Source: a virus | Taxonomy: Duplodnaviria; Heunggongvirae; Uroviricota; Caudoviricetes | Length of the DNA stretch: 45,106 bases | IMG/VR virus record: IMGVR_UViG_2541047951_000008 | Reading direction: 5' to 3' (one strand) | In this document: positions 1 through 45,106 of the stretch, in pieces | Layout of the letters: each line of letters opens with the position of its first letter | Numbering within the stretch: position 1 is the first letter of the stretch | Position numbers and translations under genes: made by a program | Notes under the pieces: model-generated | What the model was told of the DNA's origin: nothing | The model's input: only the letters and a program-made list of their open reading frames with translations | The model's database searches: none

Positions 1-483
1 ATGACGAAGAAAAAAGCACATAAACCTGGTTCAGCGACCATCGCGCTTAACAAGCGCGCCCGTCACGAATACTTTATCGAAGAAGAGTTCGAAGCGGGAC
101 TTGCCCTGCAAGGCTGGGAGGTTAAATCCCTGCGCGCAGGAAAAGCCAATATCAGCGACAGCTATGTCCTTCTGCGCGACGGAGAGGCATTTCTGTTTGG
201 CGCTAACATCACGCCAATGGCTGTGGCCTCCACGCATGTGGTGTGCGATCCTACCCGTACCCGCAAGTTACTTCTCAACCAGCGCGAACTGGACTCATTG
301 TACGGTCGCGTCAATCGAGAAGGCTATACCGTAGTGGCGCTCTCCCTGTACTGGAAAAATGCCTGGTGCAAAGTGAAAATCGGCGTCGCCAAAGGTAAGA
401 AACAGCACGATAAACGTTCAGATATCAAAGAACGCGAATGGCAGGTGGATAAAGCGCGTATCATGAAAAATGCCCACCGTTAA
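1..483 (+). CDS. smpB: SsrA-binding protein SmpB
   Basis: 160-aa ORF recognised as enterobacterial SmpB ([47 protein letters not shown]...); sits directly upstream of the tmRNA gene as in E. coli. Confidence 0.97.
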
Positions 484-697
484 ACCTATATAAGCGATAC
501 TAATCAAATCCTCACCGCGCCTCCCTATCCGGTGGCGCGAATGAACATCTTATCGACTGTCAAATCTGACACAGATGTAGCCATCCCATTGCTTAATCGA
601 AAAAAAATCATACTATGCAGGCGCTAATTCCAGGATGATAACGCCTTTTGGGCTAGTCATGCTGCTCATAAATCTGGTATACTTACCGTTACACATT

Positions 698-1060
698 GGG
701 GCTGATTCTGGATTCGACGGGATTTGCGAAACCCAAGGTGCATGCCGAGGGGCGGTTGGCCTCGTAAAAAGCCGCAAAAAATAGTCGCAAACGACGAAAA
801 CTACGCTTTAGCAGCTTAATAACCTGCTTAGAGCCCTCTCTCCCTAGCCTCCGCTCTTAGGACGGGGATCAAGAGAGGTCAAACCCAAAAGAGATCGCGT
901 GGAAGCCCTGCCTGGGGTTGAAGCGTTAAAACTTAATCAGGCTAGTTTGTTAGTGGCGTGTCCGTCCGCAGCTGGCAAGCGAATGTAAAGACTGACTAAG
1001 CATGTAGTACCGAGGATGTAGGAATTTCGGACGCGGGTTCAACTCCCGCCAGCTCCACCA
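698..1060 (+). ncRNA. ssrA: tmRNA (transfer-messenger RNA, 363 nt)
   Basis: Begins GGGGCTGATTCTGGATTCGACGGG and ends GGTTCAACTCCCGCCAGCTCCACCA (tRNA-like acceptor/T-arm with CCA); internal tag reading frame at 787-819 GCAAACGACGAAAACTACGCTTTAGCAGCTTAA encodes ANDENYALAA-stop, the E. coli tag peptide. Confidence 0.95.
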
Positions 1061-1188
1061 ATCATGATTGGACGGTGTAAGGACAACACCAAGAAAAACA
1101 GGAAGTTAGCAGTCTCAGCAGGACACCGACCAGACGGTGAGGAGACAAAAAAGGATACGCAAAGGAGCCGCGGCTCCCGAGTGACTTG

Positions 1189-1216
1189 AAAGCCCACAGA
1201 TGTGGGCTTTTTTTCG
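1189..1216 (+). terminator. Rho-independent terminator-like hairpin downstream of ssrA
   Basis: AAAGCCCACA-GAT-TGTGGGCTTT stem-loop followed by a T-run (TTTTTTTCGTTT). Confidence 0.45.
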
Positions 1217-1952
1217 TTTCATCTGCATAAATGGCTATACATCAGCCGCCACACACGTAGCAACAGCTTTAATTGCTTTACCAGCTTCTCTATATCTTAC
1301 TTAGCATATATATCTTTATGTCATAACTAAAAGTTAGGTAACTCATTGATTTAGGTAGTACCGAAAATGGGGACGCCCCTACGATCTTAGCATTACGAAT
1401 TATAAGAATTCGCTTCTAATTCAATGCATTACCCCATCAACACTGCGCTCACACGTCCCACTACATCAAAACATGTAAAGCCTTGCAAGCCATTGTGAGG
1501 CCTTATGTGTCTCAGTTTTGTCCCACTACGACCTGCATAACCAATAAAAAGATAGACGTGATGTCAAACGACGCAGCAGCCTTCTTTTCTTTCACAACTT
1601 CCCCATCCCCAGCATGCATACCTTTCTGCCATAACCGTAGTGAATGTCTGTTATGAGCTGTGAGTTCAACGGGTCAATGCAACGCTATCCTTAATCAAGG
1701 GAAGTCGGTCATCAGTTTGAGGGCTTCAGATGGAAACCTCGAACAAACCCGAGCCCCTACGGCAAATAAAAGAATAAAACTCTGAAAATTTTTGTTTTGT
1801 TGTACAATATTTGTATACCAAGGGAATCTAGCTTTAGATAGTTAAAAAAAATTGACACACTTTGAAATAATATTGTAGATTTATTGTTAAATATTAAATA
1901 AGTACACGTTGCTTCTGTATCAAACCATCAAAAATGTGATCGGAGGGGCTGT

Positions 1953-3995
1953 ATGAGTATTCTCAAGAAAGGAATTATGGAAGATCAACGTTTATTGGCA
2001 TCTGCAGCTCTTTTTCGTCAATTACATGAAAATAAGAAAGATATATACGATGTTTTAGCTCAGTTCCTATGTTCAACTATAGTCATACATCAGTTATGGG
2101 AGTTCGACGTAACTAAGTGCTCTCAGGAACTAAATTCTGACTATGGATTTGATATACCTGAAGCTGTAGTGAAATCATGTCTAAAAAACAGACTCAAGAA
2201 AATAGGTTTGTTGGAATTTAAAAATGGCAAATATTATGTTACTGAAAAATTTGATAGAAACAATAATCTAAAAGCAAGTTACGAGCAAGTAAAGGAAGAA
2301 CAAGACTATATAAAAAACTTGCTCATTCAATTCGTTAAGTCCTTTAGTAAAGAAGAACTTAATCTAGAGCAGATTGAAGAGCTATTATCAGATTTTTATT
2401 CATATTTTATTCATGACAGAAAGCAGAGTGAGAACTCCGTAGTTATCAGTCAGTTCATCATTCAGAATTCAAAAGACCCTCTGTTCACCGATAAGTTAAA
2501 CAAGGTTGAAGAAGGACTAATTCTTTACGGTGGGATCTGTTATAACTCAGACTTAGTGAATGCTGAGCCATGGAGGAATGATTTTCAAATAGTTCTTGAT
2601 ACGGAATTATTATTTGATGCTGTAGGATTAAATGGCGATATTCATTATCGTATGTTTGAAGAATTTCTATTATTAGTCAAGGGGTTACGAGACCGCTCAG
2701 GAAATAAATCAAAAATAGAATTAAAGTACTTTGAAGAAACACAAAGCGAAGTTGAAAGTTACTTTTATGCAGCAGAAAAGATTTTCGAGCGTAATCAACA
2801 TCCAGACCCATCTAAGACTGGAATGATCAATCTACTACAAAGCTGTTCTACAAAATCAGACATCACAATAAAAAAAATAGAGTTTTTTGAAAAACTAGGA
2901 AAAATGAAAATTTCTCTTGATGCTAACACTGATTATTACGATAAGCCGGAGTATAATATTGAAAGCACCTCTACACTTGATAAACTAAAAAGAGAATTCC
3001 CAGATTATGAATTGGATAAAATTGCTGATACTTTAAAAATTTTCACAAAGATAAATTACAAAAGAAAAGGAAGAAGCAATATAAAGTTAGAGCAAACTGG
3101 AGCCCTACTCATCACGGGTAAAAATATAACCAAATCCCTATCACATTACTTTTCTACTCAAGGAGAAAGAACAATACCATTCGCAGCCACTTTAGACTAT
3201 ATAACTGAGAGATTATGGTTTAAGTCTCATAAGGGGTTTGCTAATGGAGTGAAATTACCTACGACTTTTGATGTAGTTGCTAGAGCACAAGTTATTCTTT
3301 CTACACAGGTGGCAGCAAAAGTCGCTAATGTATACAAAGATATGAAAGGTTCTGTCGCGAGTGGAGCCATGTCAAAAGAGACTGCAGCCAACTTGGTTAT
3401 AGAGTTGAGAAGCAAAAATTTACAGCCGGAGGGATTTGTACCGGATCTGGTTGAGGATATCATGAGTTTTATGGATGAAGATGTAATAGAAAATGCACTT
3501 AGGACAAAATCTTTACTCGAAATTCGGGCTAAGCAAGGTATCGAAAGTGAAAAACAAGTTGAGGTTCTTCAGAAAAAACTTGAAGAAATAAGTGCAGACA
3601 AAAATGAACTTGTCATCAAATCGAATCTAGAAAAAGCTGCCACTATAACTGAAGCCCAGGCCTTGGTTAGAAATGTAATAATTCAGACACGAATCCGTGA
3701 GGGTGCAAAATTAAAAAGAAATGCCAAATTAAAATATAAACTCATTCGTTCTGTTTATTTTATGTTATTAGTAACCATACCTGTTTCATTTATTGCGTAT
3801 TTTAATGTCCCGTCGGACACGGTGGTTAGCGTCGCTTCATTAATATCAGGCGTTATTCCTTTGTTCTTCGTTGCTGCCATGTTTAAACCGATAGAAAAAT
3901 TAACTTCTCGGATTGTTATAACGGGGTTCAAAAGAAAAATCAAAAAAAGAAATGAAGTTCATTCTGTTGATAATCTTCTTCTCACTATGCATTAA
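1953..3995 (+). CDS. Hypothetical 680-aa protein: large soluble N-terminal region, coiled-coil-like segment, two predicted C-terminal transmembrane helices; AT-rich cargo gene
   Basis: Long ORF with GGAGG Shine-Dalgarno 6 nt upstream of ATG (cggaggggctgtATG); visibly AT-rich codon usage unlike flanking phage genes; C-terminus LIRSVYFMLLVTIPVSFIAYFNV ... VVSVASLISGVIPLFFVAAMF hydrophobic; no family recognised by eye. Confidence 0.6.
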   Translation: MSILKKGIMEDQRLLASAALFRQLHENKKDIYDVLAQFLCSTIVIHQLWEFDVTKCSQELNSDYGFDIPEAVVKSCLKNRLKKIGLLEFKNGKYYVTEKFDRNNNLKASYEQVKEEQDYIKNLLIQFVKSFSKEELNLEQIEELLSDFYSYFIHDRKQSENSVVISQFIIQNSKDPLFTDKLNKVEEGLILYGGICYNSDLVNAEPWRNDFQIVLDTELLFDAVGLNGDIHYRMFEEFLLLVKGLRDRSGNKSKIELKYFEETQSEVESYFYAAEKIFERNQHPDPSKTGMINLLQSCSTKSDITIKKIEFFEKLGKMKISLDANTDYYDKPEYNIESTSTLDKLKREFPDYELDKIADTLKIFTKINYKRKGRSNIKLEQTGALLITGKNITKSLSHYFSTQGERTIPFAATLDYITERLWFKSHKGFANGVKLPTTFDVVARAQVILSTQVAAKVANVYKDMKGSVASGAMSKETAANLVIELRSKNLQPEGFVPDLVEDIMSFMDEDVIENALRTKSLLEIRAKQGIESEKQVEVLQKKLEEISADKNELVIKSNLEKAATITEAQALVRNVIIQTRIREGAKLKRNAKLKYKLIRSVYFMLLVTIPVSFIAYFNVPSDTVVSVASLISGVIPLFFVAAMFKPIEKLTSRIVITGFKRKIKKRNEVHSVDNLLLTMH

Positions 3996-4341
3996 ATTAT
4001 TGGATTTATGATTTTATGCTAAGGGAGAGGGGCTCCCTTTCAGTAAACTAAACAATCAATTTGCACATTATGCATCGCTTTGTACCCTATTAATTCATAT
4101 CAAATAGTCCAAGTAACTCGACATCAATGATAGAAATAAAAAACTACCGTTTCTGGCACATAGCAGCCCTAGAAATAGTGGCGTGCAGTTATAGATGGTC
4201 GGAAGGAGGTGGTGCAAATTCTCTCATACAAAAAATACGTAAAATCGATAACGGCTGGAAATCATTCAATACTCGCACTATCGGAAGTTCACCAGCCAGC
4301 CGCAGTATTCTGCCATGACAAGTTGCTGCGGCTTTTTATGT

Positions 4342-4629
4342 TTAACGGATAAACAGCCAGACCAGCAGACACGCCACTACCGGCACAGCAAAATCCATCA
4401 GGCTTGCCACATCCCACGCGCGCGGATCAAAACCGCCCCACCACGGCATATTCATACGCTTGCCATGCCCGAACATTTCAATCCAGCGATATTCTGCCTG
4501 GGTATGTTCACGCGCAATGAAGAACGTACAACCGGCTATCGCTCCGTAAGCCCAGTTTCCGGTAAAAAGACCAACCAGTATCTGCGCAGCCACAGCACAA
4601 AGTGCATGAAGTAAGGGGCTTATATCCAT
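4342..4629 (-). CDS. Small hydrophobic (membrane) protein, prophage accessory
   Basis: 95-aa ORF preceded on the minus strand by AGGAGG (gctgaaAGGAGGaaataATG); hydrophobic stretches at both ends; same strand and tight spacing with the upstream phage ORF. Confidence 0.55.
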   Translation of the reverse strand: MDISPLLHALCAVAAQILVGLFTGNWAYGAIAGCTFFIAREHTQAEYRWIEMFGHGKRMNMPWWGGFDPRAWDVASLMDFAVPVVACLLVWLFIR

Positions 4630-4641
4630 TATTTCCTCCTT

Positions 4642-4920
4642 TCAGCTCCATTCCCGAAGCGGTGTTTCCAGCTCCACGACATAATCAGAGAATACAGAAA
4701 CATCAAACAAGTCATCAAGAATGCGAATGTTGACAAAATAACCATCATTCCGGATACAGACAGGTTCTCCCTCTTCTGTTACCCCTGTTTCTGTGTAGGT
4801 GAAACCAATTTCATCAACTAACAGTTTATTCTGGAGGTCTTCATCTTCCGCCCAGCCAAGAGATGACAGGAAGGCCTTAAACTGCAGTTTGTCATGAAAC
4901 TTCAAAGTTAAATCTTTCAT
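4642..4920 (-). CDS. Hypothetical acidic protein downstream of the tail fibre gene
   Basis: 92-aa ORF whose start overlaps the tail fibre stop (4917-4920), suggesting co-translation; function not recognised. Confidence 0.5.
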   Translation of the reverse strand: MKDLTLKFHDKLQFKAFLSSLGWAEDEDLQNKLLVDEIGFTYTETGVTEEGEPVCIRNDGYFVNIRILDDLFDVSVFSDYVVELETPLREWS

Positions 4921-6980
4921 ACGACCTCTTTTAATTGCCTGTCATTTAATTCTTTATGCCATATGCGGAAATTGCGAATATGGCCAAACAGATGTCGTTC
5001 TCCAGTATTCGTCTGCCCTCCAAATCGGATATTTTTATCAGCGGTCACACCATTATATTCACAATAAACTTCATTAACCGCTTTACCATTTGTCACCACA
5101 TGAAAGTGACCATCAGCTTTTGCAATACATCCAAATGTGGTTTTCTCTGCAAATACATCTGTCGCTGCGCTATTAACATACGAGCCTGAAGGGTTTGACA
5201 GACTCATATATAACTTACCACTACCTCTGTTGACTGCTGCAATTGCTGATTGCCCGGTATTGGCTGCTGCTATATCCCACACGCGGGGTGCGGCGTTTGG
5301 TGCAATATCCCAGTTTTTATGAATCTCAAGTAAAAAAGTAAATGGTAACTTATAAAGATTATTTCTGGTGGGGATACTAACCAAATCACTGGCTCTTGTC
5401 GTTGCGCTGCCTCCTGAAATAATAAATGATGATACACACGGCCCATTCTCTACTTGTGGGGTGGCAAGATAAATATAGTCACCAGATACTGTTGCCCCAC
5501 CCTTCTCAGGAGAATACTGTATCTGAGAGCCTATTTTTAACTCACCATCAATTGCCTGAATCGTTGCCTCTGCAAAAATCCAGCCCGTGGTCTTATCCTT
5601 CCTGACTCGTGCCGTAATTCTGCCGGCAGCACCACCTGTCATATTAATTTCAAGCGTTTGCGTATCAATGTACGCATCGCCAAGAAAAGTTGTTGCACTT
5701 CCGTCATATTTATCAAACCGGATTCGCAACCTTACCTGCAGTTCTGTTTTAAAGCGACATGAGGTTGTCACGTATTTATTATCGCCTGAGACATCAACTG
5801 ACTTTGTTGCAGCAATTGATGCCATATTAATAGCCGAAGTTTGCCCAACCAGAGAATCGTTGCAGACAAACTTTCCATAAGTAAAACCAAAACTATCCCT
5901 CCCGGTTTCGGGCACATCCATGTTTGATGACTTCCCCCAGCTGGCTGGACTTTCCGAATTGAGCATGTAGTTCGTTCTTTGTCCCTCAATAAGCAGGCCA
6001 TCACACTCAAATCGCGGCTCATTAATTTCCGCCGTTTTCAGTTCGCCAGATTTGTTGATATATGTTGCCGTTGATGCGCGACTGAAATTAACCTGTTTAT
6101 CACTGGCGACCTGAACCACATCGTCACCAATAGCTATTTTTTTATAGCCCGGAGAAAAACCCGCAATCATATCCAGTGAATCGTTAAACGGTATCCACAC
6201 ATCAGGCAGCGGCGGCACTATATTCGCACAGGGCTCTGCAGTCACTTCCGCTGCGGCTTCTGCGCGGTCTGCCGCCTTTTCAGCTCGTGTCGCTGCCGAC
6301 AGAGCCTCATCCTTTTTCTGCCCGGCCTTTGTTGCGTCTGCTGCAGCCTCCCGCGCTTTTGTGGTGGCGACTCCGGCATTTTCAGCGGCTGACTCTGCAT
6401 TACGGCGGGAAGCCTCTTCACTGTCTGCGGAGGCTTCTTCTGACGCACGGGCATTTGTCTCTGAACGTTCTGCCGCTGTTGCTGCGTTTTGTGCGGCTGT
6501 TTTTGAAGAAGCTGCCGCTTTCGCGCTGTTACCTGCATTCGTCTCTGATGTTTTCGCCGCGTTCCTGGACGATGCCGCTGCTGTTTCTGATTTCTTTGCT
6601 GCCGCTGCGCTCTGAGAGGCGGCTTCAGCGTTGCGTGCCACATCCTCCACCATTTCCTGAAAACGGCGCAATGCCTCCGGCATGACATCATCTTCCGTCA
6701 TGGCACCGAGAAAATCATTCAGCGTCCCCGGACTGGAACCTTCATAGACGGTAATGGTCCCAACATGTGATGGCTGAGAACCCTCAATCCACAGGATGAC
6801 GCTGTACTGACCATACTCAACGTCCATACTGTAACGCCCGGCTTCATCAGGATTTTCAGAGGCCACCGTGTTCACCAGTACCGTGGTGCTGTTACGCTTT
6901 GCCTTCAGTTGAATAGTGCAGTTCTGTATTGGTTTTCCCGCACCATCTTTCAGCACACCTGAGATTTTTACTGCTGCCAT
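4917..6980 (-). CDS. Phage tail fibre protein with Ala-rich low-complexity central region
   Basis: N-terminus MAAVKISGVLKDGAGKPIQNCTIQLKA typical of E. coli lambdoid prophage tail fibres; located after lom; probable ATG at 6980 with GGAGTGG upstream (track ORF extends to 6986 with a GTG codon). Confidence 0.8.
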   Translation of the reverse strand: MAAVKISGVLKDGAGKPIQNCTIQLKAKRNSTTVLVNTVASENPDEAGRYSMDVEYGQYSVILWIEGSQPSHVGTITVYEGSSPGTLNDFLGAMTEDDVMPEALRRFQEMVEDVARNAEAASQSAAAAKKSETAAASSRNAAKTSETNAGNSAKAAASSKTAAQNAATAAERSETNARASEEASADSEEASRRNAESAAENAGVATTKAREAAADATKAGQKKDEALSAATRAEKAADRAEAAAEVTAEPCANIVPPLPDVWIPFNDSLDMIAGFSPGYKKIAIGDDVVQVASDKQVNFSRASTATYINKSGELKTAEINEPRFECDGLLIEGQRTNYMLNSESPASWGKSSNMDVPETGRDSFGFTYGKFVCNDSLVGQTSAINMASIAATKSVDVSGDNKYVTTSCRFKTELQVRLRIRFDKYDGSATTFLGDAYIDTQTLEINMTGGAAGRITARVRKDKTTGWIFAEATIQAIDGELKIGSQIQYSPEKGGATVSGDYIYLATPQVENGPCVSSFIISGGSATTRASDLVSIPTRNNLYKLPFTFLLEIHKNWDIAPNAAPRVWDIAAANTGQSAIAAVNRGSGKLYMSLSNPSGSYVNSAATDVFAEKTTFGCIAKADGHFHVVTNGKAVNEVYCEYNGVTADKNIRFGGQTNTGERHLFGHIRNFRIWHKELNDRQLKEVV

Positions 6981-6990
6981 ATCCACTCCA

Positions 6991-7018
6991 CAAAAAAGCC
7001 CGCCTGAACCGGCGGGCT
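6991..7018 (-). terminator. Rho-independent terminator between lom and tail fibre gene
   Basis: On minus strand AGCCCGCC-GGTTCA-GGCGGGCT hairpin followed by TTTTTTG. Confidence 0.5.
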
Positions 7019-7044
7019 GTCATAACACTGTGTTGCCTGGTTAA

Positions 7045-7644
7045 TCAGAATTTATAACCGACACCAACGATGAAACCGTCAGTGCGCCAGTCGCCACTGC
7101 CGGAACCTTCATAAGCAATATCAATGGCCACGGATTCGGTCGGGTTAAACTGCACGCCAGCCCCCCACGCCAGAGACGTGTCGCTGTAGCGACCGTCATC
7201 ACTTCCGGTCAGCACATCGTCCGTTTTCCCCTTGTTATCAGTTACGCGGAGATAATCCCCGGAGAAAGTCGACACACGGCTGTAAGCCACGCCCGCCATC
7301 GCATACGTGCTGAACCATTCATTCACGCGTACAGACGGCCCCGCCATCATGCTGAACCAGCGGTTACGCACGGAATCTTCATGCCAGCGGGTATCGCTGT
7401 AGTGCGTTTTTTGCTCATCCTCAGCATTGGCATAACTGAAGGACGTAATCAGCCCCAGCGCGTCCGTAAACTCATAACGGTATTTCACGTTAATCCCGTT
7501 CAGATTATCGCTGCCGGGAGCGTTCGTACGGGCATGAAGATACCCCGCGCTCAGTGTGGACTGATGTTCAGACGCCCATGCAGGCGCACCGGATACGGAC
7601 AGACAGATGGCTGCGGACAAAATGGCTGCACATAATTTACGCAT
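7045..7644 (-). CDS. lom: Lom-like outer membrane protein (Ail/Lom family beta-barrel)
   Basis: 199 aa with signal peptide MRKLCAAILSAAICLSVSGAPAWA, C-terminal ...GVGYKF typical of OMP beta-barrels; lambda-like position after J; GAGG RBS upstream. Confidence 0.85.
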   Translation of the reverse strand: MRKLCAAILSAAICLSVSGAPAWASEHQSTLSAGYLHARTNAPGSDNLNGINVKYRYEFTDALGLITSFSYANAEDEQKTHYSDTRWHEDSVRNRWFSMMAGPSVRVNEWFSTYAMAGVAYSRVSTFSGDYLRVTDNKGKTDDVLTGSDDGRYSDTSLAWGAGVQFNPTESVAIDIAYEGSGSGDWRTDGFIVGVGYKF

Positions 7645-7711
7645 AATTACCTCTCGCTTTTCTGCAATAAAAAAGGCGCCATTTCTGGCGCCCGTATTGG
7701 GGTTATAAAAT

Positions 7712-10700
7712 TCAGCTAATCGTGATGCCTGCAGTGGCTTTCTTCATCACAACAACCAGCAAATCGCTGATACTTGCTGTGGGATACCAGCCATTTACCC
7801 ACCATGCTGATACAGAAAACTCCAGCGTCATGTCGCCGCGACCAGCAGGCATATCAATAACACCACTGTAAACCAGCGTATTATCCATCGCGGTACGGTT
7901 ATAAATTTCAGCACTGTTTTTCTTCACTATCAGGCGGCATGACGAATAAGTATCGCTGTTCTCCCGCTCATGTCTGGCACCGCTGAAAGCCACCGCCGGA
8001 ATAACAATCTGCCGGTTAAACGGCTGATCGTCATAAACCCTGACGGTAATGGTTCCTGATGGCCAACGCTTCGGTGCACGGGAGTCACGAGGGAAAGCCT
8101 TACCCACTGTTTTAACGAGATCGCCTTCAATCTGGTTTGCAGACAGTTTCCCTCTGATGACACAGTTCTCGTTAATGGTGACATTATTGAGCGTGCCGGT
8201 ATTCGCCGTGATGGCTCCACTGATATCCGCATTGCGGGCTGTCAGCCTGCCATCCGGCGTCAGGGAAAACGTCGGAGGATTGCCGGATGACGTGATGCTC
8301 ACCGCAAACAGTCGCTTCAGGAACACGTCGTTCATGAACAGCTGATTCCCCTGCGCCACAAACAGCGGCGTGGTGTTGCCGTTCTCCGGGGTAATCATCG
8401 CAATGCGATCGGCCTGCAGCAGAATGTTACTCAGGGTCTGACCATCAACATCCTCAATCCCCGCACCAATCCCGGCCACATAGGGAATACCGTTTTTTGT
8501 TTTCTGCACCTTCAGCATATACATGGCATTCAGCTCATTGCGCGTGTCTGACTGAACCCGCTGGATTTGCTGTATGGTCACGGCCTGGTCACCCAGCTTT
8601 TTATCCGTGGTCGAGGTAATTTCACTCCCTTTTTTATCCACGTACTGGCGGACCTGTGCTATCTGTCGGGCGTTTTCTGACTGCCCCTGGCTGACAGTCT
8701 GTGAGATTTCACTGCTCACCCGGTCCACTTTCTGGCTCACCTGCGCGATGGCCAGTGTCTGATCCTCATTCTTTTTCGCAACCAGCTGCGTGAGGCTGTT
8801 TTCCGCCTTCCCGATTTTCCGGGTCACTTCTGCGATATCCGTGTCCATCCGCTGACGGATATCTTCTTCCAGTTGCGTGACCTCCATACGCAGCGCTGAA
8901 GCATCAATGCGCTCTTTCAGTGCCTGACCCAGAAGCGTCTCATCTATCAGCCCCCGGAAAATTTCCAGATACCCTTCACCATCATTGCTGGGCTGCCCGC
9001 TGGCTTCCACAAAAGCAGATTTTCCCACCAGGTTGACGCTTCGCACGTAAAACCAGAAATCCGTCCCCGGCTTAATCCGGCTCCCCTGGACAGTCCACTG
9101 ACTGCCGGTCCCCAGATAACGGGCAGATTTTTCCACCTGTGCTGTGTTCGTGATGCGTTTTTCTGAGAACCAGAATTCAAACTGTACCGTCGGGTCATAC
9201 ACCGCAAGACGCGGGACCGCCGTTATCTGAAAATACCCCGGCGTCAGCTCAATGGTGGCGGGTTTTGCAGGTGCGTTAATCCGGAACGATACCGACGCCG
9301 GATCGCCCTGCTGTCCCCGGGCATTTACCGCCCGGACCGTCAGCGTGTAACGCCCCAGCGCCAGCTGCCTGAAGCGGTAAGTGGTTTCCGCCGTCCGGGC
9401 CGTGCTGACCAGCCGCTCACTGCCGTCATCCGCTGTTACGGTCAGACGGAGCAGGAAGCTCACGCCCTTCACCACCTTCGGCGTGTCCCAGCGCGCCAGC
9501 ACCTGATATTCCCCGCTGTCTGCGGTGACTTCGGCGGTCAGGTGCTGCACCGCTGGCGGCGTGACACCATTCACCGTGCCGCTCTGGTCGCCGTCAAAGT
9601 GCGCTCCGTTATCCACGATGGCCTCTTTTTCCGGCACATGCTGCACGGCGGTGATGGCATACGTGCCGTCGTCGTTCTCACGGATACTCACGCAGCGGAA
9701 CAGTCGCTGGCGCAGCGTCGGCAGCTTCAGCCCCCATACGCTGTATTCAGCAACACCGTCAGGAACACGGCTCACTTTTACCTTCACGCCGTCGGTGACG
9801 GACTGAACCTCCACGCTGACCGGATTGCCACTTCCGTCAACCAGGCTTATCAGCGTGGTACCGGAGGATGGCAGCGTGATTTCACGGTCGAGCGTCAGCG
9901 TCCGGGTCTGGCTGTTCACCGCCAGCACTCGCCCGCCGGTGCTGATACCGGCATAGTCATCATCGCAGATTTCAATGACATCGCCCGGTACATGGCGAAG
10001 CCCTTCAGCACCCACGCTGAAGTCCACGGTCTGCGTTTCCAGCAGCTCCGTTTTAATCAGCCACAGCCCGGCGCGGTGTGCCTGCCCCCGACTGGTACAG
10101 CCAAAGGCATCCATCTTCGTGACGTTACGACCGTAACGGAGAATGGCCTGCGTATCTTCAACAAGCTCTGTCGCCGTCTCCCAGCCGTTATCCGGGTCAA
10201 TCCAGTTCACCTCAACGGCATTATGGCGGTCCTTCAGGGCGCTGAAGCTGTAGCGGAACGGCGCGCCATCATCCGGCATCACCACATTACTGCGGTTATA
10301 GGTCCACACCTTATCCGACGGTCGGTCCTGCACGAACGTCAGCGTCTGCCCGTTCCATACCGGCATACAGCGCATCGCCGAACAGAAATCACTGAGCACA
10401 TCCCACGCCTTACGCTGTGTGGTCAGGTACGCATTACAGGTGATGCGCGGCTCCGTGCCACCAAAACCATCCGGCACCGACTGGTCGCAATACTGTCCGA
10501 TGACATACAGCGCCCATTTGTCCACATCCGCCGCACCAAGACGTTTCCCCATGCCGTAGCGCGGATGGGTCAGCATATCCCACAGACACCATGCCATGTT
10601 GTTGCTGTATGCCGGTTTAAACGTTCCGTCCCAGATACCGCTGTATTGCCGCCTCTGCGGGTTATAGTTCGACGGCACCTGCAGAATGCGCCCGCGAAGA

Positions 10701-11410
10701 TGATAATTACGACTCACCTGCTGGCTGCCGAACTGTTCCGAGTCCACCTGCACGCCGACCAGTGCCGTGTTCGGGTAGCACTGTTTCACATCGATGATTT
10801 CGGTGTATGACGACCAGAGCGTTTTGTTCTGCAGCTGGTCTGTGGTGCTGTCCGGTGTCATCCTGCGCATCCGGATATTGAACGGGCGCGGAGGCAGATT
10901 ATCCACCACCACCGAGGCCAGATACTGCGAGGTGGTTTTGCCCTTAATGGTGATGTCTTTTTCCGTCACCCAGCCACCGTTACGTTGTATCTGAACCAGC
11001 AGGCGAACTTCCGACGGATTCCGGTCCCCCTTTGAAGTGGTTTCCACCAGAGCCTGCACACCGAAGGTAAAGCGCAGACGGTCGATGTTTGCAGACGTGA
11101 TGGTCCGGGTGATCGGCGTGTCATATTTCACTTCCGTACCCAGCACCGTCTCGGATCCGGAGGATTCAAAACCCTCCGGCGGTGTCTGCTCCTGCTCACC
11201 TGCCCGGAACACCACCGTGACACCGGCGATGTTGGTATTCCCTTCACTGTCCAGCACCGGCGTACTGTTCAGCAGCACGCTTTTTAATCCATCCACCGGA
11301 CCTTCTATCGGTCCTTCGCTGATGGCATCGATCACACTCAGTAACTGCGTGGATTTCAGGTTGTCCTTCGCTTCGCGCGGGGTATGCCCCTTACTGCTGC
11401 CTTTACCCAT
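7712..11410 (-). CDS. J: Host specificity / central tail fibre protein J
   Basis: 1232 aa, N-terminus [37 protein letters not shown] matches lambda gpJ; synteny I-J-lom. Confidence 0.95.
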
Positions 11411-11470
11411 TCGTCATGCTCCATAAACGACAAAACCGCCCGCAGGCGGTTTCACATAAAACATTTTGCA

Positions 11471-12118
11471 TCAGCGACCAATCACCACAACCTGACCACC
11501 ATCCCCTTCGTCTGCCGTGCTGATCTCCTGAGAAACCACCCGCGACCCCACACGCATTTCACCGTACAGAACAGGCAGAACATTGCCCTGAGCAACCATG
11601 TTATCCAGTGAGGAAAAATAGGTGTTCTGTTTGCCGTTATCTGTACTGGCTGCCGTGGACGTCCTGGCTTTCGGTGCCAGCATCTGCGCCACACCGCCCA
11701 GGATCATACTGGCCCCTGCCGCATACATGCCCGATACAGCCGCGGCACCCAGCCAGCCCACAGGGTTCCACCATGCCACCGCAATCAACGCCGCCCCCAG
11801 CACCACCTGAAATACACCGCCACTTTTAGCTCCCGCCAGACGCGGCACGATATGGATCACGGCACCATTTGCCAGCGGCTCATTAAGACGGGCAGATAAT
11901 TCGGTTTCACCTGCATCACGCCCGGCAATGCGCACCTGATACCAGCCGTCATTCAGTTTCTGACGAAACGCCGGGAGCTGTGTGGCCAGCGCCCGGATGG
12001 CTTCGGCCCCCGTTTTCACACGAAGGTCGATGCGGCGACCAAATCGTTGCAAATCCCCGTAAAGGCAGATGCGTGCCATGCCCGGTGACGCCAGAGGGAG
12101 TGTGTGCGTCGCTGCCAT
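11471..12118 (-). CDS. I: Tail assembly protein I
   Basis: MAATHTLPLASPGMARICLYGDLQRFGRRIDLRVKTGAEAIRALATQLP... and C-terminus ...GQVVVIGR match lambda gpI. Confidence 0.9.
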   Translation of the reverse strand: MAATHTLPLASPGMARICLYGDLQRFGRRIDLRVKTGAEAIRALATQLPAFRQKLNDGWYQVRIAGRDAGETELSARLNEPLANGAVIHIVPRLAGAKSGGVFQVVLGAALIAVAWWNPVGWLGAAAVSGMYAAGASMILGGVAQMLAPKARTSTAASTDNGKQNTYFSSLDNMVAQGNVLPVLYGEMRVGSRVVSQEISTADEGDGGQVVVIGR

Positions 12119-12759
12119 TTGTCGGTATACCTCTCTCGTTTGCTCAGTTGTTCAGGAATATGGTGCAGCAGCTCGCCGTCACCACAGTAAATGGCGGCAT
12201 GATTCGGCACCGATGAACCAAAACAGCACAGCAGCACATCGCCCGGCTGCGCCGCTGACAACGGCACCTGATACAGCCCTGTGGCCTCCAGATTATCCAG
12301 ATAGAGATTCTGACCGTGACGCCACCAGTCATCCCCGCGATGAAAATCCGGCATCTCAATCCCCGCCAGATGATAAGCATCCCGGAACAGCGTGTAACAG
12401 TCCGTCACCCCGTGCTCAAAGCGCCGCCCGGTAAGATGCGGCACACAGCGGAATTTATGAATCTCACCCCGGCAGACCAGCCACCACAGCAAATCACTCT
12501 GCACCTGCAGCCGCCGGTCGGCCTCACTCAGCCAGGGCAGACCACCGGGGTGGCTGTGGACCAGCGCCACAATCTCACCCTGCATCTCTGCCCGCAGCCA
12601 GTCCTCCGGCGACATCCGGAAATACGCCTCCGGCTCACCGGAGATATTCACGCAGGGAAAATATCTTTCCCCCTCCGGCGTTCTCACCACGAAGCCGCAC
12701 GACTCCGCTGGCGCACATCGCCGGGCGTGCGCCAGAATCGCTGATTCTGTCTGTGTCAT
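12016..12759 (-). CDS. K: Tail tip assembly protein K (JAB/MPN + NlpC/P60-like)
   Basis: Lambda gpK-like MTQTESAILAHARRCAPAESCGFVV...; HSHPGG JAMM-like motif; C-terminus ...DLVAASTFV; start chosen at the MTQTES Met (track ORF extends to 12834); 3-prime end overlaps I as in lambda. Confidence 0.85.
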   Translation of the reverse strand: MTQTESAILAHARRCAPAESCGFVVRTPEGERYFPCVNISGEPEAYFRMSPEDWLRAEMQGEIVALVHSHPGGLPWLSEADRRLQVQSDLLWWLVCRGEIHKFRCVPHLTGRRFEHGVTDCYTLFRDAYHLAGIEMPDFHRGDDWWRHGQNLYLDNLEATGLYQVPLSAAQPGDVLLCCFGSSVPNHAAIYCGDGELLHHIPEQLSKRERYTDKWQRRTHSLWRHRAWHASAFTGICNDLVAASTFV

Positions 12760-12763
12760 GGGA

Positions 12764-13462
12764 TTACTGCGAAAGTTTGTTAATGGAAAGGAAGCCGCCA
12801 AAGTTGCCGACGTTATTGCGAAACTTACAACCACTCAGGCATTTGCTGCATTTATCCTTCGTGATATCGGACGTCGGCTGGTCATATTCATCCGCGACAG
12901 CCGGACCGTGATAACCGCACTCATCACCGCGATAGGTCCAGGTGCAGGTATTAGCCAGCATGATGCGCCCCGGAAAAACAGCACCGTCCGTTTCCGTCGG
13001 CGTGGACAGTACAAAAGAGGCACTGACCGCGCTCAGTTCGCTGCACTGCTCGATGCGCCAGCGGCTGATCACCTCCTGCTCCGGATCGGCGTCACTGTTT
13101 CCGTTGACGAAGTTCACCGCATCCAGAAAACGGGCGTAAACCTTACGCCTGACCACCGTTCCGCCGACCAGACTCTGCAGGTCTTCCGCCATCCCGGTGA
13201 CCATTCCGTGCAGGTTAGAAACCGTCAGTGTCGGACGGGCAGCACTGCCCTTGCCGTTCAGTTCAAATCCCGTCCCCTGAATGGGGTATGCCTGATACTG
13301 CCGCCCCTGCCAGGTAACCGGCTCACCTTTTTCGTTCTGCTCATTACAGAAAAAATAACGTTCACCACCGACCTCTGTCAGATCGATTTCCCAGAGCACC
13401 GCCTGGGCTGACTGAGTGAGGCGTGTCGTCTCATGATGTGTTTCCTGTGGAATATCCTGCAT
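12764..13462 (-). CDS. L: Minor tail protein L
   Basis: MQDIPQETHHETTRLTQSAQAVLWEIDLTEVGGERYFFCNE... with C-terminal Cys cluster (CSKCLSGCKF) matching lambda gpL. Confidence 0.9.
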   Translation of the reverse strand: MQDIPQETHHETTRLTQSAQAVLWEIDLTEVGGERYFFCNEQNEKGEPVTWQGRQYQAYPIQGTGFELNGKGSAARPTLTVSNLHGMVTGMAEDLQSLVGGTVVRRKVYARFLDAVNFVNGNSDADPEQEVISRWRIEQCSELSAVSASFVLSTPTETDGAVFPGRIMLANTCTWTYRGDECGYHGPAVADEYDQPTSDITKDKCSKCLSGCKFRNNVGNFGGFLSINKLSQ

Positions 13463-13471
13463 CAGAGCCTC

Positions 13472-13801
13472 CTATGCCACGACCTGTTCAAAATCTGCCG
13501 TTATGGTTACCCACAACGCCCCCACGCTTGCCGACCATTTACGACAAACCACCCTGATCGGCTTCCAGTCATAAGGTGGCGTCCACTGAAATGCGCGGAC
13601 GCCACCGTGCCGTTCCAGAAAGGATTTTAAAGATGGGTGTTCACATTTACGAACACGTATCGTCACGCTGTAAGTCGACAACTGGTTATTCAGTCCCGCC
13701 GCACGACGCTGTTCATAACCATCGCCCAGCTTCACTGTCACCACTTTCGGCTCTGATACCACATTCATATCCGGGCGCACTTTCCAGTGAAACGTCTCCA
13801 T
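13472..13801 (-). CDS. M: Minor tail protein M
   Basis: METFHWKVRPDMNVVSEPKVVTVKLGDGYEQRRAAGLN... matches lambda gpM. Confidence 0.9.
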   Translation of the reverse strand: METFHWKVRPDMNVVSEPKVVTVKLGDGYEQRRAAGLNNQLSTYSVTIRVRKCEHPSLKSFLERHGGVRAFQWTPPYDWKPIRVVCRKWSASVGALWVTITADFEQVVA

Positions 13802-16800
13802 TACCGATATGCTCCACTTAACCGACCACCATCACGGGCCTGCTGTTGCATAAAGTCCGCTGCCGCTTTTTTCCCAAGGTCATAAACCACCTTCAGGGCA
13901 GCAGGACCTATCTGCCCGTTCGTGCCATCGTTATTGATCTCGATGTTGTACTGCGGGGCAAACATCGCCATACCTGAACCACCAATATCCGCCACAACCC
14001 CCAGCTTACCGTCAGCACCACGACGCAGTGGCAGAATGGCTTCAGGTCCAGCTTCCCCCATCACACCCGCGCCTTTTGCAAAAGCAAAAAACGTCGGACG
14101 GTTAACCACCGTGCCACTGTAGCGACTCAAATCAGCCGACTGATAAACACCGCCATCAGCATTGGCTACAAAATCAAAAGGCAGCGCGGAAGCAATGCCT
14201 TTTACCGCTTTCATTAAAGCTATCTGAGCCATGATTCTGGACATATCTGACAGCACAGAAGAGGTGAAGGATTTGAAATTGAGTTTGCCTGTAGTACAGA
14301 ATGTCGCCAGCCAGTCACTCATGCTACTGAACGCAGACGTGAACAACTGTTCCACTGTCCCGGCTGTGTTATCCGCATTCTCAGTGACATTCTGGAGTGC
14401 ACGCAGGACTCCGTTTTTCCAATTACCCTGAGCAATTTCAAGCCGTTGCCAGTAACGGCGATTCTCATTCAGTTGTCGGTTCAGACTCTCCGTCAGCGCC
14501 TGCTCGGCCTTTCTGTAGTCATCCGTGTTATATGTCCCTTTCTGCTCACTATCCCGCCTCAACTGCTCCAGCTGTTGCTGGTATTTCTGGCGAAGACTCA
14601 GTTGTACCTGATATCGCTGCCGCTGCTGATCACCCATACCCACCGTGGCGATATCCAGGTCATGTTGCTGACGCTGAGCGCGCTCTTCTTCAGCCAGTTG
14701 ACTGGTCAGCTGAATTGTTTTTTTCTTCAGATCGTTGAGTGCCGTCTGTTTCTGAAGCTCCTGCTGTTTTACATCCAGCAGCGTCAGTGCCTGAATCAGT
14801 TCATCTTTACGGGCCAGCACACTCTTTTCATCTGCCGTCAGTTTTTTCCCGTCCAGATCGCTGATGCGCTGCTGCAGAGCCAGAAGCTGTTTATGCGCTT
14901 CTGTCATCTTTTCAGTGGCAATGCCTGCTGACTGTCTTGCAGCAGCAATCTGTCCTTCCACCTGTGCCTGTTGCTGACTGTACTGCAGCAATAACCGGGT
15001 GGCCTCATCATTACGGGTTTCGCGTGTTTTTTTCTTACCGGATGCCAGGGCTTTCTCGTAACGTTCATTTTCACGTTGTATCGCCGCATCCCTGACAGCC
15101 TGATCGGCGTACTGCATGGCATTAATACGCGCAATTTCACGCTGATGTCGTGCAGCTTCCGTTTCATTCATCCGGTTCAGTGCAGCATTTTCAGCATTAC
15201 GGCGTTTCTGTTGCTCCTGATAATTCCGCTCTGCCTGCTCTTTTGCATCCTGCAAATCCTTCTGGCGTTTTTTCTCCTGAAGATCGTTAAGACGCTGCTG
15301 ATCGTATTCAACCTGAGAAGATGATGCCGTCCAGGGGAGTCTTTTCGCCCGCGACACTTTCTCCTGCAAAGTGGCAATCTGCGCATCCAGCGAATCTTCA
15401 CGACCAATATTCATGGCCGCATCCCAGAACTGCTTCCACCAGTCAGACAAAGTTTGCAGCGTACTGCCCAGCGCATTGAGGTTATTATCAATATCCGCAG
15501 TACGCCGACCGGTTTCCTCTGCCAGTGCAGACATGGCTATCCGTGCCGCATCACTGGACCGCCCCTGCTCTCCAAGGACGCGTATCTGCTCAAGCTGAGT
15601 GGCAGTAAGAAAATGCAGCTCATTGTCCAGAGACTTCGCGGCATTTACAGGATCATCCTTCAGCCGCTTAAACTGATTTATGGTATCGCTGACCGACTGG
15701 CCAACCGATCGCTCCATCTGTGCGGCAGCTCTCGCCACCATACCGATATCGTTTCCACGAAATGCACCACTCCCCACCACCTGAGCCAGCGCACCGGCTG
15801 CAGCATGTTGCGTGATACCATTCCCGGAAATAGCACGACTGAGCGTCCACAGCTGCCCGGCAGTGACTCCGGCATAATGCCCCGTCAGCGACAGCTGGCG
15901 GTTAAATTCTTCCCCCTCCTTCTGACCGTCATACCAGGCTTTACCCAGGCCATAGACAGCCGCGGCAATACCGCCAATAACCCCGCCAAGCATCATGCCT
16001 TTCGGTGACATCAATGTGTCTATCCACCCGGCACGGTTAGCCAGCGTTATTCCGGATCCCCTCAGCGCACCTAAATTTCCGCGGGCCAGTTCACCTATCA
16101 GAACGCCTATCTCCTGACGGGCCGCTGCACTTTTCAGCCCCAGCGAATGCGTGGCTTTTCCTGCCTGCTCCATTTTGCGGATATACACTTCTGCAGCACT
16201 GCTTACCCCCAGCTGGGCAGCCTTGGCACGAAGCAACTCAGAAGAAGAAAGATTCTGGCGGGTTGCCTGCTCTTTAAGCTGACGGATAAACGCCACTTTC
16301 TGTCGGGTAGCCTCTTCCTCAGCCTGTGTAAGAACACGGGTTTTCGCCGTAACCTCAGAAATCAGCGCCAGATAATCCTGCTGACCAATCCCGCCACTGT
16401 TTCTGGCCTGTCGGATCTGCTGCTGAATACGCTGTAATTCCTGCAGACCCGCACTGGCCTGTTTCACACTGTCAATCTGACGATAAAACGCAGCAGCCGC
16501 TTTATCCTGAGCCTCCGCCAGAGCCATGGCCTGCGCCTGTTCCTCGCGCATTTTCTGGCTCAGCGCCTCCATACGCTGGCGGGTTTTCTCCACCTCGCGG
16601 GCCATGCGTTCATGAGCCTGTGCGTTCTTCTCCACCGTCTGCGCATGGACGGATGCGGCTGTTGCAGCCGAAGACGCCGCCTGCGTTGTCTGCCGGGCGG
16701 CCTGAGTCTGACGCTCCATAAAACGCTGCATACGGGCAGAAGACCGTTCTGCATCGCTGGCTGCACCATTCAGAAGGTTTTTGATACGGGGGATTTCATT

Positions 16801-16887
16801 TTTAAACTCTGCCGCATCAATCCCCAAATCAATGACCAGGTTGGCTATCTGGTCCATAACGCACACCTCCGGAAATACCTTCCCCAA
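13801..16887 (-). CDS. H: Tail tape measure protein (gpH-like, 1028 aa)
   Basis: Long coiled-coil-rich protein; C-terminus ...INNDGTNGQIGPAALKVVYDLGKKAAADFMQQQARDGGRLSGAYR closely resembles the lambda gpH C-terminus; position between G/T and M. True start may be an internal Met near 16857. Confidence 0.9.
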   Translation of the reverse strand: MGKVFPEVCVMDQIANLVIDLGIDAAEFKNEIPRIKNLLNGAASDAERSSARMQRFMERQTQAARQTTQAASSAATAASVHAQTVEKNAQAHERMAREVEKTRQRMEALSQKMREEQAQAMALAEAQDKAAAAFYRQIDSVKQASAGLQELQRIQQQIRQARNSGGIGQQDYLALISEVTAKTRVLTQAEEEATRQKVAFIRQLKEQATRQNLSSSELLRAKAAQLGVSSAAEVYIRKMEQAGKATHSLGLKSAAARQEIGVLIGELARGNLGALRGSGITLANRAGWIDTLMSPKGMMLGGVIGGIAAAVYGLGKAWYDGQKEGEEFNRQLSLTGHYAGVTAGQLWTLSRAISGNGITQHAAAGALAQVVGSGAFRGNDIGMVARAAAQMERSVGQSVSDTINQFKRLKDDPVNAAKSLDNELHFLTATQLEQIRVLGEQGRSSDAARIAMSALAEETGRRTADIDNNLNALGSTLQTLSDWWKQFWDAAMNIGREDSLDAQIATLQEKVSRAKRLPWTASSSQVEYDQQRLNDLQEKKRQKDLQDAKEQAERNYQEQQKRRNAENAALNRMNETEAARHQREIARINAMQYADQAVRDAAIQRENERYEKALASGKKKTRETRNDEATRLLLQYSQQQAQVEGQIAAARQSAGIATEKMTEAHKQLLALQQRISDLDGKKLTADEKSVLARKDELIQALTLLDVKQQELQKQTALNDLKKKTIQLTSQLAEEERAQRQQHDLDIATVGMGDQQRQRYQVQLSLRQKYQQQLEQLRRDSEQKGTYNTDDYRKAEQALTESLNRQLNENRRYWQRLEIAQGNWKNGVLRALQNVTENADNTAGTVEQLFTSAFSSMSDWLATFCTTGKLNFKSFTSSVLSDMSRIMAQIALMKAVKGIASALPFDFVANADGGVYQSADLSRYSGTVVNRPTFFAFAKGAGVMGEAGPEAILPLRRGADGKLGVVADIGGSGMAMFAPQYNIEINNDGTNGQIGPAALKVVYDLGKKAAADFMQQQARDGGRLSGAYR

Positions 16888-17158
16888 GATGCATCAGTTC
16901 TTCGTCCGTTCGCTCCGGTATCCCGTTCTCTTCCGGTAAAAGGCTGAAATCAGCCACCGCAGCATCACTGCTGCCGGACACCATTCTCACGATCAATGCC
17001 TTCAGCGAGGCAAACTGCGCATCCATCCACACATCACTGAAGCTCTGCATCCGGAAATAATCGCCCCACTCACCAAGCTCAGTGGCCGACATTTCCGACA
17101 GCATCCGCCGCCAGTCTGCCCGCCGGAACTCCCGGGCAAGCCGCATGACAAACTGCAT
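16829..17158 (-). CDS. T segment of tail assembly chaperone GT (-1 frame relative to G; expressed by programmed frameshift)
   Basis: ORF in the -1 frame overlapping the 3-prime end of G; near-canonical slippery site CCGGAAAAG just before the G stop (about 17173-17181); arrangement conserved for lambda G/GT. Confidence 0.6.
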   Translation of the reverse strand: MQFVMRLAREFRRADWRRMLSEMSATELGEWGDYFRMQSFSDVWMDAQFASLKALIVRMVSGSSDAAVADFSLLPEENGIPERTDEELMHLGEGISGGVRYGPDSQPGH

Positions 17159-17166
17159 TTCCCGCG

Positions 17167-17553
17167 TCAGGACTTTTCCGGCGTCAGCGCCTCATGCTCA
17201 TCATCCCCGGCATTATCAATGGCCCCCATACCGCTCAGCGACAGAACCATCTCCGCCCCCGCACCCAGGGCATCATACGACCATGTTGTAATAACGGATG
17301 CGCAAAGCGTCTCTACATCCTTAGACTGATCCGCATTCCACAGTGAGCGGGAAACCAGCCAGGCATTGATATCCATCCCCATCCGCAGAAAAGCAATCTG
17401 TCGTTCAGCCTCCGGCAGTTCTCCCTCACCGGCATCAAACTTTGCCGTTCGCTGCTGAACAAACGCCAGATATTCAATTCTCTGCAACCCGGACAGCTCA
17501 CTGAGCACCACGGACTGTTTTTCATAATTAAACGTGCCCTGTTTCAGAAACAT
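17167..17553 (-). CDS. G: Tail assembly chaperone G
   Basis: MFLKQGTFNYEKQSVVLSELSGLQRIEYLAF... resembles lambda gpG (MFLKTESFEHNGVTVTLSELSALQRIEHLA); located between V and H. Confidence 0.8.
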   Translation of the reverse strand: MFLKQGTFNYEKQSVVLSELSGLQRIEYLAFVQQRTAKFDAGEGELPEAERQIAFLRMGMDINAWLVSRSLWNADQSKDVETLCASVITTWSYDALGAGAEMVLSLSGMGAIDNAGDDEHEALTPEKS

Positions 17554-17613
17554 CATGTTCTCCACCTGCAAAAAAGCCCCGGATAACCGGGGCAAATGAT
17601 GAGTATCGTCCTG

Positions 17614-18357
17614 TTAACCTGCGGCGCTGACAGTCACCGCAGCCACAGCCACAAAATTCCCGTCAGCGGTCATGCCCACAATGCTGACACTGCCCTGCTT
17701 CACGCCTTTCACCGTGGCCACAAGCCCGTTCAGGGTCACCGTGGCAGTCTGTGGATCTGACGAATGCACACTGATCGCTTTGTCACTGGCTCCGTCAGGT
17801 TTTACTGTAAAGGTCAGCGTGGTGGTTGCTCCCACTTTTACACTGGCAGATGCCGGTGCCACCGTCAGCCCGGTAACGCTCACTGTTTCAGTGCCTTCCT
17901 CTGCCAGATACGGACGCCCCACACCGCTGATTTTCACAGTGCGGGTCATCACGTCTTTTGAGGCAATGGTTTTACCCAGTGAACTCAGCCAGCCACGGAA
18001 AACATCAACAGTACCGTTGGGATATTTGATACGAAACGCGCAGACTTCACCGGAGTCGAACAACTGAACCAGTTTTTTCTGCCCGCTGTCACCCGGACGC
18101 CAGGCCAGCGTCGCCGAAGTATCACCGACTGATTTCTGCCCCTGGGTTGTCGTTTTCCAGTCTGCATCTTCATCATCGAGATAAGTATCATCTTCTGCAT
18201 CAGCGGTCATTTCGCCAGGTTGCAGATCCTTCACCATCGCAAGACGCAGCCAGTCAGTGTCCGACAAAGGGTTCGCAAATGCGTCGCCGTTGCCGGTATA
18301 CATCCAGAACGTCGTCCCCGCACCTTTCGTCTTTGCCAGTGGATTTGGTGTGGTCAT
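17614..18357 (-). CDS. V: Major tail protein V (with C-terminal Ig-like domain)
   Basis: From MTTPNPLAKTKGAGTTFWMY... matches lambda gpV (NPLSDxDW, YLDDEDADW, FPNGTVDVFRGW); track ORF extends 25 codons further upstream. Confidence 0.9.
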   Translation of the reverse strand: MTTPNPLAKTKGAGTTFWMYTGNGDAFANPLSDTDWLRLAMVKDLQPGEMTADAEDDTYLDDEDADWKTTTQGQKSVGDTSATLAWRPGDSGQKKLVQLFDSGEVCAFRIKYPNGTVDVFRGWLSSLGKTIASKDVMTRTVKISGVGRPYLAEEGTETVSVTGLTVAPASASVKVGATTTLTFTVKPDGASDKAISVHSSDPQTATVTLNGLVATVKGVKQGSVSIVGMTADGNFVAVAAVTVSAAG

Positions 18358-18367
18358 TGCCACCTCC

Positions 18368-18781
18368 TTAATTCGTGTACGTGATCTGGTACGTGATTTC
18401 CGCCATCGCCCAGGTGGCCATCTCATTATCACGTTGATAGTTAAAACCGAGTGGGATCAGGGTGTCGATGAGTCCGGAAAGTGCCGGTACATCATTCAGG
18501 GCCGGGAAAATGGTGCTCTCCATCCACATATCCAGCTCTGAATCCGGTGCCTGTGCCCGGATGAAGACAGCAATATGCAGAACAGCCTGCCAGTCATCTT
18601 CATCCGTCATTTTTCCGGTGTACTGAGCATCACTCAGCCACACCGCCACGGCAGGCAGTTCCTGCGCATCAACAAATGCCGGAAGCCCGTCAAAAAACGT
18701 GGCGCTGTCTCCACACTGTTCCCGAAGGCGTGCCAGTACGACCTGGCGGATTTGTGTATGTCGGTTCATCGGGTCAGCCAT
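18368..18781 (-). CDS. U: Tail terminator protein U
   Basis: ...GATFFDGxPAxxDxxxxPAVAVxL...YTG...PDSELDxWMES...PALS motif pattern shared with lambda gpU. Confidence 0.8.
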   Translation of the reverse strand: MADPMNRHTQIRQVVLARLREQCGDSATFFDGLPAFVDAQELPAVAVWLSDAQYTGKMTDEDDWQAVLHIAVFIRAQAPDSELDMWMESTIFPALNDVPALSGLIDTLIPLGFNYQRDNEMATWAMAEITYQITYTN

Positions 18782-19344
18782 AACCTCAGTTGTTGTTTCA
18801 GTGCATACCCCAGCTGTTTCGGCATTTCCGCAGCAATGATGCGGTCGCGGGCATCTTCAAATGCCTGTGTCATCGGTCCGGACAGCGGGATTTTCACCAC
18901 ATCAATGGGGTAACGATTTTTGCCATCAATACGCCGCATCACATGCCAGCGACCATTCGCCAGTTGCTGAATAAACGCATCCCGGAAAAGATATTTACCC
19001 ACCTTCAGCACACTGCCACGGTACTGCAGTTTTCCACCACGCCGGGCCAGTCTGACCCGGGCTGTCCCCAGCTTAATGGCGGGAAGATTGCCCCGGTTAA
19101 CGCGGATCCTGGCCGTCATTTTTCCTGACGGACTGGCTTTAAACACCCGGACACGCTGACGTACCAGTTTCAGGGGGATCCCTTTCACCTGGTTATCTCC
19201 CGCAACGGTATTCCCGGCAACCTGCCGGGTGGCAACCGAGACCGCTTTCTGTGCCACACGGTTTATCGCCCATGCGCTGGCCTGTGGCACCATACGGGTA
19301 TCAAGGCTGTTCAGATTGCGGATGGCATTCTCAAGCCCCTTCAT
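18766..19344 (-). CDS. Tail completion protein (gpZ-position)
   Basis: 192 aa (lambda gpZ is also 192 aa), located between FII-like and U genes; assignment by synteny and size. Confidence 0.55.
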   Translation of the reverse strand: MKGLENAIRNLNSLDTRMVPQASAWAINRVAQKAVSVATRQVAGNTVAGDNQVKGIPLKLVRQRVRVFKASPSGKMTARIRVNRGNLPAIKLGTARVRLARRGGKLQYRGSVLKVGKYLFRDAFIQQLANGRWHVMRRIDGKNRYPIDVVKIPLSGPMTQAFEDARDRIIAAEMPKQLGYALKQQLRLWLTR

Positions 19345-19355
19345 CCCACACCTCT

Positions 19356-19631
19356 TTACTCAATAAAGATCATTGGCTTACCGTTAAAGCGTTCATGCCG
19401 TGTGACCGTCCATTGTTGTCCGTCATAAACAACGCGATCCCCGCGCCGTGGGCGGTATCCCGAAGAAAACACCACCAGAGAGACCGCAGGTCCGGACAGA
19501 GCATTCAGCTCTGCCAGTGTTTCTCCCAGGATCACAGCCATATCGACATCATTAATCGAGGCTGTCTTTCCCATCTTTCTGACCGTGATCGCATCCATAC
19601 GCGCTGCCAACCGGGAAAAGGGATCAGACAT
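19356..19631 (-). CDS. Head-tail joining protein (gpFII-like)
   Basis: MSDPFSRLAARMDAITVRKMG... and ...PRRGDRVVYDGQQWTV resemble lambda FII (MADFDNLFDAAIARADETIRGYMG ... LRRGDTLTIGEENFWVDRV). Confidence 0.6.
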   Translation of the reverse strand: MSDPFSRLAARMDAITVRKMGKTASINDVDMAVILGETLAELNALSGPAVSLVVFSSGYRPRRGDRVVYDGQQWTVTRHERFNGKPMIFIE

Positions 19632-19992
19632 TGAGTTTTACCGGCACTTCTTCTGCACTGGTTCCGGCATCTGCCCAGACAACCCCGACCAGCGGATCAG
19701 AGCCGCTGTTAGTCAGCTGAACTTTTCCGGACTTCAGATAAACCTTCTTACCCGTTTTCATGTCATCCGTTTTCAGCTTAGGCAGCATAAACACACCTTC
19801 GGTCATGCCGTCGCCTGTTTCACCCTGTGGAATATCGGTCAGCGCCACCGCAAAAACATCGCCCACCTGCACCAGATCTCCGCTGCTGATGGCTGCACTG
19901 GCAACAATCGCCACCGTTTTTCCTTCTTCTACAAAATTCTTTGCCATAACTGTCTCCGCACAGCCCCGTTCAGGGGCTGATTTCAGGTACAA
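19624..19992 (-). CDS. Hypothetical phage head-associated protein (between capsid and FII-like gene)
   Basis: 122-aa ORF (probable start at MAKNF, aa 16) in the head-completion position; no lambda FI similarity seen. Confidence 0.45.
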   Translation of the reverse strand: MYLKSAPERGCAETVMAKNFVEEGKTVAIVASAAISSGDLVQVGDVFAVALTDIPQGETGDGMTEGVFMLPKLKTDDMKTGKKVYLKSGKVQLTNSGSDPLVGVVWADAGTSAEEVPVKLNV

Positions 19993-20033
19993 AAAAAGCC
20001 CTTACGGGCCATCAGAGTTGTTGTCTGCGACGT

Positions 20034-21992
20034 TTACGCCGTACATTTCACCAGACCGCGGTGATCAACTGGCGCGACACCGGCGTCAATACGCACTTTC
20101 GTTGTCACGCCATCCACACTGAAGCCCTCCATCTGATCAATATATGGCGTATCCACACCGTTGAGATAAGCCACTTCAATCGTATCGGAGCCTTTGGACG
20201 CAGCCAGGTAGAAAGTGGTCTGGCTGTTATCATCAAGACGAGGCTCTGCAATAACGGTCGCAAAATCTTTCACCGGGTTAATAATACCGGCGTTAATGTC
20301 AGCCCCCTTGACACTTGAGGAGCGAATGACCTGGTTAGCAACAGACTCCATCGCCGTCGGTACCAGTACGAACGCAGGACGAATATTCAGATGACGCTCC
20401 CCCTCTTTCTGAACGCGCATCAACTGGCGGGCTTTATCCAGCGATGCCACGTCCATTGCAGCGCTCTCCAGTACGTTTGCATGTTTCGCTTTATCGAACA
20501 GACTTACATTATCTGTGGAGATTTTCGGGTTAGACGTCAGAATGGCATAAACCAGATCGGCAATAGTGGATTTCGCCGCACGGCCCAGTTTCATCGGGAC
20601 ATCGGTCAGCATATTCAGATCATCATTGATAATGGCCTGACGGGTGATACTGAACAGCTCGCCATAGGTCGCCAGTGCAATAGTGGCCTGTTTATCTCCG
20701 GTGGTGACGTATTTATATTCCGCCCCTTCACGCACCTTACGCAGAGCACTGAAGCCCCCCATACCCACACGATGGGCAATTTTAAAATCAGACAACTGAC
20801 CTTTCCGCGTCCACTGTTCATAGGTTTCAGGGGCATCTTCCCAGCCCTGCAGAATGGCTTTGTTCGCAACATCCAGCAGAATATTACCGAAGTCAGACGT
20901 ACTGTGTGTGAACGCCGCACCGACCATCTGCATCGGGTTATAACTGGAAACACCAATACCCCGTTCAGTCAGTGACATACGGGCATATTCACGCAGAGTC
21001 ATCCCGTTGTAGACATTATCACGTTCGGTTTTTTCAAATCCGGCACGCGCCATCAGCGCCTGGCGGATCCCGTCCCCCACAAAATTACCGTTACCGGCAT
21101 AAATATGAGCCGGGGTATTTTTATTGGATGGCGTGGACTCGCGCCCCATCTCGTTCAACAGCTTTTCGCGGGCCTGCTCCAGCGAACATTCAGGATCGGC
21201 AAGGCACTGAGCCTGCAGCGTCTGATAACGCCCGCCAAACATGGCAAACAGATCATTAATACCGTTTACACGCGCTTTTTGCTCTGCCAGTACCTGCGCA
21301 CGGATACTGTTTTCATCCAGCACGGGTGCTGCTGCCTGCACTGGCGTCCGGGAGGCTGCAGGTTCATTATCCTGTACGCGTGGAGCACTGTTACGTGGCG
21401 GAGTAATCATGTTTCGAATGGATTCCGGCATCTTTTTAAATTCCTCTGTACGTTTTGACTGAATACATGCCATTGCCTTAACGGCTGGCGTCACCTGATC
21501 AGCAAATCCCTGTGCCAGACATTCGGCACCGGACATCCAGGTCTCATCCGCCAGCATGGCAGCAATTTCATCGGTGGTTTTCCCGGTTTTCTGTGCATAA
21601 GCGGGTAACAGAACCGCCTCAACTTTATCGAGCAGGTCGGCATAGGTGCGCATGTCCTCCGCATCACCGCCCGTAAAGCCAAATGGTTTATGAATCATCA
21701 TGAAGGTGTTTTCCGGCATAATGACCGGGTTTCCCACCATCGCAATGACCGACGCCATTGACGCCGCCACACCGTCGACATAAACGGTAATGGACGCACC
21801 ATGTGTTTTCAGTGCATTAAAAATGGCGATGCCTTCAAAGACATCGCCACCCGGTGAATTGATATGGAGATTAATGTGGGTGATATCGCCCAGTGCATTC
21901 AGATCACTGATAAACTGCTTCGCCGTAACACCCCAGAAACCAATCTCGTCATAAATATAAATATCCGCATCACTCTGGTGACCAGCCTGCAT
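20034..21992 (-). CDS. Prohead protease (ClpP/S49-like) fused to HK97-fold major capsid protein
   Basis: N-terminal region IYIYDEIGFWG...INSPGGDVFEGIAIFNAL...VDGVAASMASVIAMVG is ClpP-like serine protease; long C-terminal capsid-like domain; directly downstream of portal; start chosen at MQAGHQSDADIYIYDEIG (track ORF extends to 22253 into the portal gene). Confidence 0.8.
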   Translation of the reverse strand: MQAGHQSDADIYIYDEIGFWGVTAKQFISDLNALGDITHINLHINSPGGDVFEGIAIFNALKTHGASITVYVDGVAASMASVIAMVGNPVIMPENTFMMIHKPFGFTGGDAEDMRTYADLLDKVEAVLLPAYAQKTGKTTDEIAAMLADETWMSGAECLAQGFADQVTPAVKAMACIQSKRTEEFKKMPESIRNMITPPRNSAPRVQDNEPAASRTPVQAAAPVLDENSIRAQVLAEQKARVNGINDLFAMFGGRYQTLQAQCLADPECSLEQAREKLLNEMGRESTPSNKNTPAHIYAGNGNFVGDGIRQALMARAGFEKTERDNVYNGMTLREYARMSLTERGIGVSSYNPMQMVGAAFTHSTSDFGNILLDVANKAILQGWEDAPETYEQWTRKGQLSDFKIAHRVGMGGFSALRKVREGAEYKYVTTGDKQATIALATYGELFSITRQAIINDDLNMLTDVPMKLGRAAKSTIADLVYAILTSNPKISTDNVSLFDKAKHANVLESAAMDVASLDKARQLMRVQKEGERHLNIRPAFVLVPTAMESVANQVIRSSSVKGADINAGIINPVKDFATVIAEPRLDDNSQTTFYLAASKGSDTIEVAYLNGVDTPYIDQMEGFSVDGVTTKVRIDAGVAPVDHRGLVKCTA

Positions 21993-22005
21993 CCTGAACC
22001 AGGAA

Positions 22006-23514
22006 TTATTCTTCGGACTGGTTGTTGGTGTGCTGCGGCTCCTGTCGTTTCGTTGCGGCACTGCTGCCTCCTTTATCACTGGCCGGATCGGTATCAAATA
22101 CCAGATCCAGCTTGCGGTTTTCATCAATTTCGGCCTTGCGCCGACGTTTGACATCATCCGGATTACGACCACCAGCACGTACCCAGTCTGATTCTGTCGC
22201 CGCTCCACCACGAATCTGGATTTTCCAGGCCTCAGCCTCCTTAACAGGGTCAATCCACGGCATCACCGGTCCGGAATACACCGCGGTATACAGTGAAGAA
22301 CGGTCAAGATCGCGGGGTAGCCTGATAACACCGGATGCCACAGCCTGTTTCAGCCAGGCACGGTACATCGGGCGGGTGACGGCACCAATAAACCAGTCCT
22401 GCAGGATCAGGTAGCCATCAGTGGATTCAACCAGCTCCTGACGCTGGGCGCTGTAAGTGCCGTTATAGTTGCGCGCTGTACTGGAAAAACTCAGACGACT
22501 GCCAGCCGCCACGGCACGCAACTGACCATTACGAAAAGTTTCAAGGTTAGGATTGGGACGATCCGACTTCACCATTCCGATTTCTTCGCCGGGTTTCAGA
22601 TCGTCGTAAATAATGCCTGGCTGAATGGTAAGCTCGCGTTCATTCTCCTTGCTGTCATTACCATCCGTTTCATAGCTCTGTCCGTCGCCTTTCCGGATGT
22701 ACATCCCCAGAGCAGCGGCGATCCTTGCTGCAGTCAGCTCAGAATCTTCATACTCTTTCAGGGCGCTGAGGCGGATCAGCACACCGGACAATAAAGACGT
22801 CCCGCGCATCTGGTGCAGACGGCGAACAAATTTAAGATGCAGCATTCGCTCTGCATCCACTTCTTTGGTTTCCATCTGCCGTCCGGATACAGGACGACTT
22901 TTATACACCAGATATTTTTCGGGACGCCCCCAGTCATCAACAAACACGCCCTGATTCAGCCTGTTGCTCTCATCACTGGTCATGGGAATAAAGTCCGGCT
23001 CGAGCGCCTCCAGCCAGAAATGAACACCGGCAGAAGGCGTCAGGCTGTTTATGCGCCCGGAAACCATCTGGGCAAACACCTCACCATCGCGCAGCCAGGT
23101 ACGCAGCATCAGACGTTCCAGCATCGGACGGGTAAACTGCCCGGTGACTTCCGGACTGACAGACCATTCACTCCATCGGGTACGTATCTCCGCTGCCAGG
23201 TCACGGGCAATGGCACCATTGCGTAATACCGGATGTGGCTCGACAATAATCCCGTTTTTCCCCACCACCCGTTCTTCCAGCTTGTCAAATACACCAATGA
23301 CCAGATCGTGGTTGTTATCAAGGTAACGGGCCTGCTCACGTAACGACACGGCCCCGTACTGGCTTAACTGGTCGGCAGTTCGGTTCTCCCGTCGGGCTTT
23401 GTGTGTCCGCGTCGTTTTTACGGCCTCATAAGCTTGGATCACCGCTCGGGAACGCAGCCTTGCCGCTTTCCATCCTGGTGAAAAAACGCCAATCACATCA
23501 TCAAGAATTGCCAT
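22006..23514 (-). CDS. Portal protein
   Basis: About 500 aa between gpW-like gene/terminase and protease-capsid; start ATG overlaps the stop of the upstream gpW-like gene (ATGA). Confidence 0.75.
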   Translation of the reverse strand: MAILDDVIGVFSPGWKAARLRSRAVIQAYEAVKTTRTHKARRENRTADQLSQYGAVSLREQARYLDNNHDLVIGVFDKLEERVVGKNGIIVEPHPVLRNGAIARDLAAEIRTRWSEWSVSPEVTGQFTRPMLERLMLRTWLRDGEVFAQMVSGRINSLTPSAGVHFWLEALEPDFIPMTSDESNRLNQGVFVDDWGRPEKYLVYKSRPVSGRQMETKEVDAERMLHLKFVRRLHQMRGTSLLSGVLIRLSALKEYEDSELTAARIAAALGMYIRKGDGQSYETDGNDSKENERELTIQPGIIYDDLKPGEEIGMVKSDRPNPNLETFRNGQLRAVAAGSRLSFSSTARNYNGTYSAQRQELVESTDGYLILQDWFIGAVTRPMYRAWLKQAVASGVIRLPRDLDRSSLYTAVYSGPVMPWIDPVKEAEAWKIQIRGGAATESDWVRAGGRNPDDVKRRRKAEIDENRKLDLVFDTDPASDKGGSSAATKRQEPQHTNNQSEE

Positions 23515-23732
23515 CAGAACCTCGCCAGCCGGTACCCGGGATGCCCCCGTCGTCGTGTAATCAGAGCCGCAAGGCGGCGCTCCCACTCCTGCCGCCCCTG
23601 CCGGATCTCAGATAAGTTTTCCATGGTCATCTGCTGACCATTAAAAGTGACGGATTTTCCGTCCAGCACTGCCATTTCAGCTTCCGTATAACGCTGAATC
23701 ATGGCTTCAATATCATTCTGATTCATAACCAT
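23514..23732 (-). CDS. Head-tail joining protein gpW-like
   Basis: 72 aa; C-terminal ...RRLAALITRRRGHPGY resembles lambda gpW (...[20 protein letters not shown]); located between terminase large subunit and portal as in lambda. Confidence 0.6.
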   Translation of the reverse strand: MVMNQNDIEAMIQRYTEAEMAVLDGKSVTFNGQQMTMENLSEIRQGRQEWERRLAALITRRRGHPGYRLARF

Positions 23733-25825
23733 CCTCCGGAAGTCAGCCAGGGGTTAACATCGTCAGTTACTGTTTTCTTCCGTTTTTGTTTTTTAACAGG
23801 CGTGGATACCGGTTCCGGTGTGGGTGACGGTTCGGTACTGTCCGGGACACACTCCAGCCAGGTTTCCCGGCTCGCCCACTCCGGTGCATCCGGCCAGCGG
23901 ATCTTTTCGTATCCATGCAGAATGACCAGAGCCTCGGCATACACCATCAGGTCAAAAGCTTCGTTGGCACCGCGACCCGGCTTACTCCATTTCCCGTCAC
24001 TGCTCCGCTCTTCATACGTCAGTTCGTCGTAAAACCAGCTCCCCAGCCAGTCAGGGAAATGCACATAGCCGGGACCTGGCGAGTCACGCCATAACGCGTT
24101 ATTCACCCGGTCTTTCAGGGCATCCGTCTGAAGAAGCCAGAGCGGTACATCACCTGCGGCCTGCGCCCGTCGGCCCGTTCGTCCGGTGTTATCAGGGAAT
24201 GTACGGGTGATCAGTTTTGCGCGCCGGATGCTGTCGCCCTTAAACAGGTAAATACGTTTACCAAGGCCATCACGACGGCAACGACGCCAGAATTTATAGG
24301 CATTATCAGTGACCCCGTCTTCACCGCCGGAGTCCACCGCCATTGCCATCAGTCGCATTTGTTGAGAAGGATCGGAGGCCAGCGGCCAGCTTTTATGAAA
24401 AACATCCGTCAGCAGGACATCCCAGTCTTCCGGATAGCTGGCCGGATCAATTCGCTGGCTCTCCCCGTCGCTGTCACCGCGCAATGACTGCGTGATGTTG
24501 TAACGATCAATAATCCAGCGTTCGCCACGGCTGCCATAGCCCGTTACCTGAACCACAAAACGGCGATGAAGTCCCGCCTGCACATCCACTGTCGCCACAA
24601 GGAAATTAACGCCATCCGGAACACTGCGGGAAGGAACTGGCTCTGCCCGCTGCTCAAGCAATTCACTTTTTCGTTGCTCCATGCTGGCGCGGGGAAGATA
24701 AGGTAATCCCCAGTCGGTATTGATAACCGTCTTGAGTGTCTCTTCACTTCCGGTTGTCTCGTATTCCTGTTCTGCAGTAAGCAGTTTGTAAACGAGTTGC
24801 GAGAGTGTCTGATAAGCAGCTGCCGGCCCCTCCATCCAGAATGACGCAATACGTGAACGCCGGGGATCACCATAACGACTGCCATCTGCATTGATGGATT
24901 CACCATCCCGTAACCAGACCCCACGTCCGTTCAGCTCGCGTTTTTGTTCAGGCAAAATCCGTCCTGAACAGGAAGGACACTGAATATAAGCCGCCTCACT
25001 TGCCAGCACAGGATCGGCAATATCACGGAAACCAGCAACCACATCGCCGCAGGGCTGAAAATACTCACCACAGTGTGGACAGGGCCAGTACCAGCGACGG
25101 CGATCGCCACGGTTATAGAGCGACAGGATCCCCGTGGTTGGTGGAGCCTCATGCGGTGAAGTCCGTCGCCATTTCACATCCTTCACATCCCTGCCGGGGG
25201 AACTCTCCACCAGCGTCATACCACTGGACATAAATGTGGTGGTACGTTTTGAGGCAAGAGAGAAGGCATCCCCCTCACCATCAATATCTTCCGGAAAACG
25301 GTCATAATCCGTCAGCGCCACGCATTTATAATCTGATGAAGACATGATATTGACTGACGGCCAGCCGATTTTCAGGTAGTTGCCAGCAAGGAATGTTCTG
25401 TCATAAACGTTGTTGTCATTTTTGTTCGGACTCAGGCGACTGACCACTTCCGGGCTGACGCGAAACGTTCTGGCGAGTCGTTTTTTGGAGTGTTCGCGGG
25501 CTTTTTCCTCCGTCATCTGAATGATCAGCATATCAGCAGGATCGCAAATCACGTTGTAAATCACCCAGCCGTCAATCAGGCCGATAGTCTTGCCGGTTCG
25601 TGCCGGGCCAACAAATATCACTGCGTCGTATTCACGCGAGGCCAGGCAGTTCATAGGCTCAATAACATACGGTGCCACCAGCGGATCCCACGGGACTGAG
25701 TTCCCTGCCCCCATGGGCACCCGCATATACTGAGCAACGGCATCAGCAACCCGCATTCGTCTCGGTGCGCGAAGGATATAACCTGAATCGGTTCGTGCTG
25801 CCTTTGCGGTTTCCTGATTCAGCAT
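23723..25825 (-). CDS. Terminase large subunit (GpA-like)
   Basis: 700 aa; Walker A-like VGPARTGKT; zinc-finger-like WYWPCPHCGEYFQP comparable to lambda gpA ACPHCGEEQY; head-module position. Confidence 0.9.
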   Translation of the reverse strand: MLNQETAKAARTDSGYILRAPRRMRVADAVAQYMRVPMGAGNSVPWDPLVAPYVIEPMNCLASREYDAVIFVGPARTGKTIGLIDGWVIYNVICDPADMLIIQMTEEKAREHSKKRLARTFRVSPEVVSRLSPNKNDNNVYDRTFLAGNYLKIGWPSVNIMSSSDYKCVALTDYDRFPEDIDGEGDAFSLASKRTTTFMSSGMTLVESSPGRDVKDVKWRRTSPHEAPPTTGILSLYNRGDRRRWYWPCPHCGEYFQPCGDVVAGFRDIADPVLASEAAYIQCPSCSGRILPEQKRELNGRGVWLRDGESINADGSRYGDPRRSRIASFWMEGPAAAYQTLSQLVYKLLTAEQEYETTGSEETLKTVINTDWGLPYLPRASMEQRKSELLEQRAEPVPSRSVPDGVNFLVATVDVQAGLHRRFVVQVTGYGSRGERWIIDRYNITQSLRGDSDGESQRIDPASYPEDWDVLLTDVFHKSWPLASDPSQQMRLMAMAVDSGGEDGVTDNAYKFWRRCRRDGLGKRIYLFKGDSIRRAKLITRTFPDNTGRTGRRAQAAGDVPLWLLQTDALKDRVNNALWRDSPGPGYVHFPDWLGSWFYDELTYEERSSDGKWSKPGRGANEAFDLMVYAEALVILHGYEKIRWPDAPEWASRETWLECVPDSTEPSPTPEPVSTPVKKQKRKKTVTDDVNPWLTSGGWL

Positions 25826-26316
25826 TACTCCTCCTGCTGTAATTCCTCCTCATCATCCGCACCTGCTTCGGTCACCCGCAGGGCTATCTGATCGCGCAGA
25901 TCATCAATAATGGACTGAACACGGCTCACAGCGGCAGGCTGCAGGCCGCAGTCACGTTCCAGAATATCCGGTAATGTCTCCAGCACCTGCACGACCGCTT
26001 TTGCCCAGATGGCAAACTCCCGTCTGACATCACTGGCCGGAATGAGTTGTGCCGTTTCCTGTTCGAACTTAAGACGCTCACGTTCAGACTGATACCAGGC
26101 TTTGCGTTCATGTGGATCCATTTCGCCCTCAGCAACCGGCGGTGGTAACCCCATAAATTCAGTCAGAATATCGGTCAACCGGTATAGCTTGAGTTTGTCA
26201 TGTCCACCAGCGGGACGAATGTTTTTCAGTCTTGCCACGACAGTCTGGCGGTGCAGACCAGATAAAGCCGCCAGTTGATTAATATTCAGCATCAGGTTTT
26301 TCAACTCATGATCCAT
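25825..26316 (-). CDS. Terminase small subunit (Nu1-position, N-terminal HTH)
   Basis: 163 aa immediately upstream of and overlapping (TAATG) the large subunit; HTH-like LNINQLAALSGLHRQTVVARL. Confidence 0.6.
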   Translation of the reverse strand: MDHELKNLMLNINQLAALSGLHRQTVVARLKNIRPAGGHDKLKLYRLTDILTEFMGLPPPVAEGEMDPHERKAWYQSERERLKFEQETAQLIPASDVRREFAIWAKAVVQVLETLPDILERDCGLQPAAVSRVQSIIDDLRDQIALRVTEAGADDEEELQQEE

Positions 26317-26479
26317 ATTTCCTCCGGAGAGCTTTAAACATGCATCGTGCGAACAACTTTAAGAAAACGCGTTCGATGTCGAACAAAAAACACTCAATTC
26401 GACATGCAAAAAACAAATAACCATTAATAATCAATAAGATGCAAAGATGATGGTGGCCAATAAAAATGCAAAAACTAGC

Positions 26480-26540
26480 CTTTTTCCGCGACGCTCCCGC
26501 CCCGTGGCAGGCCCCCCCACCGGGAGGACCCGTCAGCCTG
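26480..26540. other. Candidate cos site (cosN-like GC-rich element upstream of terminase)
   Basis: On the phage strand GGGGCGGGAGCGTCGCGG resembles lambda cosN GGGCGGCGACCTCGCGGG; lies about 185 bp upstream of the small-terminase start, as cosN does relative to Nu1 in lambda. Confidence 0.35.
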
Positions 26541-27056
26541 ACAGCCATAACGAACGTCTGATACAGCCCTTACATGAATGGCATCGGGATAATCCAGAAA
26601 GGAATAGCATCGACCCACAAGAATCTGTGTGAGTGTCCTGTTTCTTCCACCCCCGCACAGGACTGGCGAGCATGAGGGACAACCCCGCGAACCATAACCG
26701 CGCTGATGACAGGACTGGCCCGGCTTGTATTGCTTCCAGCCTTCGCTTTTGTGGCTTTTGCAATAGCCTGACGGATCTGTGGTGGTATTGCGGTAGCCGC
26801 GAACACGGCAGGTTTTTGGGGTTCGTGGGGGCATATGTACTCCAATGAAGAAGCCACCAACATAGCCTCCTCCATTCATCGTGAAACTATTTTCATCTAC
26901 CCAGTAATGAATTCTTTGAAGAGTTGTGATCAATACAACTCGCTAATGGAGAGGCTTGTCTCACACGTGAGACAAGCTTCCTGTTTGATTTACTGGACAG
27001 TATAGGAGGACAGAATGCCTTCCTCACTCGAATAACATCAATTAAGGAGGTTCAAC

Positions 27057-27179
27057 ATGTTTCATTCCACAAGTCATCAGGCTGTAATTATGGCAGCATC
27101 AGTTTGTGCCACAGACCTTTTCCGCTTCACTTTGAGCCTGATTCATTTCTACCTGACCGGCTCGCCTCTATCTTTCTAA
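27057..27179 (+). CDS. Small 40-aa ORF with strong RBS (moron-like, opposite to phage late genes)
   Basis: AAGGAGG 6 nt upstream of ATG; MFHSTSHQAVIMAASVCATDLFRFTLSLIHFYLTGSPLSF; perfect 11-bp-arm palindrome upstream (26953-26976) and hairpin terminator downstream; below the ORF-track length cutoff. Confidence 0.3.
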   Translation: MFHSTSHQAVIMAASVCATDLFRFTLSLIHFYLTGSPLSF

Positions 27180-27299
27180 TCCCCGATTAATCCAAATTTC
27201 ACTGCCATAATGCCGACATTCTCTGCCATTGTTGGCTCCGTTTATCCGTTAAAAGGGATATCAGTTAAGTTATCCCGTGCAGGGTATAAGCCATTATCA

Positions 27300-27326
27300 A
27301 AGCCACTCTGTAGGGAGTGGCTTTTG
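27300..27326 (+). terminator. Terminator-like hairpin downstream of the small ORF
   Basis: AAGCCACTC-TGTAGG-GAGTGGCTT stem-loop followed by TTTTG. Confidence 0.4.
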
Positions 27327-27334
27327 TAATGGCA

Positions 27335-27362
27335 ATAAAAAGCCCCGCGAATGCGAGGCTAA
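27335..27362 (-). terminator. Terminator-like hairpin downstream of Rz/Rz1
   Basis: On minus strand AGCCTCGC-ATT-CGCGGGGCT (one mismatch) followed by TTTTTATT. Confidence 0.35.
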
Positions 27363-27533
27363 ATCCTGGTATTTGTAATGACTGGCTCTTATCTCAACGC
27401 AGCCCCTTACCGCGCGCAAGATGCTCAATATCAAGCATCAGCAATGAGATGTTTAATCTGGATTCACTCCAGAAGTGATCACCATCCTGTCTACAGAGCC
27501 AGATGTGAAGGATGATGAGTAAAATTATCGCTA

Positions 27534-28016
27534 TCATCGAAGGCATTGCGTCCTGATGTATTCCTGAAGCGTTCTCAGTGCTGTTTGGTCGCGGATAATT
27601 CCGTCCCGGATACCGAGAACGTTTCGTCCAGCAACTGGAGAGAGTTCGACGGTGGCATCATTGCCCATGCCGGAGGCGCTGGAGGTTTCGGCTGAGGATG
27701 GCACAGGGCATTTTCCTTTGACGAACACCCGACCACCATTATCAAGCTTGCGCCGAAGAGCATCATTTTTAGCTTTCGCATCAGCTAACTCCTTCGTGTA
27801 TTTAGCATCGAGTGCATCAGCAGCACGCTGGCGCTGCTGCATGTCAGTAATGGTGGCGGTCGCCTGCTTCAGCTCACTGACTTTTTTATCACGCTGTTCT
27901 TTATAGGCGATGGCGTTATCACGGTAATGATTGACCGCCCACGACAGGCAGACGATGATGCAGATAACCAGAGCATAAATAATCGCGGCGACTCTGCTCA
28001 CTGATCTATCCCCCAA
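27534..28016 (-). CDS. Rz: i-spanin Rz
   Basis: ...[38 protein letters not shown]...[19 protein letters not shown] matches lambda Rz; the track start is probably a non-ATG codon and the true start is uncertain. Confidence 0.85.
27575..27781 (-). CDS. Rz1: o-spanin Rz1 (lipoprotein embedded in +1 frame of Rz)
   Basis: [21 protein letters not shown]...PPAPPAW resembles lambda Rz1 (MLKLKMMLCVMMLPLVVVGCTS...PPPPPAW); lipobox VVGC; wholly embedded within Rz. Confidence 0.75.
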
Positions 28017-28531
28017 CAGGCTAATGCGCTTTCCTGGTCACGACGAATAACTTGCCCATAGCAGTTATTTGAACGTATGCGGCAATCGCGCCCACCATCT
28101 TTTATCCACCAACGAATCGCCTCACATGCACCCTTACGATCACCGGCATTCAGCCGCTTATAAAACGTCGACGGGAAACACTTACCAGGGCCAATGTTAT
28201 AGGGACAGAATGACGCGATACCGGCTTTCTGTGGCTCGGTCAGTGGAACTTTTATATTGCGCTCCACCCATGCCAGCGCCTTATCCCGCTCAATGGCGTT
28301 AACCTGGGCGCATTTTTCCTTCGACAGTTTCATTCCCGGAATAACAGGTTTACCGTCCACCATCGTTGCTCCCCGACAGATGGTCCATATGCCGGAGCCA
28401 TCGCGGTATGCAGTGATGTGATTCCCCTCTTTTTCATCCAGAAACTGATCGAGAATGTCAGGCGCGGGCGCACCGACGGCAATCAGTGCCAGAACAGCAG
28501 CCGACAGGCTGTATCTGATTTTTACGTTCAT
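27998..28531 (-). CDS. SAR endolysin (GH24 lysozyme with N-terminal signal-anchor-release domain)
   Basis: N-terminal hydrophobic [13 protein letters not shown] followed by T4-lysozyme-like catalytic region E...D...T ([24 protein letters not shown]); paired with a pinholin upstream. Confidence 0.85.
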
Positions 28532-28594
28532 GGATATTTATCAGGATTTATCGGTTTCTGCCCACGGACAGGTTTATCTGTTCCGGTCAGTGAC

Positions 28595-28945
28595 TTAAGG
28601 TTGTGATTCCGGAGGAGTCTTCAGAGAACCAGTAATTCTTCCCGGTAGCTTTCCTTTGTAGGTTATCCATACATTCTGCGCCTCTAAAATTACGGGGCGC
28701 TTTTCCGGCGACTGCTCATCCCCTTCACATAACCCGGCAGCAACATCCAGGAAGACCTGTCTGATGCTCATTCTGGCTGCTGCCTCATAAAACTCCAGCG
28801 CGGCACCTTCAACACGGTCCAGCGAGATGTCCAGGTCAAAAATTTCACCGTCAAAGCGTTTTTTGTCCCGTAACGCTAAAGTTACCGTAACTTTATTCTC
28901 AAAATTGCGGATCCCTTTCACAATCAGTTCATAGTTTTGAGTCAT
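28595..28945 (-). CDS. Hypothetical 116-aa soluble protein inserted between holin and endolysin
   Basis: ORF on the late strand filling the holin-endolysin gap; no TM segment; function not recognised. Confidence 0.5.
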   Translation of the reverse strand: MTQNYELIVKGIRNFENKVTVTLALRDKKRFDGEIFDLDISLDRVEGAALEFYEAAARMSIRQVFLDVAAGLCEGDEQSPEKRPVILEAQNVWITYKGKLPGRITGSLKTPPESQP

Positions 28946-28949
28946 TGAA

Positions 28950-29165
28950 TTACTCTCCCCGTGCAGCCTTACGCTTGTCTTCTCTGATTTTGAAGTACAG
29001 ATTTGTCAGATAAGTCAGGAAGCCCAGAACCAGACTCCCCAGTACACCAATCGCAGCCCACTGTGACGGACTGACCTGATCAAGCCACTGTAAAAACCAG
29101 TAGCCAGCACTGCCTGCGGAGGTGCCATAGGCGACACCCGTTGTTAACTTATCCATGGATTTCAT
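28950..29165 (-). CDS. Class II pinholin (phage 21 S21-like) with dual-start motif
   Basis: [71 protein letters not shown] is near-identical to S21 pinholin; MKSM gives antiholin/holin dual starts; track ORF extends to 29228. Confidence 0.85.
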
Positions 29166-29232
29166 AACCCCACCTCGCAGATGCGGGTGCTGTGTAATGG
29201 AAATAAAAAGGCCACCTGACGTGGCCACCAGA

Positions 29233-30285
29233 TTATTTCCCCACCAGCTCGTTTATCTCTTTCACTGTCTGGTTAAACCGCTCTGACTCAAGCTCAACAC
29301 CTAAGGCCCGACGCCCCAGCGCCATTGCTGCTTTTATTGTGGAACCGGATCCCATAAAAAAATCAGCAACCAGATCACCAGGTCGACTACTGGCATTGAT
29401 TATTTGCCTGAGCATATCCGCCGGTTTCTCACACGGATGTTTACCCGGGTAGAACTGAACGGGTTTATGCATCCAGACATCGGTATAAGGCACGGAGACT
29501 GATACGGAGAAATAGCGCCGGAGAGATTTAAACTCATCCAGCAATTCAGAATATTTGCGATTCAGTGAATCATAAGATGCCACCAGCTGGTGGTGTGGTT
29601 GTTCCAGTTGTTGTTCCTGAAACTTCTCTGCCGCTATACGGGAAAACAGTGCCTGTAACTTCCGATAGTCAGCCTCATTCGGCAACTGCCACTGACTGGC
29701 ACCAAACCAGTGGGAAACCATATTTTTCTTACCTGTGGCTTCGGCAATTTGTTTTGCCGTTATACCCAGTTCGGCACGAGCATCCCTGAAATACGATATC
29801 AGCGGTGCCATTATGTGCTGTTTGAGTTCCCTTTCTTTTGCCGCATAGCCGTCACTTTTGCCGCGATATGGCCCCTGGTAATGTTCAGCAAACAGAACGC
29901 GCTCTGTGGCAGGAAAATATGCGCGCAGACTTTCTTTATTACACCCATTCCAACGTCCGGACGGCTTCGCCCAGATGATATGGTTAAGCACGTTGAAACG
30001 TTCACGCATCATGATCTCAATATCAGATGCCAGGCGATGCCCACAGAACAGGTAAAGGCTTCCGGCAGGTTTTAACACCCGCCAGAACTGGGCCAGACAG
30101 TGGTCCAGCCACTTAAGGTAATCTTCGTCCCCTTTCCACTGATTGTCCCAACCGTTGGGTTTCACCTTGAAGTACGGCGGATCGGTAACAATCAGGTCAA
30201 TGGAATCATCAGGCAGGGACTGAATAAAATGCAGGCAATCAGCGTTGATTAAATCAACACTGTTTATTTTTACAGTATTTTTCAT
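29233..30285 (-). CDS. DNA methyltransferase, beta-class N6-adenine/N4-cytosine type
   Basis: N-terminal motif [10 protein letters not shown] and C-terminal motif [10 protein letters not shown] (order IV...I = beta class, N6_N4_Mtase-like); located between Q and the lysis genes. Confidence 0.85.
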
Positions 30286-30435
30286 GGATCAGTAAGCGTA
30301 ACTCTGGTAGGCTCACTCTGCTTTTGCGCTAAAGCAGTGGGCCGTGGTTCGCTTGTGACCAGTAAGCATGAGCGAATGGCTGGCAGGTGCTACCAACACC
30401 CACCAGCCGCCCATTTTCACAGCAGGAAACCGCCA

Positions 30436-30663
30436 TTACTGGCAGCGTCTGAATTTATTCCCGTATCCGCCGTTATCCTTCGCCAGACCCGCCAGAACTA
30501 ACTGAGTCAGTATTAACTGGCACCGGGCTTCGCTTACTCCGGTAGTTCTCGTCATCATGCGTGGCGTTACCCACTTGTCAGCAGGTAAGAAATGAAGGAC
30601 TGCGGCGGCGGTTTCTGTCATATCTTGCTGTTTTAGCATGTCTTTTTCCCTTCTGGTTAACAT
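30436..30663 (-). CDS. Hypothetical 75-aa protein
   Basis: ORF on the late strand between Q region and MTase; no recognised domain. Confidence 0.35.
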   Translation of the reverse strand: MLTRREKDMLKQQDMTETAAAVLHFLPADKWVTPRMMTRTTGVSEARCQLILTQLVLAGLAKDNGGYGNKFRRCQ

Positions 30664-30909
30664 GACATACCAATAACTCTTGTCTAAAAAGCCAGCAAGA
30701 TAAAAGGTCAGTATTCACGACCACCAGCGTGTTTACTGTACTGCACCAAGTTTACAGGTACAAAAAAACCGCTCAGCGGCGGGTTTAAGTTGTGTGGCGA
30801 AGTAACCACTCTTAACAGCATATTTGATTTTTTACGATTGTAAACGGTTGATTATTCATCTCCAATAAAAATAATTGTGTAGGTATGCCCTTAACAATGG
30901 ATAAGAAAC

Positions 30910-31356
30910 ATGAATAAAATGACTGTACTATTACTTAGCGCAACTATCATTTCAGGTTGTACTTCTTCCGTACCATTGATAAAAAAAACTCAATCAGGAA
31001 AACCTGAGGGGGTTTATCAAAATACGACAAAAGATAAAGTCAAAGATGCCCTTGTGAATTACTGCAATAGTAGAGGGTTGATAATTTACAACGCTGATAA
31101 CAGCAGTGTTATATGTGGTAAAGAACTGGAAGGCGGGTCTGCTGTTTTTGGACAAATGTTAATCGGCAATGCCTATTCAACAACCCCGGTATCAAAAGTC
31201 AGATTTACTATCGCTCAAGTTAATAACGATACAAAAGTGTGGGCCGATATGTGGATGGAAACTCAAATGGCAATGGGGCAAGTACAACAAATGGCTATAA
31301 CAGACAACGCAAGCAAAAACACTATCCAACAACGTCTTGATGAATTAAAACCTTAA
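30910..31356 (+). CDS. Predicted lipoprotein (moron, opposite strand to late genes)
   Basis: Signal peptide with lipobox MNKMTVLLLSATIISGC; AT-rich; located between Q and the lysis cassette on the opposite strand. Confidence 0.65.
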   Translation: MNKMTVLLLSATIISGCTSSVPLIKKTQSGKPEGVYQNTTKDKVKDALVNYCNSRGLIIYNADNSSVICGKELEGGSAVFGQMLIGNAYSTTPVSKVRFTIAQVNNDTKVWADMWMETQMAMGQVQQMAITDNASKNTIQQRLDELKP

Positions 31357-31369
31357 GTAAATTAATTAA

Positions 31370-31399
31370 ATAAAATGGGGAGAATAAATCGACTCCCCA
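31370..31399 (-). terminator. Hairpin between convergent Q and lipoprotein genes
   Basis: TGGGGAG-10 nt loop-CTCCCCA; on the minus strand followed by ATTTTATTTAATT. Confidence 0.35.
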
Positions 31400-31440
31400 C
31401 ACATTAAACTGATTCAATTACCCCCTCAATAAGAGGTCTT

Positions 31441-31806
31441 CTAACGATCCATCTCTAGCTCAATTTCTAACATCATTAACATGCCATCAACTACACCTTC
31501 AGCCTTTTGCAATAAACGCCCAACCCAGCAATCAGAACGCCCATGTTTACGGGCAAGCGCCATAAACGTCATACCACCTACATAATAATCCACTAATAAA
31601 TCGTGCAAATCGCTGTTGTTCTTTTTCAGGCGAGCCATGCACCCACAAATGATCATCGCATCATCGTCACAACATTGCGGGCGGGATTTTACTTTTGAAG
31701 GGATTAGTCCTTTAAATCCTGCAGCAATAGACGACCAGGTGACATCCTCGTGATTATTTGCCACCCATGCCCCCCAACGTTCAAGAACCATTTGAATATC
31801 ACGCAT
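31441..31806 (-). CDS. Late gene antiterminator Q (phage 82 / QuuD-like family)
   Basis: [75 protein letters not shown] recognised as E. coli prophage Q antiterminator; track ORF starts 5 codons earlier. Confidence 0.85.
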
Positions 31807-31823
31807 CAACGTTCTCCACAAAA

Positions 31824-32819
31824 TCAGGCCAGCACGCCAATTGCCAGCGCACGATCGATAAAACGAAATATCAGCTCCAGCTGGGAGCCATACTTCTCTT
31901 CAAATGCCACGGTATCCGCATGCAGCTCGTCGTGATGCTTTCTGCACAAAGGCAACACAAAGAGGTCATGCGCTTTTGTACCCATTCCCCCCTGACCGTG
32001 GCCTATCAGGTGGTGGGGATCATCAGCAGGCTTTCCACAACATGCACACGGCTGTGTCTTAACCCAGCGTGTGTACTTTTCATTAACCCAGCGGCGACGT
32101 TTTGGGCGTAACATAAAAGACTCCGGCGACTCCGGATCCACTTTCAGCGCCAGCACCTTTTTCGCCTTATCCTGGATGATGCTGGTGGCAGGAACCGAAG
32201 GCACAAGGTCACTTTCCCGGGTGACAGACGGCACAACAGGCTTCGGTAATCTCAGTGCCTTACGGGCTGCACTTTCCGGTAAGGCATCCGCCAGGTCATT
32301 ACGAATCAGCCACCAGCACAGTTCCGGCATTGTCACAACGTGACTGTCATCAAAACCGAGATCCCGACGCACAACAGACAACACCCAGCGGGCACAGTTA
32401 TCCGTTGCCATTGATTCCAGCCGTTCCGTGAACTGATCGCGCAGCTGGTTATCGCAGTGCCAGCACAGACGGATTGCGCCCGGCGCGTGTCGCATTGTTG
32501 TCATGTTCTCGCTGTGCCAGTCGGAATGAGGCCACTGGCAGCCTTTTTCACGAAGTAACCAGCTTTCAAGACATTCCACGCCACCAGCACGACGGATCAC
32601 TTCCTCATTGCGGAACACGGCCCGAACGGCAGGATCATCCGCCAGCGGTTGTGATGCCGCCGGAACGGCACCACTGGCGAAAGATGAATAACGTTCCGGC
32701 TCAGGCTCCAGCAGGACACGCCCCTGCATAAACAGGGGCATCAGCTCTGAACCTGGCCTGAACAATACGATCCCCATACGCGGGGCAATTTCAGGGGTCA
32801 GTAGTGCTCTCACGGTCAC
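31824..32819 (-). CDS. Nin-region protein (YdfU/DUF968-like) with C-terminal Cys/His-rich motif
   Basis: 331 aa immediately upstream of Q; CWHCDNQL and [21 protein letters not shown]...CRKHHDELH suggest a zinc-binding/HNH-like element; start is probably GTG coupled to the upstream stop. Confidence 0.4.
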
Positions 32820-32820
32820 C

Positions 32821-33630
32821 TCAATGAACGGTATCGAGCAGCTTTAACAGCTCAGGGAATCGGGATTCGAAGAAATGCGGCTGCGTCTCGCGCGGATTTG
32901 CGGGACTGGTGATGTTCTTGCCGAACATGCAACCTTTCGCTGTCAGCGACCAGAATTTTTTGATGTTGTTAATCGCGGTACGGCTGTATCGTTCGCGTTG
33001 TTCAACGATCCCCAGCTTCGCCATCTGGTGATATGCCTGATTAGCCGTAAGGCGGATACCATACTGTTTCAGCAGTGCACTCAGCGACAGCGTAGGACGA
33101 CTTGAGCCATCAGGCGCGTCAGCAGGAGCATCAATGGCATAGCGCGGTGCCAGATTCGGTAAGCCAACAGCCTCCTGGAGTTTCTGACAGGCACCAAGCA
33201 CTGAAGAGTTAGACAGGTTTAATTCCCGGCGCATAAAGTCCAGCAGAATCACACCAGCCTGCATCTTGTCAGCAGCCTGTCCGGATAATTTTTCCGGTGC
33301 GCTGGTTACCATGTCGAAAGTACGGATCACCTTCAGATGGAATGACGGGCTGATCCACATTGCATAGGCATACACCAGTTCCTTGCAGACATACGTTCCC
33401 CGTTCATTTCCCCCATGAATCACACTCACCGGGTCAACACCCAAATTCTGGGTGTTGGTCAATTCATGAACAAGCTCAACAGTTTGTTGGCTGGAAAGAA
33501 ACTTTCCTGGCTCCTTGGTTCTGGCATTTGCACCAGATGCTACTGCTGCGCGATGCAGATCGTTCAGGCTGTAACGCCCATAAGCATCACGACGAACTTC
33601 AATACCATCAATGACCATCAGATTATTCAT
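32821..33630 (-). CDS. KilA-N domain protein (antirepressor-like)
   Basis: N-terminal RYSLNDLHRAA...GTYVCKELVYAYAMWISPSFHLKVIRTF is characteristic of the KilA-N domain. Confidence 0.7.
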   Translation of the reverse strand: MNNLMVIDGIEVRRDAYGRYSLNDLHRAAVASGANARTKEPGKFLSSQQTVELVHELTNTQNLGVDPVSVIHGGNERGTYVCKELVYAYAMWISPSFHLKVIRTFDMVTSAPEKLSGQAADKMQAGVILLDFMRRELNLSNSSVLGACQKLQEAVGLPNLAPRYAIDAPADAPDGSSRPTLSLSALLKQYGIRLTANQAYHQMAKLGIVEQRERYSRTAINNIKKFWSLTAKGCMFGKNITSPANPRETQPHFFESRFPELLKLLDTVH

Positions 33631-33649
33631 ACTTCGTTTCTCCTCTTAA

Positions 33650-34039
33650 TCAGGCGGCTGCACCCGCCGGTTTCTCATACTTACTGATAGTGATCTCGAC
33701 CTTCCCTTTCGGGATAACCGGTCCCCACTCCACCAGCATTCTTTTCACCTGTCTGTCGTCTTCCCACACACCCGCGTGGGTCAGGGCGTCAAACAGCGCC
33801 TTGTTATAGTTGTCCAGATCGCGGATCCGGTTATCCGGAGGAAACAACACGATCTCCACTGAAGCAGGTGCCGACGTTGGTTTCGGCAGACGACGTAACT
33901 GCTCAACTATTGCTGCGCACGCCGCGCTCTGAAATTTTCGCCCCGCCTCGCTTATCAGGCTCTTACCAGCAAATGCCCCTTTGTTGGGGTGTCGCCAGTA
34001 CGTGTTCACACTGGGCGGGAAAGGCAGGATCAACTTCAT
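33650..34039 (-). CDS. rusA: Holliday junction resolvase RusA
   Basis: LDNYNKALFDALTHAGVWEDDRQV matches the RusA catalytic core (E. coli RusA [24 protein letters not shown]). Confidence 0.8.
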   Translation of the reverse strand: MKLILPFPPSVNTYWRHPNKGAFAGKSLISEAGRKFQSAACAAIVEQLRRLPKPTSAPASVEIVLFPPDNRIRDLDNYNKALFDALTHAGVWEDDRQVKRMLVEWGPVIPKGKVEITISKYEKPAGAAA

Positions 34040-34362
34040 ACTTTCAGGCCCCTCTCATGTAACCAGTGGGCTGCACGCAGCCTGGCGTTCTCCTCACCGG
34101 CAAGCAGTGCGCGGATGATACCGACCGCTTCGCTGTCGTCGTCCTTCACTGCGGTATGAAGCGTTATCCCCCGGGCCACGCCACGCTTTATCGTGATGAC
34201 GCCTTTTTTCTCCAGTGCGCGAAGATGCTCCACCGCTGCATTCACCGAACGGTATCCCAGCATGGTTGCCACCTCCTGATTGGTTGGCGGAAAGCCACGC
34301 TCTTGCTGGTAAGAAATCAGCATATCCAGCACCTGCTGCTGGCATTGAGTTAACGTCGTCAT
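34036..34362 (-). CDS. Winged-helix DNA-binding protein (LexA N-terminal-domain-like)
   Basis: 108 aa; QQVLDMLISYQQERGFPPTNQEVATMLGYRSVNAAVEHLRALEKKGVI resembles the LexA DNA-binding domain. Confidence 0.45.
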   Translation of the reverse strand: MTTLTQCQQQVLDMLISYQQERGFPPTNQEVATMLGYRSVNAAVEHLRALEKKGVITIKRGVARGITLHTAVKDDDSEAVGIIRALLAGEENARLRAAHWLHERGLKV

Positions 34363-35012
34363 GCCGCCATCTCCCTGACAAGTTTTTCTGCCTGCTGGCG
34401 AACCTGCGCCAGAAACGCCTCACCACATGCCTCAAGTTCATCGCGCCCGATGTAGCTGATTGCCGGTCCCTTCCAGGTCTTGTCGAAAACAGCAATAGCA
34501 CCAGCGAAGAAAGCGCCTGTCGGCACCTGCTTCTCATCCTTCGGGATAAACCAGGCAGGCAGTTCAAAACCAATACGCCCGCGAATAAAAGCAATATGGT
34601 CCGCATCTTCCGGCCACCACACTTCGCTGGTGGCAGCTTTGATCAGGAAAACATAGCGCCCGCCCTTATCACGCATGGCACTGGCATGTTTCATGATGTA
34701 ACGCATGCCGGTGATGTATTGCCCCTCATGCTGACTGGCGCGGCTGTATGGGGGATTACCAAAGGCAGCACCTTTAAGCTCCGCAAGACGTTCTGACCAG
34801 TCATGCGCCAGCGCGTTGTCTTCCGCCGTGTAATACGCGGCACATTTGGCGTTATCACCGTCAGTGAACAGATCCAGAACAAACGGACCAAACAAGGTGT
34901 TAATTCCCCAGAAAATGTTGTCCGGCGTGCGCCACTGATCGCCCACTTCCTTCAGTTCATGGGCTGGTTTGTTCCGCAGTTCTACCAGCGCCTGGCAATA
35001 TTTATTACTCAT
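34359..35012 (-). CDS. Phage N6-adenine DNA methyltransferase (small Dam-like)
   Basis: 217 aa with NPPY catalytic motif (AAFGNPPYSRAS); nin-region position typical of lambdoid phage Dam-like MTases. Confidence 0.8.
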   Translation of the reverse strand: MSNKYCQALVELRNKPAHELKEVGDQWRTPDNIFWGINTLFGPFVLDLFTDGDNAKCAAYYTAEDNALAHDWSERLAELKGAAFGNPPYSRASQHEGQYITGMRYIMKHASAMRDKGGRYVFLIKAATSEVWWPEDADHIAFIRGRIGFELPAWFIPKDEKQVPTGAFFAGAIAVFDKTWKGPAISYIGRDELEACGEAFLAQVRQQAEKLVREMAA

Positions 35013-35106
35013 TAAGCCCCCACGTAAAAAGCATCCGCAATGTCTCCGGAAGTACAGCCCGGATGGGCTTCAATGAATTTCTGAACGTCATTTAACAGAC
35101 TCATGA

Positions 35107-36099
35107 TCACCCCCTGAATCCTGCCGGGATCTGGCTGTAGTCCACGTTGTCGTAACTGGCTTTGAAGTACGGGTCTTCACGTTTTTCTGTGTGCGTGCTG
35201 ACGGACGGCGATAAGCGCAGGGAAAGCTCATCCCATTTTTCCCGCAACTTCGACGGGCTGAGCACGTTACGGCACCAGAACGGATCGCGGCTGACGCGGC
35301 TGTACATCTCGCAGATTTGTTTGTGAGTACGACCATCCTGCACACACATCAGGCGAATTTCGTTTGCCCATGCTGTCCAGTTCGGTTCTTTGGGACGAAC
35401 CACCTCGCCGTCACATTCGGCGGCCTGCTCGTACAGGGCGATGATTTTTTTCCAGAGCCACTGTGCGCAGGTCAAATCATCCTGCGTTCCCCACTGGCGC
35501 TTTTTAGGGCTGAATACAACCGCATCAGGATGGCGAGTTAAAAACTCCTGTTCAGCCGTTTGCGTGTCCGGTTGCGAAGCGTCCGGACGAGAAGAGGTTT
35601 TATTCTCTGTAGTAATCTCTGTTGTATTCTCTGTAAGATCATTGGGCCATTTTGACCCGATGACAGCGTGTCGTTTTGAACCAATGGATCGTGTCATTTT
35701 GCGCCCATCCATCAGGTCACTTTGACCCGATGGAGAAGTGCATTTTGACCTGATGGATTCGTTCACTTTGACCTCTTCTAAAAGCTCACTTTCATAGTTG
35801 ATCGTGTAGAAGTTGGTCATGTCACGCTTCGATTTATTGAGTTGCTCGCGACGCAAAACCCCAAGTGATTTCAGGCTTGCAAATGTGCGTTTCAGAGTGG
35901 ACTCTGACCAGAACGGAAACTGCTCCAGCCACTGTTCTGTCGTGTTATAAACCCAGCGAATTCCGCCATGCTCAGTGCCTGAATTCGTTTCATTCAGCCA
36001 GTAATGAAGCTGCTGCAACACAATTGCCTCATTCAGACCAATACGGCATGCAAGATCACGATTTATCACAATGGGCTGGGATGTCATTAACAGGCTCAT
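35107..36099 (-). CDS. Replication initiator (lambda O-like) containing the origin iterons
   Basis: 330 aa downstream of the cro/cII-position genes; iteron array and adjacent AT-rich stretch lie within the coding sequence, as ori-lambda does within O. Confidence 0.65.
   Translation of the reverse strand: MSLLMTSQPIVINRDLACRIGLNEAIVLQQLHYWLNETNSGTEHGGIRWVYNTTEQWLEQFPFWSESTLKRTFASLKSLGVLRREQLNKSKRDMTNFYTINYESELLEEVKVNESIRSKCTSPSGQSDLMDGRKMTRSIGSKRHAVIGSKWPNDLTENTTEITTENKTSSRPDASQPDTQTAEQEFLTRHPDAVVFSPKKRQWGTQDDLTCAQWLWKKIIALYEQAAECDGEVVRPKEPNWTAWANEIRLMCVQDGRTHKQICEMYSRVSRDPFWCRNVLSPSKLREKWDELSLRLSPSVSTHTEKREDPYFKASYDNVDYSQIPAGFRG
35646..35778. repeat. Origin-like iterons (about 5 copies of TTTGACC(C/T)GATGG plus one inverted copy)
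   Basis: cattTTGACCCGATGa, tTTTGAACCAATGG, inverted ATCCATCAGGTCA, cacTTTGACCCGATGG, catTTTGACCTGATGG, cacTTTGACCtc; followed (in the gene direction) by a more AT-rich segment 35580-35640. Confidence 0.6.
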
Positions 36100-36108
36100 G
36101 ACCGACCT

Positions 36109-36447
36109 CTATTTCCCTGAATTTACGACGAAACTGTTCGAGCGGACTGAAGCATTCATGTTCATAGCCTTCACGGAGGTAGATAACCCGTTGTGTTTCC
36201 GGCTCCCAACGAATGACTCTGACGGGCACTCCGTAGTGATCTTTGAACCAGCGGTTAACTTGTCGCAAAGGACTGTCTCCTTCTGCCGGTTGAAATCACC
36301 CACAGCCCACTCTGCAAAGCTGTGGGTTACAATTTCCCTGTCACCTGGTACATTCACTGCATAGCAATACTCCACCTTCGCTTTTCCACCCGGTACAGGA
36401 AGCGCAATCAGTTGCGAGCGACGGTAGTGTGTTGTTAAACTGTTCAT
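36109..36447 (-). CDS. Hypothetical 112-aa protein upstream of the replication gene
   Basis: Start overlaps the stop of the upstream gene (GCATGAAC); ends 7 nt before the O-like start. Confidence 0.45.
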
Positions 36448-37028
36448 GCGTTAGTTTCTCCACAACCAGAAGCAATCGACGCCACGACGCCCGGAGCTGC
36501 ACACTCGCGGGCGTTACTCTTTTCCGGCGCACAAAAAACACGAAATAACAGTGTTAAATGCTCCTGCCACTTCGCCATTACTTGGTAGCTGTTCTCTTCG
36601 ATTTGCTCACGCTCAGCCTGGTCAATAACTCCATCAGCAGTTGCCTTGCGTAAGTACTGGGAATGCTTGCCAATCCATTCTATTGACTCCATCAGCCGCT
36701 GATTAATGTCACCATTGTCAATGTCATCAATGACCACCAGCGGCACAAACACCCCATTACTACGACGGGCTATTGCATCTGTTACATGCCTGGTACCACT
36801 GGCATCCTGTAAAACCATGGCCCACTCAAGTGGAAAAATTTGATCCCCACCGCTACGCAGTCTGTTATGCAATTGATCTTTTGCTGGGGTGATATCATCA
36901 GATTTATACAAACCAAGAATTTCTGCTGCTTCCTCATAGCCATGAGGTAAATCAGCAATCGTTCTTCGTATTGCTGCCACCAGCCATGCTGGTTGTTTAT
37001 CAACTTTCCATTCAGGTTCTTTACCCAC
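36444..37028 (-). CDS. Hypothetical early protein in cII position (CII/YdaT-like regulator possible)
   Basis: 194-aa ORF immediately downstream of cro-like gene; assignment by position only. Confidence 0.35.
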
Positions 37029-37055
37029 GGTTAATTCCTCATTTCTGTGGTGTTT

Positions 37056-37253
37056 TTATGCCGCAGCACTGTTAGTCTTTTGATATAAAGACACGTCAAC
37101 TTTCAGTTTCCCGTTAGTAATTTTTTCTAACTGGTACGCTCGGCCTTCAGGAATAATCTCAGGCCACTCTGAAACAGACGGATGCTTAATACCTAGGGCT
37201 TCGGCGGTTTTACAAACTCCGCCGAAATAATTAATCACGTCGGATTTCCGCAT
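37056..37253 (-). CDS. Cro-like HTH repressor
   Basis: 65 aa, HTH-like GGVCKTAEALGIKHPSVSEW; divergent from cI across an operator-bearing intergenic region. Confidence 0.65.
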   Translation of the reverse strand: MRKSDVINYFGGVCKTAEALGIKHPSVSEWPEIIPEGRAYQLEKITNGKLKVDVSLYQKTNSAAA

Positions 37254-37269
37254 TTCTGTCTCCCGTTAA

Positions 37270-37345
37270 ATTACGTCAAGCAGGAATGTAGGATATCCAA
37301 CATGCCAATGTCAAGAATCCTACATTGGCATGTGGTAGGATTGCC
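37270..37345. promoter_or_regulatory. OR-like operator/promoter region between cro and cI
   Basis: Repeated half-sites ATGTAGGAT / ATCCAACAT (e.g. aATGTAGGATATCCAACATg, ATCCTACAT, GTAGGATtgCCTACAT); on the minus strand TTGACA-17 nt-CTACAT upstream of cro. Confidence 0.5.
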
Positions 37346-37348
37346 TAC

Positions 37349-38002
37349 ATGATGAACATGAGTGATCGTATTCGCCAAAGGCGAAAAGAACTGAACCTGA
37401 CACAACAAGCACTGGCTGATTTGACTGGTGTGAACCGTGTCACGGTTACTGGATGGGAAAAGGACGACTACCAACCAAATGGAGCCAACCTTCAAGCCCT
37501 AGCCAACGCACTTAAATGCGATCCTCTGTGGCTTGTTAGCGGAAAAGGCTCGCCTGAACCAAAGATAAATCTAAAACCTGAAATATTCGCAGTTAAAAAA
37601 GTCCCCCTCATCTCGTGGGTTCAGGCGGGTTCATGGACAATGACGGAGCCTGGTGTCAGGAAAGAAGATGCTGAAGAGTGGGTTTATACTACCGCCCTTG
37701 TATCAGAAATGGCATTTGCACTACGGGTCCGTGGTGATTCAATGACCAATCCCCTCGGCTCACCATCGATACCAGAAGGTTCTATCGTTATCGTAGAGCC
37801 AGATATTATTGATACAGAGTGTATTAACGGAAAAATCGTTGTTGCCCATATCAATGGTGGGCAAGAAGCGACACTCAAAAAATTTGTTGAGGACTGGCCG
37901 AACAGGTATCTCGTCCCACTAAATCCTAACTATAAAACTATTGAATGCGGTGAGAACTGCAGAATAGTTGGTCTTGTCAAACAAGTAATAATGGATTTTT
38001 GA
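37349..38002 (+). CDS. CI-like repressor (HTH_XRE + S24 LexA-like peptidase domain)
   Basis: N-terminal HTH (LNLTQQALADLTGVNRVTVTGWE), C-terminal S24 motifs (VRGDSMTNP ... ATLKKF); start at one of the MMNM Mets (track ORF from 37325 overlaps operators). Confidence 0.85.
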   Translation: MMNMSDRIRQRRKELNLTQQALADLTGVNRVTVTGWEKDDYQPNGANLQALANALKCDPLWLVSGKGSPEPKINLKPEIFAVKKVPLISWVQAGSWTMTEPGVRKEDAEEWVYTTALVSEMAFALRVRGDSMTNPLGSPSIPEGSIVIVEPDIIDTECINGKIVVAHINGGQEATLKKFVEDWPNRYLVPLNPNYKTIECGENCRIVGLVKQVIMDF

Positions 38003-38059
38003 CACATCTTCCTCACTATCGCAAAACCGGGGTATCCCCGGTTTTTTTATGAGCCTATC

Positions 38060-38120
38060 TTTTTATGTAGGATAACCAACATAAACTCTTGACACCTACA
38101 TGTTGGATATCCTACATTTG
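38060..38120. promoter_or_regulatory. OL-like operator/promoter region downstream of cI
   Basis: Same half-site family as OR (tATGTAGGATAACCAACAT; TACATGTTGGATATCCTACAT) with TTGACA at 38090-38095 oriented to transcribe the plus-strand early-left genes. Confidence 0.45.
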
Positions 38121-38459
38121 TTTTTAGAGTTGTGGTGAATGCGCAGGCTGATGCGCGAAAGACATTGCAGCTATTGCGGAAAAGAGCTGTTCGGCGGGGC
38201 AATTAAACGCCCGTGAGAGTCTGAAATAACCGCAAGCCGGAGATCAGCACCGGTCACCACAACAGCCACTGCTTTGGCGGTACCAGTTTGTACACTTGCT
38301 TCCGGCTGGTACCGCTCTTTTTACAAAACAGAGAAGAGCATCACCGGACGACGGGCTCATAACCCAATCCATCCGGGCGGCTGCCACCGCAGGTGTTCTT
38401 CTCTGTTTTGTGGAGAAACTAACCGACCTTGCAGGGTCGATATGATGAGGAGCAGCAAA

Positions 38460-38822
38460 ATGGCTAGCGAACGCAGTACTGATGTGCAGGCATTTATCGG
38501 GGAGCTGGACGGCGGCGTATTTGAAACCAAAATCGGCGCAGTTCTCAGTGAAGTCGCTTCCGGTGTGATGAACACGAAAACCAAAGGTAAGGTCTCACTC
38601 AATCTGGAAATCGAACCGTTTGATGAGAACCGAGTGAAAATCAAACACAAACTCTCATATGTTCGCCCGACTAACCGCGGGAAAATTTCCGAAGAAGACA
38701 CCACCGAAACGCCGATGTATGTCAATCGCGGTGGTCGCCTGACTATTCTGCAGGAAGACCAGGGACAATTACTGACTCTTGCCGGTGAACCTGACGGAAA
38801 ACTCCGCGCAGCAGGTCGTTAA
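38460..38822 (+). CDS. Hypothetical early-left protein (120 aa)
   Basis: GAGGAG RBS 7 nt upstream of ATG at 38460 (MASERSTDVQAFIGELDGG...); track ORF extends upstream to 38274. Size and order resemble the yfdP-yfdT block of CPS-53-type prophages (recalled from memory, not verified). Confidence 0.5.
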   Translation: MASERSTDVQAFIGELDGGVFETKIGAVLSEVASGVMNTKTKGKVSLNLEIEPFDENRVKIKHKLSYVRPTNRGKISEEDTTETPMYVNRGGRLTILQEDQGQLLTLAGEPDGKLRAAGR

Positions 38823-38887
38823 TATCGTTTTTAATAAACTGATTATTTATCTCATCACTGAATATCTTTATATAGTGAGGACTTATT

Positions 38888-39712
38888 ATGTCTCAGAACT
38901 TAGACGCAACCGCAATTAATCAAATCCATGCCCTTATTTCTGCTCAGGGTGTTAATGAAATTATCAGTAAGATTGGTGCCGATGCTGTGGCATTGCCTGA
39001 GAACTTCCGCATTCATGATCTGGAAAAATTTAATTTAAATCGCTTCCGTTTCCGTGGTGCGCTTTCCACTGCCAGCATCGATGACTTTACCCGTTATTCT
39101 AAAGATCTTGCAAATGAAGGCACCCGCTGCTTTATTGATGCCGATAATATGCGTGCCGTCAGTGTGCTTAACCTGGGTACTATTGATGAACCAGGTCACG
39201 CAGATAACACCGCCACTCTCAAACTGAAAAAGACAGCACCGTTCTCTGCTCTGTTGTCTGTTAACGGCGAGCGTAACTCCCAGAAGTCACTGGCAGAATG
39301 GATTGAAGACTGGGCCGACTACCTTGTAGGCTTTGATGCTAATGGTGACGCTATTCAGGCAACAAAAGCGGCTGCGGCTGTCCGTAAAATCACGATTGAA
39401 GCAAACCAGACCGCTGATTTTGAAGATAATGACTTCAGCGGAAAACGCTCCCTGATGGAGTCTGTCGAAGCGAAGACCAAAGATATTATGCCAGTGGCAT
39501 TTGAATTTAAATGCGTTCCGTTTGAAGGTCTGAAAGAACGTCCGTTTAAATTACGCCTCAGCATTATCACTGGCGATCGTCCTGTACTGGTTCTGCGCAT
39601 TATTCAGTTGGAAGCAGTCCAGGAAGAAATGGCTAACGAATTTCGTGATCTGCTTGTTGAGAAATTCAAAGACAGCAAAGTAGAAACCTTTATTGGTACT
39701 TTCACCGCCTGA
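38888..39712 (+). CDS. Hypothetical early-left protein (274 aa; YfdQ-like by size and position)
   Basis: Long [25 protein letters not shown]...; no catalytic motif recognised. Confidence 0.5.
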
Positions 39713-39839
39713 TTTCATTGCTGCAAATGCCCCTGCGGGGGCATTTATGGAAACGTAATTGACTCAACAATCGCCTGATGGCGAGGGCTTCCTTTTACCC
39801 GAATTCAGCGCGGTGCAGCGCATATACGTGGAGAACAAA

Positions 39840-40376
39840 ATGTCATTTATTAAAACTTTTTCCGGGAAGCATTTTTACTATGACAAGATAAATAAAGACG
39901 ACATCGTGATTAACGATATCGCGGTTTCCCTTTCAAATATCTGCCGCTTTGCCGGTCATCTTTCTCACTTCTACAGCGTCGCCCAACATGCGGTGCTTTG
40001 CAGCCAGCTGGTGCCGCAGGAATTTGCTTTTGAAGCGTTAATGCATGATGCAACAGAAGCGTATTGCCAGGACATCCCCGCACCACTGAAACGCCTTCTT
40101 CCTGACTATAAACGGATGGAAGAAAAAATAGACGCAGTAATCCGTGAGAAATACGAGTTGCCCCCGGTTATGAGTACGCCTGTGAAATATGCCGATCTAA
40201 TCATGCTGGCAACCGAACGCCGTGATCTCGGGCTTGATGATGGCTCTTTCTGGCCTGTACTGGAAGGCATCCCGGCAACAGAGATGTTCAACGTGATTCC
40301 ACTGGCACCGGGCCACGCCTACGGGATGTTTATGGAACGTTTTAACGAGTTATCGGAGTTACGCAAATGCGCATGA
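39840..40376 (+). CDS. HD-domain phosphohydrolase (YfdR-like 5-prime-deoxynucleotidase)
   Basis: H...HD motif (AQHAVLCSQLVPQEFAFEALMHDATEAY) and downstream D; start chosen at MSFIKTFSGK giving 178 aa (track ORF from 39759). Confidence 0.65.
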   Translation: MSFIKTFSGKHFYYDKINKDDIVINDIAVSLSNICRFAGHLSHFYSVAQHAVLCSQLVPQEFAFEALMHDATEAYCQDIPAPLKRLLPDYKRMEEKIDAVIREKYELPPVMSTPVKYADLIMLATERRDLGLDDGSFWPVLEGIPATEMFNVIPLAPGHAYGMFMERFNELSELRKCA

Positions 40377-40729
40377 ATGTTTTCGAAATGGAAGGGTTTC
40401 TTCGCGGGAAATGTGTACCGCGAGATCTGAAAGTGAACGAAACAAATGCTGAGTACCTGGTACGTAAATTCGACGCGCTTGAAGCTAAATGTGCGGCACT
40501 GGAAAACAAAATAATACCAGTGTCAGCTGAACTGCCACCAGCAAATGAAAGTGTTCTGTTATTTGATGCTAACGGAGAAGGCTGGCTGATTGGCTGGCGT
40601 TCTCTCTGGTACACCTGGGAACAAAAAGAAACCGGAGAATGGCAGTGGACATTTCAGGTCGGGGACCTTGAAAACGTCAATATCACTCACTGGGCAGTAA
40701 TGCCGAAAGCACCAGAGACTAAGAAATGA
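40367..40729 (+). CDS. Hypothetical early protein (120 aa, DUF551-like C-terminus possible)
   Basis: ORF overlapping the HD-domain gene stop by 10 nt; same operon. Confidence 0.45.
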   Translation: MRMNVFEMEGFLRGKCVPRDLKVNETNAEYLVRKFDALEAKCAALENKIIPVSAELPPANESVLLFDANGEGWLIGWRSLWYTWEQKETGEWQWTFQVGDLENVNITHWAVMPKAPETKK

Positions 40730-40941
40730 GCGTGATAAAAACTCATACAGGAATTGTTATCACCCGAGACGGTGAAAAGCGGATGAAATTACATTCCACT
40801 GAAACGTCCTGGGTTGCCGGACGTTGTGAATCCTACGACAAAAAGACTGGTTACCGTTGGGGTGCACCAAACATGCGTCGCCGTCTGCTACTGGACAGCA
40901 TCAGGCCAATAAAACAGGTAGCAACCAGGGAACAAAATTAA
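40726..40941 (+). CDS. Hypothetical small protein (71 aa)
   Basis: Start overlaps the upstream stop (ATGA); no domain recognised. Confidence 0.35.
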   Translation: MSVIKTHTGIVITRDGEKRMKLHSTETSWVAGRCESYDKKTGYRWGAPNMRRRLLLDSIRPIKQVATREQN

Positions 40942-40988
40942 TTATCAGGACTGGAATTTGATATTACTGCCCGTGTGCAGCGGGCTAA

Positions 40989-41207
40989 GTGGAGAAACAT
41001 ATGCTGAACCTCGATTGCGTTCCAATCTCAACTTATTGCAAAGAAACTGGCGAAACTCCTGAAGCAATAAACAAACGTGTACAGCGCGGTGTTTGGCGTG
41101 AAGGTGTTCAGGTTTTAAAGGTTGAAGGCGTTAAGGAGAGGTGGATTGATCTTAGTGAGGTTGCAAAATGGGCCAGACAAAACTGCTCAAACTACCGCGC
41201 GGCGTAA
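40989..41207 (+). CDS. Excisionase-like small DNA-binding protein
   Basis: 72-aa basic protein directly upstream of and overlapping int; assignment mainly by position and size. Confidence 0.45.
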   Translation: MEKHMLNLDCVPISTYCKETGETPEAINKRVQRGVWREGVQVLKVEGVKERWIDLSEVAKWARQNCSNYRAA

Positions 41208-42334
41208 CAATCAGGAAACACCGCCAGGGCGAAACGATCAATATAACTTTCACCTACAAAGGAGTTAAATGTCGTGAGCCTCTTTCCAATCTGGAAGTAA
41301 CACCAAAGAACATTAAATACGCCGAGCGCACACTCGGCGAAATTCATAATAAGATCGAAAGGGGAACATTCATTTATGCGGAATATTTTCCCCGTTCTGC
41401 TCGTTTGAAAATTTTTGGTAATGCTGCTGCAGGCAAAACGGTAAAAATGTACCTGGACGAATACCTTGAAATCTGCGAAACGAGAAAACTTTCACCCTCT
41501 ACGATTGGTGGTTATAAAAAATGCCGTAGTGCGTTAGCCTCACTCCACATTTGCCCTGCAAGTGAATTAACACCAGCAATCCTGAAAGCGTGGATTCAAA
41601 GCCAGAAAACGACCTTAAAAACAATTCGCAACCAGTTATCTTTCCTGCGGTCAGCACTTGATGAAGCCGTAACCGATGGGGTACTTCAAATTAACCCCGT
41701 ATCGTTGGTAACTGCTTCGCGCTACCAAAGTGATAAGTCAGAAGCAGAAAGCAGCTACGTGGTTGATCCGCTATCACCAGCAGAAGTTGATGCATTACTA
41801 ACAGCAGCCGGAAACAAACAATGGGAGAATCTGTTCCGGTTCGCTATACATACAGGCCTGCGTAGTTCTGAATTATGTGCCCTTCGATGGCGTGATATCG
41901 ACTTTGTTGGAAAAACTGCCCATGTCCAGAGCGCAAGTGTTGTCGGTGTTATCAAAGGAACAAAGACAAAAGCCGGTACTCGTAAAGTTGAACTGACAGA
42001 AGATGCAATGTTGGCGCTGATAAATCAGAAGCCATTTACATTCATGAAGGATGCTACTGTCTTTGAAGATCCAAAGACCAATAAGCCCTGGGCAAGTGCT
42101 GATGCAATCAGGAAAAAAGCATGGGTGCCAACATTGCGAAAAGCAGGTATTCGTTACAGAAATCCATATCAAACCAGGCATACATTCGCCACCCGCCATA
42201 TCAGCCGGGGAGCAAACCTGTTTTGGCTTGCAGCTCAAATGGGGCATAAAGGGCCGGAGATGCTTTTCAGGCACTATGGCTCATATCTGAAGGAATATGA
42301 TGGACAAACAAGCTTGAAGAAGATAACAATATAA
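41168..42334 (+). CDS. int: Tyrosine site-specific integrase
   Basis: 388 aa with N-terminal arm-binding-like region and C-terminal catalytic motifs (HTGLRSSELCALRWRDID ... RHTFATRHISRGANLFWLAAQMGH ... FRHYGSYL with catalytic Tyr). Confidence 0.9.
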   Translation: MGQTKLLKLPRGVTIRKHRQGETINITFTYKGVKCREPLSNLEVTPKNIKYAERTLGEIHNKIERGTFIYAEYFPRSARLKIFGNAAAGKTVKMYLDEYLEICETRKLSPSTIGGYKKCRSALASLHICPASELTPAILKAWIQSQKTTLKTIRNQLSFLRSALDEAVTDGVLQINPVSLVTASRYQSDKSEAESSYVVDPLSPAEVDALLTAAGNKQWENLFRFAIHTGLRSSELCALRWRDIDFVGKTAHVQSASVVGVIKGTKTKAGTRKVELTEDAMLALINQKPFTFMKDATVFEDPKTNKPWASADAIRKKAWVPTLRKAGIRYRNPYQTRHTFATRHISRGANLFWLAAQMGHKGPEMLFRHYGSYLKEYDGQTSLKKITI

Positions 42335-42351
42335 TCCAAGCATGAAACTAT

Positions 42352-42375
42352 TGGCCACAATTTGTGGCCATTTTA
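42352..42375 (+). terminator. Hairpin plus T-run immediately after int
   Basis: TGGCCAC-AATTT-GTGGCCA followed by TTTTA; lies inside the 5-prime extension of the track ORF for the next gene, arguing that gene starts at 42393. Confidence 0.4.
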
Positions 42376-42392
42376 CGGAGCAAGATAGAAAC

Positions 42393-44126
42393 ATGGCAAA
42401 TCAAATTACCAAACTAAAAAATATAAATGTTGTGAAGTTTCGCGGACTGAAAAATATAAACATCGAGTTTGGTTCTCGCCTAACTGTTATTTGTGGTAAA
42501 AATGGCACATCTAAATCCACAATTCTTGGCATTATCGCCCAAATATTTAGCTTTACAAAGGACTTTACCAAAAACCCTGAGACTGATTTAACACAATATA
42601 AAACATTAACAAATGGCAGCTTCAAGTCAGCTTTCAGCGAACATTTTAGGCTTTCAGAACAATTTGATGTTCCTGGTTCAATGGACGTCAAAATTAGTGT
42701 CTATGATGGTGCATCGAACAAACATCTTGAAAAACTAACATTAGGTTTATACAGCTACAGTGACAGAGATAAATCTAGGCCTGTAGTCAGGGGAAATGAT
42801 TCAATACCGGAAAAAAACCAAAGTAGAAACGTTACTCATCCTGTTATTTTTTTAAGCTTAGCACGACTTCTTCCTATTACATTAAGGACTGATTACTCAA
42901 CACGGGATGTTCAGTACATCAATGAAAATTCTGATGAAATCAGAATGATGAGTAACCAACTCTTACTAAAAAACAATGGAAGCTCAGTAACAGCAACAAA
43001 AGGTACTATCGATTCAATGGTTGTCCATGGTGACAATTATGATCACCAATCAGTATCTGTTGGTGAAGATAATGTTGGACAATTAATCCAGGCAATTTTT
43101 TCATTTAAAAGATTGAAGGAAACTTATTCTGATTATCATGGCGGAATATTGTTAATTGATGAAGCCGATGCAGGTCTTTTCCCTGCGGCACAGTTAGAGC
43201 TAATTAATATTCTAACTAAAGCAGCAAAACAATACGATCTGCAAATAATCATGACCTCGCACTCTCCATTAATAATAGAGGATATCTATAATCGTTCAAA
43301 ACAAGATAGTGATAGCTTTAAAACAATATATCTTACAGACACATATGGAGATATTAAAACAAAGAATAATCTTTCATGGACAGATATCCACGCTGATTTA
43401 CATGTTGAAACTGTAAAAATTAATGATGACATTTGTCTTCCAAAGGCAAATGTATATTTTGAAGACAAAGAAGGTTTCGACTTTTTCAAACAATTGATAA
43501 CAGATCGAAAAATAAATAAAATATTAAATCCATTAGGAAATATAAATATTAGCTGCTCTGCCATGCTTGACTTAATGGCAAGAAAAATACCAGAATTTAC
43601 AGCTAAAAGCTTGATCGTCTTAGACGGTGATGTTGTTCACGACAACAGTGCTAATGCAAAAAAAGCCAAAAAAGAAAAAAACTTATGTTTGCTTCCAAGC
43701 ACCTTACCTCCAGACCAAATGATTTTTGAGTTTTTATATAATTTACCACCTGATGATGCATATTGGGAAAATAAAAATAAATTTACAAAAGCTGTTTTTA
43801 TGAAAACAGCTAAAGACATAATTGCAACGCTAAAGATTGGTAACGCTCCGATTGATTTAAAAATCCTTATAGATAATTATAAAAAAGTTAACAAAAACCA
43901 TGGAGGGAGAGTTAGAAAACTGTTTAAAGATTTTGCACATACGACTCAATTTCAGGCCCAAGTCAAAGGAAGAGTTAAAGATAACCCATATCGATATTGG
44001 GTCGAGAAAAATCCTGTTCAATCGGATAGCTTCAAGAATGAACTAATAAAGAGTCTTAAAGTTATTATGATAAGTGGACATGGTGTCGATTCTGCTACCA
44101 TCTCATCATATCTGTCAGATAACTAA
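42393..44126 (+). CDS. OLD-family / GajA-like protein: N-terminal ABC ATPase with C-terminal Toprim-like domain; AT-rich cargo
   Basis: Walker A GKNGTSKST, Walker B ILLIDEADAGLFP, H-loop IIMTSHSPLI; C-terminal region with conserved Glu (VYFEDKEGFDF) and DxD (IVLDGDVV) as in Toprim domains of OLD/GajA nucleases; start taken at MANQITKLKNI. Confidence 0.7.
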   Translation: MANQITKLKNINVVKFRGLKNINIEFGSRLTVICGKNGTSKSTILGIIAQIFSFTKDFTKNPETDLTQYKTLTNGSFKSAFSEHFRLSEQFDVPGSMDVKISVYDGASNKHLEKLTLGLYSYSDRDKSRPVVRGNDSIPEKNQSRNVTHPVIFLSLARLLPITLRTDYSTRDVQYINENSDEIRMMSNQLLLKNNGSSVTATKGTIDSMVVHGDNYDHQSVSVGEDNVGQLIQAIFSFKRLKETYSDYHGGILLIDEADAGLFPAAQLELINILTKAAKQYDLQIIMTSHSPLIIEDIYNRSKQDSDSFKTIYLTDTYGDIKTKNNLSWTDIHADLHVETVKINDDICLPKANVYFEDKEGFDFFKQLITDRKINKILNPLGNINISCSAMLDLMARKIPEFTAKSLIVLDGDVVHDNSANAKKAKKEKNLCLLPSTLPPDQMIFEFLYNLPPDDAYWENKNKFTKAVFMKTAKDIIATLKIGNAPIDLKILIDNYKKVNKNHGGRVRKLFKDFAHTTQFQAQVKGRVKDNPYRYWVEKNPVQSDSFKNELIKSLKVIMISGHGVDSATISSYLSDN

Positions 44127-44136
44127 TTGATTAAAA

Positions 44137-44172
44137 AAGGGTTTTATGTGATGGCCATAAAGCCCTTTTTTT
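44137..44172 (+). terminator. Rho-independent terminator after the ATPase gene
   Basis: AAGGGTTTTATG-loop-CATAAAGCCCTT (one G-U pair) followed by TTTTTTT. Confidence 0.5.
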
Positions 44173-44206
44173 GATATACTTTAGATCTGACATTTAGAGG
44201 TATCAT

Positions 44207-45106
44207 ATGCGTTTTAACACCCCACTTCGCTATCCTGGCGGTAAAGGCAAGCTTGCAAATTTCATGCTTCGGATTATTGAAGAAAATAATCTTTCGCCTA
44301 TACATTATGCCGAACCATATGCTGGGGGTGCTGGTTTAGCATTGAAACTGTTACATCTAAATGCAGCTGAAAAAATCATCCTTAATGATATTAATATTTC
44401 TGTTTATGCTTTTTGGCACAGTGTATTAAATCATGCAGATCAATTATGTTCTTTAATTGAAAGAACAGAAGTTACAATGGATGAATGGTTTAGGCAGAAA
44501 GATATAATTAATAATCCTAAAGACCATGATCTTTTAACAATTGGTTTCTCAACCTTTTTTCTCAATAGAACAAATCGTTCTGGAATATTAAAAGGTGGAG
44601 TAATTGGCGGTAAAAATCAAGAAGGGAAATGGAAGCTTGACGCTCGCTATAATAAGAGTGATTTGATTTCTCGAATCCATAAAATATCAGAAAATCGTCA
44701 CAGAATAGATTTATATAACATGGATGCAATTGATTTCATTAAAAAAATAGTTACTCAATTGCCACAAAACTCATTAACATATTTGGATCCACCTTATTAC
44801 ATAAAAGGTAAAGGTTTATATATCAACCATTATGATCATGATGATCATGTTAGGGTTGCAAAAGTCGTACAGAATAATATTAAAACACCTTGGATTGTTT
44901 CTTACGATAACACTCCTGAGATCCAAGCTATGTATAAGACATCATCATTAGTATATGGAATAAACTACAGTGCTCAAGATCGGTACAAAGGATCTGAGGT
45001 AATGTTCTTCAGTGAACGATTGAAAATCTTTAAAACAGATGATCCAACTAAGGTAAAAGCGCCTGTATTTAAAAGAGGATGTGTTGACGACCACATCCAG
45101 ACATAA
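44207..45106 (+). CDS. Dam-family (D12 / alpha-class) N6-adenine DNA methyltransferase
   Basis: N-terminal RYPGGKGK and motif I EPYAGGAG, C-terminal motif IV YLDPPYY (order I...IV as in Dam/T4 Dam); GAGG RBS; AT-rich; ORF ends at the window edge. Confidence 0.85.
   Translation: MRFNTPLRYPGGKGKLANFMLRIIEENNLSPIHYAEPYAGGAGLALKLLHLNAAEKIILNDINISVYAFWHSVLNHADQLCSLIERTEVTMDEWFRQKDIINNPKDHDLLTIGFSTFFLNRTNRSGILKGGVIGGKNQEGKWKLDARYNKSDLISRIHKISENRHRIDLYNMDAIDFIKKIVTQLPQNSLTYLDPPYYIKGKGLYINHYDHDDHVRVAKVVQNNIKTPWIVSYDNTPEIQAMYKTSSLVYGINYSAQDRYKGSEVMFFSERLKIFKTDDPTKVKAPVFKRGCVDDHIQT

Follow-up and report, generated by a model that had tools for sequence, protein, structure and literature searches.

The closest described relatives of the locus analyzed here are two phages that use the 3′ end of the tmRNA gene ssrA as their attachment site. 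For phage phiNP of Citrobacter rodentium (OR565852.1; Petty 2011, Magaziner 2019), Int/Xis-type integration and excision at the ssrA site were shown by experiment, including precise excision, formation of virions and lysogenization of E. coli K-12 at the 25-bp ssrA site (PMC3072379, PMC6456863), and its record carries the 25-bp core at both its start and its end. The virion genome of Escherichia phage LLS (PQ299149.1; Genome Res 2025, PMC12315714) is arranged in the order xis, int, one cargo gene, a tmRNA pseudogene/attP, a trailer copy, more cargo and tail fibers. An early-left operon of the yfdP/Q/R type is known from LLS, phiNP and ST64B (PMC12315714). The same ssrA 3′ end is targeted in E. 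coli by CP4-57/P4-type IntA elements, which in some genomes lie in tandem with a phage of the phiNP/LLS type; their integrase is unrelated (17% identity to LLS Int; PMC12315714). As for possible cargo functions, PD-lambda-5 (Vassallo et al., 2022; PMC9519451) is a compact two-gene prophage-borne module of the RM and Abi-like kind, with the published composition “ParB/HEPN, methyltransferase”. Prophage defense hotspots and tRNA/tmRNA-targeting phages are already well established, and the locus described below holds no conceptual novelty in this respect.

We analyzed a stretch of 45,106 nt (IMG/VR record IMGVR_UViG_2541047951_000008), referred to as the window (Table 1), and found that it contains a single lambdoid prophage located directly beyond smpB and ssrA of E. 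coli. The RefSeq annotation of MS21324, which is 99.77% identical to the window across its full length, shows a complete lambdoid gene set between ~4.3 and 42.3 kb (tail fiber, J, tape measure, protease/capsid fusion, portal, terminase, lysis, Q, cI/Cro, yfdPQR, xis and int). Taken together with the ORF map of the window, it gives the lambda-like order int-xis, early left, cI/cro, replication, nin, Q, lysis, terminase, head, tail, J, lom and stf. The cargo at both prophage ends is of low GC content (32–35%) vs. ~52–55% in the phage body. An Rfam scan of the whole window revealed no RNA family besides tmRNA, and the cos-site 12-mers of lambda and LLS/mEp213 were not found in the window.

Table 1. 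Features of the window and of the prophage it contains.
Feature	Position	Strand	Basis
smpB, chromosomal flank gene	1–483	+	RefSeq annotation of MS21324
ssrA (tmRNA), intact, sole copy	698–1060	+	ARAGORN; Rfam RF00023, 295.8 bits, full length
attL core GGTTCAACTCCCGCCAGCTCCACCA, last 25 bp of ssrA	1036–1060	+	Same 25 bp mapped as attP/attB of phage phiNP (PMC6456863, PMC3072379)
P′ arm: phage-borne diverged copy of the native ssrA trailer (~88% identical), own terminator at 1188–1211	1061–1213	+	
Tandem 11-nt repeats AAAGGATACGC-AAAGGAGCCGC, candidate arm-type Int binding sites	1150–1171	+	Exact pattern matches
Non-coding relic resembling att-adjacent DNA of other lambdoid phages (SfII/SfV int-gtrA attP region; phage 21)	1338–1658		
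Left cargo, 680 aa: winged helix, PIN-like domain, coiled coil, C-terminal membrane helices; family uncharacterized	1953–3995	+	
Late structural block: two small ORFs, side tail fiber, lom, J to tape measure, tail, head, portal, terminase	4342–26316	-	RefSeq annotation, ORFs
Lysis genes, two DNA methyltransferases, Q antiterminator, nin-like genes, RusA, replication/early-right genes	27394–37028	-	RefSeq annotation
Immunity region	37056–38002		RefSeq annotation
Cro-like gene	37056–37253	-	RefSeq annotation
LexA/cI-like repressor	37349–38002	+	RefSeq annotation
Early-left operon: yfdP, yfdQ, yfdR, small ORFs	38460–40941	+	RefSeq annotation
Excisionase xis, overlaps int start	41001–41207	+	92.6% identical to annotated phiNP xis, 88% to LLS xis
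Tyrosine integrase, N-terminal arm-binding domain, ssrA-specific phiNP/LLS type	41168–42334	+	Pfam; aa identity
8-bp hairpin 3′ of int, short U run, weak terminator-like element	42352–42370	+	z = -2.2; U-tract of 4 U
Right cargo gene 1: OLD-family (ABC ATPase + Toprim-like) protein	42393–44126	+	Pfam, motifs, AF2, Foldseek
Right cargo gene 2: D12-class N6-adenine DNA methyltransferase, PD-lambda-5_B-like	44207–45106	+	PADLOC, Pfam; stop codon is the window end

A preceding sequence-only reading had placed a lambdoid prophage next to ssrA with a distal integrase transcribed away from it, and this arrangement was borne out: int (41168–42334) is the only integrase gene in the window, lies at the ssrA-distal end and is oriented away from ssrA. 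The protein matches Phage_integrase (PF00589, 3.4e-16) and Arm-DNA-bind_2 (PF12167, 5e-23), is 93.3% identical to phiNP Int and 86.9% to LLS Int, and has homologs in 533 of 5426 complete E. coli genomes. Like phiNP, in which xis is also 93% identical, the prophage carries int at the ssrA-distal end, followed by the same ATPase-methyltransferase (MTase) cassette between int and attP (87 and 88% aa identity, respectively; int, ATPase, MTase, ~110 nt, core in phiNP), the same 25-bp ssrA core and a homologous P′ trailer with a terminator. Yet, the tail of phiNP, a myovirus, is contractile, whereas our prophage encodes lambda-like siphovirus tail genes, and the left cargo of phiNP consists of DinI-like, HicAB and acetyltransferase genes instead of the 680-aa gene. 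With LLS the prophage shares the lambdoid character, protease-capsid fusion heads, a yfdP/Q/R early-left operon that lacks a Rec module, high Chi density (23 sites in LLS, 17 in the window) and the same P′ trailer, and the LLS virion DNA, with its “tmRNA pseudogene” attP, has cargo in the same position between int and attP. In LLS, however, this cargo is a single gene for a 271-aa membrane protein, an invertible tail-fiber module is present and the phage was isolated in free form. The CP4-57/P4-type elements differ in that their IntA-type gene adjoins ssrA. Hence, we consider it highly probable that the window represents an ordinary lambda-like prophage with a phiNP/LLS-type integrase, inserted in the 3′ end of ssrA, with the right cargo inside the prophage between int and an attR situated past the window end. 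The odd-looking layout is thereby explained by the ordinary biology of an integrase type already known, which allows the locus to be annotated correctly, and the cargo becomes a property of the phage that would travel with it.

At the left junction, the attL core forms the end of an intact ssrA. We found that the trailer allele that follows it is common to the left junction of an ST131 prophage, free phage LLS and phiNP. In the empty-site strain ECONIH2, where ssrA is followed by the trailer and glaH, the trailer allele is that of the right junction and not of the left, as seen once the comparison with a prophage-free ssrA locus, proposed earlier, was made. Thus, the P′ arm is of phage origin, and the phage swaps the trailer and terminator of an RNA gene of an essential pathway for its own conserved copy. 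The tandem 11-nt repeats within this arm are candidate arm-type Int sites, to which binding is presumed from sequence. Exact matches to the repeat pattern, which was derived from these same sequences, are confined to the P′ and P arms of locus L001, with 0.01 expected by chance. The P-arm pair begins at the final base of the window and is kept upstream of the core across 18 clusters of cassettes, while conservation of the P arm is weak.

The sequence-only reading had found no duplicated tmRNA 3′ segment by eye. Our mismatch-tolerant searches of the window (a 25-mer allowing 3 mismatches and a 15-mer allowing 2) agree with this, as they recovered only 1036–1060 and no second copy in the 1061–4300 interval suggested for inspection; nor were there direct repeats longer than 12 nt between 1061–4700 and 40901–45106, where only chance matches occur. 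The other place suggested, beyond 45106, did yield the missing site: in MS21324 a second core copy is located ~81 nt past the window end (L001 45188–45205), and the native trailer and then glaH come after it. All 17 loci that carry this cassette have the attR core 2845–2852 nt after the int stop codon. Judging from MS21324 and these 17 loci, attR of this exact genome probably lies ~81 nt past 45106, before glaH. A deletion of 5 nt (TCCAC) affects the attR core of MS21324 and of four other loci, and because of this loss the prophage may no longer excise.

It had also been noted that a terminator-like hairpin and the ATPase start follow int so closely that no attP-sized gap is visible. The proximity was confirmed, with the ATPase ORF beginning 8 nt and the start shared by homologs (42393) 58 nt past the int stop; the hairpin (42352–42370) is present, but it was not called by a strict terminator scan. 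An att site immediately 3′ of int was considered and rejected, since core-like sequence is absent there and relatives diverge rather than conserve this region. The gap is not seen after int because the cassette has displaced the ~80-nt P arm ~2.85 kb from it.

The data fit a conventional scheme. The phage attP would hold a 25–29-bp copy of the ssrA 3′ end, and Int would mediate a crossover at a point presumably within the core. The left junction would thereby restore an intact ssrA, supplied with a trailer and terminator from the phage P′ arm, and attR would be built from the ~80-nt P arm and the core plus the native trailer that was displaced, with glaH coming next. Since the order in the circular phage would be int, cargo, P arm, core, P′ arm, cargo and tail fibers, the two cargos at the prophage termini would represent a single accessory region split by attP.

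Comparison with related loci, in which int ends were set by tblastn, shows that the position of the right cargo is a variable slot. The core was detected downstream of int in all 55 IMG/VR loci that reach far enough and in 6 reference loci. The order int, variable cargo, core is found in the 55 IMG/VR loci and free phage LLS, and in none of them does the core separate int from the cargo. The int stop and the core are spaced at discrete distances (80, ~860–900, ~1450, 1635, ~2020–2047, ~2270, ~2450 and ~2850 nt). The similarity between relatives ends ~30 nt before the int stop, i.e., in the last ~10 codons, and returns ~80 nt before the core. The sole cargo-free locus (L062) has the int stop fused straight to the same 80-nt P arm. 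The slot is fixed between conserved parts of the phage. In this ssrA-targeting integration module of the lambdoid/phiNP type, it extends from the 3′ end of the integrase gene to the P arm of attP. Its alternative cassettes are many and low in GC, and pool into 18 sequence clusters and about ten gene-content classes; they include the known defense systems AbiL (AbiLi/AbiLii) and DarTG (DarT1-NADAR), and most are without known function. Cassettes would be swapped most likely by homologous recombination between the conserved int and the conserved P arm/core/trailer.

The sequence-only reading had offered, besides a cassette lying inside the prophage, which the attR position in MS21324, the related loci and phiNP corroborate, a tandem integration of several elements. 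The prophage would then end just after int, and the ATPase and MTase genes would belong to a second, integrase-less element or island remnant preceding a further att site. Such tandem elements are indeed common at the ssrA locus: W619 has a second integrase after the core, and many IMG/VR loci possess foreign P′ arms past it; moreover, the hairpin and the sharp GC drop 3′ of int resemble a boundary. However, the window contains one integrase and no internal core copy, and neither a core nor a core-like sequence separates int from the ATPase gene, whereas in genomes where tandem elements do occur the extra core is positioned after the cargo and not before it. In addition, phiNP has the same cassette within its experimentally defined att sites, a gene also intervenes between int and attP in free phage LLS, and the cargo-free L062 uses the P arm that in the window follows the methylase gene, which makes the tandem arrangement very unlikely.

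Slightly less probable still is that the phage inserted into a pre-existing low-GC island, separating the 680-aa gene from the ATPase-MTase genes, with an att site unrelated to ssrA. The two cargo blocks are alike in their GC content and both are rare in E. coli, as among 5426 genomes only 3 cover at least 80% of 1061–4950, where the left cargo is situated, and 84 carry the right cassette. Nevertheless, none of the 5426 genomes has the two blocks joined without a prophage, and 4000–4340 and 42335–42400 share no direct repeat. From ssrA to the 680-aa gene, the DNA is of phage type (P′ allele, att-adjacent sequences of other lambdoid phages), the integrase is of an ssrA-specific type and the right cassette accompanies int in phiNP. 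The least probable of the alternatives considered is that the cassette is host chromosomal DNA captured from the attR side by aberrant excision, in the manner of specialized transduction. It draws on the homology of the P′ arm to host DNA beside ssrA, which does imply that the lineage captured flank DNA at some time. Yet, the cassette precedes the P arm and core on their phage side and is not found past the core, where the native DNA is the trailer and glaH, as in ECONIH2. Furthermore, its GC content is far under that of the E. coli core genome, and the OLD-like ATPase and D12 MTase genes remain paired, at 52–55% identity, at unrelated positions, namely other moron sites, in Yersinia and Pseudomonas prophages.

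With the right cargo thus placed inside the prophage, its two products can be viewed as phage-encoded proteins. The ATPase matches AAA_15 (3.8e-15) and AAA_21 (4.1e-12), and its Walker A (GKNGTSKS) and Walker B (LLIDE) motifs are invariant. Its C-terminal 274 residues (321–594) have no Pfam match; residues E357/D358 and D411/D413, candidates for the catalytic E and the DxD motif of a Toprim domain, are invariant in 49 homologs. The AF2 model (pLDDT 88.8) finds its best full-length Foldseek matches in the OLD nuclease 6p74 (4e-12) and GajA, with low TM-scores of ~0.3 (~0.32), and the best PADLOC matches are the PtuA, AriA, GajA and ATPase-Toprim models. The methylase matches MethyltransfD12 (1.8e-19) and PD-Lambda-5_B (PDLC04018, 2e-124) over positions 1–282 of the 291-position model, i.e., practically its full length. 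In contrast to PD-lambda-5, the partner of the methylase is an AAA_15/AAA_21 OLD-family ATPase/Toprim-like protein and not ParB/HEPN, and the PD-Lambda-5_A model is absent among the best 25 PADLOC matches of the ATPase. The predicted function of the cassette is most likely anti-phage and restriction-modification-like: the methylase would mark self DNA and the OLD-type nuclease would attack unmarked invader DNA. The 680-aa protein, with its winged helix, putative PIN domain and membrane helices, is most likely, again by prediction, a single-gene abortive-infection or exclusion effector.

A limited literature search retrieved no specific description of the int-attP slot, which by itself does not prove that none exists. 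We tentatively propose, with somewhat less than even confidence, that the slot of phiNP/LLS-type ssrA phages is an undescribed defense hotspot with exchange via int and the arm-site/core/trailer block, and that both cargo items of the window (the OLD-nuclease with the Dam-like methylase, and the wHTH-PIN-coiled-coil-membrane protein) are new anti-phage systems. If so, the OLD-nuclease and Dam-like methylase pair would be an R-M-like variant having its methylase in common with PD-lambda-5, and the region from the int 3′ end to the ~80-nt P arm would form a compact, easily mined slot where uncharacterized candidate defense genes gather.

The element is an ordinary lambdoid prophage that integrates at ssrA and has an integrase of known type; the positions of its att sites can now be assigned. 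The window matches an Escherichia coli MS21324 locus over its full length at 99.77% identity (100 mismatches, 3 gaps), and according to the RefSeq annotation of that strain the lambdoid gene set is complete from ~4.3 kb to 42.3 kb. The layout described in the sequence-only reading is real: a single integrase gene lies on the plus strand at the far end, directly followed by a hairpin and the ATPase start, and the ssrA 3' end is not duplicated within the window. Direct repeats linking the two prophage ends did not exceed chance. The ATPase start common to homologues lies 58 nt past the int stop, and a strict terminator scan made no call at the hairpin, in which the U run is too short.

Features of the window, with gene content as annotated in MS21324 where RefSeq is indicated
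Feature	Coordinates	Strand	Remarks
smpB	1-483		window start
tmRNA gene (ssrA), intact	698-1060		ARAGORN tag ANDENYALAA; Rfam 295.8 bits, full model
attL core	1036-1060		last 25 bp of ssrA
P' arm	1061-1213		
680-aa gene, left cargo	1953-3995		32% GC
Capsid-protein gene fragment	4233-4307		adjoins left cargo; RefSeq, MS21324
Side tail fibre, lom, J, tape measure, tail, ClpP-protease/capsid fusion, portal, terminase, lysis genes, Q, nin-like, early-right		-	RefSeq, MS21324
Truncated HNH endonuclease	26685-26834		upstream of terminase genes; RefSeq, MS21324
DNA methyltransferase	29233-30285	-	
148-aa ORF	30910-31356	+	antisense to late operon, between Q and a DNA methyltransferase
DNA methyltransferase	34359-35012	-	
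Truncated hypothetical gene	35027-35110		RefSeq, MS21324
cI-like repressor, yfdP/Q/R, xis, int		+	RefSeq, MS21324
Integrase	41168-42334	+	sole one in window; Pfam Phage_integrase and Arm-DNA-bind_2 domains
8-bp hairpin 3' of int	42352-42370		z = -2.2
ATPase-methylase cassette, right cargo	42393-45106	+	

Two options had been left open by that reading: either the cassette lies inside the prophage and att beyond the window, or several elements are integrated in tandem. The former proved correct. In MS21324, the methylase stop is followed by ~80 nt, the core CGGGTTCAACTCCCGCCAGC-CAATCATGATTGG, then ~150 nt, a terminator and glaH; the ~150 nt align at ~88% with window 1061-1213. The comparison with a prophage-less strain, suggested earlier, was made with ECONIH2. 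At the empty site of this strain, ssrA is joined directly to a 153-nt trailer, a terminator and glaH. A five-way alignment was decisive: MS21324 and an ST131 prophage have this trailer allele at their right junctions. The window has a distinct allele after ssrA, which recurs at the ST131 prophage's left junction. As the left allele also occurs in virion DNA of the free phage LLS and in phage phiNP, 1061-1213 is phage DNA and represents the P' arm, which substitutes for the ssrA trailer and terminator. The attL site is the core within the intact ssrA, whereas attR is placed outside the window, ~81 nt past its end, as judged from near-identical and related genomes. Beyond 45106 we predict ~80 nt beginning AAGGAGCCGCAAAAGATCCGC, followed by (C)GGGTTCAACTCCCGCCAGC(TCCAC)CA and, after this right core, the native trailer allele (GACTACACCAAC...GGAGTCGCGACTCC...).

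The five nucleotides TCCAC are absent from the attR core of MS21324 (L001 45188-45212), APEC O1 (L002) and three IMG/VR loci bearing different cassettes (L046, L066, L073); all 25 bp are retained in other loci. Prophages with the shortened core may be unable to excise. Four hairpins make up the fold of the trailer at window 1061-1213, and the terminator is the last of them. One compensatory base-pair change per hairpin was found among nine native and phage alleles (the window, L003, L005, L006, L007, L008, L033, L052 and L073), which implies that the phage maintains the structure of the trailer, be it important in the RNA or in the DNA. Further inward, the non-coding stretch 1338-1658 resembles the intergenic attP/terminator region between int and gtrA in Shigella phages SfII, SfV and SfIV (~89% identity) as well as DNA close to attP in phage 21 and lambda-like phages (~83% identity); it has the appearance of a remnant of another integration module beside the ssrA-type P' arm.

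The order of genes is shared with characterised phages. The Citrobacter phage phiNP shows 85% nucleotide identity with window 40969-45064, and its proteins are 93% (int and xis), 87% (ATPase) and 88% (methylase, the gene of which is without annotation in the phiNP record) identical to those of the prophage. It exhibits the same order of int, ATPase, methylase, ~110 nt and core, and its record carries GGTTCAACTCCCGCCAGCTCCACCA at both start and end. Precise excision and virion formation of phiNP were shown, as was lysogenisation of E. coli K-12 exactly at the 25-bp ssrA 3' end (Petty et al., 2011; Magaziner et al., 2019; PMC3072379, PMC6456863). In turn, LLS is a lambdoid phage obtained as free particles (PMC12315714). 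Its linear genome consists of xis, int (87% identical), one 271-aa cargo gene, a 'tmRNA pseudogene/attP', a trailer copy, further cargo and tail fibres. Judging from this virion order, phages of the LLS/phiNP-type group package a gene located between int and attP as part of their genome.

Against this background, the rival explanations do not hold. A tandem array, with the cassette belonging to an element other than the int-bearing prophage, fails because there is no core to separate int from the cassette and, in genomes that do have tandem elements, the extra core comes after the cargo. Insertion of the prophage into a pre-existing island fails as well: the inner boundaries carry no repeats, the DNA adjoining ssrA is of phage type and no genome was found with the two cargo blocks joined. 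Neither does host DNA captured by aberrant excision fit, as the cassette sits on the phage side of the P arm.

The cassette is thus an integral part of the prophage, and the position it occupies between int and core is variable. An integrase of this type was detected in 533 of 5426 complete E. coli genomes, together with this cassette in only 84. In the remaining int carriers, similarity ends at ~42301-42320, within the last ~10 int codons. The slot holds three genes, one STAS-like, in APEC O1, a single gene for a 259-aa membrane protein in ST131 strain 4993, and an AAA ATPase with RloB in W619, with the ssrA core following the cargo in each. An IMG/VR scan yielded 80 integrase loci (91-100% protein identity), and the core was found downstream of int in all 55 that reach far enough. 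Distances from int stop to core are discrete (80, ~860-900, ~1450, 1635, ~2020-2047, ~2270, ~2450 and ~2850 nt), and the cassettes form 18 sequence clusters of 31-41% GC. Recognisable contents include AbiLi/AbiLii, DarT1 with the NADAR antitoxin, a DUF4760 protein and a HATPase-like/STAS pair; the majority gave no match. In a cargo-free locus (L062), the int stop is joined straight to the same 80 nt that follow the MS21324 methylase stop; no attP-sized gap was seen after int in the window since the cassette separates the P arm from int. A limited literature search gave no description of such an int-attP cassette slot, and its novelty is modest. The attR core does not always lead into the native trailer: many genomes have other P' arms at this point (AAAATTCTCC..., CTTTTTAGT..., AAATATTGAT...; L004 7739-9140 and many IMG/VR loci), and W619 has a second integrase there; hence, tandem arrays of different ssrA-targeting elements are common downstream of this phage type.

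The final ~80 nt ahead of the core follow a common pattern across cassette clusters: a tandem pair of 11-nt repeats (AAAGGnTaCGC, AAAAGnnnCGC) occupies about -80 to -58, A or T is conserved at a few positions, and GGAC.CG touches the core. The P' arm has this repeat pair as well, at window 1150-1171. In L001, exact matches to a 22-nt degenerate pattern, built from the very sequences in which it was then searched, lie only in the P and P' arms (0.01 expected by chance), and the native trailer holds a one-mismatch copy. As the integrase possesses an arm-binding domain, we infer that the repeats are candidate arm-type sites.

The ATPase of the right cargo has ABC-type motifs (Pfam AAA_15 and AAA_21), and its C-terminal 274 residues gave no Pfam match. 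Residues E357/D358 and D411/D413 are invariant among 49 homologues, which fits the expected Toprim E...DxD centre. Its AlphaFold model (pLDDT 88.8) has the Thermus OLD nuclease (6p74, 4e-12) and Gabija GajA as best full-length structural matches, with low TM-scores. The methylase is a D12-class N6-adenine enzyme matching the PADLOC PD-Lambda-5_B model at 2e-124. PD-lambda-5, described as a compact prophage RM+Abi-like system, was validated as broadly protective; it was cloned in an mrr region-deleted host, and its other component is listed as ParB/HEPN (Vassallo et al., 2022; PMC9519451). With an ATPase as partner instead of ParB/HEPN, the cassette is not PD-lambda-5 itself; it is a relative with the same methylase type and a different effector. 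The OLD and Dam-like pair, tied to PD-lambda-5 via the methylase only, is likewise of modest novelty. ATPase homologues at 52-55% identity keep a D12 methylase immediately downstream in other prophages (L091-L096), between Q and holin in Yersinia and adjoining the S24 repressor in Pseudomonas aeruginosa, which is consistent with a mobile two-gene unit. Cargo functions, like those of the arm sites, are inferred throughout; for this pair we lean slightly towards self-marking by the methylase combined with ATP-dependent attack of the OLD-type protein on unmarked DNA.

The 680-aa protein of the left cargo had no sequence match in Pfam, PADLOC, NCBIfam or PDB. Gammaproteobacteria encode 87 homologues (620-700 aa); in Serratia the gene terminates a P4-type island, and in Aeromonas it is cargo of a Tn7-like element. 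Its model (pLDDT 84) comprises four parts, including a ~100-residue helix and C-terminal membrane helices. This uncharacterised protein with wHTH, PIN-like and membrane parts, again a modest novelty, may plausibly be a single-gene exclusion or abortive-infection factor. The same position is occupied by a type II restriction-modification pair and a GIY-YIG gene in ST131 strain 4993, and by DinI-like, HicAB and acetyltransferase genes in phiNP. A stretch of 0.7-1.5 kb without called genes precedes the 680-aa gene and its homologues in three unrelated contexts (window 1214-1952; L097 4509-6000; L098 4934-6000); Rfam gave no match in the window copy.

As for the phage body, cos 12-mers of lambda or LLS type are absent from the window, and one of the two DNA methyltransferases found there in addition to the cargo methylase is an N6-adenine enzyme. 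We counted 17 Chi sites (GCTGGTGG) at 22169-40535, of which the minus strand carries 14; exo/bet/gam are not annotated in MS21324. The prophage thereby matches the 'no Rec module, high Chi' class to which LLS was assigned (PMC12315714). The 148-aa ORF has no match in Pfam or PADLOC; two different hypothetical genes take its place in ST131 strain 4993, and the position is probably another variable moron slot.

What the first reader, a model, noticed from the sequence alone, without database searches (positions are those of the whole stretch)
1953..3995. AT-rich orphan 680-aa protein with C-terminal two-helix membrane anchor adjacent to ssrA: candidate single-gene abortive-infection/defence effector
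A single large gene with a strong RBS sits alone between ssrA and the prophage tail-fibre end, with composition unlike the neighbouring genes. It has a large soluble N-terminal region, a coiled-coil-like segment and two predicted TM helices at the extreme C-terminus. This layout recalls sensor-plus-membrane-effector abortive-infection proteins. I cannot assign it to any known family from sequence.
Basis: inference. Interest (0 to 1): 0.7.

Follow-up and report, generated by a model that had tools for sequence, protein, structure and literature searches.

The report
Prophage sensor fused to channel-like membrane module
A lone, AT-rich gene in the cargo slot of an E. coli prophage encodes a member of a large uncharacterised protein family that joins a DNA-binding and nuclease-like head to a membrane module related to the mitochondrial calcium channel, and it is most likely a one-protein anti-phage suicide switch, though nobody has tested this.

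The parts
698..1060 (+). ssrA (tmRNA), the prophage integration target
   Evidence: ARAGORN, tag ANDENYALAA; Rfam RF00023, 295.8 bits
1028..1213 (+). attL region: ssrA 3' end plus terminator. It is repeated as attR about 75 bp beyond the window end
   Evidence: 186-bp direct repeat at 89% identity at window-equivalent 45180-45359; terminator-like hairpin at 1188-1211
1328..1658 (.). Conserved left flank of the prophage cargo slot
   Evidence: 85-88% identical to the flank in E. coli prophages that hold different cargo
1660..4146 (+). AT-rich single-gene cargo cassette
   Evidence: GC 0.34; replaced by an S1 peptidase, an AAA ATPase plus a small ORF, or another hypothetical gene beside a type II R-M system in other prophages; only one ORF longer than 80 aa
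1852..1881 (+). Candidate sigma-70 promoter (TTGACA, 18 nt, TAGATT)
   Evidence: 10 of 12 consensus match. Promoter-like sites are not more frequent here than chance, so this is only a candidate
1953..3995 (+). 680-aa ORF (alternative start at 1977)
   Evidence: full-length homologues at 80-88% identity in Citrobacter plasmids, Pectobacterium and Serratia
1974..2240 (+). aa 8-96: winged-helix domain
2565..3242 (+). aa 205-430: PIN-fold domain with a helical insert
3483..3740 (+). aa 511-596: cytoplasmic stalk helix (coiled-coil-like), continuous with TM1
   Evidence: a single predicted helix 511-616, pLDDT about 80-88
3741..3800 (+). aa 597-616: TM1
   Evidence: Kyte-Doolittle peak 1.95; present in the family
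3816..3818 (+). Codon of D622, a conserved acidic residue at the periplasmic mouth of TM2
   Evidence: acidic in 166 of 221 relatives; aligns on or next to the Glu of the MCU WDxxEP filter
3822..3878 (+). aa 624-642: TM2, with a conserved small/polar stripe
   Evidence: Kyte-Doolittle peak 2.33; stripe at 622/626/629/633/636/640 with 105-degree periodicity and power 6.4 times the mean, absent from TM1
3885..3959 (+). aa 645-669: basic juxtamembrane helix (the CC2 position of MCU)
   Evidence: AF2 helix 645-669; 32% K/R family-wide
4147..4337 (.). Conserved right flank of the cargo slot
   Evidence: 79-85% identical to other prophages, where it abuts a copy of the ssrA 3' end

Best explanation
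The gene encodes a single-polypeptide abortive-infection (or superinfection-exclusion) system carried as prophage cargo. The large cytoplasmic head, made of a winged helix and a PIN-fold domain with a conserved acidic pocket, acts as the sensor, probably for a phage nucleic acid or nucleoprotein feature. A roughly 100-residue stalk helix couples the head to a two-TM hairpin that oligomerises into a cation-conducting pore of the MCU type. In that pore TM2 lines the channel and a ring of D622 residues faces the periplasm. Opening lets cations run inward down the membrane potential, which depolarises the infected cell and stops phage production. Shown: the architecture, the family conservation, the N-in/C-in topology signals, a genuine MCU pore domain in a subset of family members, the solitary mobile-element cargo context, and the proximity of homologues to known defence genes. 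Inferred: oligomerisation, ion conduction, gating by the head, the trigger, and any anti-phage effect.
Against: No experiment exists. No PADLOC model matches the protein or any of 70 relatives in a meaningful way. The window protein itself fails the Pfam MCU model. Its sub-clade's C-terminal profile does not hit solved MCU channels, and the WDxxEP filter is reduced to a single Asp. The iterative link drifts on composition unless decoys are excluded. The conserved acidic residues in the PIN fold would suit an active nuclease effector equally well. Prophage cargo slots also carry non-defence genes such as OmpT and an acetyltransferase. Some homologue contexts look like ordinary chromosome. My neighbour counts have no matched random control.
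Confidence: 0.45

Rival explanations
1. The protein is a membrane-anchored PIN nuclease. The PIN-fold domain is the effector and cleaves phage or host RNA or DNA, guided by the winged helix. The stalk and TM hairpin only tether and oligomerise it at the inner membrane, for example near the site of phage genome entry. This would still be a defence function, but without ion conduction.
Against: No PIN sequence model or PDB PIN sequence is detected. The Asp of the classic PIN T-x-D motif is usually absent, since position 390 is K/N/S. A mere anchor would not be expected to keep an acidic mouth residue, a periodic small/polar face on TM2, or a full MCU pore domain in part of the family.
Confidence: 0.22
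2. The gene is a non-defence accessory gene of mobile elements. It could be a regulated cation channel, or a membrane-tethered nucleic-acid-binding regulator, that changes host physiology (lysogenic conversion, ion homeostasis) or helps maintain the element in an addiction-like way.
For: The same slot carries OmpT and an acetyltransferase in other prophages. The plasmid copy lies beside hok/gef. Several homologues have ordinary chromosomal neighbours. No defence model matches.
Against: The rare, patchy, multi-phylum distribution and the frequent R-M, Gabija and Lamassu neighbours are typical of defence genes. A PIN-plus-winged-helix head is hard to explain for ion homeostasis. No antitoxin-like partner or small RNA is present.
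Confidence: 0.15
3. The protein has a phage life-cycle function, such as a holin-like lysis or lysis-timing factor, or a block to DNA entry that serves the prophage itself.
For: A two-TM, N-in/C-in hairpin with a short periplasmic loop resembles class II holins and pinholins (topology; the comparison is from general knowledge). The gene is prophage-borne.
Against: The protein is 680 aa with a roughly 590-aa cytoplasmic head. The prophage has its own holin, lysozyme and Rz cassette elsewhere. The gene lies outside the lysis module, is absent from almost all related prophages, and also occurs on plasmids, Tn7-like elements and satellites. Only one of 50,697 phage records holds a relative.
Confidence: 0.05

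Closest known systems
Mitochondrial calcium uniporter pore domain (MCU, Pfam PF04678)
   Same: Same order of elements: long coiled-coil helix, TM1, short acidic loop, TM2, second helix. Both termini lie on the electrically negative side and the acidic mouth faces outward. A subset of the family has the literal WDIMEP filter and matches solved MCU channels. TM2 carries the conserved small/polar face.
   Different: The window protein itself does not reach the MCU model and keeps only one acidic residue, D622, in the sequence 'PSDTVVS'. It is bacterial, carried on mobile elements, and fused to a roughly 500-aa winged-helix plus PIN head in place of the MCU N-terminal domain. No EMRE or MICU partners are present. 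Conduction is untested.
VapC-type PIN-domain toxins
   Different: There is no detectable sequence similarity. The domain has a roughly 60-residue helical insert, and the T-x-D Asp is mostly lost. There is no antitoxin gene. The domain is embedded in a membrane protein.
Lambda RexAB abortive infection (from general knowledge)
   Same: Prophage-encoded. A cytoplasmic DNA-related sensor is coupled to an inner-membrane ion channel whose opening collapses membrane potential and aborts infection. This is the logic proposed here.
   Different: Rex is two proteins, and RexB has four TM helices. No homology was detected. Here the sensor and the channel-like module are one polypeptide. This is a functional analogy only.
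Sensor-coupled membrane effectors of CBASS, Pycsar, type III CRISPR and retrons (e.g. Cap15, PycTM, Cam1, Csx23, CorA, SLATT; from general knowledge)
   Same: A small TM module serves as the killing or arrest effector downstream of a cytoplasmic sensor. The family profile gives a weak CorA hit (E about 0.002) and sporadic weak SLATT-model hits.
   Different: Those effectors are gated by nucleotide second messengers made by partner enzymes. Here there is no partner gene and no recognisable nucleotide-binding domain. The weak CorA and SLATT hits may reflect composition.

Membership tests
MCU (PF04678) channel domain | Score at or above the Pfam gathering threshold (30.8 bits) | tested here: not met
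   The window protein has no Pfam hit at E<=1. Six relatives do reach it, at 30.8-48.7 bits.
MCU (PF04678) channel domain | W-D-x-x-E-P selectivity filter between TM1 and TM2 | tested here: not met
   The window protein has 'NVPSDTVVS'. Only the acidic residue at position 622 is kept (75% acidic family-wide). Eleven relatives have the motif.
MCU (PF04678) channel domain | CC1-TM1-short loop-TM2-CC2 topology with both termini on the inner side | tested here: met
   AF2 helices 511-616, 624-642 and 645-669; hydropathy; positive-inside charge pattern.
MCU (PF04678) channel domain | Detectable homology of the TM module to bona fide MCU domains | tested here: inconclusive
   hhalign gives 87.7% against 11.6% for the reversed control. 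Decoy-controlled iteration gives 38.3 against 26.0 bits. However, a direct hmmsearch gives E=1.5, and the sub-clade profile does not hit solved MCU channels.
MCU (PF04678) channel domain | Tetrameric cation-conducting pore | not testable with these tools
   No multimer prediction or electrophysiology was available.
PIN domain nucleases (VapC-like) | PIN alpha/beta/alpha fold | tested here: met
   [not shown]
PIN domain nucleases (VapC-like) | Match to PIN sequence models or sequences | tested here: not met
   No PIN family in Pfam for the protein, nor among the 25 commonest families for 70 relatives. The central-domain profile has no PDB hit at E<=10. hhalign to the validated Shigella VapC gives probability 0.2%.
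PIN domain nucleases (VapC-like) | Four clustered conserved acidic residues, including the T-x-D motif | tested here: inconclusive
   Acidic at 216 (87%), 218 (98%), 262 (87%), 266 (92%), 303 (98%), 323 (79%) and 380 (92%). T/S388 is 99% conserved, but position 390 is K/N/S.
Catalogued anti-phage defence systems (PADLOC-DB 2.0.0) | Match to any defence-protein HMM | tested here: not met
   No hit at E<=1 for the window protein. Only sporadic weak hits (E>=9e-5, at most 2 members) among 70 relatives.
Class II holins / pinholins | Small protein (under about 150 aa) encoded in the phage lysis cassette | tested here: not met
   The protein is 680 aa. The prophage's holin, lysozyme and Rz genes lie about 25 kb away.

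The most novel reading that the evidence does not exclude
This family is a widespread, uncharacterised class of one-protein bacterial immune sensors whose effector is an MCU-type cation channel. Phage infection would open a uniporter-like pore that floods the cell with Ca2+ or other cations. Under this reading the pore domain of the eukaryotic mitochondrial calcium uniporter has close relatives in, or perhaps origins among, prokaryotic conflict systems carried by mobile elements. The window protein would represent a derived branch with a simplified single-Asp filter.
Probability: 0.3. Interest if true: 0.85.

Novelty: new variant of a known kind. Interest (0 to 1): 0.64.

Why it matters
If the hypothesis holds, it adds a new effector type, an MCU-like cation channel, and a new sensor head, winged helix plus PIN fold, to the set of single-gene abortive-infection systems. 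It would also assign a role to a family of more than 2,000 representative sequences that every database calls hypothetical. It would give bacterial MCU-domain proteins their first physiological context. That bears on where the mitochondrial uniporter pore came from, and adds to the list of eukaryotic cell-death or signalling modules with relatives in bacterial immunity. In practical terms, the cassette is small (about 2.5 kb, one gene with its own upstream region) and easy to test in E. coli.

Tried and rejected
- Pfam, NCBIfam and PADLOC gave nothing for the protein. PHROGs gave only one marginal hit to a family of unknown function (E 0.001).
- PADLOC and NCBIfam scans of 70 relatives gave only sporadic weak hits.
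- Foldseek against the PDB and BFVD gave nothing significant. AFDB50 was unavailable.
- The full-family profiles against PDB sequences gave only weak CorA, Piezo and FEN1 hits. I treat CorA and Piezo as possibly compositional. The FEN1 hit is unexplained.
- A naive iterative search linking the C-termini was rejected, because reversed-sequence decoys entered the profile. I redid it with decoys excluded.
- The first hhalign of the whole C-terminal regions aligned only the segment before the coiled coil. I redid it on the TM module with a reversed control.
- The central-domain profile against the PDB, and against a validated VapC sequence, gave no signal.
- A search for attR with a 23-mer and up to 3 mismatches failed because of a 5-nt deletion. 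BLAST found it.
- The search for related loci with the diverse alignment A2 failed, so I used A1.
- Seven literature searches on uniporter and phage defence, PIN plus TM abortive infection, bacterial MCU homologues and family accession numbers found no description of this family.
- The holin or lysis reading and the chance-ORF reading were considered and rejected, on size, location and strong family conservation.

Full report
**1. Observation**

The window is E. coli. It is identical to strain MS21324 (NZ_CP082045.1) across smpB, ssrA and a lambdoid prophage. ssrA lies at 698-1060.

The ORF at 1953-3995 (+) encodes 680 aa. GGAGG at 1942-1946 lies 6 nt upstream of the ATG. RefSeq starts the CDS at the second ATG (1977, 672 aa, WP_136676584.1, 'hypothetical protein'), and 86% of relatives have Met at that position, so the true start is open.

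The gene's GC is 0.34 (GC3 0.28) against 0.49 for the window. Kyte-Doolittle analysis gives two hydrophobic helices at about 597-616 and 624-642. No other ORF longer than 80 aa and no Rfam family lies in 1660-4146.

Two points are wrong:

- **The protein is not an orphan.** See section 3.
- **It does not lie between ssrA and the prophage.** Window 1028-1213 (the ssrA 3' end plus its terminator) is repeated at 89% identity at window-equivalent 45180-45359. That is beyond the integrase (41168-42334) and two further genes. The prophage therefore spans about 1033 to 45200, and the gene sits in its att-proximal cargo region.

**2. The slot**

Only 3 of 5,426 complete E. coli genomes hold the gene. 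The flanks recur at 79-88% identity in other E. coli prophages, around different cargo:

| Flank or cargo | Detail |
|---|---|
| Left flank | window 1328-1658 |
| Right flank | window 4147-4305/4337 |
| Cargo elsewhere | a 321-aa hypothetical protein next to a type II R-M system |
| Cargo elsewhere | an AAA ATPase plus a small ORF |
| Cargo elsewhere | an S1 peptidase |
| Nearby in a further prophage that matches only the att region | an acetyltransferase, an HTH protein and OmpT |

The AT-rich 2.5-kb stretch is thus a single-gene cassette in a variable accessory slot.

The opposite end of the same prophage, between the integrase and attR, carries two further genes. One is an AAA_15/21/23 ATPase resembling PtuA, AriA and GajA. 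The other is a D12 methylase that matches PD-Lambda-5_B at E 2e-124. So this prophage also carries defence-type cargo at its other end.

**3. The family**

The word-indexed search found 87 clusters in Gammaproteobacteria, all 'hypothetical' apart from one JGI label, 'rRNA-processing protein FCF1', which is a PIN-domain name. The exhaustive profile search found 2,336 representatives at E<=1e-3 and 695 at E<=1e-30. The top 150 are nearly all co-linear proteins of 600-700 aa.

Species-representative genomes place members in Pseudomonadota, Bacteroidota, Firmicutes, Spirochaetes, Chloroflexi, Cloacimonadota, Omnitrophota and Campylobacterota. No source gives any member a name. No Pfam, NCBIfam (June 2026) or PADLOC model covers the conserved 500-residue head.

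**4. Structure**

AlphaFold2 with the 87-sequence alignment gave mean pLDDT 83.7 and pTM 0.72. The layout is:

| Residues | Element |
|---|---|
| 8-96 | helix-helix-helix-helix plus a beta-hairpin |
| 105-197 | helices |
| about 205-430 | alpha/beta domain, strands at 211-215, 255-259, 320-322, 384-387 and about 408-412 |
| 441-510 | helices |
| 511-616 | one long helix, running into TM1 |
| 624-642 | TM2 |
| 645-669 | basic helix |

Family-wide conservation fits a PIN-like acidic pocket:

| Position | Conservation |
|---|---|
| D216-T217 (after beta-1) | 87% acidic; 80% Thr |
| E218 | 98% acidic |
| E262 / E266 (after beta-2) | 87% / 92% acidic |
| D303 | 98% acidic |
| position 323 (after beta-3) | 79% acidic |
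| E380 | 92% acidic |
| T/S388 | 99% |

The Asp of the classic T-x-D motif is mostly absent. No sequence-level PIN signal exists.

**5. The membrane module**

Two strong C-terminal hydrophobic segments occur in 190 of 231 relatives, and most of the rest are fragments or have a second segment below my threshold.

Scanning 70 diverse relatives one by one showed Pfam MCU in 9 of them. Six reach the gathering score (30.8-48.7 bits) over nearly the whole model. Eleven carry WDxxE[PQK] between TM1 and TM2, and P0190 has 'WDIMEPVTY'. A profile of eight such C-termini hits solved human, fungal, nematode and other MCU channels at E 1.5e-10 to 1.3e-7, across CC1-TM1-filter-TM2-CC2. Part of this family therefore carries a genuine MCU pore domain.

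For the window protein the link is weaker:

- The direct hmmsearch gives E=1.5.
- Its sub-clade profile does not find MCU. The best hit is TMCO1 at E 0.007.
- Naive iteration drifts, because reversed decoys enter the profile.
- With decoys excluded, the window protein is reached at iteration 3, at 38.3 bits against 26.0 for the best decoy.
- hhalign of 149 window-type against 25 MCU-type TM modules gives probability 87.7% and E 3.4e-6 over 107 columns. The column-reversed control gives 11.6%.

D622 aligns on, or one residue from, the filter Glu, and that column is acidic in 166 of 221 relatives. TM2, but not TM1, carries a conserved small/polar stripe at positions 622, 626, 629, 633, 636 and 640. 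Its periodicity is 105 degrees with power 6.4 times the mean. From what I know of MCU structures, TM2 is the pore-lining helix there.

Charges follow the positive-inside rule: 30% K/R before TM1, 8% K/R and 18% D/E in the loop, and 32% K/R after TM2. Both termini are therefore cytoplasmic and the acidic mouth is periplasmic. This is the same orientation relative to the membrane potential as MCU in the mitochondrial inner membrane, again from general knowledge.

I put the chance that the window protein's module is a diverged MCU-type module at roughly 75%. It fails formal membership.

**6. Context of homologues**

In every locus inspected the gene stands alone:

| Organism | Context |
|---|---|
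| Serratia | end of a CP4-57-like island |
| Pectobacterium | between housekeeping genes, near an integrase fragment |
| Pseudomonas fragi | end of a P2-like prophage, after a Dam methylase |
| Aeromonas | Tn7-like cargo with UvrD-like and AbiEi genes |
| Aliiglaciecola | directly beside a P4-type integrase in a satellite-like island, next to a type I R-M system |
| Providencia | directly after the integrase of two different lambdoid prophages |
| a MAG | inside a prophage, beside a cytosine methylase and a DUF4928 protein |
| Citrobacter | IncF plasmids, beside hok/gef |
| Helicobacter pullorum | first gene of a 57-kb prophage record that carries a putative Mu-type transposase |
| Shewanella, Pseudoalteromonas | uninformative |

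I also examined 264 neighbours within 4.5 kb in 30 distant loci. No family recurs in more than 3-4 proteins per batch of 14-16 loci, so there is no conserved partner. The neighbours do include strong matches to type I, IIG and IV restriction systems, GajB (1e-188), LmuA/B/C, PDC-S02, PDC-S24 and DpdF. They also include integrases and phage repressors, mixed with housekeeping genes. I had no matched random control, so I describe this as frequent proximity to defence genes, not as a measured enrichment.

**7. Mechanism**

The best-supported reading is a one-protein abortive-infection or exclusion system:

- The winged-helix and PIN-fold head senses a phage-derived nucleic acid or nucleoprotein cue.
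- The stalk helix transmits the signal.
- The TM hairpins of an oligomer open a cation path, lined by TM2 and with a D622 ring at its mouth.
- Inward cation flow collapses the membrane potential.

The architecture, conservation, topology signals, the MCU relationship of the family, and the context are shown. Oligomerisation, conduction, gating, the trigger and the phenotype are inferred.

The main rival is that the PIN fold is an active nuclease effector and the membrane part is only an anchor. The conserved acidic residues support this rival. The conserved pore-type features of TM2, and the genuine MCU domains in relatives, argue against a mere anchor. Other rivals are a non-defence accessory channel or regulator, and a phage lysis or life-cycle role. 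The lysis role is unlikely given the protein's size, its position outside the lysis cassette, and its presence on plasmids, transposons and satellites.

**8. Comparison with what is known, and novelty**

The proposed logic is that of lambda RexAB and of the sensor-coupled TM effectors of CBASS, Pycsar, type III CRISPR and retrons (from general knowledge). The protein is a member of none of them.

Bacterial MCU-domain sequences have been noted in phylogenies: the legend of the tree in PMC7423614 mentions bacterial sequences. I found no functional description of them, and nothing linking the uniporter to phage defence. None of the family's accession numbers appears in any searchable paper.

I therefore rate this as a new variant of a known kind, namely a single-gene sensor plus membrane effector. 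The domain combination is undescribed, and the possible evolutionary link to the mitochondrial uniporter is notable.

**9. Verdict**

Confidence in the sensor-channel mechanism is 0.45. My confidence in some defence role by any mechanism is higher, about 0.65-0.7. Interest is 0.64.

Noticed in passing
window 42342-45106 (and about 75 bp beyond): Between the prophage integrase (41168-42334) and attR lie two genes. One is a 594-aa AAA_15/21/23 ATPase resembling PtuA, AriA and GajA. The other is a D12 adenine methylase matching PD-Lambda-5_B at E 2e-124. This is probably a two-gene defence cargo at the other end of the same prophage.
   Followed up: partly
window 1033-1658 and 4147-4337; loci L002-L005: In other E. 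coli prophages the slot flanks are circularly permuted relative to this window. The order there is [1328-1658][other cargo][4147-4337][copy of the ssrA 3' end plus terminator, 1033-1215]. The ssrA-like att core sits to the right of the cargo there and to the left here. RefSeq labels window 4234-4308 as a 'capsid protein' fragment. How this rearrangement arose is unexplained.
   Followed up: partly
window 3297-3566 (aa 449-538): The family profiles weakly match the C-terminal part of Sulfolobus FEN1 (2izo_A, E 0.008-0.02). The matching region lies just after the PIN-fold domain. FEN1 is itself a PIN-like nuclease, so this could be a faint real signal or chance.
   Followed up: no
[not shown]
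   Followed up: no
window 1953 versus 1977: The strong GGAGG serves the ATG at 1953. RefSeq and most homologues start at the Met that corresponds to 1977 (M9, 86% conserved). Residues 1-10 have pLDDT below 50. The true start is unresolved.
   Followed up: partly
window 4342-4920 (- strand): Two small unannotated-function genes lie between the cassette and the tail-fibre gene. One is a 95-aa hydrophobic protein and the other is 92 aa. The first is 94% conserved in other prophage ends.
   Followed up: no
locus L023 (Pseudoalteromonas), 11942-13126: The homologue lies next to two fragments of an EF-Tu gene, upstream of fusA, rpsG and rpsL. This suggests an insertion that disrupted or duplicated tuf.
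   Followed up: no

Follow-up and report, generated by a model that had tools for sequence, protein, structure and literature searches.

A YdfR (DUF1327) family gene between the holin and endolysin genes of an Escherichia lambdoid prophage, and its possible connection with RNase E

Results

Organization of the lysis region

The window, that is, the whole stretch of 45,106 nucleotides that was analysed, carries a lambdoid late region on its minus strand. The Q antiterminator gene is followed by a methyltransferase gene, a hairpin, and the genes for a holin, YdfR, a lysozyme and Rz/Rz1, and then by genes for terminase, portal and capsid. Prophages of E. coli MS21324 and of two other strains match this region with 100% identity. 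Its features are as follows.

31441-31806, minus strand: Q antiterminator gene
30768-30780, minus strand: terminator-like hairpin downstream of the Q gene, GCCGCTGAGCGGT then TTTTTTT
29233-30285, minus strand: gene for a DNA methyltransferase (N6/N4), 350 aa
29210-29226, minus strand: terminator-like hairpin between the methyltransferase gene and S, GGCCACGTCAGGTGGCC then TTTTTATTTC (T-run), from a consensus scan
28950-29165, minus strand: S, gene for a class II (P21-type) holin of 71 aa with an M1-K-S-M4 dual-start motif (PF04971, E = 3e-35)
28946-28958, minus strand: S-ydfR junction as read from the sequence, with GGAGAG (28953-28958) inside the end of S, the S stop codon TAA (28950-28952) and a 4-nt spacer (28946-28949) before the ydfR ATG
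28595-28945, minus strand: ydfR-family gene, 116 aa plus stop, an ATG-to-TAA ORF identified with Pfam (DUF1327), PHROG and RefSeq
28724-28945, minus strand: conserved N-terminal core of YdfR, aa 1-74, with three beta-strands, one long helix and an EGAxLEFYEAxA motif
28598-28723, minus strand: C-terminal region of YdfR, aa 75-116, poorly modelled and swapped between relatives
28532-28594, minus strand: ydfR-R spacer of 63 nt; by alignment, the R-proximal ca. 17 nt (CCTGATAAATATCC before ATG) are conserved and the distal part is a mosaic hot spot
27998-28531, minus strand: R, gene for an RrrQ-type phage lysozyme of 177 aa with a SAR-like N-terminus (PF00959, E = 7e-24)
27534-28001, minus strand: Rz i-spanin gene, with the RefSeq start (RefSeq name 'lysis protein'; PF03245, E = 2.5e-28)
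27575-27781, minus strand: Rz1 o-spanin gene, embedded in Rz (PF06085, E = 3.8e-21)

The cassette is of the phage 21 pinholin/SAR endolysin type, with a dual-start PF04971 holin, a PF00959 lysozyme with a SAR-like N-terminus, and Rz/Rz1; SAR release of the lysozyme is predicted. The holin is 86% identical to EssQ of K-12 and has a hydrophobic maximum of 1.72. The lysozyme, with a hydrophobic maximum of 1.87 at residue 9 of its N-terminus, is 92% identical to K-12 RrrQ and 90% identical to R of 933W, but only 33% identical to an R21-type enzyme, and is thus of the RrrQ/933W type. In cassettes of this type the known regulator of lysis timing is the antiholin S21-71, which phage 21 makes from the dual start of S21, and the M1-K-S-M4 dual start is kept in the window holin. 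However, S21-71 is a membrane protein encoded within S, whereas the 116-aa YdfR is soluble and unrelated to it.

The order holin-ydfR-lysozyme was found in the window, MS21324, the cryptic prophage Qin of K-12, BP-4795, and the loci L007-L014 and L018. This synteny is not universal among DUF1327 loci, as L015, L016 and L017 differ.

Three other features of the window were noted in passing. A 50-aa ORF (27394-27546, minus strand) overlaps the end of Rz and corresponds to a RefSeq hypothetical protein (WP_001139675.1) in the identical genome. An ORF of 148 aa on the opposite strand (30910-31356, plus strand), between Q and the late genes, has a lipoprotein-like N-terminus (MNKMTVLLLSATIISGC...), and the best promoter-like match of the region (30891-30920) lies at this ORF, which looks like a moron expressed in the lysogen. 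A tmRNA gene (ssrA, tag ANDENYALAA) is present at 698-1060 on the plus strand, close to the window's left end. As ssrA is a classical prophage integration site, the prophage may be integrated there.

Identity of the 116-aa protein

An earlier note on this DNA had described a gene for a 116-aa protein at 28595-28945, in the gap between a pinholin gene and a SAR endolysin gene and on their strand. The coordinates, strand and length are exact, and the placement of the 116-codon ORF between the genes for the P21-type holin and the SAR-like lysozyme was confirmed, with Rz/Rz1 next. The product had been assigned to no recognised family, which is wrong: it belongs to Pfam DUF1327, the 'YdfR family' of RefSeq, and PHROG 406/2091. 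The match to DUF1327 (PF07041) has 142.4 bits, against a Pfam cut-off (gathering threshold) of 25 bits, with E = 5e-42, and it covers profile positions 1-92 of 93. Both PHROGs, 2091 and 406, are matched with E of about 1e-68 and are listed as of unknown function. RefSeq has the identical protein (WP_000193264.1), called 'YdfR family protein', from a 100% identical genome, and the window protein is 80% identical to K-12 YdfR across aa 1-74. Phage vB_EcoS-640R1 also codes for the identical protein. We regard membership of the YdfR/DUF1327 family as practically certain. The Pfam match, the dN/dS values of the N-domain (below) and the RefSeq annotation of the identical protein mean that this is a real gene and not a chance ORF. 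Annotations in K-12, RefSeq and many phage records already cover the gene, its family and its S-R placement, so that the observation is not a new one. The homology and structure search that had been suggested thus identified the family, but its fold and profile parts were uninformative. An annotated domain, which had been named as a finding that could speak against a role in lysis if it were unrelated to lysis, is present as DUF1327, and that idea is answered to this extent.

The best known relative is YdfR of K-12 (b1555, P76160), which has the same DUF1327 domain and lies in the same order in Qin, essQ-ydfR-rrrQ-rzpQ/rzoQ. It differs from the window protein in having 103 aa and an unrelated C-terminus, whereas the window protein has the commoner SPEKRP...GSLKTPP module. 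Furthermore, the K-12 ORF runs into the start of R with an ATGA overlap, while the 63-nt spacer separates the two genes in the window. ORF47 of the Stx1 phage BP-4795 and its equivalents in H-19B and the Stx1a/Stx2c phages are closer to the window gene in architecture. They begin 4 nt after S and have a similar length (114 aa) and the same C-terminal module, and R downstream of ORF47 is 90% identical to that of the window. However, ORF47 has a deeply diverged allele of the N-domain with a different beta2-beta3 segment, and is 63% identical to the window protein overall.

Properties of the protein

The description of the product as soluble holds, as there is no transmembrane or signal segment in window YdfR; its maximum Kyte-Doolittle 19-residue mean is 1.03, whereas the holin reaches 1.72 and the endolysin N-terminus 1.87. 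The pI is 5.2 overall, 4.9 in the mildly acidic N-domain and 8.4 in the tail, which is slightly basic. The AlphaFold2 model has a core of antiparallel strands (residues 5-14, 18-27 and 34-43) and a helix (residues 50-73) with pLDDT of 70-89, and pLDDT is below 50 across residues 72-116.

About 19 positions are invariant or nearly so in the family: Y5, E6, L7, V9, K10, N14, V21, L25, E46, G47, L50, E51, F52, Y53, E54, A57, F65, A69 and L72. They concentrate in strand 1 and at the start of the helix (E46, G47, L50, E51, F52, Y53, E54 and A57). Pairwise dN/dS of the N-domain is mostly 0.25-0.5, and is near 0.25 against the BP-4795 allele at dS 1.6; the maximum is 0.69, and the high values all come from comparisons with the MAG-derived copy L013. 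By this measure the N-domain appears to be under purifying selection.

Searches beyond the family gave little. The PDB sequence profile search returned chance-level matches only, and the fold searches returned no informative match. Neither the window protein nor the longer variants matched the PADLOC defence models or NCBIfam, and window YdfR matched none of the lysis-category families of Pfam and PHROG. Among phage modulators of RNase E, we compared YdfR with T4 Srd, T7 gp0.7 and phiKZ gp37/Dip, an inhibitor of the RNase E degradosome (PDB 5ft0), and found no sequence or fold homology to any of the three.

Expression signals

The S-ydfR junction is shared with other cassettes. In 933W, the same arrangement of GGGGAGAGTAA, 4 nt and ATG serves R directly, whereas in BP-4795, Qin and the window this junction opens ydfR instead and R is displaced downstream. 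In Qin, it reads as the same GGAGAGTAA, 4 nt and ATG, joining the holin gene to ydfR. Because the GGAGAG Shine-Dalgarno sequence lies within the last S codons and ydfR begins after a gap of 4 nt past the S stop, translation of ydfR is probably coupled to that of S. In the ydfR-positive cassettes, the start region of R is AU-rich and conserved (...CCTGATAAATATCC-ATG) and has no Shine-Dalgarno sequence. A regulatory RNA in the ydfR-R spacer was considered and rejected, as the spacer has no Rfam match and folds no better than its shuffles (z = -0.17).

A consensus scan of the minus strand from 28532 to 29165 gave no promoter- or terminator-like site. The nearest terminator-like site to ydfR is the hairpin at 29226-29210, upstream of S. 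Since this strong hairpin precedes the start of S, the lysis genes should need Q-mediated read-through to be expressed. The hairpin at 30780-30768, with ydfR downstream of it, is probably the tR'-like terminator of the late promoter region. The lack of a promoter- or terminator-like site of its own, the GGAGAG with its 4-nt gap, and the Q antiterminator upstream suggest that ydfR is expressed late, in a Q-dependent manner, and coupled to S. In K-12, the chromosomal gene is essentially silent, with almost no RNA-seq reads under standard growth (PMC13232886).

Distribution, presence and absence

We searched 5,426 complete E. coli genomes for the three genes. DNA like ydfR was found at 8,613 places (up to 10 per genome) in 4,348 of them (ca. 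80%), the P21-type holin gene at 16,887 places in 5,165, and the RrrQ-type lysozyme gene of the window at 11,108 places in 4,427. These figures are ratios of counts, adjacency having been verified in the inspected loci only. The earlier note had taken direct succession, S21-R21-Rz/Rz1, as the norm from which this locus departs. The premise is wrong for E. coli cassettes with the RrrQ-type endolysin, in which the state with ydfR is the commoner one (8,613 vs 11,108 places), although direct succession of S and R does exist. In 933W, S is followed after 4 nt by an R that is 90% identical to that of the window, with no ydfR between them. In phage IdasGreatGrand, a holin 98.6% identical to that of the window is followed directly by an R21-type endolysin, 33% identical to that of the window. 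Thus, the holin type and the endolysin type of the window each occur without YdfR.

In the phage collection, a YdfR homologue is present in 101 of the 438 records with a P21-type holin. Most of these are Stx1a/Stx2c converting phages, H-19B, BP-4795, mEp460 and induced E. coli prophages; Stx1a phages account for 41 of the YdfR-bearing records and Stx2c phages for 15. The Stx2a phages are nearly without YdfR, with 2 records having YdfR vs 124 having the holin. The comparison of lysis cassettes among relatives that had been proposed therefore shows ydfR absent or cut short in close relatives, which is one part of what had been said to count against a lysis function, the other being identical lysis timing. 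The gene is an insertion/deletion polymorphism at the S-R junction and no obligatory part of lysis. More likely, it is dispensable for the lysis machinery and encodes an accessory protein rather than a lysis regulator.

The family is small. DUF1327 forms 319 clusters at 90% identity among 5.8 billion, and 64 representatives at 50% identity among 1.84 billion proteins. In GTDB, with one genome per species, there are 8 loci, all from Escherichia/Shigella save two MAGs, which are probably contamination. Rare members carry the names Yersinia rohdei and Cronobacter, and the family is nearly absent beyond Escherichia/Shigella. Two MAG cassettes carry Firmicutes labels: L013 (labelled Bacillota) has an E. 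coli-type holin-ydfR-lysozyme cassette with 74-80% protein identity to the window, and L011 (labelled Veillonella parvula) one with about 90%. Both are almost certainly the result of binning contamination.

Variation and distant members

The C-terminus of YdfR is replaced or extended in variants of 103, 104, 114, 176, 183, 206 and 287 aa, and has been exchanged in the K-12, E. albertii and mEp460 forms. In E. coli KGu016, with 99.6% identity elsewhere, about 510 nt (L002 2560-3069) with an opposite-strand ORF of 86 aa (phrog_2572) take the place of window positions 28559-28609; this insert removes the last four codons of ydfR, and RefSeq labels that copy a pseudogene. A different opposite-strand ORF, of 84 aa (phrog_2411), lies in the ydfR-R spacer of E. 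ruysiae (L007 3340-3688), and convergent small ORFs of yet other PHROGs lie behind the distant DUF1327 genes in the tail regions of L015 and L016. A convergent small ORF often follows a DUF1327 gene. We considered a conserved partner gene of DUF1327 and rejected it: the convergent ORFs of KGu016, L007, L015, L016 and L017 fall into four PHROGs and show no mutual similarity except for L007/L017. The gap 3' of these genes is an insertion hot spot and not part of a two-gene module.

The more distant members are found in other surroundings. P0146 has the C-terminal module of YdfR with a different N-terminus, and lies upstream of another holin family. P0171, whose cluster includes the Yersinia rohdei protein, lies between tail genes I and J, and P0176, the weakest match of the exhaustive search, between M and L; the tail-gene context, of lambda-like tail modules, was looked up for these two of the most distant members only. 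By these locations, the DUF1327 core behaves like a mobile cassette landing in permissive gaps of late operons, and such behaviour argues against a dedicated holin or endolysin partner. P0161 (3,128 aa, E = 3e-9) was rejected as a homologue, because six near-identical repeats, each with only 29 bits and 33% identical over 52 aa, inflate its summed score. The database proteins P0025, P0034, P0041, P0083, P0090 and P0111 (139-187 aa) join a P21 holin domain to DUF1327, and are most likely frameshifts or read-through across the 4-nt S-ydfR gap rather than real fusions.

Published data on YdfR

In a 2026 study, a two-hybrid screen in which RNase G was the bait yielded residues 1-72 of K-12 YdfR three times, and the full-length protein interacted with residues 1-597 of RNase E (Rne) (PMC13232886). 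FLAG-tagged RNase E 1-598 co-eluted with Strep-YdfR from lysates, and DNase-resistant nucleic acid reproducibly co-purified with YdfR (PMC13232886). Overexpression of YdfR in K-12 had no toxicity or effect on growth, and altered few transcripts (PMC13232886). The segment sufficient for the interaction falls in the portion over which K-12 YdfR and the window protein are 80% identical. The authors liken RNase E binders such as YdfR to Srd, a small protein of phage T4 that attaches to the same N-terminal half of the enzyme and stimulates the decay of host mRNA (PMC13232886, and work cited there). The analogy is a functional one between two small phage proteins reported at the catalytic half of RNase E, as no sequence relationship was detected between them. 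Furthermore, Srd belongs to the early proteins of a virulent phage, whereas YdfR comes from a late-operon gene of temperate phages and altered few transcripts on overexpression.

Other reports are scattered. The supplement of Paradis-Bleau et al. (2014) includes the Keio ydfR mutant among the CPRG-positive envelope mutants. Since the kan cassette lies immediately before rrrQ, the SAR endolysin gene, a polar effect on rrrQ is a plausible cause of this phenotype. In an overexpression screen, ydfR raised the streptomycin MIC 3-fold (PMC12924614), and the 2024 y-ome survey still classed the gene as uncharacterised. Literature searches on ydfR, DUF1327 and essQ/rrrQ found no lysis study of ydfR.

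Discussion

What is the function of YdfR? The contact with RNase E is the best mechanistic lead, and the following explanation can be built on it. In lambdoid prophages of Escherichia, YdfR would serve as an accessory protein that is small, soluble and cytoplasmic, is made from the Q-dependent late operon by translation coupled to the holin gene, and presumably acts on neither the holin nor the endolysin. Its beta3-alpha N-domain, to judge from residues 1-72 of the K-12 protein, may dock on host RNase E (and RNase G) at the catalytic N-terminal half, possibly together with RNA. Such docking would adjust RNA turnover late in infection, and the variable C-terminal tail could tune or redirect the RNase-related activity. 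The data come from the K-12 variant, whose C-terminus differs, and not from the window protein. Because they consist of overexpression, two-hybrid and lysate co-elution experiments, the contact could be mediated by RNA, and the few transcripts altered on overexpression (PMC13232886) count against the proposal. Moreover, a lysis-related role would also fit the strong association of ydfR and RrrQ-type lysozyme counts and the Keio CPRG phenotype. We hold the RNase E mechanism to be the likeliest of those considered, though doubtful as the biological role of YdfR. Identity and mechanism taken jointly make up our best explanation, which we put somewhat short of an even chance, as a compromise between the two.

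A variant of this proposal confines the action to the phage's own late transcript. YdfR would be a late-phase adaptor or inhibitor of RNase E/G, with RNA decay setting the holin:endolysin ratio and the timing of lysis; for example, it might protect or process the S-ydfR-R segment, in which R has its AU-rich start. If true, this would join the lysis idea of the earlier note to the published RNase E contact. We consider it improbable.

The idea that YdfR regulates lysis had been put as an antiholin-like protein or an endolysin inhibitor. An antiholin-like protein is not what we find, because YdfR has no transmembrane or secretion signal. The more general claim of a lysis regulator found no positive support beyond the position of the gene, given that the holin already has the dual start of S21-type holins, that the holin and endolysin types occur without YdfR and that two of the most distant members lie in tail modules. 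A cytoplasmic modulator of lysis can nevertheless be envisaged, holding the SAR endolysin before its export, touching the cytoplasmic C-terminus of the pinholin, or controlling how much R is translated relative to S through occupancy of the ribosome site coupled to S, as a non-essential fine-tuning. It would agree with the S-R position of ydfR in all the Escherichia/Shigella copies that we examined, with the coupling of its start to the S stop while R is shifted to a start without a Shine-Dalgarno sequence, with the close counts of ydfR and the RrrQ-type lysozyme, and with the CPRG phenotype. However, that phenotype may be polar, YdfR has no transmembrane, SAR or signal segment and no match to a lysis family, and overexpression in K-12 leaves growth unaffected. 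The endolysin type works without YdfR in 933W and the holin type in IdasGreatGrand, distant homologues occur in tail modules, and the C-terminus is free to be exchanged or shortened, as in K-12 and in mEp460 and other propagating phages. On balance, we judge such modulation unlikely.

The other suggestion, a moron, can be kept in the loose sense of an accessory gene inserted at the S-R junction, as the comparison of 933W with the window, BP-4795 and Qin indicates. In the strict sense it cannot, as ydfR appears not to be a classical moron with transcription signals of its own. An accessory cargo of this kind might have another target (counter-defence, exclusion of competitor phages, or host takeover) and occupy permissive gaps in late operons, the RNase E contact being incidental. 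This agrees with the patchy occurrence across phage lineages, common in Stx1a/Stx2c and nearly absent in Stx2a, with the shuffling of modules between variants, with the location in known insertion hot spots beside varied opposite-strand small ORFs, and with the tiny, clade-restricted family (64 representatives in 1.84 billion proteins; Escherichia/Shigella, with rare Yersinia and Cronobacter). Furthermore, between the window and BP-4795 the N-domain has dS 1.6 beside a 3' part with dS 0.22 and an R that is 90% identical. However, PADLOC, NCBIfam and the fold searches gave no informative match, ydfR has no transcription signals of its own, and no experiment points toward such targets. We find a cargo with another target rather unlikely. 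Alternatively, ydfR could have no function and be decaying filler that recombination between the conserved S and R genes carries along, as the many truncated, fused or C-terminally replaced versions and the many functional phages without it might suggest. A functionless remnant is unlikely because of the purifying selection on the N-domain, with dN/dS mostly 0.25-0.5 even at dS 1.6. The N-domain is also intact, with its near-invariant positions kept across variants, and the gene is found in 4,348 of the 5,426 genomes and in identical or near-identical form in induced, propagating phages. We consider this reading very improbable.

With ydfR among the most widespread prophage genes of E. coli, the interest that is left lies in its function and not in its presence. 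If the RNase E role that we tentatively favour is correct, temperate lambdoid phages, including the Stx1/Stx2c converters, would carry a late modulator of host RNA decay, which might influence when toxin and virions are released.

Follow-up and report, generated by a model that had tools for sequence, protein, structure and literature searches.

The question raised here is what three DNA methyltransferase (MTase) genes, each of a different class, are doing within about 16 kb of a single prophage. The window, i.e., the whole 45,106-nucleotide stretch of DNA that was analysed, is an E. coli lambdoid prophage of the mEp460/cdtI/phiNP-like type which is integrated at ssrA. Its MTase genes, numbered by position, are as follows:

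29233..30285, minus strand: MTase 1, a beta-class N6-adenine MTase (PF01555) of 350 aa, an orphan in the late operon.
34359..35012, minus strand: MTase 2, a small phage N6-adenine MTase (PF05869, TIGR01712) of 217 aa, an orphan in the delayed-early (nin-like) operon.
44207..45106, plus strand: MTase 3, a D12/alpha-class N6-adenine MTase (PF02086) of 299 aa, with its gene ending on the window's last base.

A preliminary description had placed these genes in the late region, in the nin region and in cargo beside the integrase gene, had assigned them to three classes, and had seen in them multiple orphans, suggestive of layered functions. Locations and classes alike are borne out, with an open reading frame at each position, each product scoring above the Pfam cut-off for a different MTase family, and all three genes lying inside the att-flanked element. 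Degenerate catalytic motifs, which had been named as a possible refutation, are not what is seen upon reading the three translations directly, as the motifs are intact. Layering by orphans holds only in part: MTases 1 and 2 are true orphans, but MTase 3 has a partner. Epigenetic functions, which had been named as well, found no support in the analysis. The reading which we consider likely is instead one of two lytic-cycle anti-restriction MTases plus a restriction-modification-like cargo module, the latter found at a hotspot between int and attR and serving the lysogen.

MTase 3 matches PF02086 (MethyltransfD12) at 70.9 bits (Pfam curated cut-off, 22), and about 150 residues separate its two motifs, EPYAGGAG (residues 36-43) and DPPY (194-197), which come in the alpha/D12 order. 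The enzyme had been described as ‘Dam-like’, a label in need of correction, as its 56.6 bits against NCBIfam TIGR00571 (Dam, D12-class GATC MTases) fall below the subfamily cut-off of 114.85. Its best match is instead the PADLOC model PD-Lambda-5_B (E 2e-124, 412.6 bits), with residues 1-282 aligning to positions 1-283 of 291 in that model. It is 89% identical to the copy found in Citrobacter phage phiNP and 51% identical to a P2-hotspot MTase, taken here as PD-lambda-5 B, the size and layout of the P2-hotspot pair fitting those of published PD-lambda-5. A PDB search returned 7m6b as sole solved relative, and a distant one.

PD-lambda-5 consists of a ParB/HEPN protein plus an MTase, comes from the P2 prophage hotspot of ECOR7, and has been validated experimentally as a defence system (Vassallo et al. 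2022, PMC9519451). Its cloning required an mrr-lacking host, which implies an active PD-lambda-5 MTase. Protection is strongest against T-even phages, with the system described by its authors as ‘RM+Abi’ (PMC9519451), and for these reasons the MTase family may not be one of simple restriction-modification.

Two genes precede that of MTase 3, on the same strand:

41168..42334, plus strand: tyrosine integrase (Arm-DNA-bind_2 and Phage_integrase by Pfam), the final core prophage gene before the cargo.
42393..44126, plus strand: OLD-like ABC ATPase of 577 aa (AAA_15, AAA_21 and AAA_23 by Pfam) with a Toprim-like C-terminal domain, a putative effector.

The true start of the ATPase is M18 of the longest open reading frame, and the protein is matched over its full length by PHROG 3940 (E 6e-201), a family annotated as being of ‘unknown function’. 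Its invariant residues include those of Walker A (G35-K36..K41-S42) and Walker B (D256-E257) along with H290. Walker A, Walker B and H-loop of an OLD-type N-terminal ABC ATPase, that is, are all present, and the ABC ATPase fold is borne out by structure comparison. Sequence and structure matches are best to PtuA, AriA, GajA and retron ATPases. Further invariant residues, E357-D358 and D411-x-D413, belong to a C-terminal domain which is modelled (pLDDT 93) as a four-strand beta-alpha-beta unit, with E357 following beta-1 and D411-x-D413 following beta-3. The resemblance of this domain to Toprim nucleases, which supply the best of the long structural alignments, is weak: the top Foldseek match, a Xanthomonas OLD C-terminal region, has an E of 0.39, with AriB also among the top structural matches. 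A profile of the domain found nothing significant in PDB, nor did single sequences of it in Pfam, the C-terminal half had no PADLOC match, and a literature search for COG3950 returned nothing useful. It had been claimed that only the last MTase is accompanied by a putative nuclease. The partner is indeed there, as an ABC ATPase, but its being a nuclease is what a weakly Toprim-like model suggests, and the activity thus is best described as putative.

The ATPase and MTase 3 are an obligate pair. Of 80 loci seeded with the ATPase, 78 have an MTase beside it and the other two end at a contig edge; MTase 3 should therefore not be read as a third orphan layer. In about 72 of the 78 the MTase is found directly downstream, across a gap of 41-130 bp. 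These loci are distributed over Proteobacteria, Bacteroidota, Mycobacterium, Listeria, Geobacter and Acidobacteria, and the pair is present as well in a Streptococcus prophage and, with ATPase identities of 55% and 47%, in an ICE and an e14-like prophage. The reverse dependence is looser. Among the best 80 MTase-seeded viral contigs, an ABC-ATPase partner is seen in 40, a ParB-type partner in 27, both in two and another type in one, with only five having room for a partner but none recognised. The MTase family, that is, pairs with different effector types, whereas no ATPase locus was seen to lack the MTase. Around the pair a third conserved gene was sought but not found; a candidate cluster from 29 loci was rejected, being an antisense open reading frame inside the ATPase gene. 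Promoter-like sites around the module were no commoner than in shuffled sequence. Taken together, these sequence comparisons describe MTase 3 as half of a widespread two-gene module of which the ATPase would be the nuclease.

Within E. coli the pair occurs in 84 of 5,426 complete genomes, including that of the ST131 reference strain JJ1886. The JJ1886 copy of MTase 3 may, at a guess, be M.Eco1886ORF14565P, and MTase 3 may also be a lineage-specific MTase seen in ST131 clade C genomes. The gene meant is a clade C MTase gene, unassigned, that is listed in PMC4659465.

As with PD-lambda-5, what is seen is a two-gene prophage cargo, effector gene first and MTase second. Component A, however, is here an ABC ATPase, unrelated to the ParB/HEPN protein (about 500 aa): the ATPase matches 117 PADLOC families, the best 25 of which do not include PD-Lambda-5_A, and BLASTP between the ATPase and the 501-aa P2-hotspot partner finds no similarity (E 2.6). 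By PADLOC's own definition the locus thus is not PD-lambda-5, nor do current defence-system models call the ATPase-MTase locus. The likeness of the effector is instead to the OLD family (P2 Old, GajA of Gabija, and retron ATPase-Toprim effectors) and to PARIS AriA/AriB, in which an ABC ATPase of AAA_15/21 type comes first, followed by a domain with Glu and DxD on a beta-alpha-beta core; these too are phage-carried defence effectors, as the ATPase putatively is. Unlike in the OLD family, the C-terminal domain is missed by every Toprim/OLD sequence model, and the ATPase has a long helical extension (residues ~440-577). There are four OLD classes, none of which is known to be defined by an MTase partner. 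In an OLD review (PMC10568477) the word ‘methyltransferase’ is absent; a possible link between an OLD nuclease and an MTase in P. aeruginosa PAO1161 (PMC6945700) was rejected as irrelevant, the genes being unlinked. With Type II restriction-modification there is in common that a putative nuclease comes in tight linkage with an MTase, and that the nuclease-like gene never occurs without the MTase. Unlike in Type II systems, the nuclease would be an ATP-binding protein of 577 aa rather than one of PD-(D/E)XK, HNH or GIY-YIG type, and no controller protein is seen here.

From these likenesses and differences it is an even call whether the PHROG 3940 ATPase plus D12 MTase constitute an undescribed, phylogenetically widespread two-gene defence family of phages and other mobile elements, a sister of PD-lambda-5 with its effector swapped, i.e., an ATP-driven Toprim-like nuclease in place of the ParB/HEPN protein. 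As to this prophage, the probable role of the module is to defend its lysogen from other phages. MTase 3 would mark host and prophage DNA and the ATPase, via its Toprim-like C-terminal domain, would attack incoming DNA that is unmarked, which is the logic of restriction-modification; the family of MTase 3 is that of the validated PD-lambda-5, in which a ParB/HEPN protein occupies the place of the ATPase.

A different, rather unlikely reading takes the same pair for a system of abortive infection or sensing, akin to PARIS, Septu or the retron ATPases. The ATPase would then sense a phage protein or a loss of methylation, its C-terminal domain would kill the cell or cut RNA, and the MTase would be a regulator or antitoxin rather than the maker of a DNA self-mark. 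Such a reading draws on PtuA, AriA, GajA and the retron ATPases all coming from sensor-type systems, and on AriB being among the C-terminal matches, as the AriB Toprim domain cleaves tRNA (PMC12839542). It draws as well on the ‘RM+Abi’ behaviour of PD-lambda-5, which is best against T-even phages, phages that resist ordinary restriction-modification. Finally, DISARM-like clusters enclose the pair at about 20 distant loci, with a DrmD-like helicase to one side of it and a type III-like MTase to the other, in the manner of ‘backup’ effectors; within the window itself no DISARM genes (drmA, drmB, drmC plus drmD/drmMI or drmE/drmMII) were found. Those sensor systems, however, need no MTase, while a dependence as strict as that of this ATPase upon a neighbouring MTase is the mark of a nuclease from which modification protects, and the catalytic site of MTase 3 is complete.

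MTases 1 and 2 are by comparison well-known solitary phage enzymes, from neither of which is anything new learned. MTase 1 scores 145.9 bits against PF01555 (N6_N4_Mtase; Pfam curated cut-off, 26.7) and is matched by the PADLOC MTase_II model PDLC03265 (E 3e-152). Its TDPPYF motif (residues 33-38) precedes FMGSGST (near residue 310), motif IV thus coming before motif I, which is the beta-class order. The beta-class N6/N4 assignment of the preliminary description was right and can be sharpened: MTase 1 is identical to M.EcoGII at 281 of 349 residues (81%, with two gaps, over the full length), with the caveat that the reference sequence was machine-read from the supplement of the SUPREM paper (PMC11551740), so that a few residues may be wrong. 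The two are of nearly equal size (350 versus 349 aa), both display the order DPPY...TRD...FxGxG, and both are found on lambdoid prophages; MTase 1 is a member of the M.EcoGI/GII family. M.EcoGII and M.EcoGI come from prophages of E. coli O104:H4 and are beta-class adenine MTases that are non-specific (Murray et al. 2018, PMC5778455). Of the MTase 1 residues 19% differ from those of M.EcoGII, the central TRD included, and an identity of 81% falls short of proving non-specificity for MTase 1. A literature search for the accession of MTase 1 found no mention.

Upstream of MTase 1 is a further feature:

30768..30864, minus strand: promoter-like sites and then a terminator-like hairpin (GCCGCTGAGCGGT plus T7), as found by consensus scan only.

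This feature is downstream of Q (31441-31821) and is laid out like pR'/tR', with a second hairpin (29210-29226) directly past the MTase 1 stop codon. The order thus is Q, promoter-like sites and terminator, MTase 1, terminator, and then the holin gene, with 12 terminator-like sites found over 28900-31900 versus 2.9 expected. Position hints in this way at MTase 1 belonging to a Q-dependent late transcript. Being located between Q/pR'-tR' and the lysis genes, MTase 1 would be made only after Q antitermination, and would then methylate the phage DNA heavily, both as it replicates and as it is packaged, so that adenine-sensitive restriction would be blunted in the next host.

MTase 2 scores 156 bits against PF05869 (Dam; Pfam curated cut-off, 28.1) and 255.6 bits against NCBIfam TIGR01712 (phage_N6A_met; equivalog cut-off, 97.05). 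GNPPY is found at residues 85-89 and a motif-I-like FVLDLFTDG stands before it, the two not being separated by any large insert, and MTase 2 is like this family generally in being small, in possessing NPPY, and in lacking an obvious TRD. Its gene belongs to a series of overlapping genes that extends from the replication genes towards Q, and its stop overlaps the beginning of the gene that follows (34036-34362). Copies with an identity of at least 99% are found in 38 phage records, Stx2 phages among them. A nin/delayed-early location is shared with M.EcoVT2Dam, the GATC enzyme of phage VT2-Sakai. MTase 2, however, is 42 aa longer and only 31% identical over 144 aligned residues, and as a consequence its target site is not inferable from that enzyme; a carrying over of GATC specificity was therefore rejected. 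A PDB sequence search with MTase 2 gave no match. Nor do sites in the prophage provide a usable clue to MTase specificity: GATC is mildly depleted (159 observed versus 206 expected), as is GGCC, which is usual for E. coli prophages. Family and position suggest that MTase 2, from the delayed-early operon, would do the same job as MTase 1 but earlier in the lytic cycle.

That all three MTases might be independent orphans, together providing the phage with layered protection from restriction and with the ATPase unrelated to MTase 3, appears quite improbable. Phages do often have several orphan MTases, indeed multiple MTases are common in phages (discussion of PMC5778455), and although three within 16 kb is a density far above that of the E. 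coli chromosome overall, several per lambdoid phage is not unusual. MTases 1 and 2 occur together, that is, in mEp460, cdtI and PhiR40_1, and phiNP has an additional MTase in its early-left operon. Against this are the ATPase's retention of the MTase alongside across phyla, mostly on the same strand, the MTase family's almost never being alone in viral contigs, and the match of MTase 3 to component B of a defence system which consists of two genes and has been validated. The pair also travels as a unit, being found in a lambdoid phage, an e14-like prophage, an ICE and a Streptococcus prophage.

The prophage's boundaries were located from repeats of the ssrA end, of which the left copy is as follows:

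1034..1060, plus strand: attL core, the 3' end of ssrA (tmRNA), as a direct repeat seen with the window extended with L001.

The second copy of the ssrA 3' end, attR, is 79-98 bp past the end of the window, i.e., after the MTase 3 stop codon and before glaH, with Rfam placing a tmRNA 3' fragment at L001 28186-28200. The attL core sequence agrees with the 25-bp attP of phiNP (PMC6456863). In attR the ssrA core is missing 5 nt, and the prophage therefore may have lost excision in this strain, in which case lytic-cycle roles would be vestigial there. The cargo is not constant. An integrase of identical type is found in 411 E. coli genomes, with ATPase and MTase behind it in only 84 and without the pair in about 327; homology breaks off 15-35 bp upstream of the int stop codon. 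GC declines from about 45-48% to 32-38% across the ATPase and MTase 3 genes, the pair being a low-GC two-gene cargo between int and attR. CFT073 has other cargo at the post-int position, and the ssrA-glaH interval is a variable hotspot. Among close phage relatives of mEp460 type, matching ends before int, but the genome of phiNP, a functional, plaque-forming temperate phage, bears int, the ATPase and the MTase at its attP end.

Damage to the attR core might be taken to imply that one or more of the three MTases is an inactive relic, and in laboratory-grown EC958 neither the M.EcoGI-like nor the prophage D12 MTases gave a methylation signal or transcript (PMC4659465). The M.EcoGI/GII family, however, is unexpressed in lysogens (PMC5778455, PMC4659465), silence in a lysogen being what is expected of lytic-cycle genes. 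All of the SAM-binding and catalytic motifs are intact, all three reading frames are of full length, and near-identical copies occur in many genomes and phages, which together make relic status very doubtful. It is highly improbable, lastly, that MTase 3 and the ATPase form a chromosomal islet of defence genes distinct from the prophage, located between it and glaH, as the sharp drop in GC past int, the variable ssrA-glaH interval and the early end of matching in mEp460-like relatives could be taken to indicate, since the ssrA 3' repeat distal to MTase 3 places the pair inside the att-flanked unit, packaged phage phiNP carries it at 87-89% protein identity along with int, and IMG/VR viral contigs carry it at 99% identity.

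With two lytic-cycle MTases plus a cargo module as the preferred reading, the value of the locus is that of MTase 3. The MTase family of PD-lambda-5, a system that has been validated yet is mechanistically unexplained, pairs with two unrelated types of effector, occasionally both, in temperate phages of several phyla. If the module is indeed one of defence, then a methylation-gated member would join the OLD/ABC-ATPase effector family, and effector swapping around a fixed modification module would have a tractable example. Defence would explain as well the presence of a lineage-specific MTase in ST131 clade C genomes, the link to the gene of PMC4659465 being a guess on our part. Should the reading of the PHROG 3940 family also be true, then OLD-type effectors would have gained a fifth, methylation-gated context.

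The preliminary description placed three DNA methyltransferases (MTases) of three different classes within a single prophage region, and this is borne out, with each open reading frame (ORF) scoring above the curated threshold for its own, separate MTase family:

29233-30285, minus strand: MTase 1, PF01555, with DPPY first and FMGSGST last, i.e., the beta-class order
34359-35012, minus strand: MTase 2, PF05869 and TIGR01712, with GNPPY and, shortly upstream, a motif-I-like stretch
44207-45106, plus strand: MTase 3, PF02086, with about 150 residues from EPYAGGAG to DPPY, i.e., the alpha/D12 order

Multi-MTase prophages, the M.EcoGII family, and small phage N6A MTases are all already known. MTase 3 together with the OLD-like ABC ATPase encoded directly 5' of it, on the other hand, I rate as a restriction-modification-like module, one that is related to PD-lambda-5 (a validated defence system of a ParB/HEPN protein plus an MTase) and that has a swapped effector.

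The chromosome of E. coli MS21324 (NZ_CP082045.1) shows 100% identity to the 16-kb stretch, and several other E. coli chromosomes are nearly as close. By RefSeq annotation together with the ORF list, the left end runs smpB, ssrA, and a low-GC ORF of 680 aa; there are then, on the minus strand, lambdoid tail, head, and lysis genes, then Q, a nin-like early operon, cro/cI, and yfdPQR. At the right end, on the plus strand, is an integrase and then what RefSeq names an 'AAA family ATPase' and a 'DNA adenine methylase'. The nearest phage records are those of mEp460, cdtI, PhiR40_1, and several Stx2c phages, with likeness ending before the integrase. The MTase 3 gene stops at the exact end of the window, with glaH approximately 780 bp beyond, and 79-98 bp past that stop codon is a distal copy of the ssrA end, forming a direct repeat with the following:

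1034-1053: attL core, the last approximately 20 nt of ssrA, CGGGTTCAACTCCCGCCAGC

At the distal copy, Rfam identifies a fragment of the tmRNA 3' end, and each ssrA-end copy is followed by about 190 bp of similar sequence that includes a terminator-like hairpin. Citrobacter phage phiNP integrates at the ssrA 3' end, with a 25-bp attP/attB given (PMC6456863), to which the ssrA-end sequence of the window is a match. Given this match, along with the ssrA-end repeat beyond MTase 3, all three MTase genes thus lie inside one att-flanked prophage.

The attR copy of the core (compared over 28186-28310 of L001, a locus by which the window was extended past its end, window-equivalent 45185-45310, against 1034-1162 on the attL side) is without 5 nt (CTCCA) of phiNP's 25-bp site, and the approximately 190 bp 3' of the two copies are only about 92% alike; excision of the prophage may be impaired. 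The 680-aa ORF (1953-3995, plus strand) sits in an island of 32-35% GC found directly after attL/ssrA, that is, at the opposite end from int. Pfam and PADLOC give no match for it and PHROGs only a marginal one (E 0.001), and it may be further cargo on the other side of attP. Next to the small terminase gene (DUF1441), RefSeq marks a truncated HNH endonuclease pseudogene (approximately 26685-26834, minus strand).

Full-length identity between MTase 1 and M.EcoGII is 81%, as compared using the machine-read text of the PMC11551740 supplement. M.EcoGII and the 95%-identical M.EcoGI, both prophage enzymes, methylate adenine whatever the surrounding sequence; the lysogen does not express them, and their constitutive expression is harmful to the cell (PMC5778455); the M.EcoGI-like gene of ST131 strain EC958 is silent as well (PMC4659465). 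The MTase 1 gene is found downstream of Q, in the slot which in Stx phages is the place of the stx genes (VT2-Sakai map), and consensus scans supply the following:

about 30817-30864, between Q and MTase 1: promoter-like sites
30768-30780, between Q and MTase 1: hairpin plus T-run
29210-29226, after the MTase 1 stop codon and immediately ahead of the holin gene: second hairpin

With such a slot and such sites, late and Q-dependent expression of MTase 1 would be the natural reading, as taken solely from position and these scans. Q and the late promoter-like region flank a 148-aa ORF on the opposite strand (30910-31356, plus strand) with its own promoter-like site (30891-30920) and a full-length match to PHROG 3152 ('unknown function'); it looks like a moron.

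MTase 2 belongs to a dense run of early genes lying between Q and the replication genes, its stop overlapping the start of the gene that follows, and copies that are at least 99% identical are found in 38 phage records, including those of Stx2a, Stx2c, and ECOR13-induced phages. M.EcoVT2Dam of VT2-Sakai methylates GATC (PMC6602927). As MTase 2 is only 31% identical to this enzyme, the one of the same Pfam family and of characterised site that was available for comparison, the GATC site is not transferred to it. In several phage records (H139, H141, H144) as well as in PHROG 33262, homologues are labelled 'phosphoadenosine phosphosulfate reductase', a label which probably comes from fusion proteins and which looks like a propagating annotation error.

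No nuclease gene is specifically linked with MTase 1 or MTase 2. Between the KilA-N gene and Q is a DUF968 protein (31824-32819, minus strand) with a marginal HNHc_6 match (26.9 bits vs a 26.6 cut-off); this is a common lambdoid gene, named as the YdfU family in related phages. From M.EcoGII-family knowledge along with gene positions, MTases 1 and 2 would be self-serving anti-restriction enzymes of the lytic cycle.

The best PADLOC match of MTase 3 is the model of the PD-lambda-5 MTase (PD-Lambda-5_B; E 2e-124). PD-lambda-5 itself came from a functional selection in ECOR7 and is described as 'ParB/HEPN, methyltransferase'; it guards against almost all phages tested, its cloning required an mrr-deleted strain, and its authors term it a compacted prophage 'RM+Abi' system (PMC9519451). 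A P2-hotspot pair fits the published system in size (2,460 bp vs 2,461 bp) and layout. MTase 3 is 51% identical to the MTase of that pair, whereas the ATPase has no similarity to its 501-aa partner. The ATPase, with a true start, by comparison with homologues, at 42393 (42393-44126, plus strand; 577 aa), matches AAA_15, AAA_21, and AAA_23 in Pfam, and in PADLOC, among the best 25 of 117 families matched, has only generic matches, i.e., to PtuA, AriA, and GajA via P-loop regions. As a whole protein it is PHROG 3940 ('unknown function'). PADLOC v2 calls no system for the pair, a literature search found no paper that describes it, and the word 'methyltransferase' is absent from a 2023 review of OLD proteins (PMC10568477).

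The pair is cargo-like in its behaviour. GC drops to 32-38% over the ATPase and MTase 3, and the pair is present in 84 of 411 E. coli genomes having the same integrase, homology in the rest giving out 15-35 bp short of the stop codon of int. In CFT073 (L004, 5187-6375), what follows that same integrase is instead two hypothetical genes, unrelated to the pair and lying on the other strand. The gap between int and attR thus is a cargo hotspot, with the pair as one alternative filling. In JJ1886 (ST131) the ATPase is identical and the MTase gene 99.9% identical. In phiNP the pair likewise follows int (87-89% identity), and it also is found in an ICE (ATPase 55%, MTase 66% identity), in an e14-like prophage, where icd and intE flank it (47% and 56%), and in a Streptococcus prophage, where it adjoins int and the homology of the ATPase is distant (25% identity, E 5e-30).

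An ATPase-seeded scan, using one genome per species, yielded 80 loci from Proteobacteria, Bacteroidota, Mycobacterium, Listeria, Geobacter, and Acidobacteria. An MTase 3 homologue is adjacent in 78, the other two ending at contig edges; in about 72 of the 80 it comes immediately downstream in the same orientation, after a gap of 41-130 bp. No third gene is conserved across these loci. In about 20 the pair has a DrmD-like SNF2 helicase on one side and a type III-like MTase on the other, i.e., is nested in DISARM-like clusters. This nesting is seen in Betaproteobacteria and some Bacteroidota (e.g., L043, 2106-9288, and L062, 2083-9284, with about 18 more among L022-L084).

For the reverse scan, of IMG/VR as seeded with the MTase family, partners were counted in the best 80 viral contigs: an ABC ATPase in 40, a ParB/PD-lambda-5A-type protein in 27, both in two, another type in one, and none in ten, five of which are without room upstream. 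Both partner types flank one MTase in Vibrio phage ValB1MD-2 (L090, 1952-5970), L144, and L147, with ParB_N-like genes upstream and the AAA_15 ATPase downstream, convergent in the first and on the same strand in the latter two. The ATPase, that is, is never without the MTase in the scanned loci, while the MTase family takes two unrelated partners, an asymmetry of dependence which is expected if the role of the MTase is to protect the cell against its partner.

As to what that partner may do, residues 330-577 of the ATPase, modelled separately (pLDDT 93), form a predicted beta-alpha-beta unit, in which E357 comes after strand 1 and D411-x-D413 after strand 3, and then a helical bundle. This is reportedly the Toprim layout of Aravind et al. 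1998. The top Foldseek match is the C-terminal region of a Xanthomonas OLD protein (E 0.39), and such structural searches are only suggestive; the domain has no match among Pfam or PADLOC models, and a search of PDB sequences with its alignment profile turns up no relative. The ATPase, which the preliminary description had as a putative nuclease, likely is one.

The main rival explanation is that the pair acts by an abortive or sensor mechanism, PARIS- or Septu-like, which would fit the closest relatives of the ATPase as well as the unusual phage range of PD-lambda-5, but which the strict requirement for the MTase disfavours. Under the restriction-modification-like reading, MTase 3 and the ATPase would be a defence module expressed from the prophage, with MTase 3 marking resident DNA and the ABC ATPase, via its Toprim-like domain, attacking DNA that is unmarked. 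If MTase 1 is non-specific, then, to speculate, it would cover the target sites of MTase 3 too, and phage progeny DNA might then be pre-protected against the same module as encountered in a new lysogen.

Follow-up and report, generated by a model that had tools for sequence, protein, structure and literature searches.

A predicted lipoprotein gene as exchangeable opposite-strand cargo between a QuuD-type antiterminator gene and a candidate late promoter in a lambda-like prophage of Escherichia coli

The interval between the antiterminator gene Q and the lysis genes of lambdoid phages is where Stx phages carry their toxin genes. In a lambda-like prophage of E. coli (IMG/VR record IMGVR_UViG_2541047951_000008, the whole 45,106-nt stretch of which is called the window here), this interval holds, on the plus strand, a gene for a predicted lipoprotein; Q and the lysis genes are encoded by the minus strand. 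This raises the question of what kind of passenger this gene is, from where the late genes are transcribed when a gene of opposite polarity separates them from Q, and what its product may do. A sequence-only reading of the window had assigned the gene to the classic Stx slot, had considered the location of the late promoter and qut site unclear, and had suggested that the product might contribute to lysogenic conversion or exclude superinfecting phages. The explanation that we favour, with a probability of roughly 60%, is that of a self-contained passenger gene located between a QuuD-type Q and the late promoter-terminator unit of that Q, with exclusion as its likeliest function. Along the late strand the order is Q, a hairpin in the direction of Q, the opposite-strand cargo, a candidate late promoter (pR'), a candidate terminator (tR'), an ORF of 67 or 75 aa, a methyltransferase gene and the lysis genes. 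The features are located as follows:

31441 to 31821, minus strand: antiterminator Q, 126 aa, of the Q21/Q933W family (QuuD-like), the last delayed-early gene (PF06530, E 2.1e-51)
31376 to 31399, minus strand by its T-rich tail: hairpin separating the Q and lipoprotein genes, resembling an intrinsic terminator (terminator scan, fold energy)
30846 to 31440, no strand assigned: cargo (moron) block of about 595 bp with 36% GC (homology breaks, GC content, other genes in sister phages)
30910 to 31356, plus strand: ORF for the lipoprotein precursor, 148 aa (PS51257, phrog_3152)
30848 to 30875, plus strand: candidate sigma-70 promoter of the lipoprotein gene, TTGATT-16-AATAAT (consensus scan only)
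30817 to 30844, minus strand: candidate late promoter pR', TTTACA-16-TATGCT, with a start inferred near 30810 (scan and conservation)
30761 to 30780 (approximately), minus strand: candidate tR', a short G+C hairpin followed by T7 (terminator scan and conservation)
30436 to 30663, minus strand: 75-aa ORF, the first on the late strand past tR' and the counterpart of SfV orf47 (phrog_331, E 3.1e-26)
29233 to 30285, minus strand: N6/N4 DNA methyltransferase, downstream of pR'-tR' (PF01555, E 2.2e-42; PADLOC MTase_II, E 3.3e-152)

The methyltransferase gene is followed by genes for a P21-type holin, a DUF1327 protein, lysozyme and Rz/Rz1.

That the opposite-strand ORF encodes a lipoprotein with the lipobox ISGC, as had been read from the letters, is borne out by PROSITE rule PS51257. 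This rule describes a lipobox [LIVMFWSTAG]2-[LIVMFYSTAGCQ]-[AGS]-C with the cysteine at position 15-35, six uncharged residues before it and Lys or Arg among the first seven residues. The N-terminus MNKMTVLLLSATIISGC conforms to it with K3, an h-region free of charge and I-I-S-G-C ending at Cys17. The same holds for 53 of 59 diverse family members, and Cys17 is the sole invariant column among 59 aligned relatives. The signal peptide comprises residues 1-16, the codon of Cys17 lies at 30958-30960, and the mature lipoprotein counts 132 aa with a pI of 8.5. At position +2 the window protein has Thr, and Asp occurs there in no family member; by the +2 rule, the predicted lipoprotein would be anchored in the outer membrane and face the periplasm. 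The conservation of Cys52 and Cys69 (at least 90% in the family alignments) fits with a periplasmic disulfide.

The ORF is a genuine gene and not a chance ORF, since a profile search with the lipoprotein finds 853 cluster representatives at E<=1e-3, its AlphaFold2 model has a pLDDT of 85.7, and the 1.6-kb region is present with at least 80% coverage in 181 of 5426 complete E. coli genomes. The homology and structure searches that had been proposed uncover a large family, and no characterized one. The only PHROG matched is phrog_3152, a family of unknown function (E 1.3e-104), and there is no family match in Pfam, NCBIfam or PADLOC. Profile and single-sequence searches of PDB sequences give matches limited to signal peptides, a fold search of the BFVD viral structures gives none at E<=1e-3, and literature searches for the lipoprotein yielded nothing usable. 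Judged by these searches, the window protein is a member of a large uncharacterized lipoprotein family without a Pfam entry.

The AT-richness that had been noted for the gene is confirmed and extends over the block. The GC content of 30846-31440 is 0.363 versus 0.517 for the prophage, and the GC3 of the lipoprotein gene is 0.315 versus 0.43-0.67 for the neighbouring genes. Homology with quuD-type phages breaks off at 31447 and picks up again at 30845; the right edge of the block coincides with the stop codon of Q, and the left edge is reached no more than about 25 bp ahead of the -35 hexamer of pR'. What fills this slot differs among close relatives. PhiR29_1, which shares the backbone of DUF968, KilA-N, RusA and LexA-like genes, has a porin gene instead of the lipoprotein gene, and a porin gene is also found in the slot in mEp332 and DLP12 (nmpC in the latter). 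In one further locus (L059) the slot holds a HEC-04-like ATPase of the defence type, and in loci of the L063 type it holds a Blc lipocalin lipoprotein and two further genes. Related Q alleles are therefore seen to pair with other opposite-strand cargo in the same slot, and the sequence just after Q differs between cargo types.

The linkage with a given Q allele is tight. All 37 IMG/VR loci with a Q at least 98% identical and enough downstream sequence carry the lipoprotein gene, at 87-92 bp from Q except in L054 (1898 bp), while Q alleles at 94-97% identity have it in none of 41 loci. The pR' unit is present in 35 of the 35 loci that reach far enough (Q at least 98%), about 510 bp beyond the lipoprotein gene and about 597 bp after Q, and the sequence beyond it is variable. 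The module occurs in identical form in PhiR40_1 and PhiR55_1, both of which have been used as plaque-forming phages (bioRxiv 10.1101/2025.11.03.685801). With its presence or absence among close relatives and the GC content of the block (0.36 versus 0.52), the gene has two of the traits of a moron. On these sequence comparisons, it is foreign, swappable cargo opposite to the late-gene strand, and as such an ordinary prophage moron of an uncharacterized family. As to the own promoter and own terminator that also count as moron traits, there is only a consensus match at 30848-30875, and a 3' hairpin without a U-tract on the lipoprotein strand.

The closest counterparts of this arrangement are nmpC of the defective prophage DLP12 and, in intact form, the porin genes of mEp332 and PhiR29_1: the same type of Q, a slot directly after Q with the same flanks, a gene on the opposite strand with an envelope product, and then a conserved pR'-tR'. 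The lc gene of phage PA-2 is a further counterpart of the nmpC cargo. The differences concern the cargo itself, which is a 16-strand porin in a block of about 1.65 kb in the DLP12 type and a 148-aa lipoprotein in a block of about 0.6 kb in the window, and what follows: in the DLP12-type relatives pR'-tR' is succeeded by the holin gene, whereas in the window the 67/75-aa ORF and the methyltransferase gene lie between tR' and holin.

As for the start of late transcription, it could be imagined that the promoter directly follows Q. In lambda, pR' lies close behind Q, and the hairpin at 31376-31399, being the most stable in the interval and oriented for transcripts coming from Q, could then be tR'. 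Q-modified polymerase would silence the lipoprotein gene by antisense transcription, and 30844-30761 would be unrelated. The hairpin is certainly stable (-13.4 kcal/mol with z -3.25 on the minus strand, -11.2 kcal/mol with z -3.72 on the plus strand, none of 200 shuffles being equally stable). The sequence-only reading, which had placed a hairpin between convergent Q and lipoprotein genes, was right about its presence; its orientation can now be added, as the T-rich tail is found on the minus strand only, with no U-tract on the lipoprotein strand. A promoter directly after Q is nevertheless very improbable: only 42 bp separate the stop codon of Q from the hairpin, a promoter scan finds no promoter-like site there, and whereas the sequence after Q is not conserved, 30763-30845 is conserved with every DLP12-type relative and always at the far side of the cargo.

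The late promoter proposed here lies in that conserved segment. Its identity with the unit that precedes the holin gene of DLP12, mEp332 and PhiR29_1 (in the stretch from porin start to holin) amounts to about 85%, and in L058 and L059, too, the unit is found beyond the cargo. It consists of a promoter closely trailed by an intrinsic terminator, is situated ahead of the late genes and is co-inherited with Q. Both promoters and tR' are consensus matches, and pR'-tR' is in addition backed by conservation. The tR' hairpin is weak (fold z -1.26); it is conserved among DLP12-type phages, and in the records of SfV and Ayreon a terminator is annotated at the equivalent site. These two phages and mEp460 have a 250-aa Q gene annotated ydfT/Q and, going by this annotation, a different type of Q; their homology with the window ends at 30785, just upstream of tR', so that only tR' and the sequence downstream of it are shared with the window. 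The location of the late promoter, which had been left unclear, appears largely resolved by this pattern: it would be the promoter-like and terminator-like unit at 30844-30761 on the minus strand, distal to the cargo and travelling with this type of Q. In loci of the L063 type, the pR' unit was not found within 5 mismatches, and a different promoter-terminator-like pair is seen directly before the holin gene. Searches of the literature on mapped DLP12 late promoters gave nothing usable.

The adjacent Q belongs to the Q21/Q933W family, to which PF06530 has been assigned (bioRxiv 10.1101/651190), and its residues 13-94 match the solved Q21 structures 6p18 and 6jnx with E 7.5e-9. Its gene is about 82% identical to K-12 quuD at the nucleotide level, and about 82-91% identical to the QuuD-type Q genes of DLP12, mEp332 and PhiR29_1. 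The element bound by Q21 consists of TGAGCA repeats (PMC6606751). TGAGCA is absent from the pR'-tR' spacer ATCGTAAAAAATCAAA and no Q-binding element is recognizable in it. Since the window Q is only distantly related to Q21, another binding site is to be expected, and CGTAAA..AAT is conserved across alleles. A sigma-dependent pause element was not identifiable in the unit, and an Rfam search of 28500-33000 at E<=1 matched no RNA family, the short pR' leader included.

This layout also clarifies the relation to Stx phages, of which the Stx2c phages match the window over 30300-30785, a segment comprising tR' and the 75-aa ORF, with about 99% identity. In Stx phages the toxin genes depend on Q. 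They follow pR' on the late strand, under the control of this promoter (PMC6266700). The toxin genes and the lipoprotein gene have the Q-to-lysis interval in common, but the latter is located upstream of pR', on the opposite strand, and is proposed to be independent of Q. The designation as the classic Stx slot therefore suits the 75-aa ORF and the methyltransferase gene, which are on the late strand as had been described, and does not suit the lipoprotein gene, which is in the position of nmpC in DLP12.

The candidate promoter of the lipoprotein gene is back to back with pR', their -35 hexamers being 3 bp apart, and it is not conserved in other genomic contexts. Two broader explanations of its origin were considered. 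That a promoter travels with the lipoprotein gene was rejected, as the upstream 90 bp of 12 contexts do not align, and a resident divergent promoter common to all cargo types is unsupported, as the conservation of pR' does not extend more than about 25 bp beyond its -35 hexamer. A Citrobacter homologue has a TTGATT-17-TATTAT site at a like position and a strong terminator of its own, inside a tail operon.

In the favoured explanation of a self-contained passenger, the slot would fall where the early-right operon has ended and the late operon has not yet begun. Late transcription, setting in past the cargo, would never run antisense through it, and because of this proposed start past the cargo the slot would tolerate genes on the opposite strand. 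The lipoprotein gene would be read from its own candidate promoter, independently of Q, and could thus be expressed in the lysogen. Q, for its part, would act in trans at pR', about 600 bp from its own gene, and enable RNA polymerase to pass tR', where transcription without loaded Q would stop after a leader RNA of about 48 nt. The C-terminal end of Q, the cargo and pR' would be inherited as one block. Finally, the mature lipoprotein would alter the envelope in such a way that incoming phages fail at adsorption or at the DNA delivery mediated by the tape-measure protein.

The two roles that had been suggested for the lipoprotein, lysogenic conversion and superinfection exclusion, are both plausible by analogy. 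Exclusion is proposed here, tentatively and at somewhat less than even odds, because homologues adjoin tape-measure and tail-tip genes, as do HK97 gp15 and HK022 cor. About 18 gamma-proteobacterial contexts were read; the homologue is in a tail-tip module in about 14 of them and directly after the tape-measure gene in about nine. A further lead is the sister allele of the slot that holds a defence-type ATPase. BLASTP comparisons with known exclusion and conversion lipoproteins show no similarity (HK022 Cor, E 28; lambda Bor, E 0.29), which places the window protein outside the Cor family and, together with the lack of a Pfam match at E<=0.01, outside the Bor/Iss family (PF06291).

Cor and Llp are receptor-blocking lipoproteins, and in T5 llp adjoins the receptor-binding gene. 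The Cor proteins of HK022, phi80 and N15 and the Llp of T5 are likewise small envelope proteins, and HK022 cor lies just downstream of a J-like tail gene, which is reminiscent of the window homologues adjoining tail-tip genes. The window lipoprotein is about twice as long as the Cor/Llp type and is not linked to any one type of J receptor-binding domain. Such a linkage, predicted for a receptor blocker, was rejected: PhiR49_2 has the same J C-terminus (98%) without the gene, and phages with 70-72% identical lipoproteins have unrelated J C-termini. The other model, HK97 gp15, is the product of a moron beside the tape-measure gene that is expressed from the prophage and exerts a tail-dependent block of genome injection (PMC3594210). 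The likeness lies in the homologues directly following a tape-measure gene; the differences are that gp15, which belongs to the YebO family, is small and resides in the inner membrane instead of being a lipoprotein, and that the window gene itself is not beside a tape-measure gene.

Alternatively, the lipoprotein could serve the phage in its lytic cycle, either by sparing progeny or by aiding envelope passage or tail function. T5 Llp keeps progeny from being wasted on debris or already infected cells. In most other prophages the homologue is co-oriented with the late tail operon and embedded beside tape-measure, gpM or gpK-gpJ genes, which would entail late expression. The window gene, in contrast, precedes pR' and has the polarity opposite to the late genes, and hence lies outside the late transcript. 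Furthermore, phages with the same tail do without the gene, PhiR49_2 with its same J type among them, and in Citrobacter the homologue is equipped with a promoter-like site and a terminator of its own. A lytic-cycle role seems quite unlikely on this balance.

A conversion factor for host fitness or virulence, of benefit to the bacterium in the gut or the bloodstream like lambda Bor or Lom, is also conceivable. Lambda Bor is an outer-membrane lipoprotein involved in serum resistance. Its gene is, like the window gene, a small prophage lipoprotein gene opposite to and beside the late/lysis region, though bor lies after Rz and the window gene between Q and pR'. The porin and the Blc lipocalin of the sister alleles are envelope proteins without an obvious anti-phage role, and the module is found in human, poultry and cattle isolates. 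The modelled fold, too, resembles helix-grip domains that bind lipids or ligands, as well as the Francisella lipoprotein Flpp3; the N-terminal helix-grip domain of the lipoprotein BamC and Flpp3 (DUF3568) are counted among the closest parallels. We nonetheless regard this role as unlikely, given the lack of similarity to Bor/Iss and the fact that homologues from many genera recurrently adjoin tape-measure and tail-tip genes, contrary to what a host-niche factor would predict.

If exclusion is the function, its scope may be broader than this prophage. The lipoprotein might be the first recognized member of a widespread family of Gram-negative exclusion lipoproteins that act in the periplasm against tape-measure-mediated genome delivery. 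This is a doubtful extension, based on analogy; if true, it would explain the placement directly after the tape-measure gene in many genera, and such a family could correspond, in Gram-negative bacteria, to the Ltp lipoproteins of Gram-positive ones and also to HK97 gp15. A weaker possibility, suggested by the model, is that a BamC-like fold enables the lipoprotein to target the BAM complex or an outer-membrane protein that serves as receptor. The primary role of the domain may also be cellular, since distant relatives are not obviously phage-borne, with syntenic 317-aa forms in Stenotrophomonas and fusions to PDZ and TPR domains. One distant homologue is found near a VasI gene; a role in T6SS immunity was dismissed, this single case being judged too thin.

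The locus is a routine prophage moron and does not overturn current understanding. What it adds is that in QuuD-type lambdoid phages the late promoter can be separated from Q by hundreds to thousands of bases, and the space between them can serve as a slot for exchangeable cargo on the opposite strand. The side of pR' on which a passenger is located determines whether it is expressed in the lysogen or upon induction only, which is relevant to toxin and defence genes alike. Because the lipoprotein family is large, has no Pfam entry and is repeatedly found beside tape-measure and tail-tip genes, it offers a concrete lead to a possible new mechanism against phages at the level of the envelope.

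Finally, the first ORF of the late strand is about 99% identical in mEp460, cdtI and Stx2c phages. Its RefSeq start is the ATG at 30639, which gives a product of 67 aa, and the Shine-Dalgarno sequence matches this start; the 67-aa form is the more likely one. There is a weak match (E 0.049) of this ORF to the winged-helix end of SoFic.

Between the antiterminator gene Q and the lysis genes of this E. coli lambdoid prophage, whose late genes occupy the minus strand, the sequence-only reading had placed an AT-rich lipoprotein gene on the opposite strand. This description holds: the ORF runs from 30910 to 31356 (+), and the GC content is 36.3% in the block 30846-31440 against 51.7% for the prophage, with a GC3 of 0.32 in the lipoprotein gene.

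Features around the lipoprotein gene, by descending coordinate
31824-32819, DUF968/HNH gene
31441-31821, minus strand, Q, 126 aa
about 31376-31399, hairpin between Q and the lipoprotein gene
30910-31356, plus strand, lipoprotein ORF, 148 aa
30664-30909, intergenic stretch, 246 bp
30436-30663, minus strand, 75-aa ORF (67 aa from the RefSeq start at 30639)
29233-30285, late strand, N6/N4 DNA methyltransferase
downstream of the methyltransferase, late strand, P21-type holin, DUF1327 protein, lysozyme and Rz/Rz1

Q belongs to the Q21/Q933W family (PF06530, E 2e-51; solved Q21, E 7.5e-9; family-to-Pfam assignment from bioRxiv 10.1101/651190), and its gene is about 82% identical at the nucleotide level to quuD of DLP12, a defective prophage of K-12. 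A scan of the minus strand of the intergenic stretch yielded a promoter-like TTTACA-16-TATGCT at 30844-30817 and, about 35 nt beyond it, a short G+C hairpin with seven T (30780-30761, -), while no promoter-like site was found on that strand in the 84 bp from Q to the lipoprotein stop codon. The segment 30763-30845 matches, at about 85% identity, a stretch located between porin gene and holin in DLP12, mEp332 and PhiR29_1, and in all three the order is a QuuD-type Q, an opposite-strand porin gene and then this unit. Two further Q alleles (loci L058 and L059) have the pR' unit beyond other types of cargo. In SfV, Ayreon and mEp460, which carry a different Q of 250 aa (annotated ydfT/Q), similarity to the window is confined to 30785 and downward, that is, to the terminator and what follows; the SfV and Ayreon records label the tR' site as a terminator. 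These comparisons identify 30844-30761, with a probability of roughly 0.85, as the pR'-tR' unit of the window's Q, from which a leader of about 48 nt would be transcribed. As this is where the unit lies, the cargo sits between Q and Q's own promoter, and it is the comparison with DLP12, mEp332 and PhiR29_1 that puts pR' beyond the cargo, which provides a rule for finding pR' wherever a phage carries a Q of the QuuD type. The positions of the late promoter and the qut site relative to the insertion had been regarded as unclear; the promoter now has a candidate location, and the Q-binding element was not recognised. The TGAGCA repeats that form the Q21-binding element (PMC6606751) are absent from the spacer of the window's pR' unit, and the conserved spacer bases CGTAAA..AAT are a candidate element only. 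The predicted leader opens with a weakly supported small hairpin, GUGGU..GCCAC (30792-30808, -), in which DLP12-type copies have U in place of C and so retain the pair as G.U.

The placement of the promoter also bears on the proposed analogy with the toxin slot of Stx phages. In Stx phages the toxin genes follow pR' and are Q-dependent (PMC6266700), whereas the window's lipoprotein gene lies upstream of the late promoter, in the cargo slot that it shares with the porin gene of DLP12. In the window, an Stx-like placement is confined to the 75-aa ORF and the methyltransferase. The 75-aa ORF (phrog_331, SfV orf47) is the first late ORF past tR' and has counterparts of about 99% identity in mEp460, cdtI and Stx2c phages. 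Its Shine-Dalgarno sequence matches a start at the ATG at 30639, for a product of 67 aa, and it shows a faint similarity (E 0.049) to a Fic-type protein, at the winged-helix end of the latter.

The hairpin between the convergent Q and lipoprotein genes is significantly stable (z -3.3 and -3.7; none of 200 shuffles as stable), so its presence is borne out, with a corrected orientation: since the T-rich tail is on the minus strand, it is predicted, as an intrinsic terminator, to face transcripts from the Q side and not the lipoprotein mRNA. We read the slot as the gap from the end of the delayed-early operon to the start of the late operon, where an opposite-strand gene would not be overrun by late transcription and would be protected by the hairpin from early read-through that is not antiterminated.

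Among 80 IMG/VR loci encoding close relatives of the window's Q, the opposite-strand lipoprotein gene is present wherever Q is at least 98% identical and enough downstream sequence is available (37/37), and absent from all 41 loci with 94-97% Q alleles. The Q-to-lipoprotein distance in the former is 87-92 bp, except in locus L054 (about 4380-6280), where about 1.8 kb of inserted DNA, possibly an insertion sequence, separates the two genes in an otherwise intact module. In all 35 loci reaching far enough, the pR' unit lies about 510 bp past the lipoprotein gene and about 597 bp past Q; beyond it the content differs: some loci have the 75-aa ORF and methyltransferase, some a diverged ORF, and in some the holin follows at once. 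Other alleles carry a porin (DLP12 type), an HEC-04-like AAA ATPase (L059, 1177-2628 (-); PADLOC E 4e-47), or a Blc lipocalin lipoprotein (PF08212) with a 2-thiouracil-desulfurase/DUF1722 gene and an AraC regulator (L063 type, 4549-7308 in L063), and PhiR29_1 has the window's upstream backbone but a porin as cargo. The Q-to-pR' slot behaves as a cargo hotspot. In sister phages, opposite-strand slot cargo is found at 1190-2287 of L005 and 1076-2173 of L007.

The Q proteins diverge mainly over their last 25 or so residues (31441-31520), the rest being nearly invariant, and these residues co-vary with the cargo type and with the pR' spacer (30823-30838). Because of this co-variation, the Q 3' end, the cargo and pR' seem to travel together as one block, which suggests a recombination junction inside Q and co-variation of the Q C-terminus with the DNA site that it uses. 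The allele with Blc cargo (L063, 7330-7400) lacks the conserved pR' unit and has a different pair of promoter-like and terminator-like sequences just before the holin; the same Q N-terminal body may therefore be paired with a second kind of late promoter.

Many E. coli chromosomes match the 1.6 kb at 30300-31900 at 100% identity, and 181 of 5426 complete E. coli genomes cover at least 80% of it. PhiR40_1 and PhiR55_1, used as plaque-forming phages in bioRxiv 10.1101/2025.11.03.685801, are 99.9% identical over this segment; the window's gene order can therefore support a full lytic cycle.

The lipoprotein ORF is a real gene, as follows from 853 relatives at E<=1e-3 (413 at E<=1e-10) when 1.84 billion cluster representatives were searched with a profile, and from a confident alpha+beta AlphaFold2 model (pLDDT 85.7). 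Its N-terminus, MNKMTVLLLSATIISGC, agrees with every clause of the PROSITE lipoprotein rule, as do 53 of 59 diverse relatives, and the lipobox cysteine is the sole invariant column of the 59-sequence alignment. Asp never occurs at residue +2, and under the sorting rule of E. coli its absence predicts anchoring in the outer membrane; Cys 52 and Cys 69, conserved in at least 90%, would fit a periplasmic disulfide. The only library family matched is phrog_3152, of unknown function: Pfam, NCBIfam and PADLOC gave no match, solved structures no sequence match, and lambda Bor (E 0.29) and HK022 Cor (E 28) no similarity. The best structural matches of the model are generic helix-grip or KA1-like domains at 6-10% identity (Foldseek E 1.7e-3 to the BamC N-domain), a likeness at the level of predicted fold that leaves function unestablished. 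Some distant relatives have C-terminal PDZ, BamD-like TPR or SHOCT domains, and a 317-aa form in Stenotrophomonas occurs in conserved synteny that does not look phage-derived; this makes it probable that the domain is an old envelope module of cellular origin, borrowed by phages. The prophage gene is a moron encoding a predicted outer-membrane lipoprotein of an uncharacterised family; its architecture is of a known kind, and the protein adds a new member to the phage-borne envelope lipoproteins.

Closer relatives (40-72% identical) come from Salmonella, Jejubacter, Citrobacter, Enterobacter, Morganella, Proteus, Photorhabdus, Xenorhabdus and Haemophilus. Of the roughly 18 contexts read for them, about 14 fall within a siphovirus prophage's tail-tip module: some nine copies follow the tape-measure gene directly, and others are placed between gpK and gpJ or immediately behind gpJ. 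Among the remaining contexts are a P1-like element and a nin region. A Citrobacter copy inside the tail operon has its own promoter-like site and a strong terminator. This placement resembles that of known exclusion genes, HK97 gp15 adjoining the tape-measure gene (PMC3594210) and HK022 cor directly downstream of a J-like tail gene. A receptor-specific blocker is disfavoured, since PhiR49_2 has the same J C-terminus (98%) and lacks the lipoprotein gene, and lipoproteins 70-72% identical to the window's occur with unrelated J C-termini. On these grounds we tentatively favour superinfection exclusion at the envelope, perhaps at tape-measure-mediated entry, over a contribution to host fitness, which seems unlikely, and over a function in the lytic cycle of the phage itself, which seems somewhat less likely still. 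The lipoprotein is a clear candidate for a new exclusion family. In locus L017 (2974-3432 and 8128-8432), a distant homologue (P0049, 42% identity) has a VasI (type VI secretion) gene within a few kb, a single case that may be coincidence.

Two other regions of the window also stand out. Just past the integrase (41168-42334), an AAA_15/AAA_21 ATPase gene with matches like PtuA, AriA and GajA (42342-44126, +) precedes a D12-class methyltransferase-like gene cut off by the end of the window (44207-45106, +; PADLOC PD-Lambda-5_B, E 2e-124), and the two resemble an anti-phage pair of the PD-Lambda-5 type, located at the edge of the prophage. A 680-aa ORF of 34% GC (1953-3995, +), without a match in Pfam or PADLOC, has the smpB/ssrA side on one flank and the prophage's tail-fibre end on the other, and looks like a further foreign cargo gene.

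Follow-up and report, generated by a model that had tools for sequence, protein, structure and literature searches.

The last two genes of the 45,106-nt stretch of prophage DNA analysed here (hereafter the window) form a cassette of an ABC ATPase carrying a Toprim-like domain and an N6-adenine DNA methyltransferase (MTase), which we take, at a probability of roughly 0.5, to be a modification-dependent, restriction-like defence module, that is, a variant of PD-lambda-5 that is conceptually close to MADS. This reading is built on the catalytic motifs of both genes, their linkage across several phyla, the family of the MTase and the exchange of effectors beside it, and the position of the cassette in a prophage cargo slot.

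Gene structure and motifs of the cassette

The first-pass annotation, which was made from the letters alone, had described an ATPase of about 577 aa with the motifs GKNGTSKST, LLIDEADAGLFP, MTSHSPLI, FEDKEGFDF and LDGDVV, and its open reading frames and all five motifs were found in the translation (Table 1). From the first ATG, the ATPase frame spans 42342-44126 on the plus strand and encodes 594 aa, while the RefSeq start is the second ATG at 42393, and the longer form is probably not in use. Pfam matches to AAA_15 (3.8e-15) and AAA_21 (4.1e-12) identified an ABC-type ATPase, and the N-terminal arrangement of Walker A, Walker B and H-loop, a feature of the OLD family, is present. Among 37 homologues down to 50% identity, residues G35, K36, N37, G38, T39, K41 and S42, as well as L254, I255, D256, E257, D259 to Q267, H290, S291 and P292, are invariant. 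The E357-D358 pair and the D411/D413 DxD are invariant in the same 37 proteins and also in distant relatives at 23-29% identity; overall, ATPase and Toprim-like residues stay invariant down to 23% identity.

AF2 models predict a strand followed by a helix around Toprim-like motif 1, and a beta1-alpha-beta2-alpha-beta3(DxD)-alpha-beta4 order for the whole region, which fits the Toprim definition quoted in PMC12065111. The profile searches gave no match for such a domain: Pfam recognized no Toprim in 23 C-terminal domains searched, no PADLOC model matched either of two segments of the 594-aa frame, residues 107-253 and the C-terminal residues 331-594, neither of two profiles gave proof in a PDB HMM search, and hhalign against P2 Old found nothing. 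The proposed Toprim signature therefore stands as a motif and not as a profile or significant fold match, the structural matches being weak; together, motif, topology and these weak structural hits make a C-terminal Toprim domain plausible. The helical domain that ends the protein is missing in shorter relatives of ~500 aa, and sequence searches of Pfam, PADLOC and the PDB gave no match to it.

The downstream gene had been called an alpha-class Dam-like MTase, and this was confirmed by a match to PF02086 (D12-class N6-adenine MTases, 1.8e-19) and by motif I preceding motif IV, the alpha-class order. EPYAGGAG and DPPY are invariant in seven diverse family members, and the intact SAM-binding motif I and motif IV predict a catalytically competent enzyme; the recognition region is also conserved among the family members compared. 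Against the PADLOC model PD-Lambda-5_B (PDLC04018) the MTase scored 412.6 bits over its full length (E 2e-124, residues 1-282 on profile positions 1-283 of 291), as strong a match as the 403 bits reached by the methylase from a genuine PD-lambda-5 locus; its identity to the enzyme encoded at a true locus of that system is 51%. The score on PADLOC MTase_II PDLC03358 was 357 bits, and the corresponding REBASE entry is probably M.Eco1886ORF14565P, a putative Type II enzyme. A second adenine MTase is encoded elsewhere in the same prophage.

The two genes are separated by an 80-bp spacer holding a hairpin (dG -18 kcal/mol, z -4.9, 0 of 200 shuffles as stable), and since this hairpin is strong and flanked by A6 and T7, the earlier statement that the MTase follows a terminator is fair. 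Divergent loci carry equivalent -10 or extended -10 elements in the same spacer (TGGTATAAT, TGTGTTATAAT, TGGTATTAT). Upstream of the ATPase, the inverted repeat forms an 8-bp perfect stem by RNA folding (region z -2.2), includes two copies of TGGCCA and probably serves either to terminate int or as an operator. TGGCCA recurs only locally, upstream of the MTase, and is not enriched across the whole window (13 sites observed vs. 16.6 expected).

Table 1. Features of the cassette and its border, in window coordinates
Feature	Position	Strand	Description
Tyrosine integrase int	41168..42334	+	Inner border of cargo slot
Inverted repeat TTGGCCACAATTTGTGGCCA then TTTT	42351..42371	+	Between int stop and ATPase start
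ATPase effector gene	42393..44126	+	577-aa ABC ATPase, Toprim-like domain, helical C-terminal domain
Walker A / P-loop GKNGTSKST	42495..42521	+	Residues 35-43
Walker B and D-loop LLIDEADAGLFP	43149..43184	+	Residues 253-264
H-loop TSHSP	43254-43268	+	3' of Walker B/D-loop
Toprim-like motif 1 NVYFED	43449..43466	+	E357-D358 closing strand beta-1
Toprim-like motif 2 LDGDV	43620..43634	+	DxD (D411, D413) right behind strand beta-3
C-terminal helical domain	43713..44123	+	Residues 441-577; invariant K512 at 43926-43928
Intergenic hairpin	44130..44175	.	A6 and T7 on its flanks; resembles bidirectional intrinsic terminator
MTase promoter-like element	44152..44180	+	TGGCCA, 17 nt, TATACT, TG upstream
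MTase RBS GAGG	44197-44200	+	
MTase (modification) gene	44207..45106	+	299-aa alpha-class D12 N6-adenine DNA methyltransferase, PD-Lambda-5_B family
MTase motif I EPYAGGAG	44312-44335	+	
MTase motif IV DPPY	44786-44797	+	

Linkage of the pair and its prophage setting

Of 80 genomic loci that encode an ATPase homologue (42-89% identity), 78 also have an MTase of the same family, and the remaining two are broken off at a contig end, so all 78 informative loci carry it. The loci span Gamma- and Betaproteobacteria, Geobacter, Mycobacterium, Bacteroidota, Listeria and Acidobacteria, and the MTase usually lies 40-130 bp 3' of the ATPase on the same strand. The pair is a conserved functional unit, and its linkage is obligate. 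It follows cI in Pseudomonas prophages, and sits between Q and the holin gene in a Yersinia prophage; further copies are located at the end of an e14-like prophage and in an ICE of E. coli, so these are different slots of unrelated elements. Altogether, 1109 ATPase homologue proteins were found, and the system occurs in several phyla. Among complete E. coli genomes, about 1.6% have the near-identical pair, JJ1886 and other ST131 clade C strains among them, and a few more diverged copies exist in addition.

Seen from the MTase, the effector is modular. On 31 viral contigs encoding this MTase family, an effector adjoins almost every informative copy, namely the ATPase-Toprim protein in 13 cases, PD-Lambda-5_A in 14 and both in two; three-gene hybrids (ATPase-Toprim, PD-Lambda-5_A, MTase) were found at six loci in all, one of them in Edaphovirga cremea, and the partner types are intermixed in the MTase tree. 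These results indicate that the MTase is a dedicated hub and not an orphan; essentially always, the family has an ATPase-Toprim or PD-Lambda-5_A neighbour.

The cassette occupies the interval between int and attR at the end of a lambdoid E. coli prophage integrated at ssrA. The integrase (Arm-DNA-bind_2, 5e-23; Phage_integrase, 3.4e-16) is shared by 412 E. coli genomes in which the cargo downstream differs, and in E. coli O103:H2 CEC12044 the same slot holds AbiLi/AbiLii; the int-attR slot is a defence hotspot. A GC content of 0.32-0.38 over 42-45 kb vs. 0.44-0.61 in most of the prophage bears out the earlier description of AT-rich, horizontally acquired cargo, and the pair is horizontally mobile. 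In JJ1886, attR (the ssrA 3'-end repeat) begins 73 bp past the MTase stop and is followed by the host gene glaH, and the int-attR interval holds no open reading frame besides the ATPase and the MTase. It had been noted, correctly, that the window ends at the MTase stop, and suggested that further partners might lie beyond; since host genes follow, the cassette has no further partner.

Proposed mechanism and alternative readings

We propose that the cassette acts as a mobile anti-phage (anti-invader) unit in the int-attR cargo slot. The MTase, predicted to be an active N6-adenine enzyme, would mark resident DNA, and the effector would combine an ABC ATPase head, a Toprim-like metal-dependent nuclease (E357/D358, D411-x-D413) and a helical tail (K512), so that unmarked DNA would be attacked by the effector or would switch it on. 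Such a module would follow a restriction-modification logic in which an OLD-like ATP-dependent nuclease replaces the classical restriction enzyme, and the terminator together with the MTase's own promoter may allow modification to be expressed independently of the effector. Nuclease activity, methylation dependence and the defence phenotype are what we infer for the cassette from these features. A bolder version, offered as a tentative proposal, is that the ATPase-Toprim protein could represent a mechanistically new kind of restriction endonuclease, an OLD-like ATP-dependent Toprim nuclease. The m6A mark set by a PD-lambda-5-type methylase would gate its attack on DNA, and this methylase family would serve as a universal self-marking hub for unrelated effectors (ParB/HEPN, ATPase-Toprim, or both).

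Abortive infection is the main rival and a serious one, because the recently characterised ATPase-Toprim effectors P2 Old and PARIS are reported to be tRNA-cleaving or abortive, and we regard it as possible, though less likely than the restriction-like module. An OLD/PARIS/Septu-like sensor-effector would then cleave tRNA or other RNA, with the methylase as regulator, antitoxin or guarded component; phage anti-restriction proteins or SAM depletion, for example, would block methylation and thereby unleash the nuclease. Consistently, the models closest to the ATPase head are PtuA, AriA, GajA and NsnB, abstracts report tRNA cleavage for P2 Old, PARIS and also Septu/retron Eco7, AbiL resides in the same slot of another strain, the recognition region of the MTase is conserved, different effectors can replace one another or be stacked on a single MTase, and PD-lambda-5 was labelled 'RM+Abi' by its own authors (PMC9519451). 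However, PARIS, Old, HEC-04 and IbfA function without a methylase, so abortive infection leaves the 78/78 linkage to an intact MTase unexplained, and the C-terminal domain has no similarity to AriB, DUF4435, RloB or DUF4276.

Classical restriction-modification systems can act as addiction modules, and the inseparability of effector and MTase, as well as the constant residence of the pair on mobile elements (prophages, ICE, viral contigs), would also suit a selfish, toxin-antitoxin-like stabiliser that kills after loss as methylation dilutes, defence being secondary or absent. Against this improbable reading, which is compatible with the restriction-like module rather than exclusive of it, validated defence systems alternate in the slots of the pair, and the sister system PD-lambda-5 protects strongly against phage from a plasmid (PMC9519451). 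Two independent genes, an orphan prophage MTase shielding phage DNA from host restriction next to an unrelated superinfection-exclusion or housekeeping ATPase, are already disfavoured and appear very improbable: the terminator-like hairpin and separate promoter between the genes, the second adenine MTase of the prophage and the frequent orphan status and transcriptional silence of prophage MTases (Forde et al.) would agree with them, but the two genes stay together in different phyla and on different kinds of element, mostly no more than about 40 bp apart, and the MTase family is essentially never without one of its two effector neighbours.

If the pair is a working defence, it would be one more widespread, currently unnamed system, in which the PD-lambda-5 methylase would be a shared modification module used, singly or in combination, by at least two effectors that are unrelated. 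The pair would further offer a direct route to ask whether DNA methylation controls OLD-like ATPase-Toprim nucleases, and would thereby connect two branches of immunity, abortive infection and restriction-modification. The cassette could also influence phage-therapy host range and the transformation of clinical E. coli, Klebsiella, Enterobacter and Pseudomonas strains. To judge by its matches to PADLOC models, an orphan methylase is probably all that current defence finders would see at the locus.

Comparison with known systems

No named system matched the ATPase-MTase pair among the PADLOC v2 models and the literature searched, and the literature search found no named ATPase-Toprim plus Dam system. 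The Old, GajA, PtuA and AriA models matched the ATPase head only; the GajA and Old models cover short stretches, e.g., residues 262-311 and 25-70, and the PDB 6p74 match is limited to residues 8-49. With no full-length profile match, membership of the OLD/GajA sequence families was ruled out, which corrects the OLD/GajA-like label first given. A Gabija-like GajB UvrD helicase partner, whose absence had already been pointed out, was ruled out by the order MTase, attR and host glaH, and no helicase was found in 16 annotated loci examined gene by gene; nor was a retron RT or ncRNA found near the cassette. P2 Old, Gabija GajA, the retron I-B ATPase-Toprim protein and the single-gene HEC-04/IbfA, all of them fused ABC ATPase-Toprim effectors, do not need a methylase, whereas the cassette has one. 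The HEC-04 model scored 57.7 bits, with its best stretch at residues 25-70 only, and some distant ~500-aa relatives match it across residues 3-410; HEC-04/IbfA membership was rejected because no full-length match was obtained and the gene is never stand-alone in the 78 informative loci. Menshen NsnB and PDC-M38A were rejected because the ATPase head alone matches.

PARIS (AriA/AriB) and AbiL (AbiLi/AbiLii), typically found on prophages or satellites, likewise bring together an ABC ATPase and a Toprim nuclease, as proposed for the cassette, but as two separate proteins and without a methylase, while the cassette has a fused protein plus an MTase. Membership of PARIS/AbiL was rejected, since the AriA match (61 bits), like that of the AriAB models, is restricted to the ATPase part and the partner gene is the MTase. 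Type II restriction-modification systems also place an alpha-class D12 m6A methylase beside a nuclease (putative in the cassette); their partner is a PD-(D/E)XK, HNH or GIY-YIG enzyme, in contrast to the predicted ATP-dependent ABC ATPase-Toprim protein.

MADS is a multi-gene system that phages escape through methylation. It shares with the cassette the conceptual kit of a DNA methylase, an ABC ATPase and a Toprim-fold nuclease (putative in the cassette), distributed over separate proteins in MADS, whereas the cassette has two genes with the ATPase fused to the Toprim-like domain. Mad4 is described as a DUF4276 Toprim in PMC12065111. The C-terminal domain had no DUF4276 or mad4 match and MAD3 (NCBIfam NF047739) scored 31.1 bits on the ATPase vs. 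a cut-off of 420; with two genes only, MADS membership was rejected.

PD-lambda-5 (Vassallo et al. 2022, PMC9519451) includes a methylase, has been validated by experiment as a defence of broad range, and needed a delta-mrr host for cloning. It is not identical with the cassette, as the effectors are unrelated: the 577-aa ATPase protein stands where PD-lambda-5 has a ~500-aa ParB/HEPN protein. None of the 25 PD-Lambda-5_A models was among the best 25 PADLOC matches listed for the ATPase, and BLASTP against a true PD-Lambda-5_A gave E 2.5, i.e., no detectable similarity; without such a match, the two-component PD-lambda-5 rule would not be expected to call the cassette. The initial view that the pair is not a named system therefore holds for the pair as a whole and not for its MTase half, which belongs to PD-lambda-5, so the module is an effector-swapped variant rather than wholly unrecognised. 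The two systems share the methyltransferase family and a layout of two genes, effector then MTase, with a ~70-80 bp spacer as prophage cargo, and natural three-gene hybrids connect them. The cassette thus looks like an unnamed relative or variant of PD-lambda-5, with the same methylase and a different effector.

Domain architecture of the two cassette genes

In the first-pass annotation, gene 1 was regarded as an OLD/GajA-type ATPase-Toprim protein. Its ABC ATPase head was evident, as Pfam returned AAA_15, AAA_21, AAA_23 and SMC_N, and the Walker A, Walker B plus D-loop, signature-like SVGEDN and H-loop motifs were unchanged throughout 37 homologues. The PADLOC/NCBIfam models of PtuA, AriA, GajA, NsnB, HEC-04 and MAD3 matched at 50–70 bits in the ATPase head only, PDB sequence matches fell on the P-loops of PtuA, retron ATPases, OLD and Rad50, and PHROGs labelled the ATPase 'unknown function'. 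With matches so confined, sequence membership in the OLD or GajA families was rejected; hhalign against P2 Old also gave no match.

No match to the C-terminal 270 residues was found in Pfam, PADLOC or PDB sequences, even when 23 family members were scanned. Modelled alone, this region gave a confident fold (pLDDT 90) ordered as beta1 (NVYFE357-D358), helix, beta2, helices, beta3 (IVLD411-G-D413), helix, beta4 and a helical domain, in agreement with the Toprim hallmark of a Glu near beta-1 and a DxD after beta-3 (PMC12065111). An exhaustive profile search collected 455 relatives, many of them ~500-aa ABC ATPases sharing only the C-terminal core, and E357, D358, D411, D413, P435, P440 and K512 were invariant in the alignment at 23–29% identity. 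For some ~500-aa relatives, alignments to HEC-04 and to PADLOC's 'ATPase-Toprim' model of retron type I-B spanned the whole protein; gene 1 itself aligned with the latter from Walker B through beta-4. Because the structural searches were weak (no significant Foldseek match; top probability 0.35, Thermus OLD), the domain is termed no more firmly than Toprim-like, which it probably is. The ATPase motifs of the earlier assignment thus stand and its Toprim-like signature is plausible, while a sequence affiliation with OLD or GajA does not hold.

Gene 2 matched the Pfam D12 N6-adenine MTase family, and its motif I (EPYAGGAG) and motif IV (DPPY), unchanged in 7 diverse members, follow the alpha-class order proposed earlier. 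The Dam-like label, however, does not extend to GATC Dam orthology, since the Dam equivalog score was 56.6 bits against a cut-off of 114.85. The key match was PADLOC PD-Lambda-5_B, the methylase of the anti-phage system PD-lambda-5, over the full length (E 2e-124, 412.6 bits). Based on the matching 900-nt gene in strain JJ1886, gene 2 is probably M.Eco1886ORF14565P, listed in REBASE as Type II with no specificity given and also listed as an ST131 clade C accessory MTase. The window MTase carries a C-terminal tail of ~15 residues (KAPVFKRGCVDDHIQT) absent from other aligned family members.

The cassette as prophage cargo

The window is E. coli DNA; in the cassette region its identity is 100% with strain MS21324 and 99.9% with JJ1886, an ST131 strain. 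It starts within smpB, after which come the tmRNA gene ssrA and a lambdoid prophage up to the integrase. The ssrA 3′ end with about 150 bp downstream is repeated, at 91% identity, 73 bp past the MTase stop in JJ1886. This repeat is attR, and together with ssrA at the left it defines everything between about 1.06 kb and the end of the window as one ssrA-integrated element, with int at the end distant from ssrA. Further partner genes had been suspected past 45106, but in JJ1886 attR is followed by the host gene glaH, so the prophage cargo ends with the cassette, to which no further gene belongs. The AT-richness initially noted for both genes was confirmed (GC 0.32–0.38 vs. about 0.45–0.6 in the prophage).

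Just inside the attL (ssrA) end, another AT-rich block (GC 0.32–0.35) holds a 680-aa ORF, which had zero Pfam or PADLOC matches and may be further cargo at the opposite prophage end. A second adenine methylase, located by 96.7% identity to a JJ1886 gene annotated 'phage N-6-adenine-methyltransferase', lies in the early region, so the phage has a methylase besides the cassette MTase.

The same integrase occurs in 412 E. coli genomes, only about 85 of which carry the cassette. The same slot holds AbiLi and AbiLii in O103:H2 CEC12044, a lone 259-aa gene of no assigned function in R13, and three unrelated genes in IHE3034, none with a PADLOC match. In this trio HATPase_c_2 was matched weakly, below threshold (E 9e-5), and RefSeq annotates one gene as STAS-like. 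The int–attR slot of this prophage family is thus a cargo hotspot, where the cassette alternates with a known defence system.

Coordinates of features in the window and in compared loci (L-numbers; L001 is JJ1886)
Feature	Coordinates	Remark
ssrA	window 698-1060	
ssrA 3′ end, repeated unit	window 1028-1213	
680-aa ORF	window 1953-3995 (+)	
Early-region methylase	window about 34359-35012 (-)	L001 2815-3468
Integrase	window 41168-42334	prophage end, 5′ of cassette
Gene 1 (ATPase)	window 42342-44126 (ORF)	RefSeq start 42393, 577 aa
TGGCCA, two copies	window 42352-42370	hairpin 5′ of ATPase
TGGCCA	window 44152-44157	upstream of methylase
Gene 2 (MTase)	window 44207-45106	299 aa; stop at exact window edge
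MTase C-terminal tail	window 45062-45103	
Terminator-like hairpin	window 45077-45098 (-)	adjoins attR
attR	L001 15179-15364	
AbiLi + AbiLii	L176 6388-8339	CEC12044
Three unrelated genes	L175 6165-8035	IHE3034
259-aa gene	L177 6215-6994	R13
ATPase-Toprim + PD-Lambda-5_A + one PD-Lambda-5_B	L015 2237-6683; L090 5001-8995; L105 795-4882; L106 2953-6423; L022 5001-9502; L045 2050-6641	varied gene orders
ParB-like and 338-aa proteins	L099 1789-3929	viral contig

Gene pairing and the intergenic spacer

In several elements unrelated to one another, the ATPase at about 50% identity was followed by the same MTase family: in prophages of Pseudomonas aeruginosa (3′ of a cI-like repressor), in one Yersinia prophage (with Q and holin on either side), in an E. 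coli ICE and at an e14-like prophage end. Scanning one genome per species yielded 80 ATPase loci across Proteobacteria, Geobacter, Mycobacterium, Bacteroidota, Listeria and Acidobacteria. The MTase family was present in 78 of them and the other two met a contig edge directly after the ATPase, which bears out the pairing first proposed. In the reverse scan, the 31 viral-contig loci with an MTase family member carried an ATPase-Toprim relative (13; 4 close, 9 divergent), the ParB/HEPN effector PD-Lambda-5_A (14), both (2), or a ParB-like gene plus one of no assigned function (1), and one was cut. All three genes also lay together in 4 genomic loci, and partner types were mixed among the branches of a neighbour-joining MTase tree. 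These results indicated that the MTase is a hub on which two unrelated effectors are swapped or stacked.

One three-gene locus, L015, comprises PD-lambda-5 in full, with an A protein that shares 68% identity with the prototype, and then the ATPase. On viral contig L099, a 370-aa ParB-like protein and then a 338-aa protein without PADLOC match lie upstream of a family MTase; the former is matched by two models in their N-terminal regions, PDC-M38A (715 positions) over half its length and PD-Lambda-5_A over part of it. This points to a third way of arranging effectors and to ParB-ATPase fusions among the members of PDC-M38A.

Between gene 1 and gene 2 is a strong hairpin flanked by A and T runs, with a promoter-like element overlapping its 3′ half, and comparable -10 or extended -10 elements were seen in this spacer of divergent loci. 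The spacer is only about 44 bp in most Betaproteobacterial loci, suggesting a single operon there. The palindrome TGGCCA, at or near the -35 of the promoter-like element, recurred in 14 of 76 distinct spacers, chiefly long ones (L002, L010, L016, L017, L095, L096 and others), with no enrichment over the whole window; it could be an operator, a methylase target or chance.

Function and relation to known systems

We consider, with a probability of about 0.85, that the two genes form one defence unit. Three points argue for a modification-dependent defence module: a methylase with intact catalytic motifs is obligately coupled to a predicted ATP-dependent nuclease, a validated sister system uses this methylase, and the pair lies in a hotspot. 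Two independent genes would be very improbable, and a selfish addiction role of the pair is unlikely. As to how self is told from non-self, we favour a restriction-like action on unmarked DNA, at even odds. The main alternative, for which the chances appear distinctly lower, is an OLD/PARIS-like abortive effector under methylase regulation, which two observations support: the tRNA cleavage reported for related ATPase-Toprim proteins and the conservation of the MTase recognition region while it serves unrelated effectors.

The PADLOC v2 models do not include the pair as a system and no description of it was found in the literature searched, so the earlier view of an unnamed pairing holds to that extent, except that its MTase half is PD-Lambda-5_B. 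PD-lambda-5 was isolated functionally from ECOR7 and annotated as 'ParB/HEPN, methyltransferase' (Vassallo et al., PMC9519451). For a genuine PD-lambda-5 locus, carried by a P2-like prophage in NCTC9008, the scores were 558 bits for the A protein and 403 bits for the B protein; the window MTase was 51% identical to this B protein, while no similarity of the window ATPase to the A protein was detected. Therefore, the pair shares the MTase half with PD-lambda-5 but has an effector unrelated to PD-Lambda-5_A, and its kit of methylase, ABC ATPase and Toprim resembles that of MADS.
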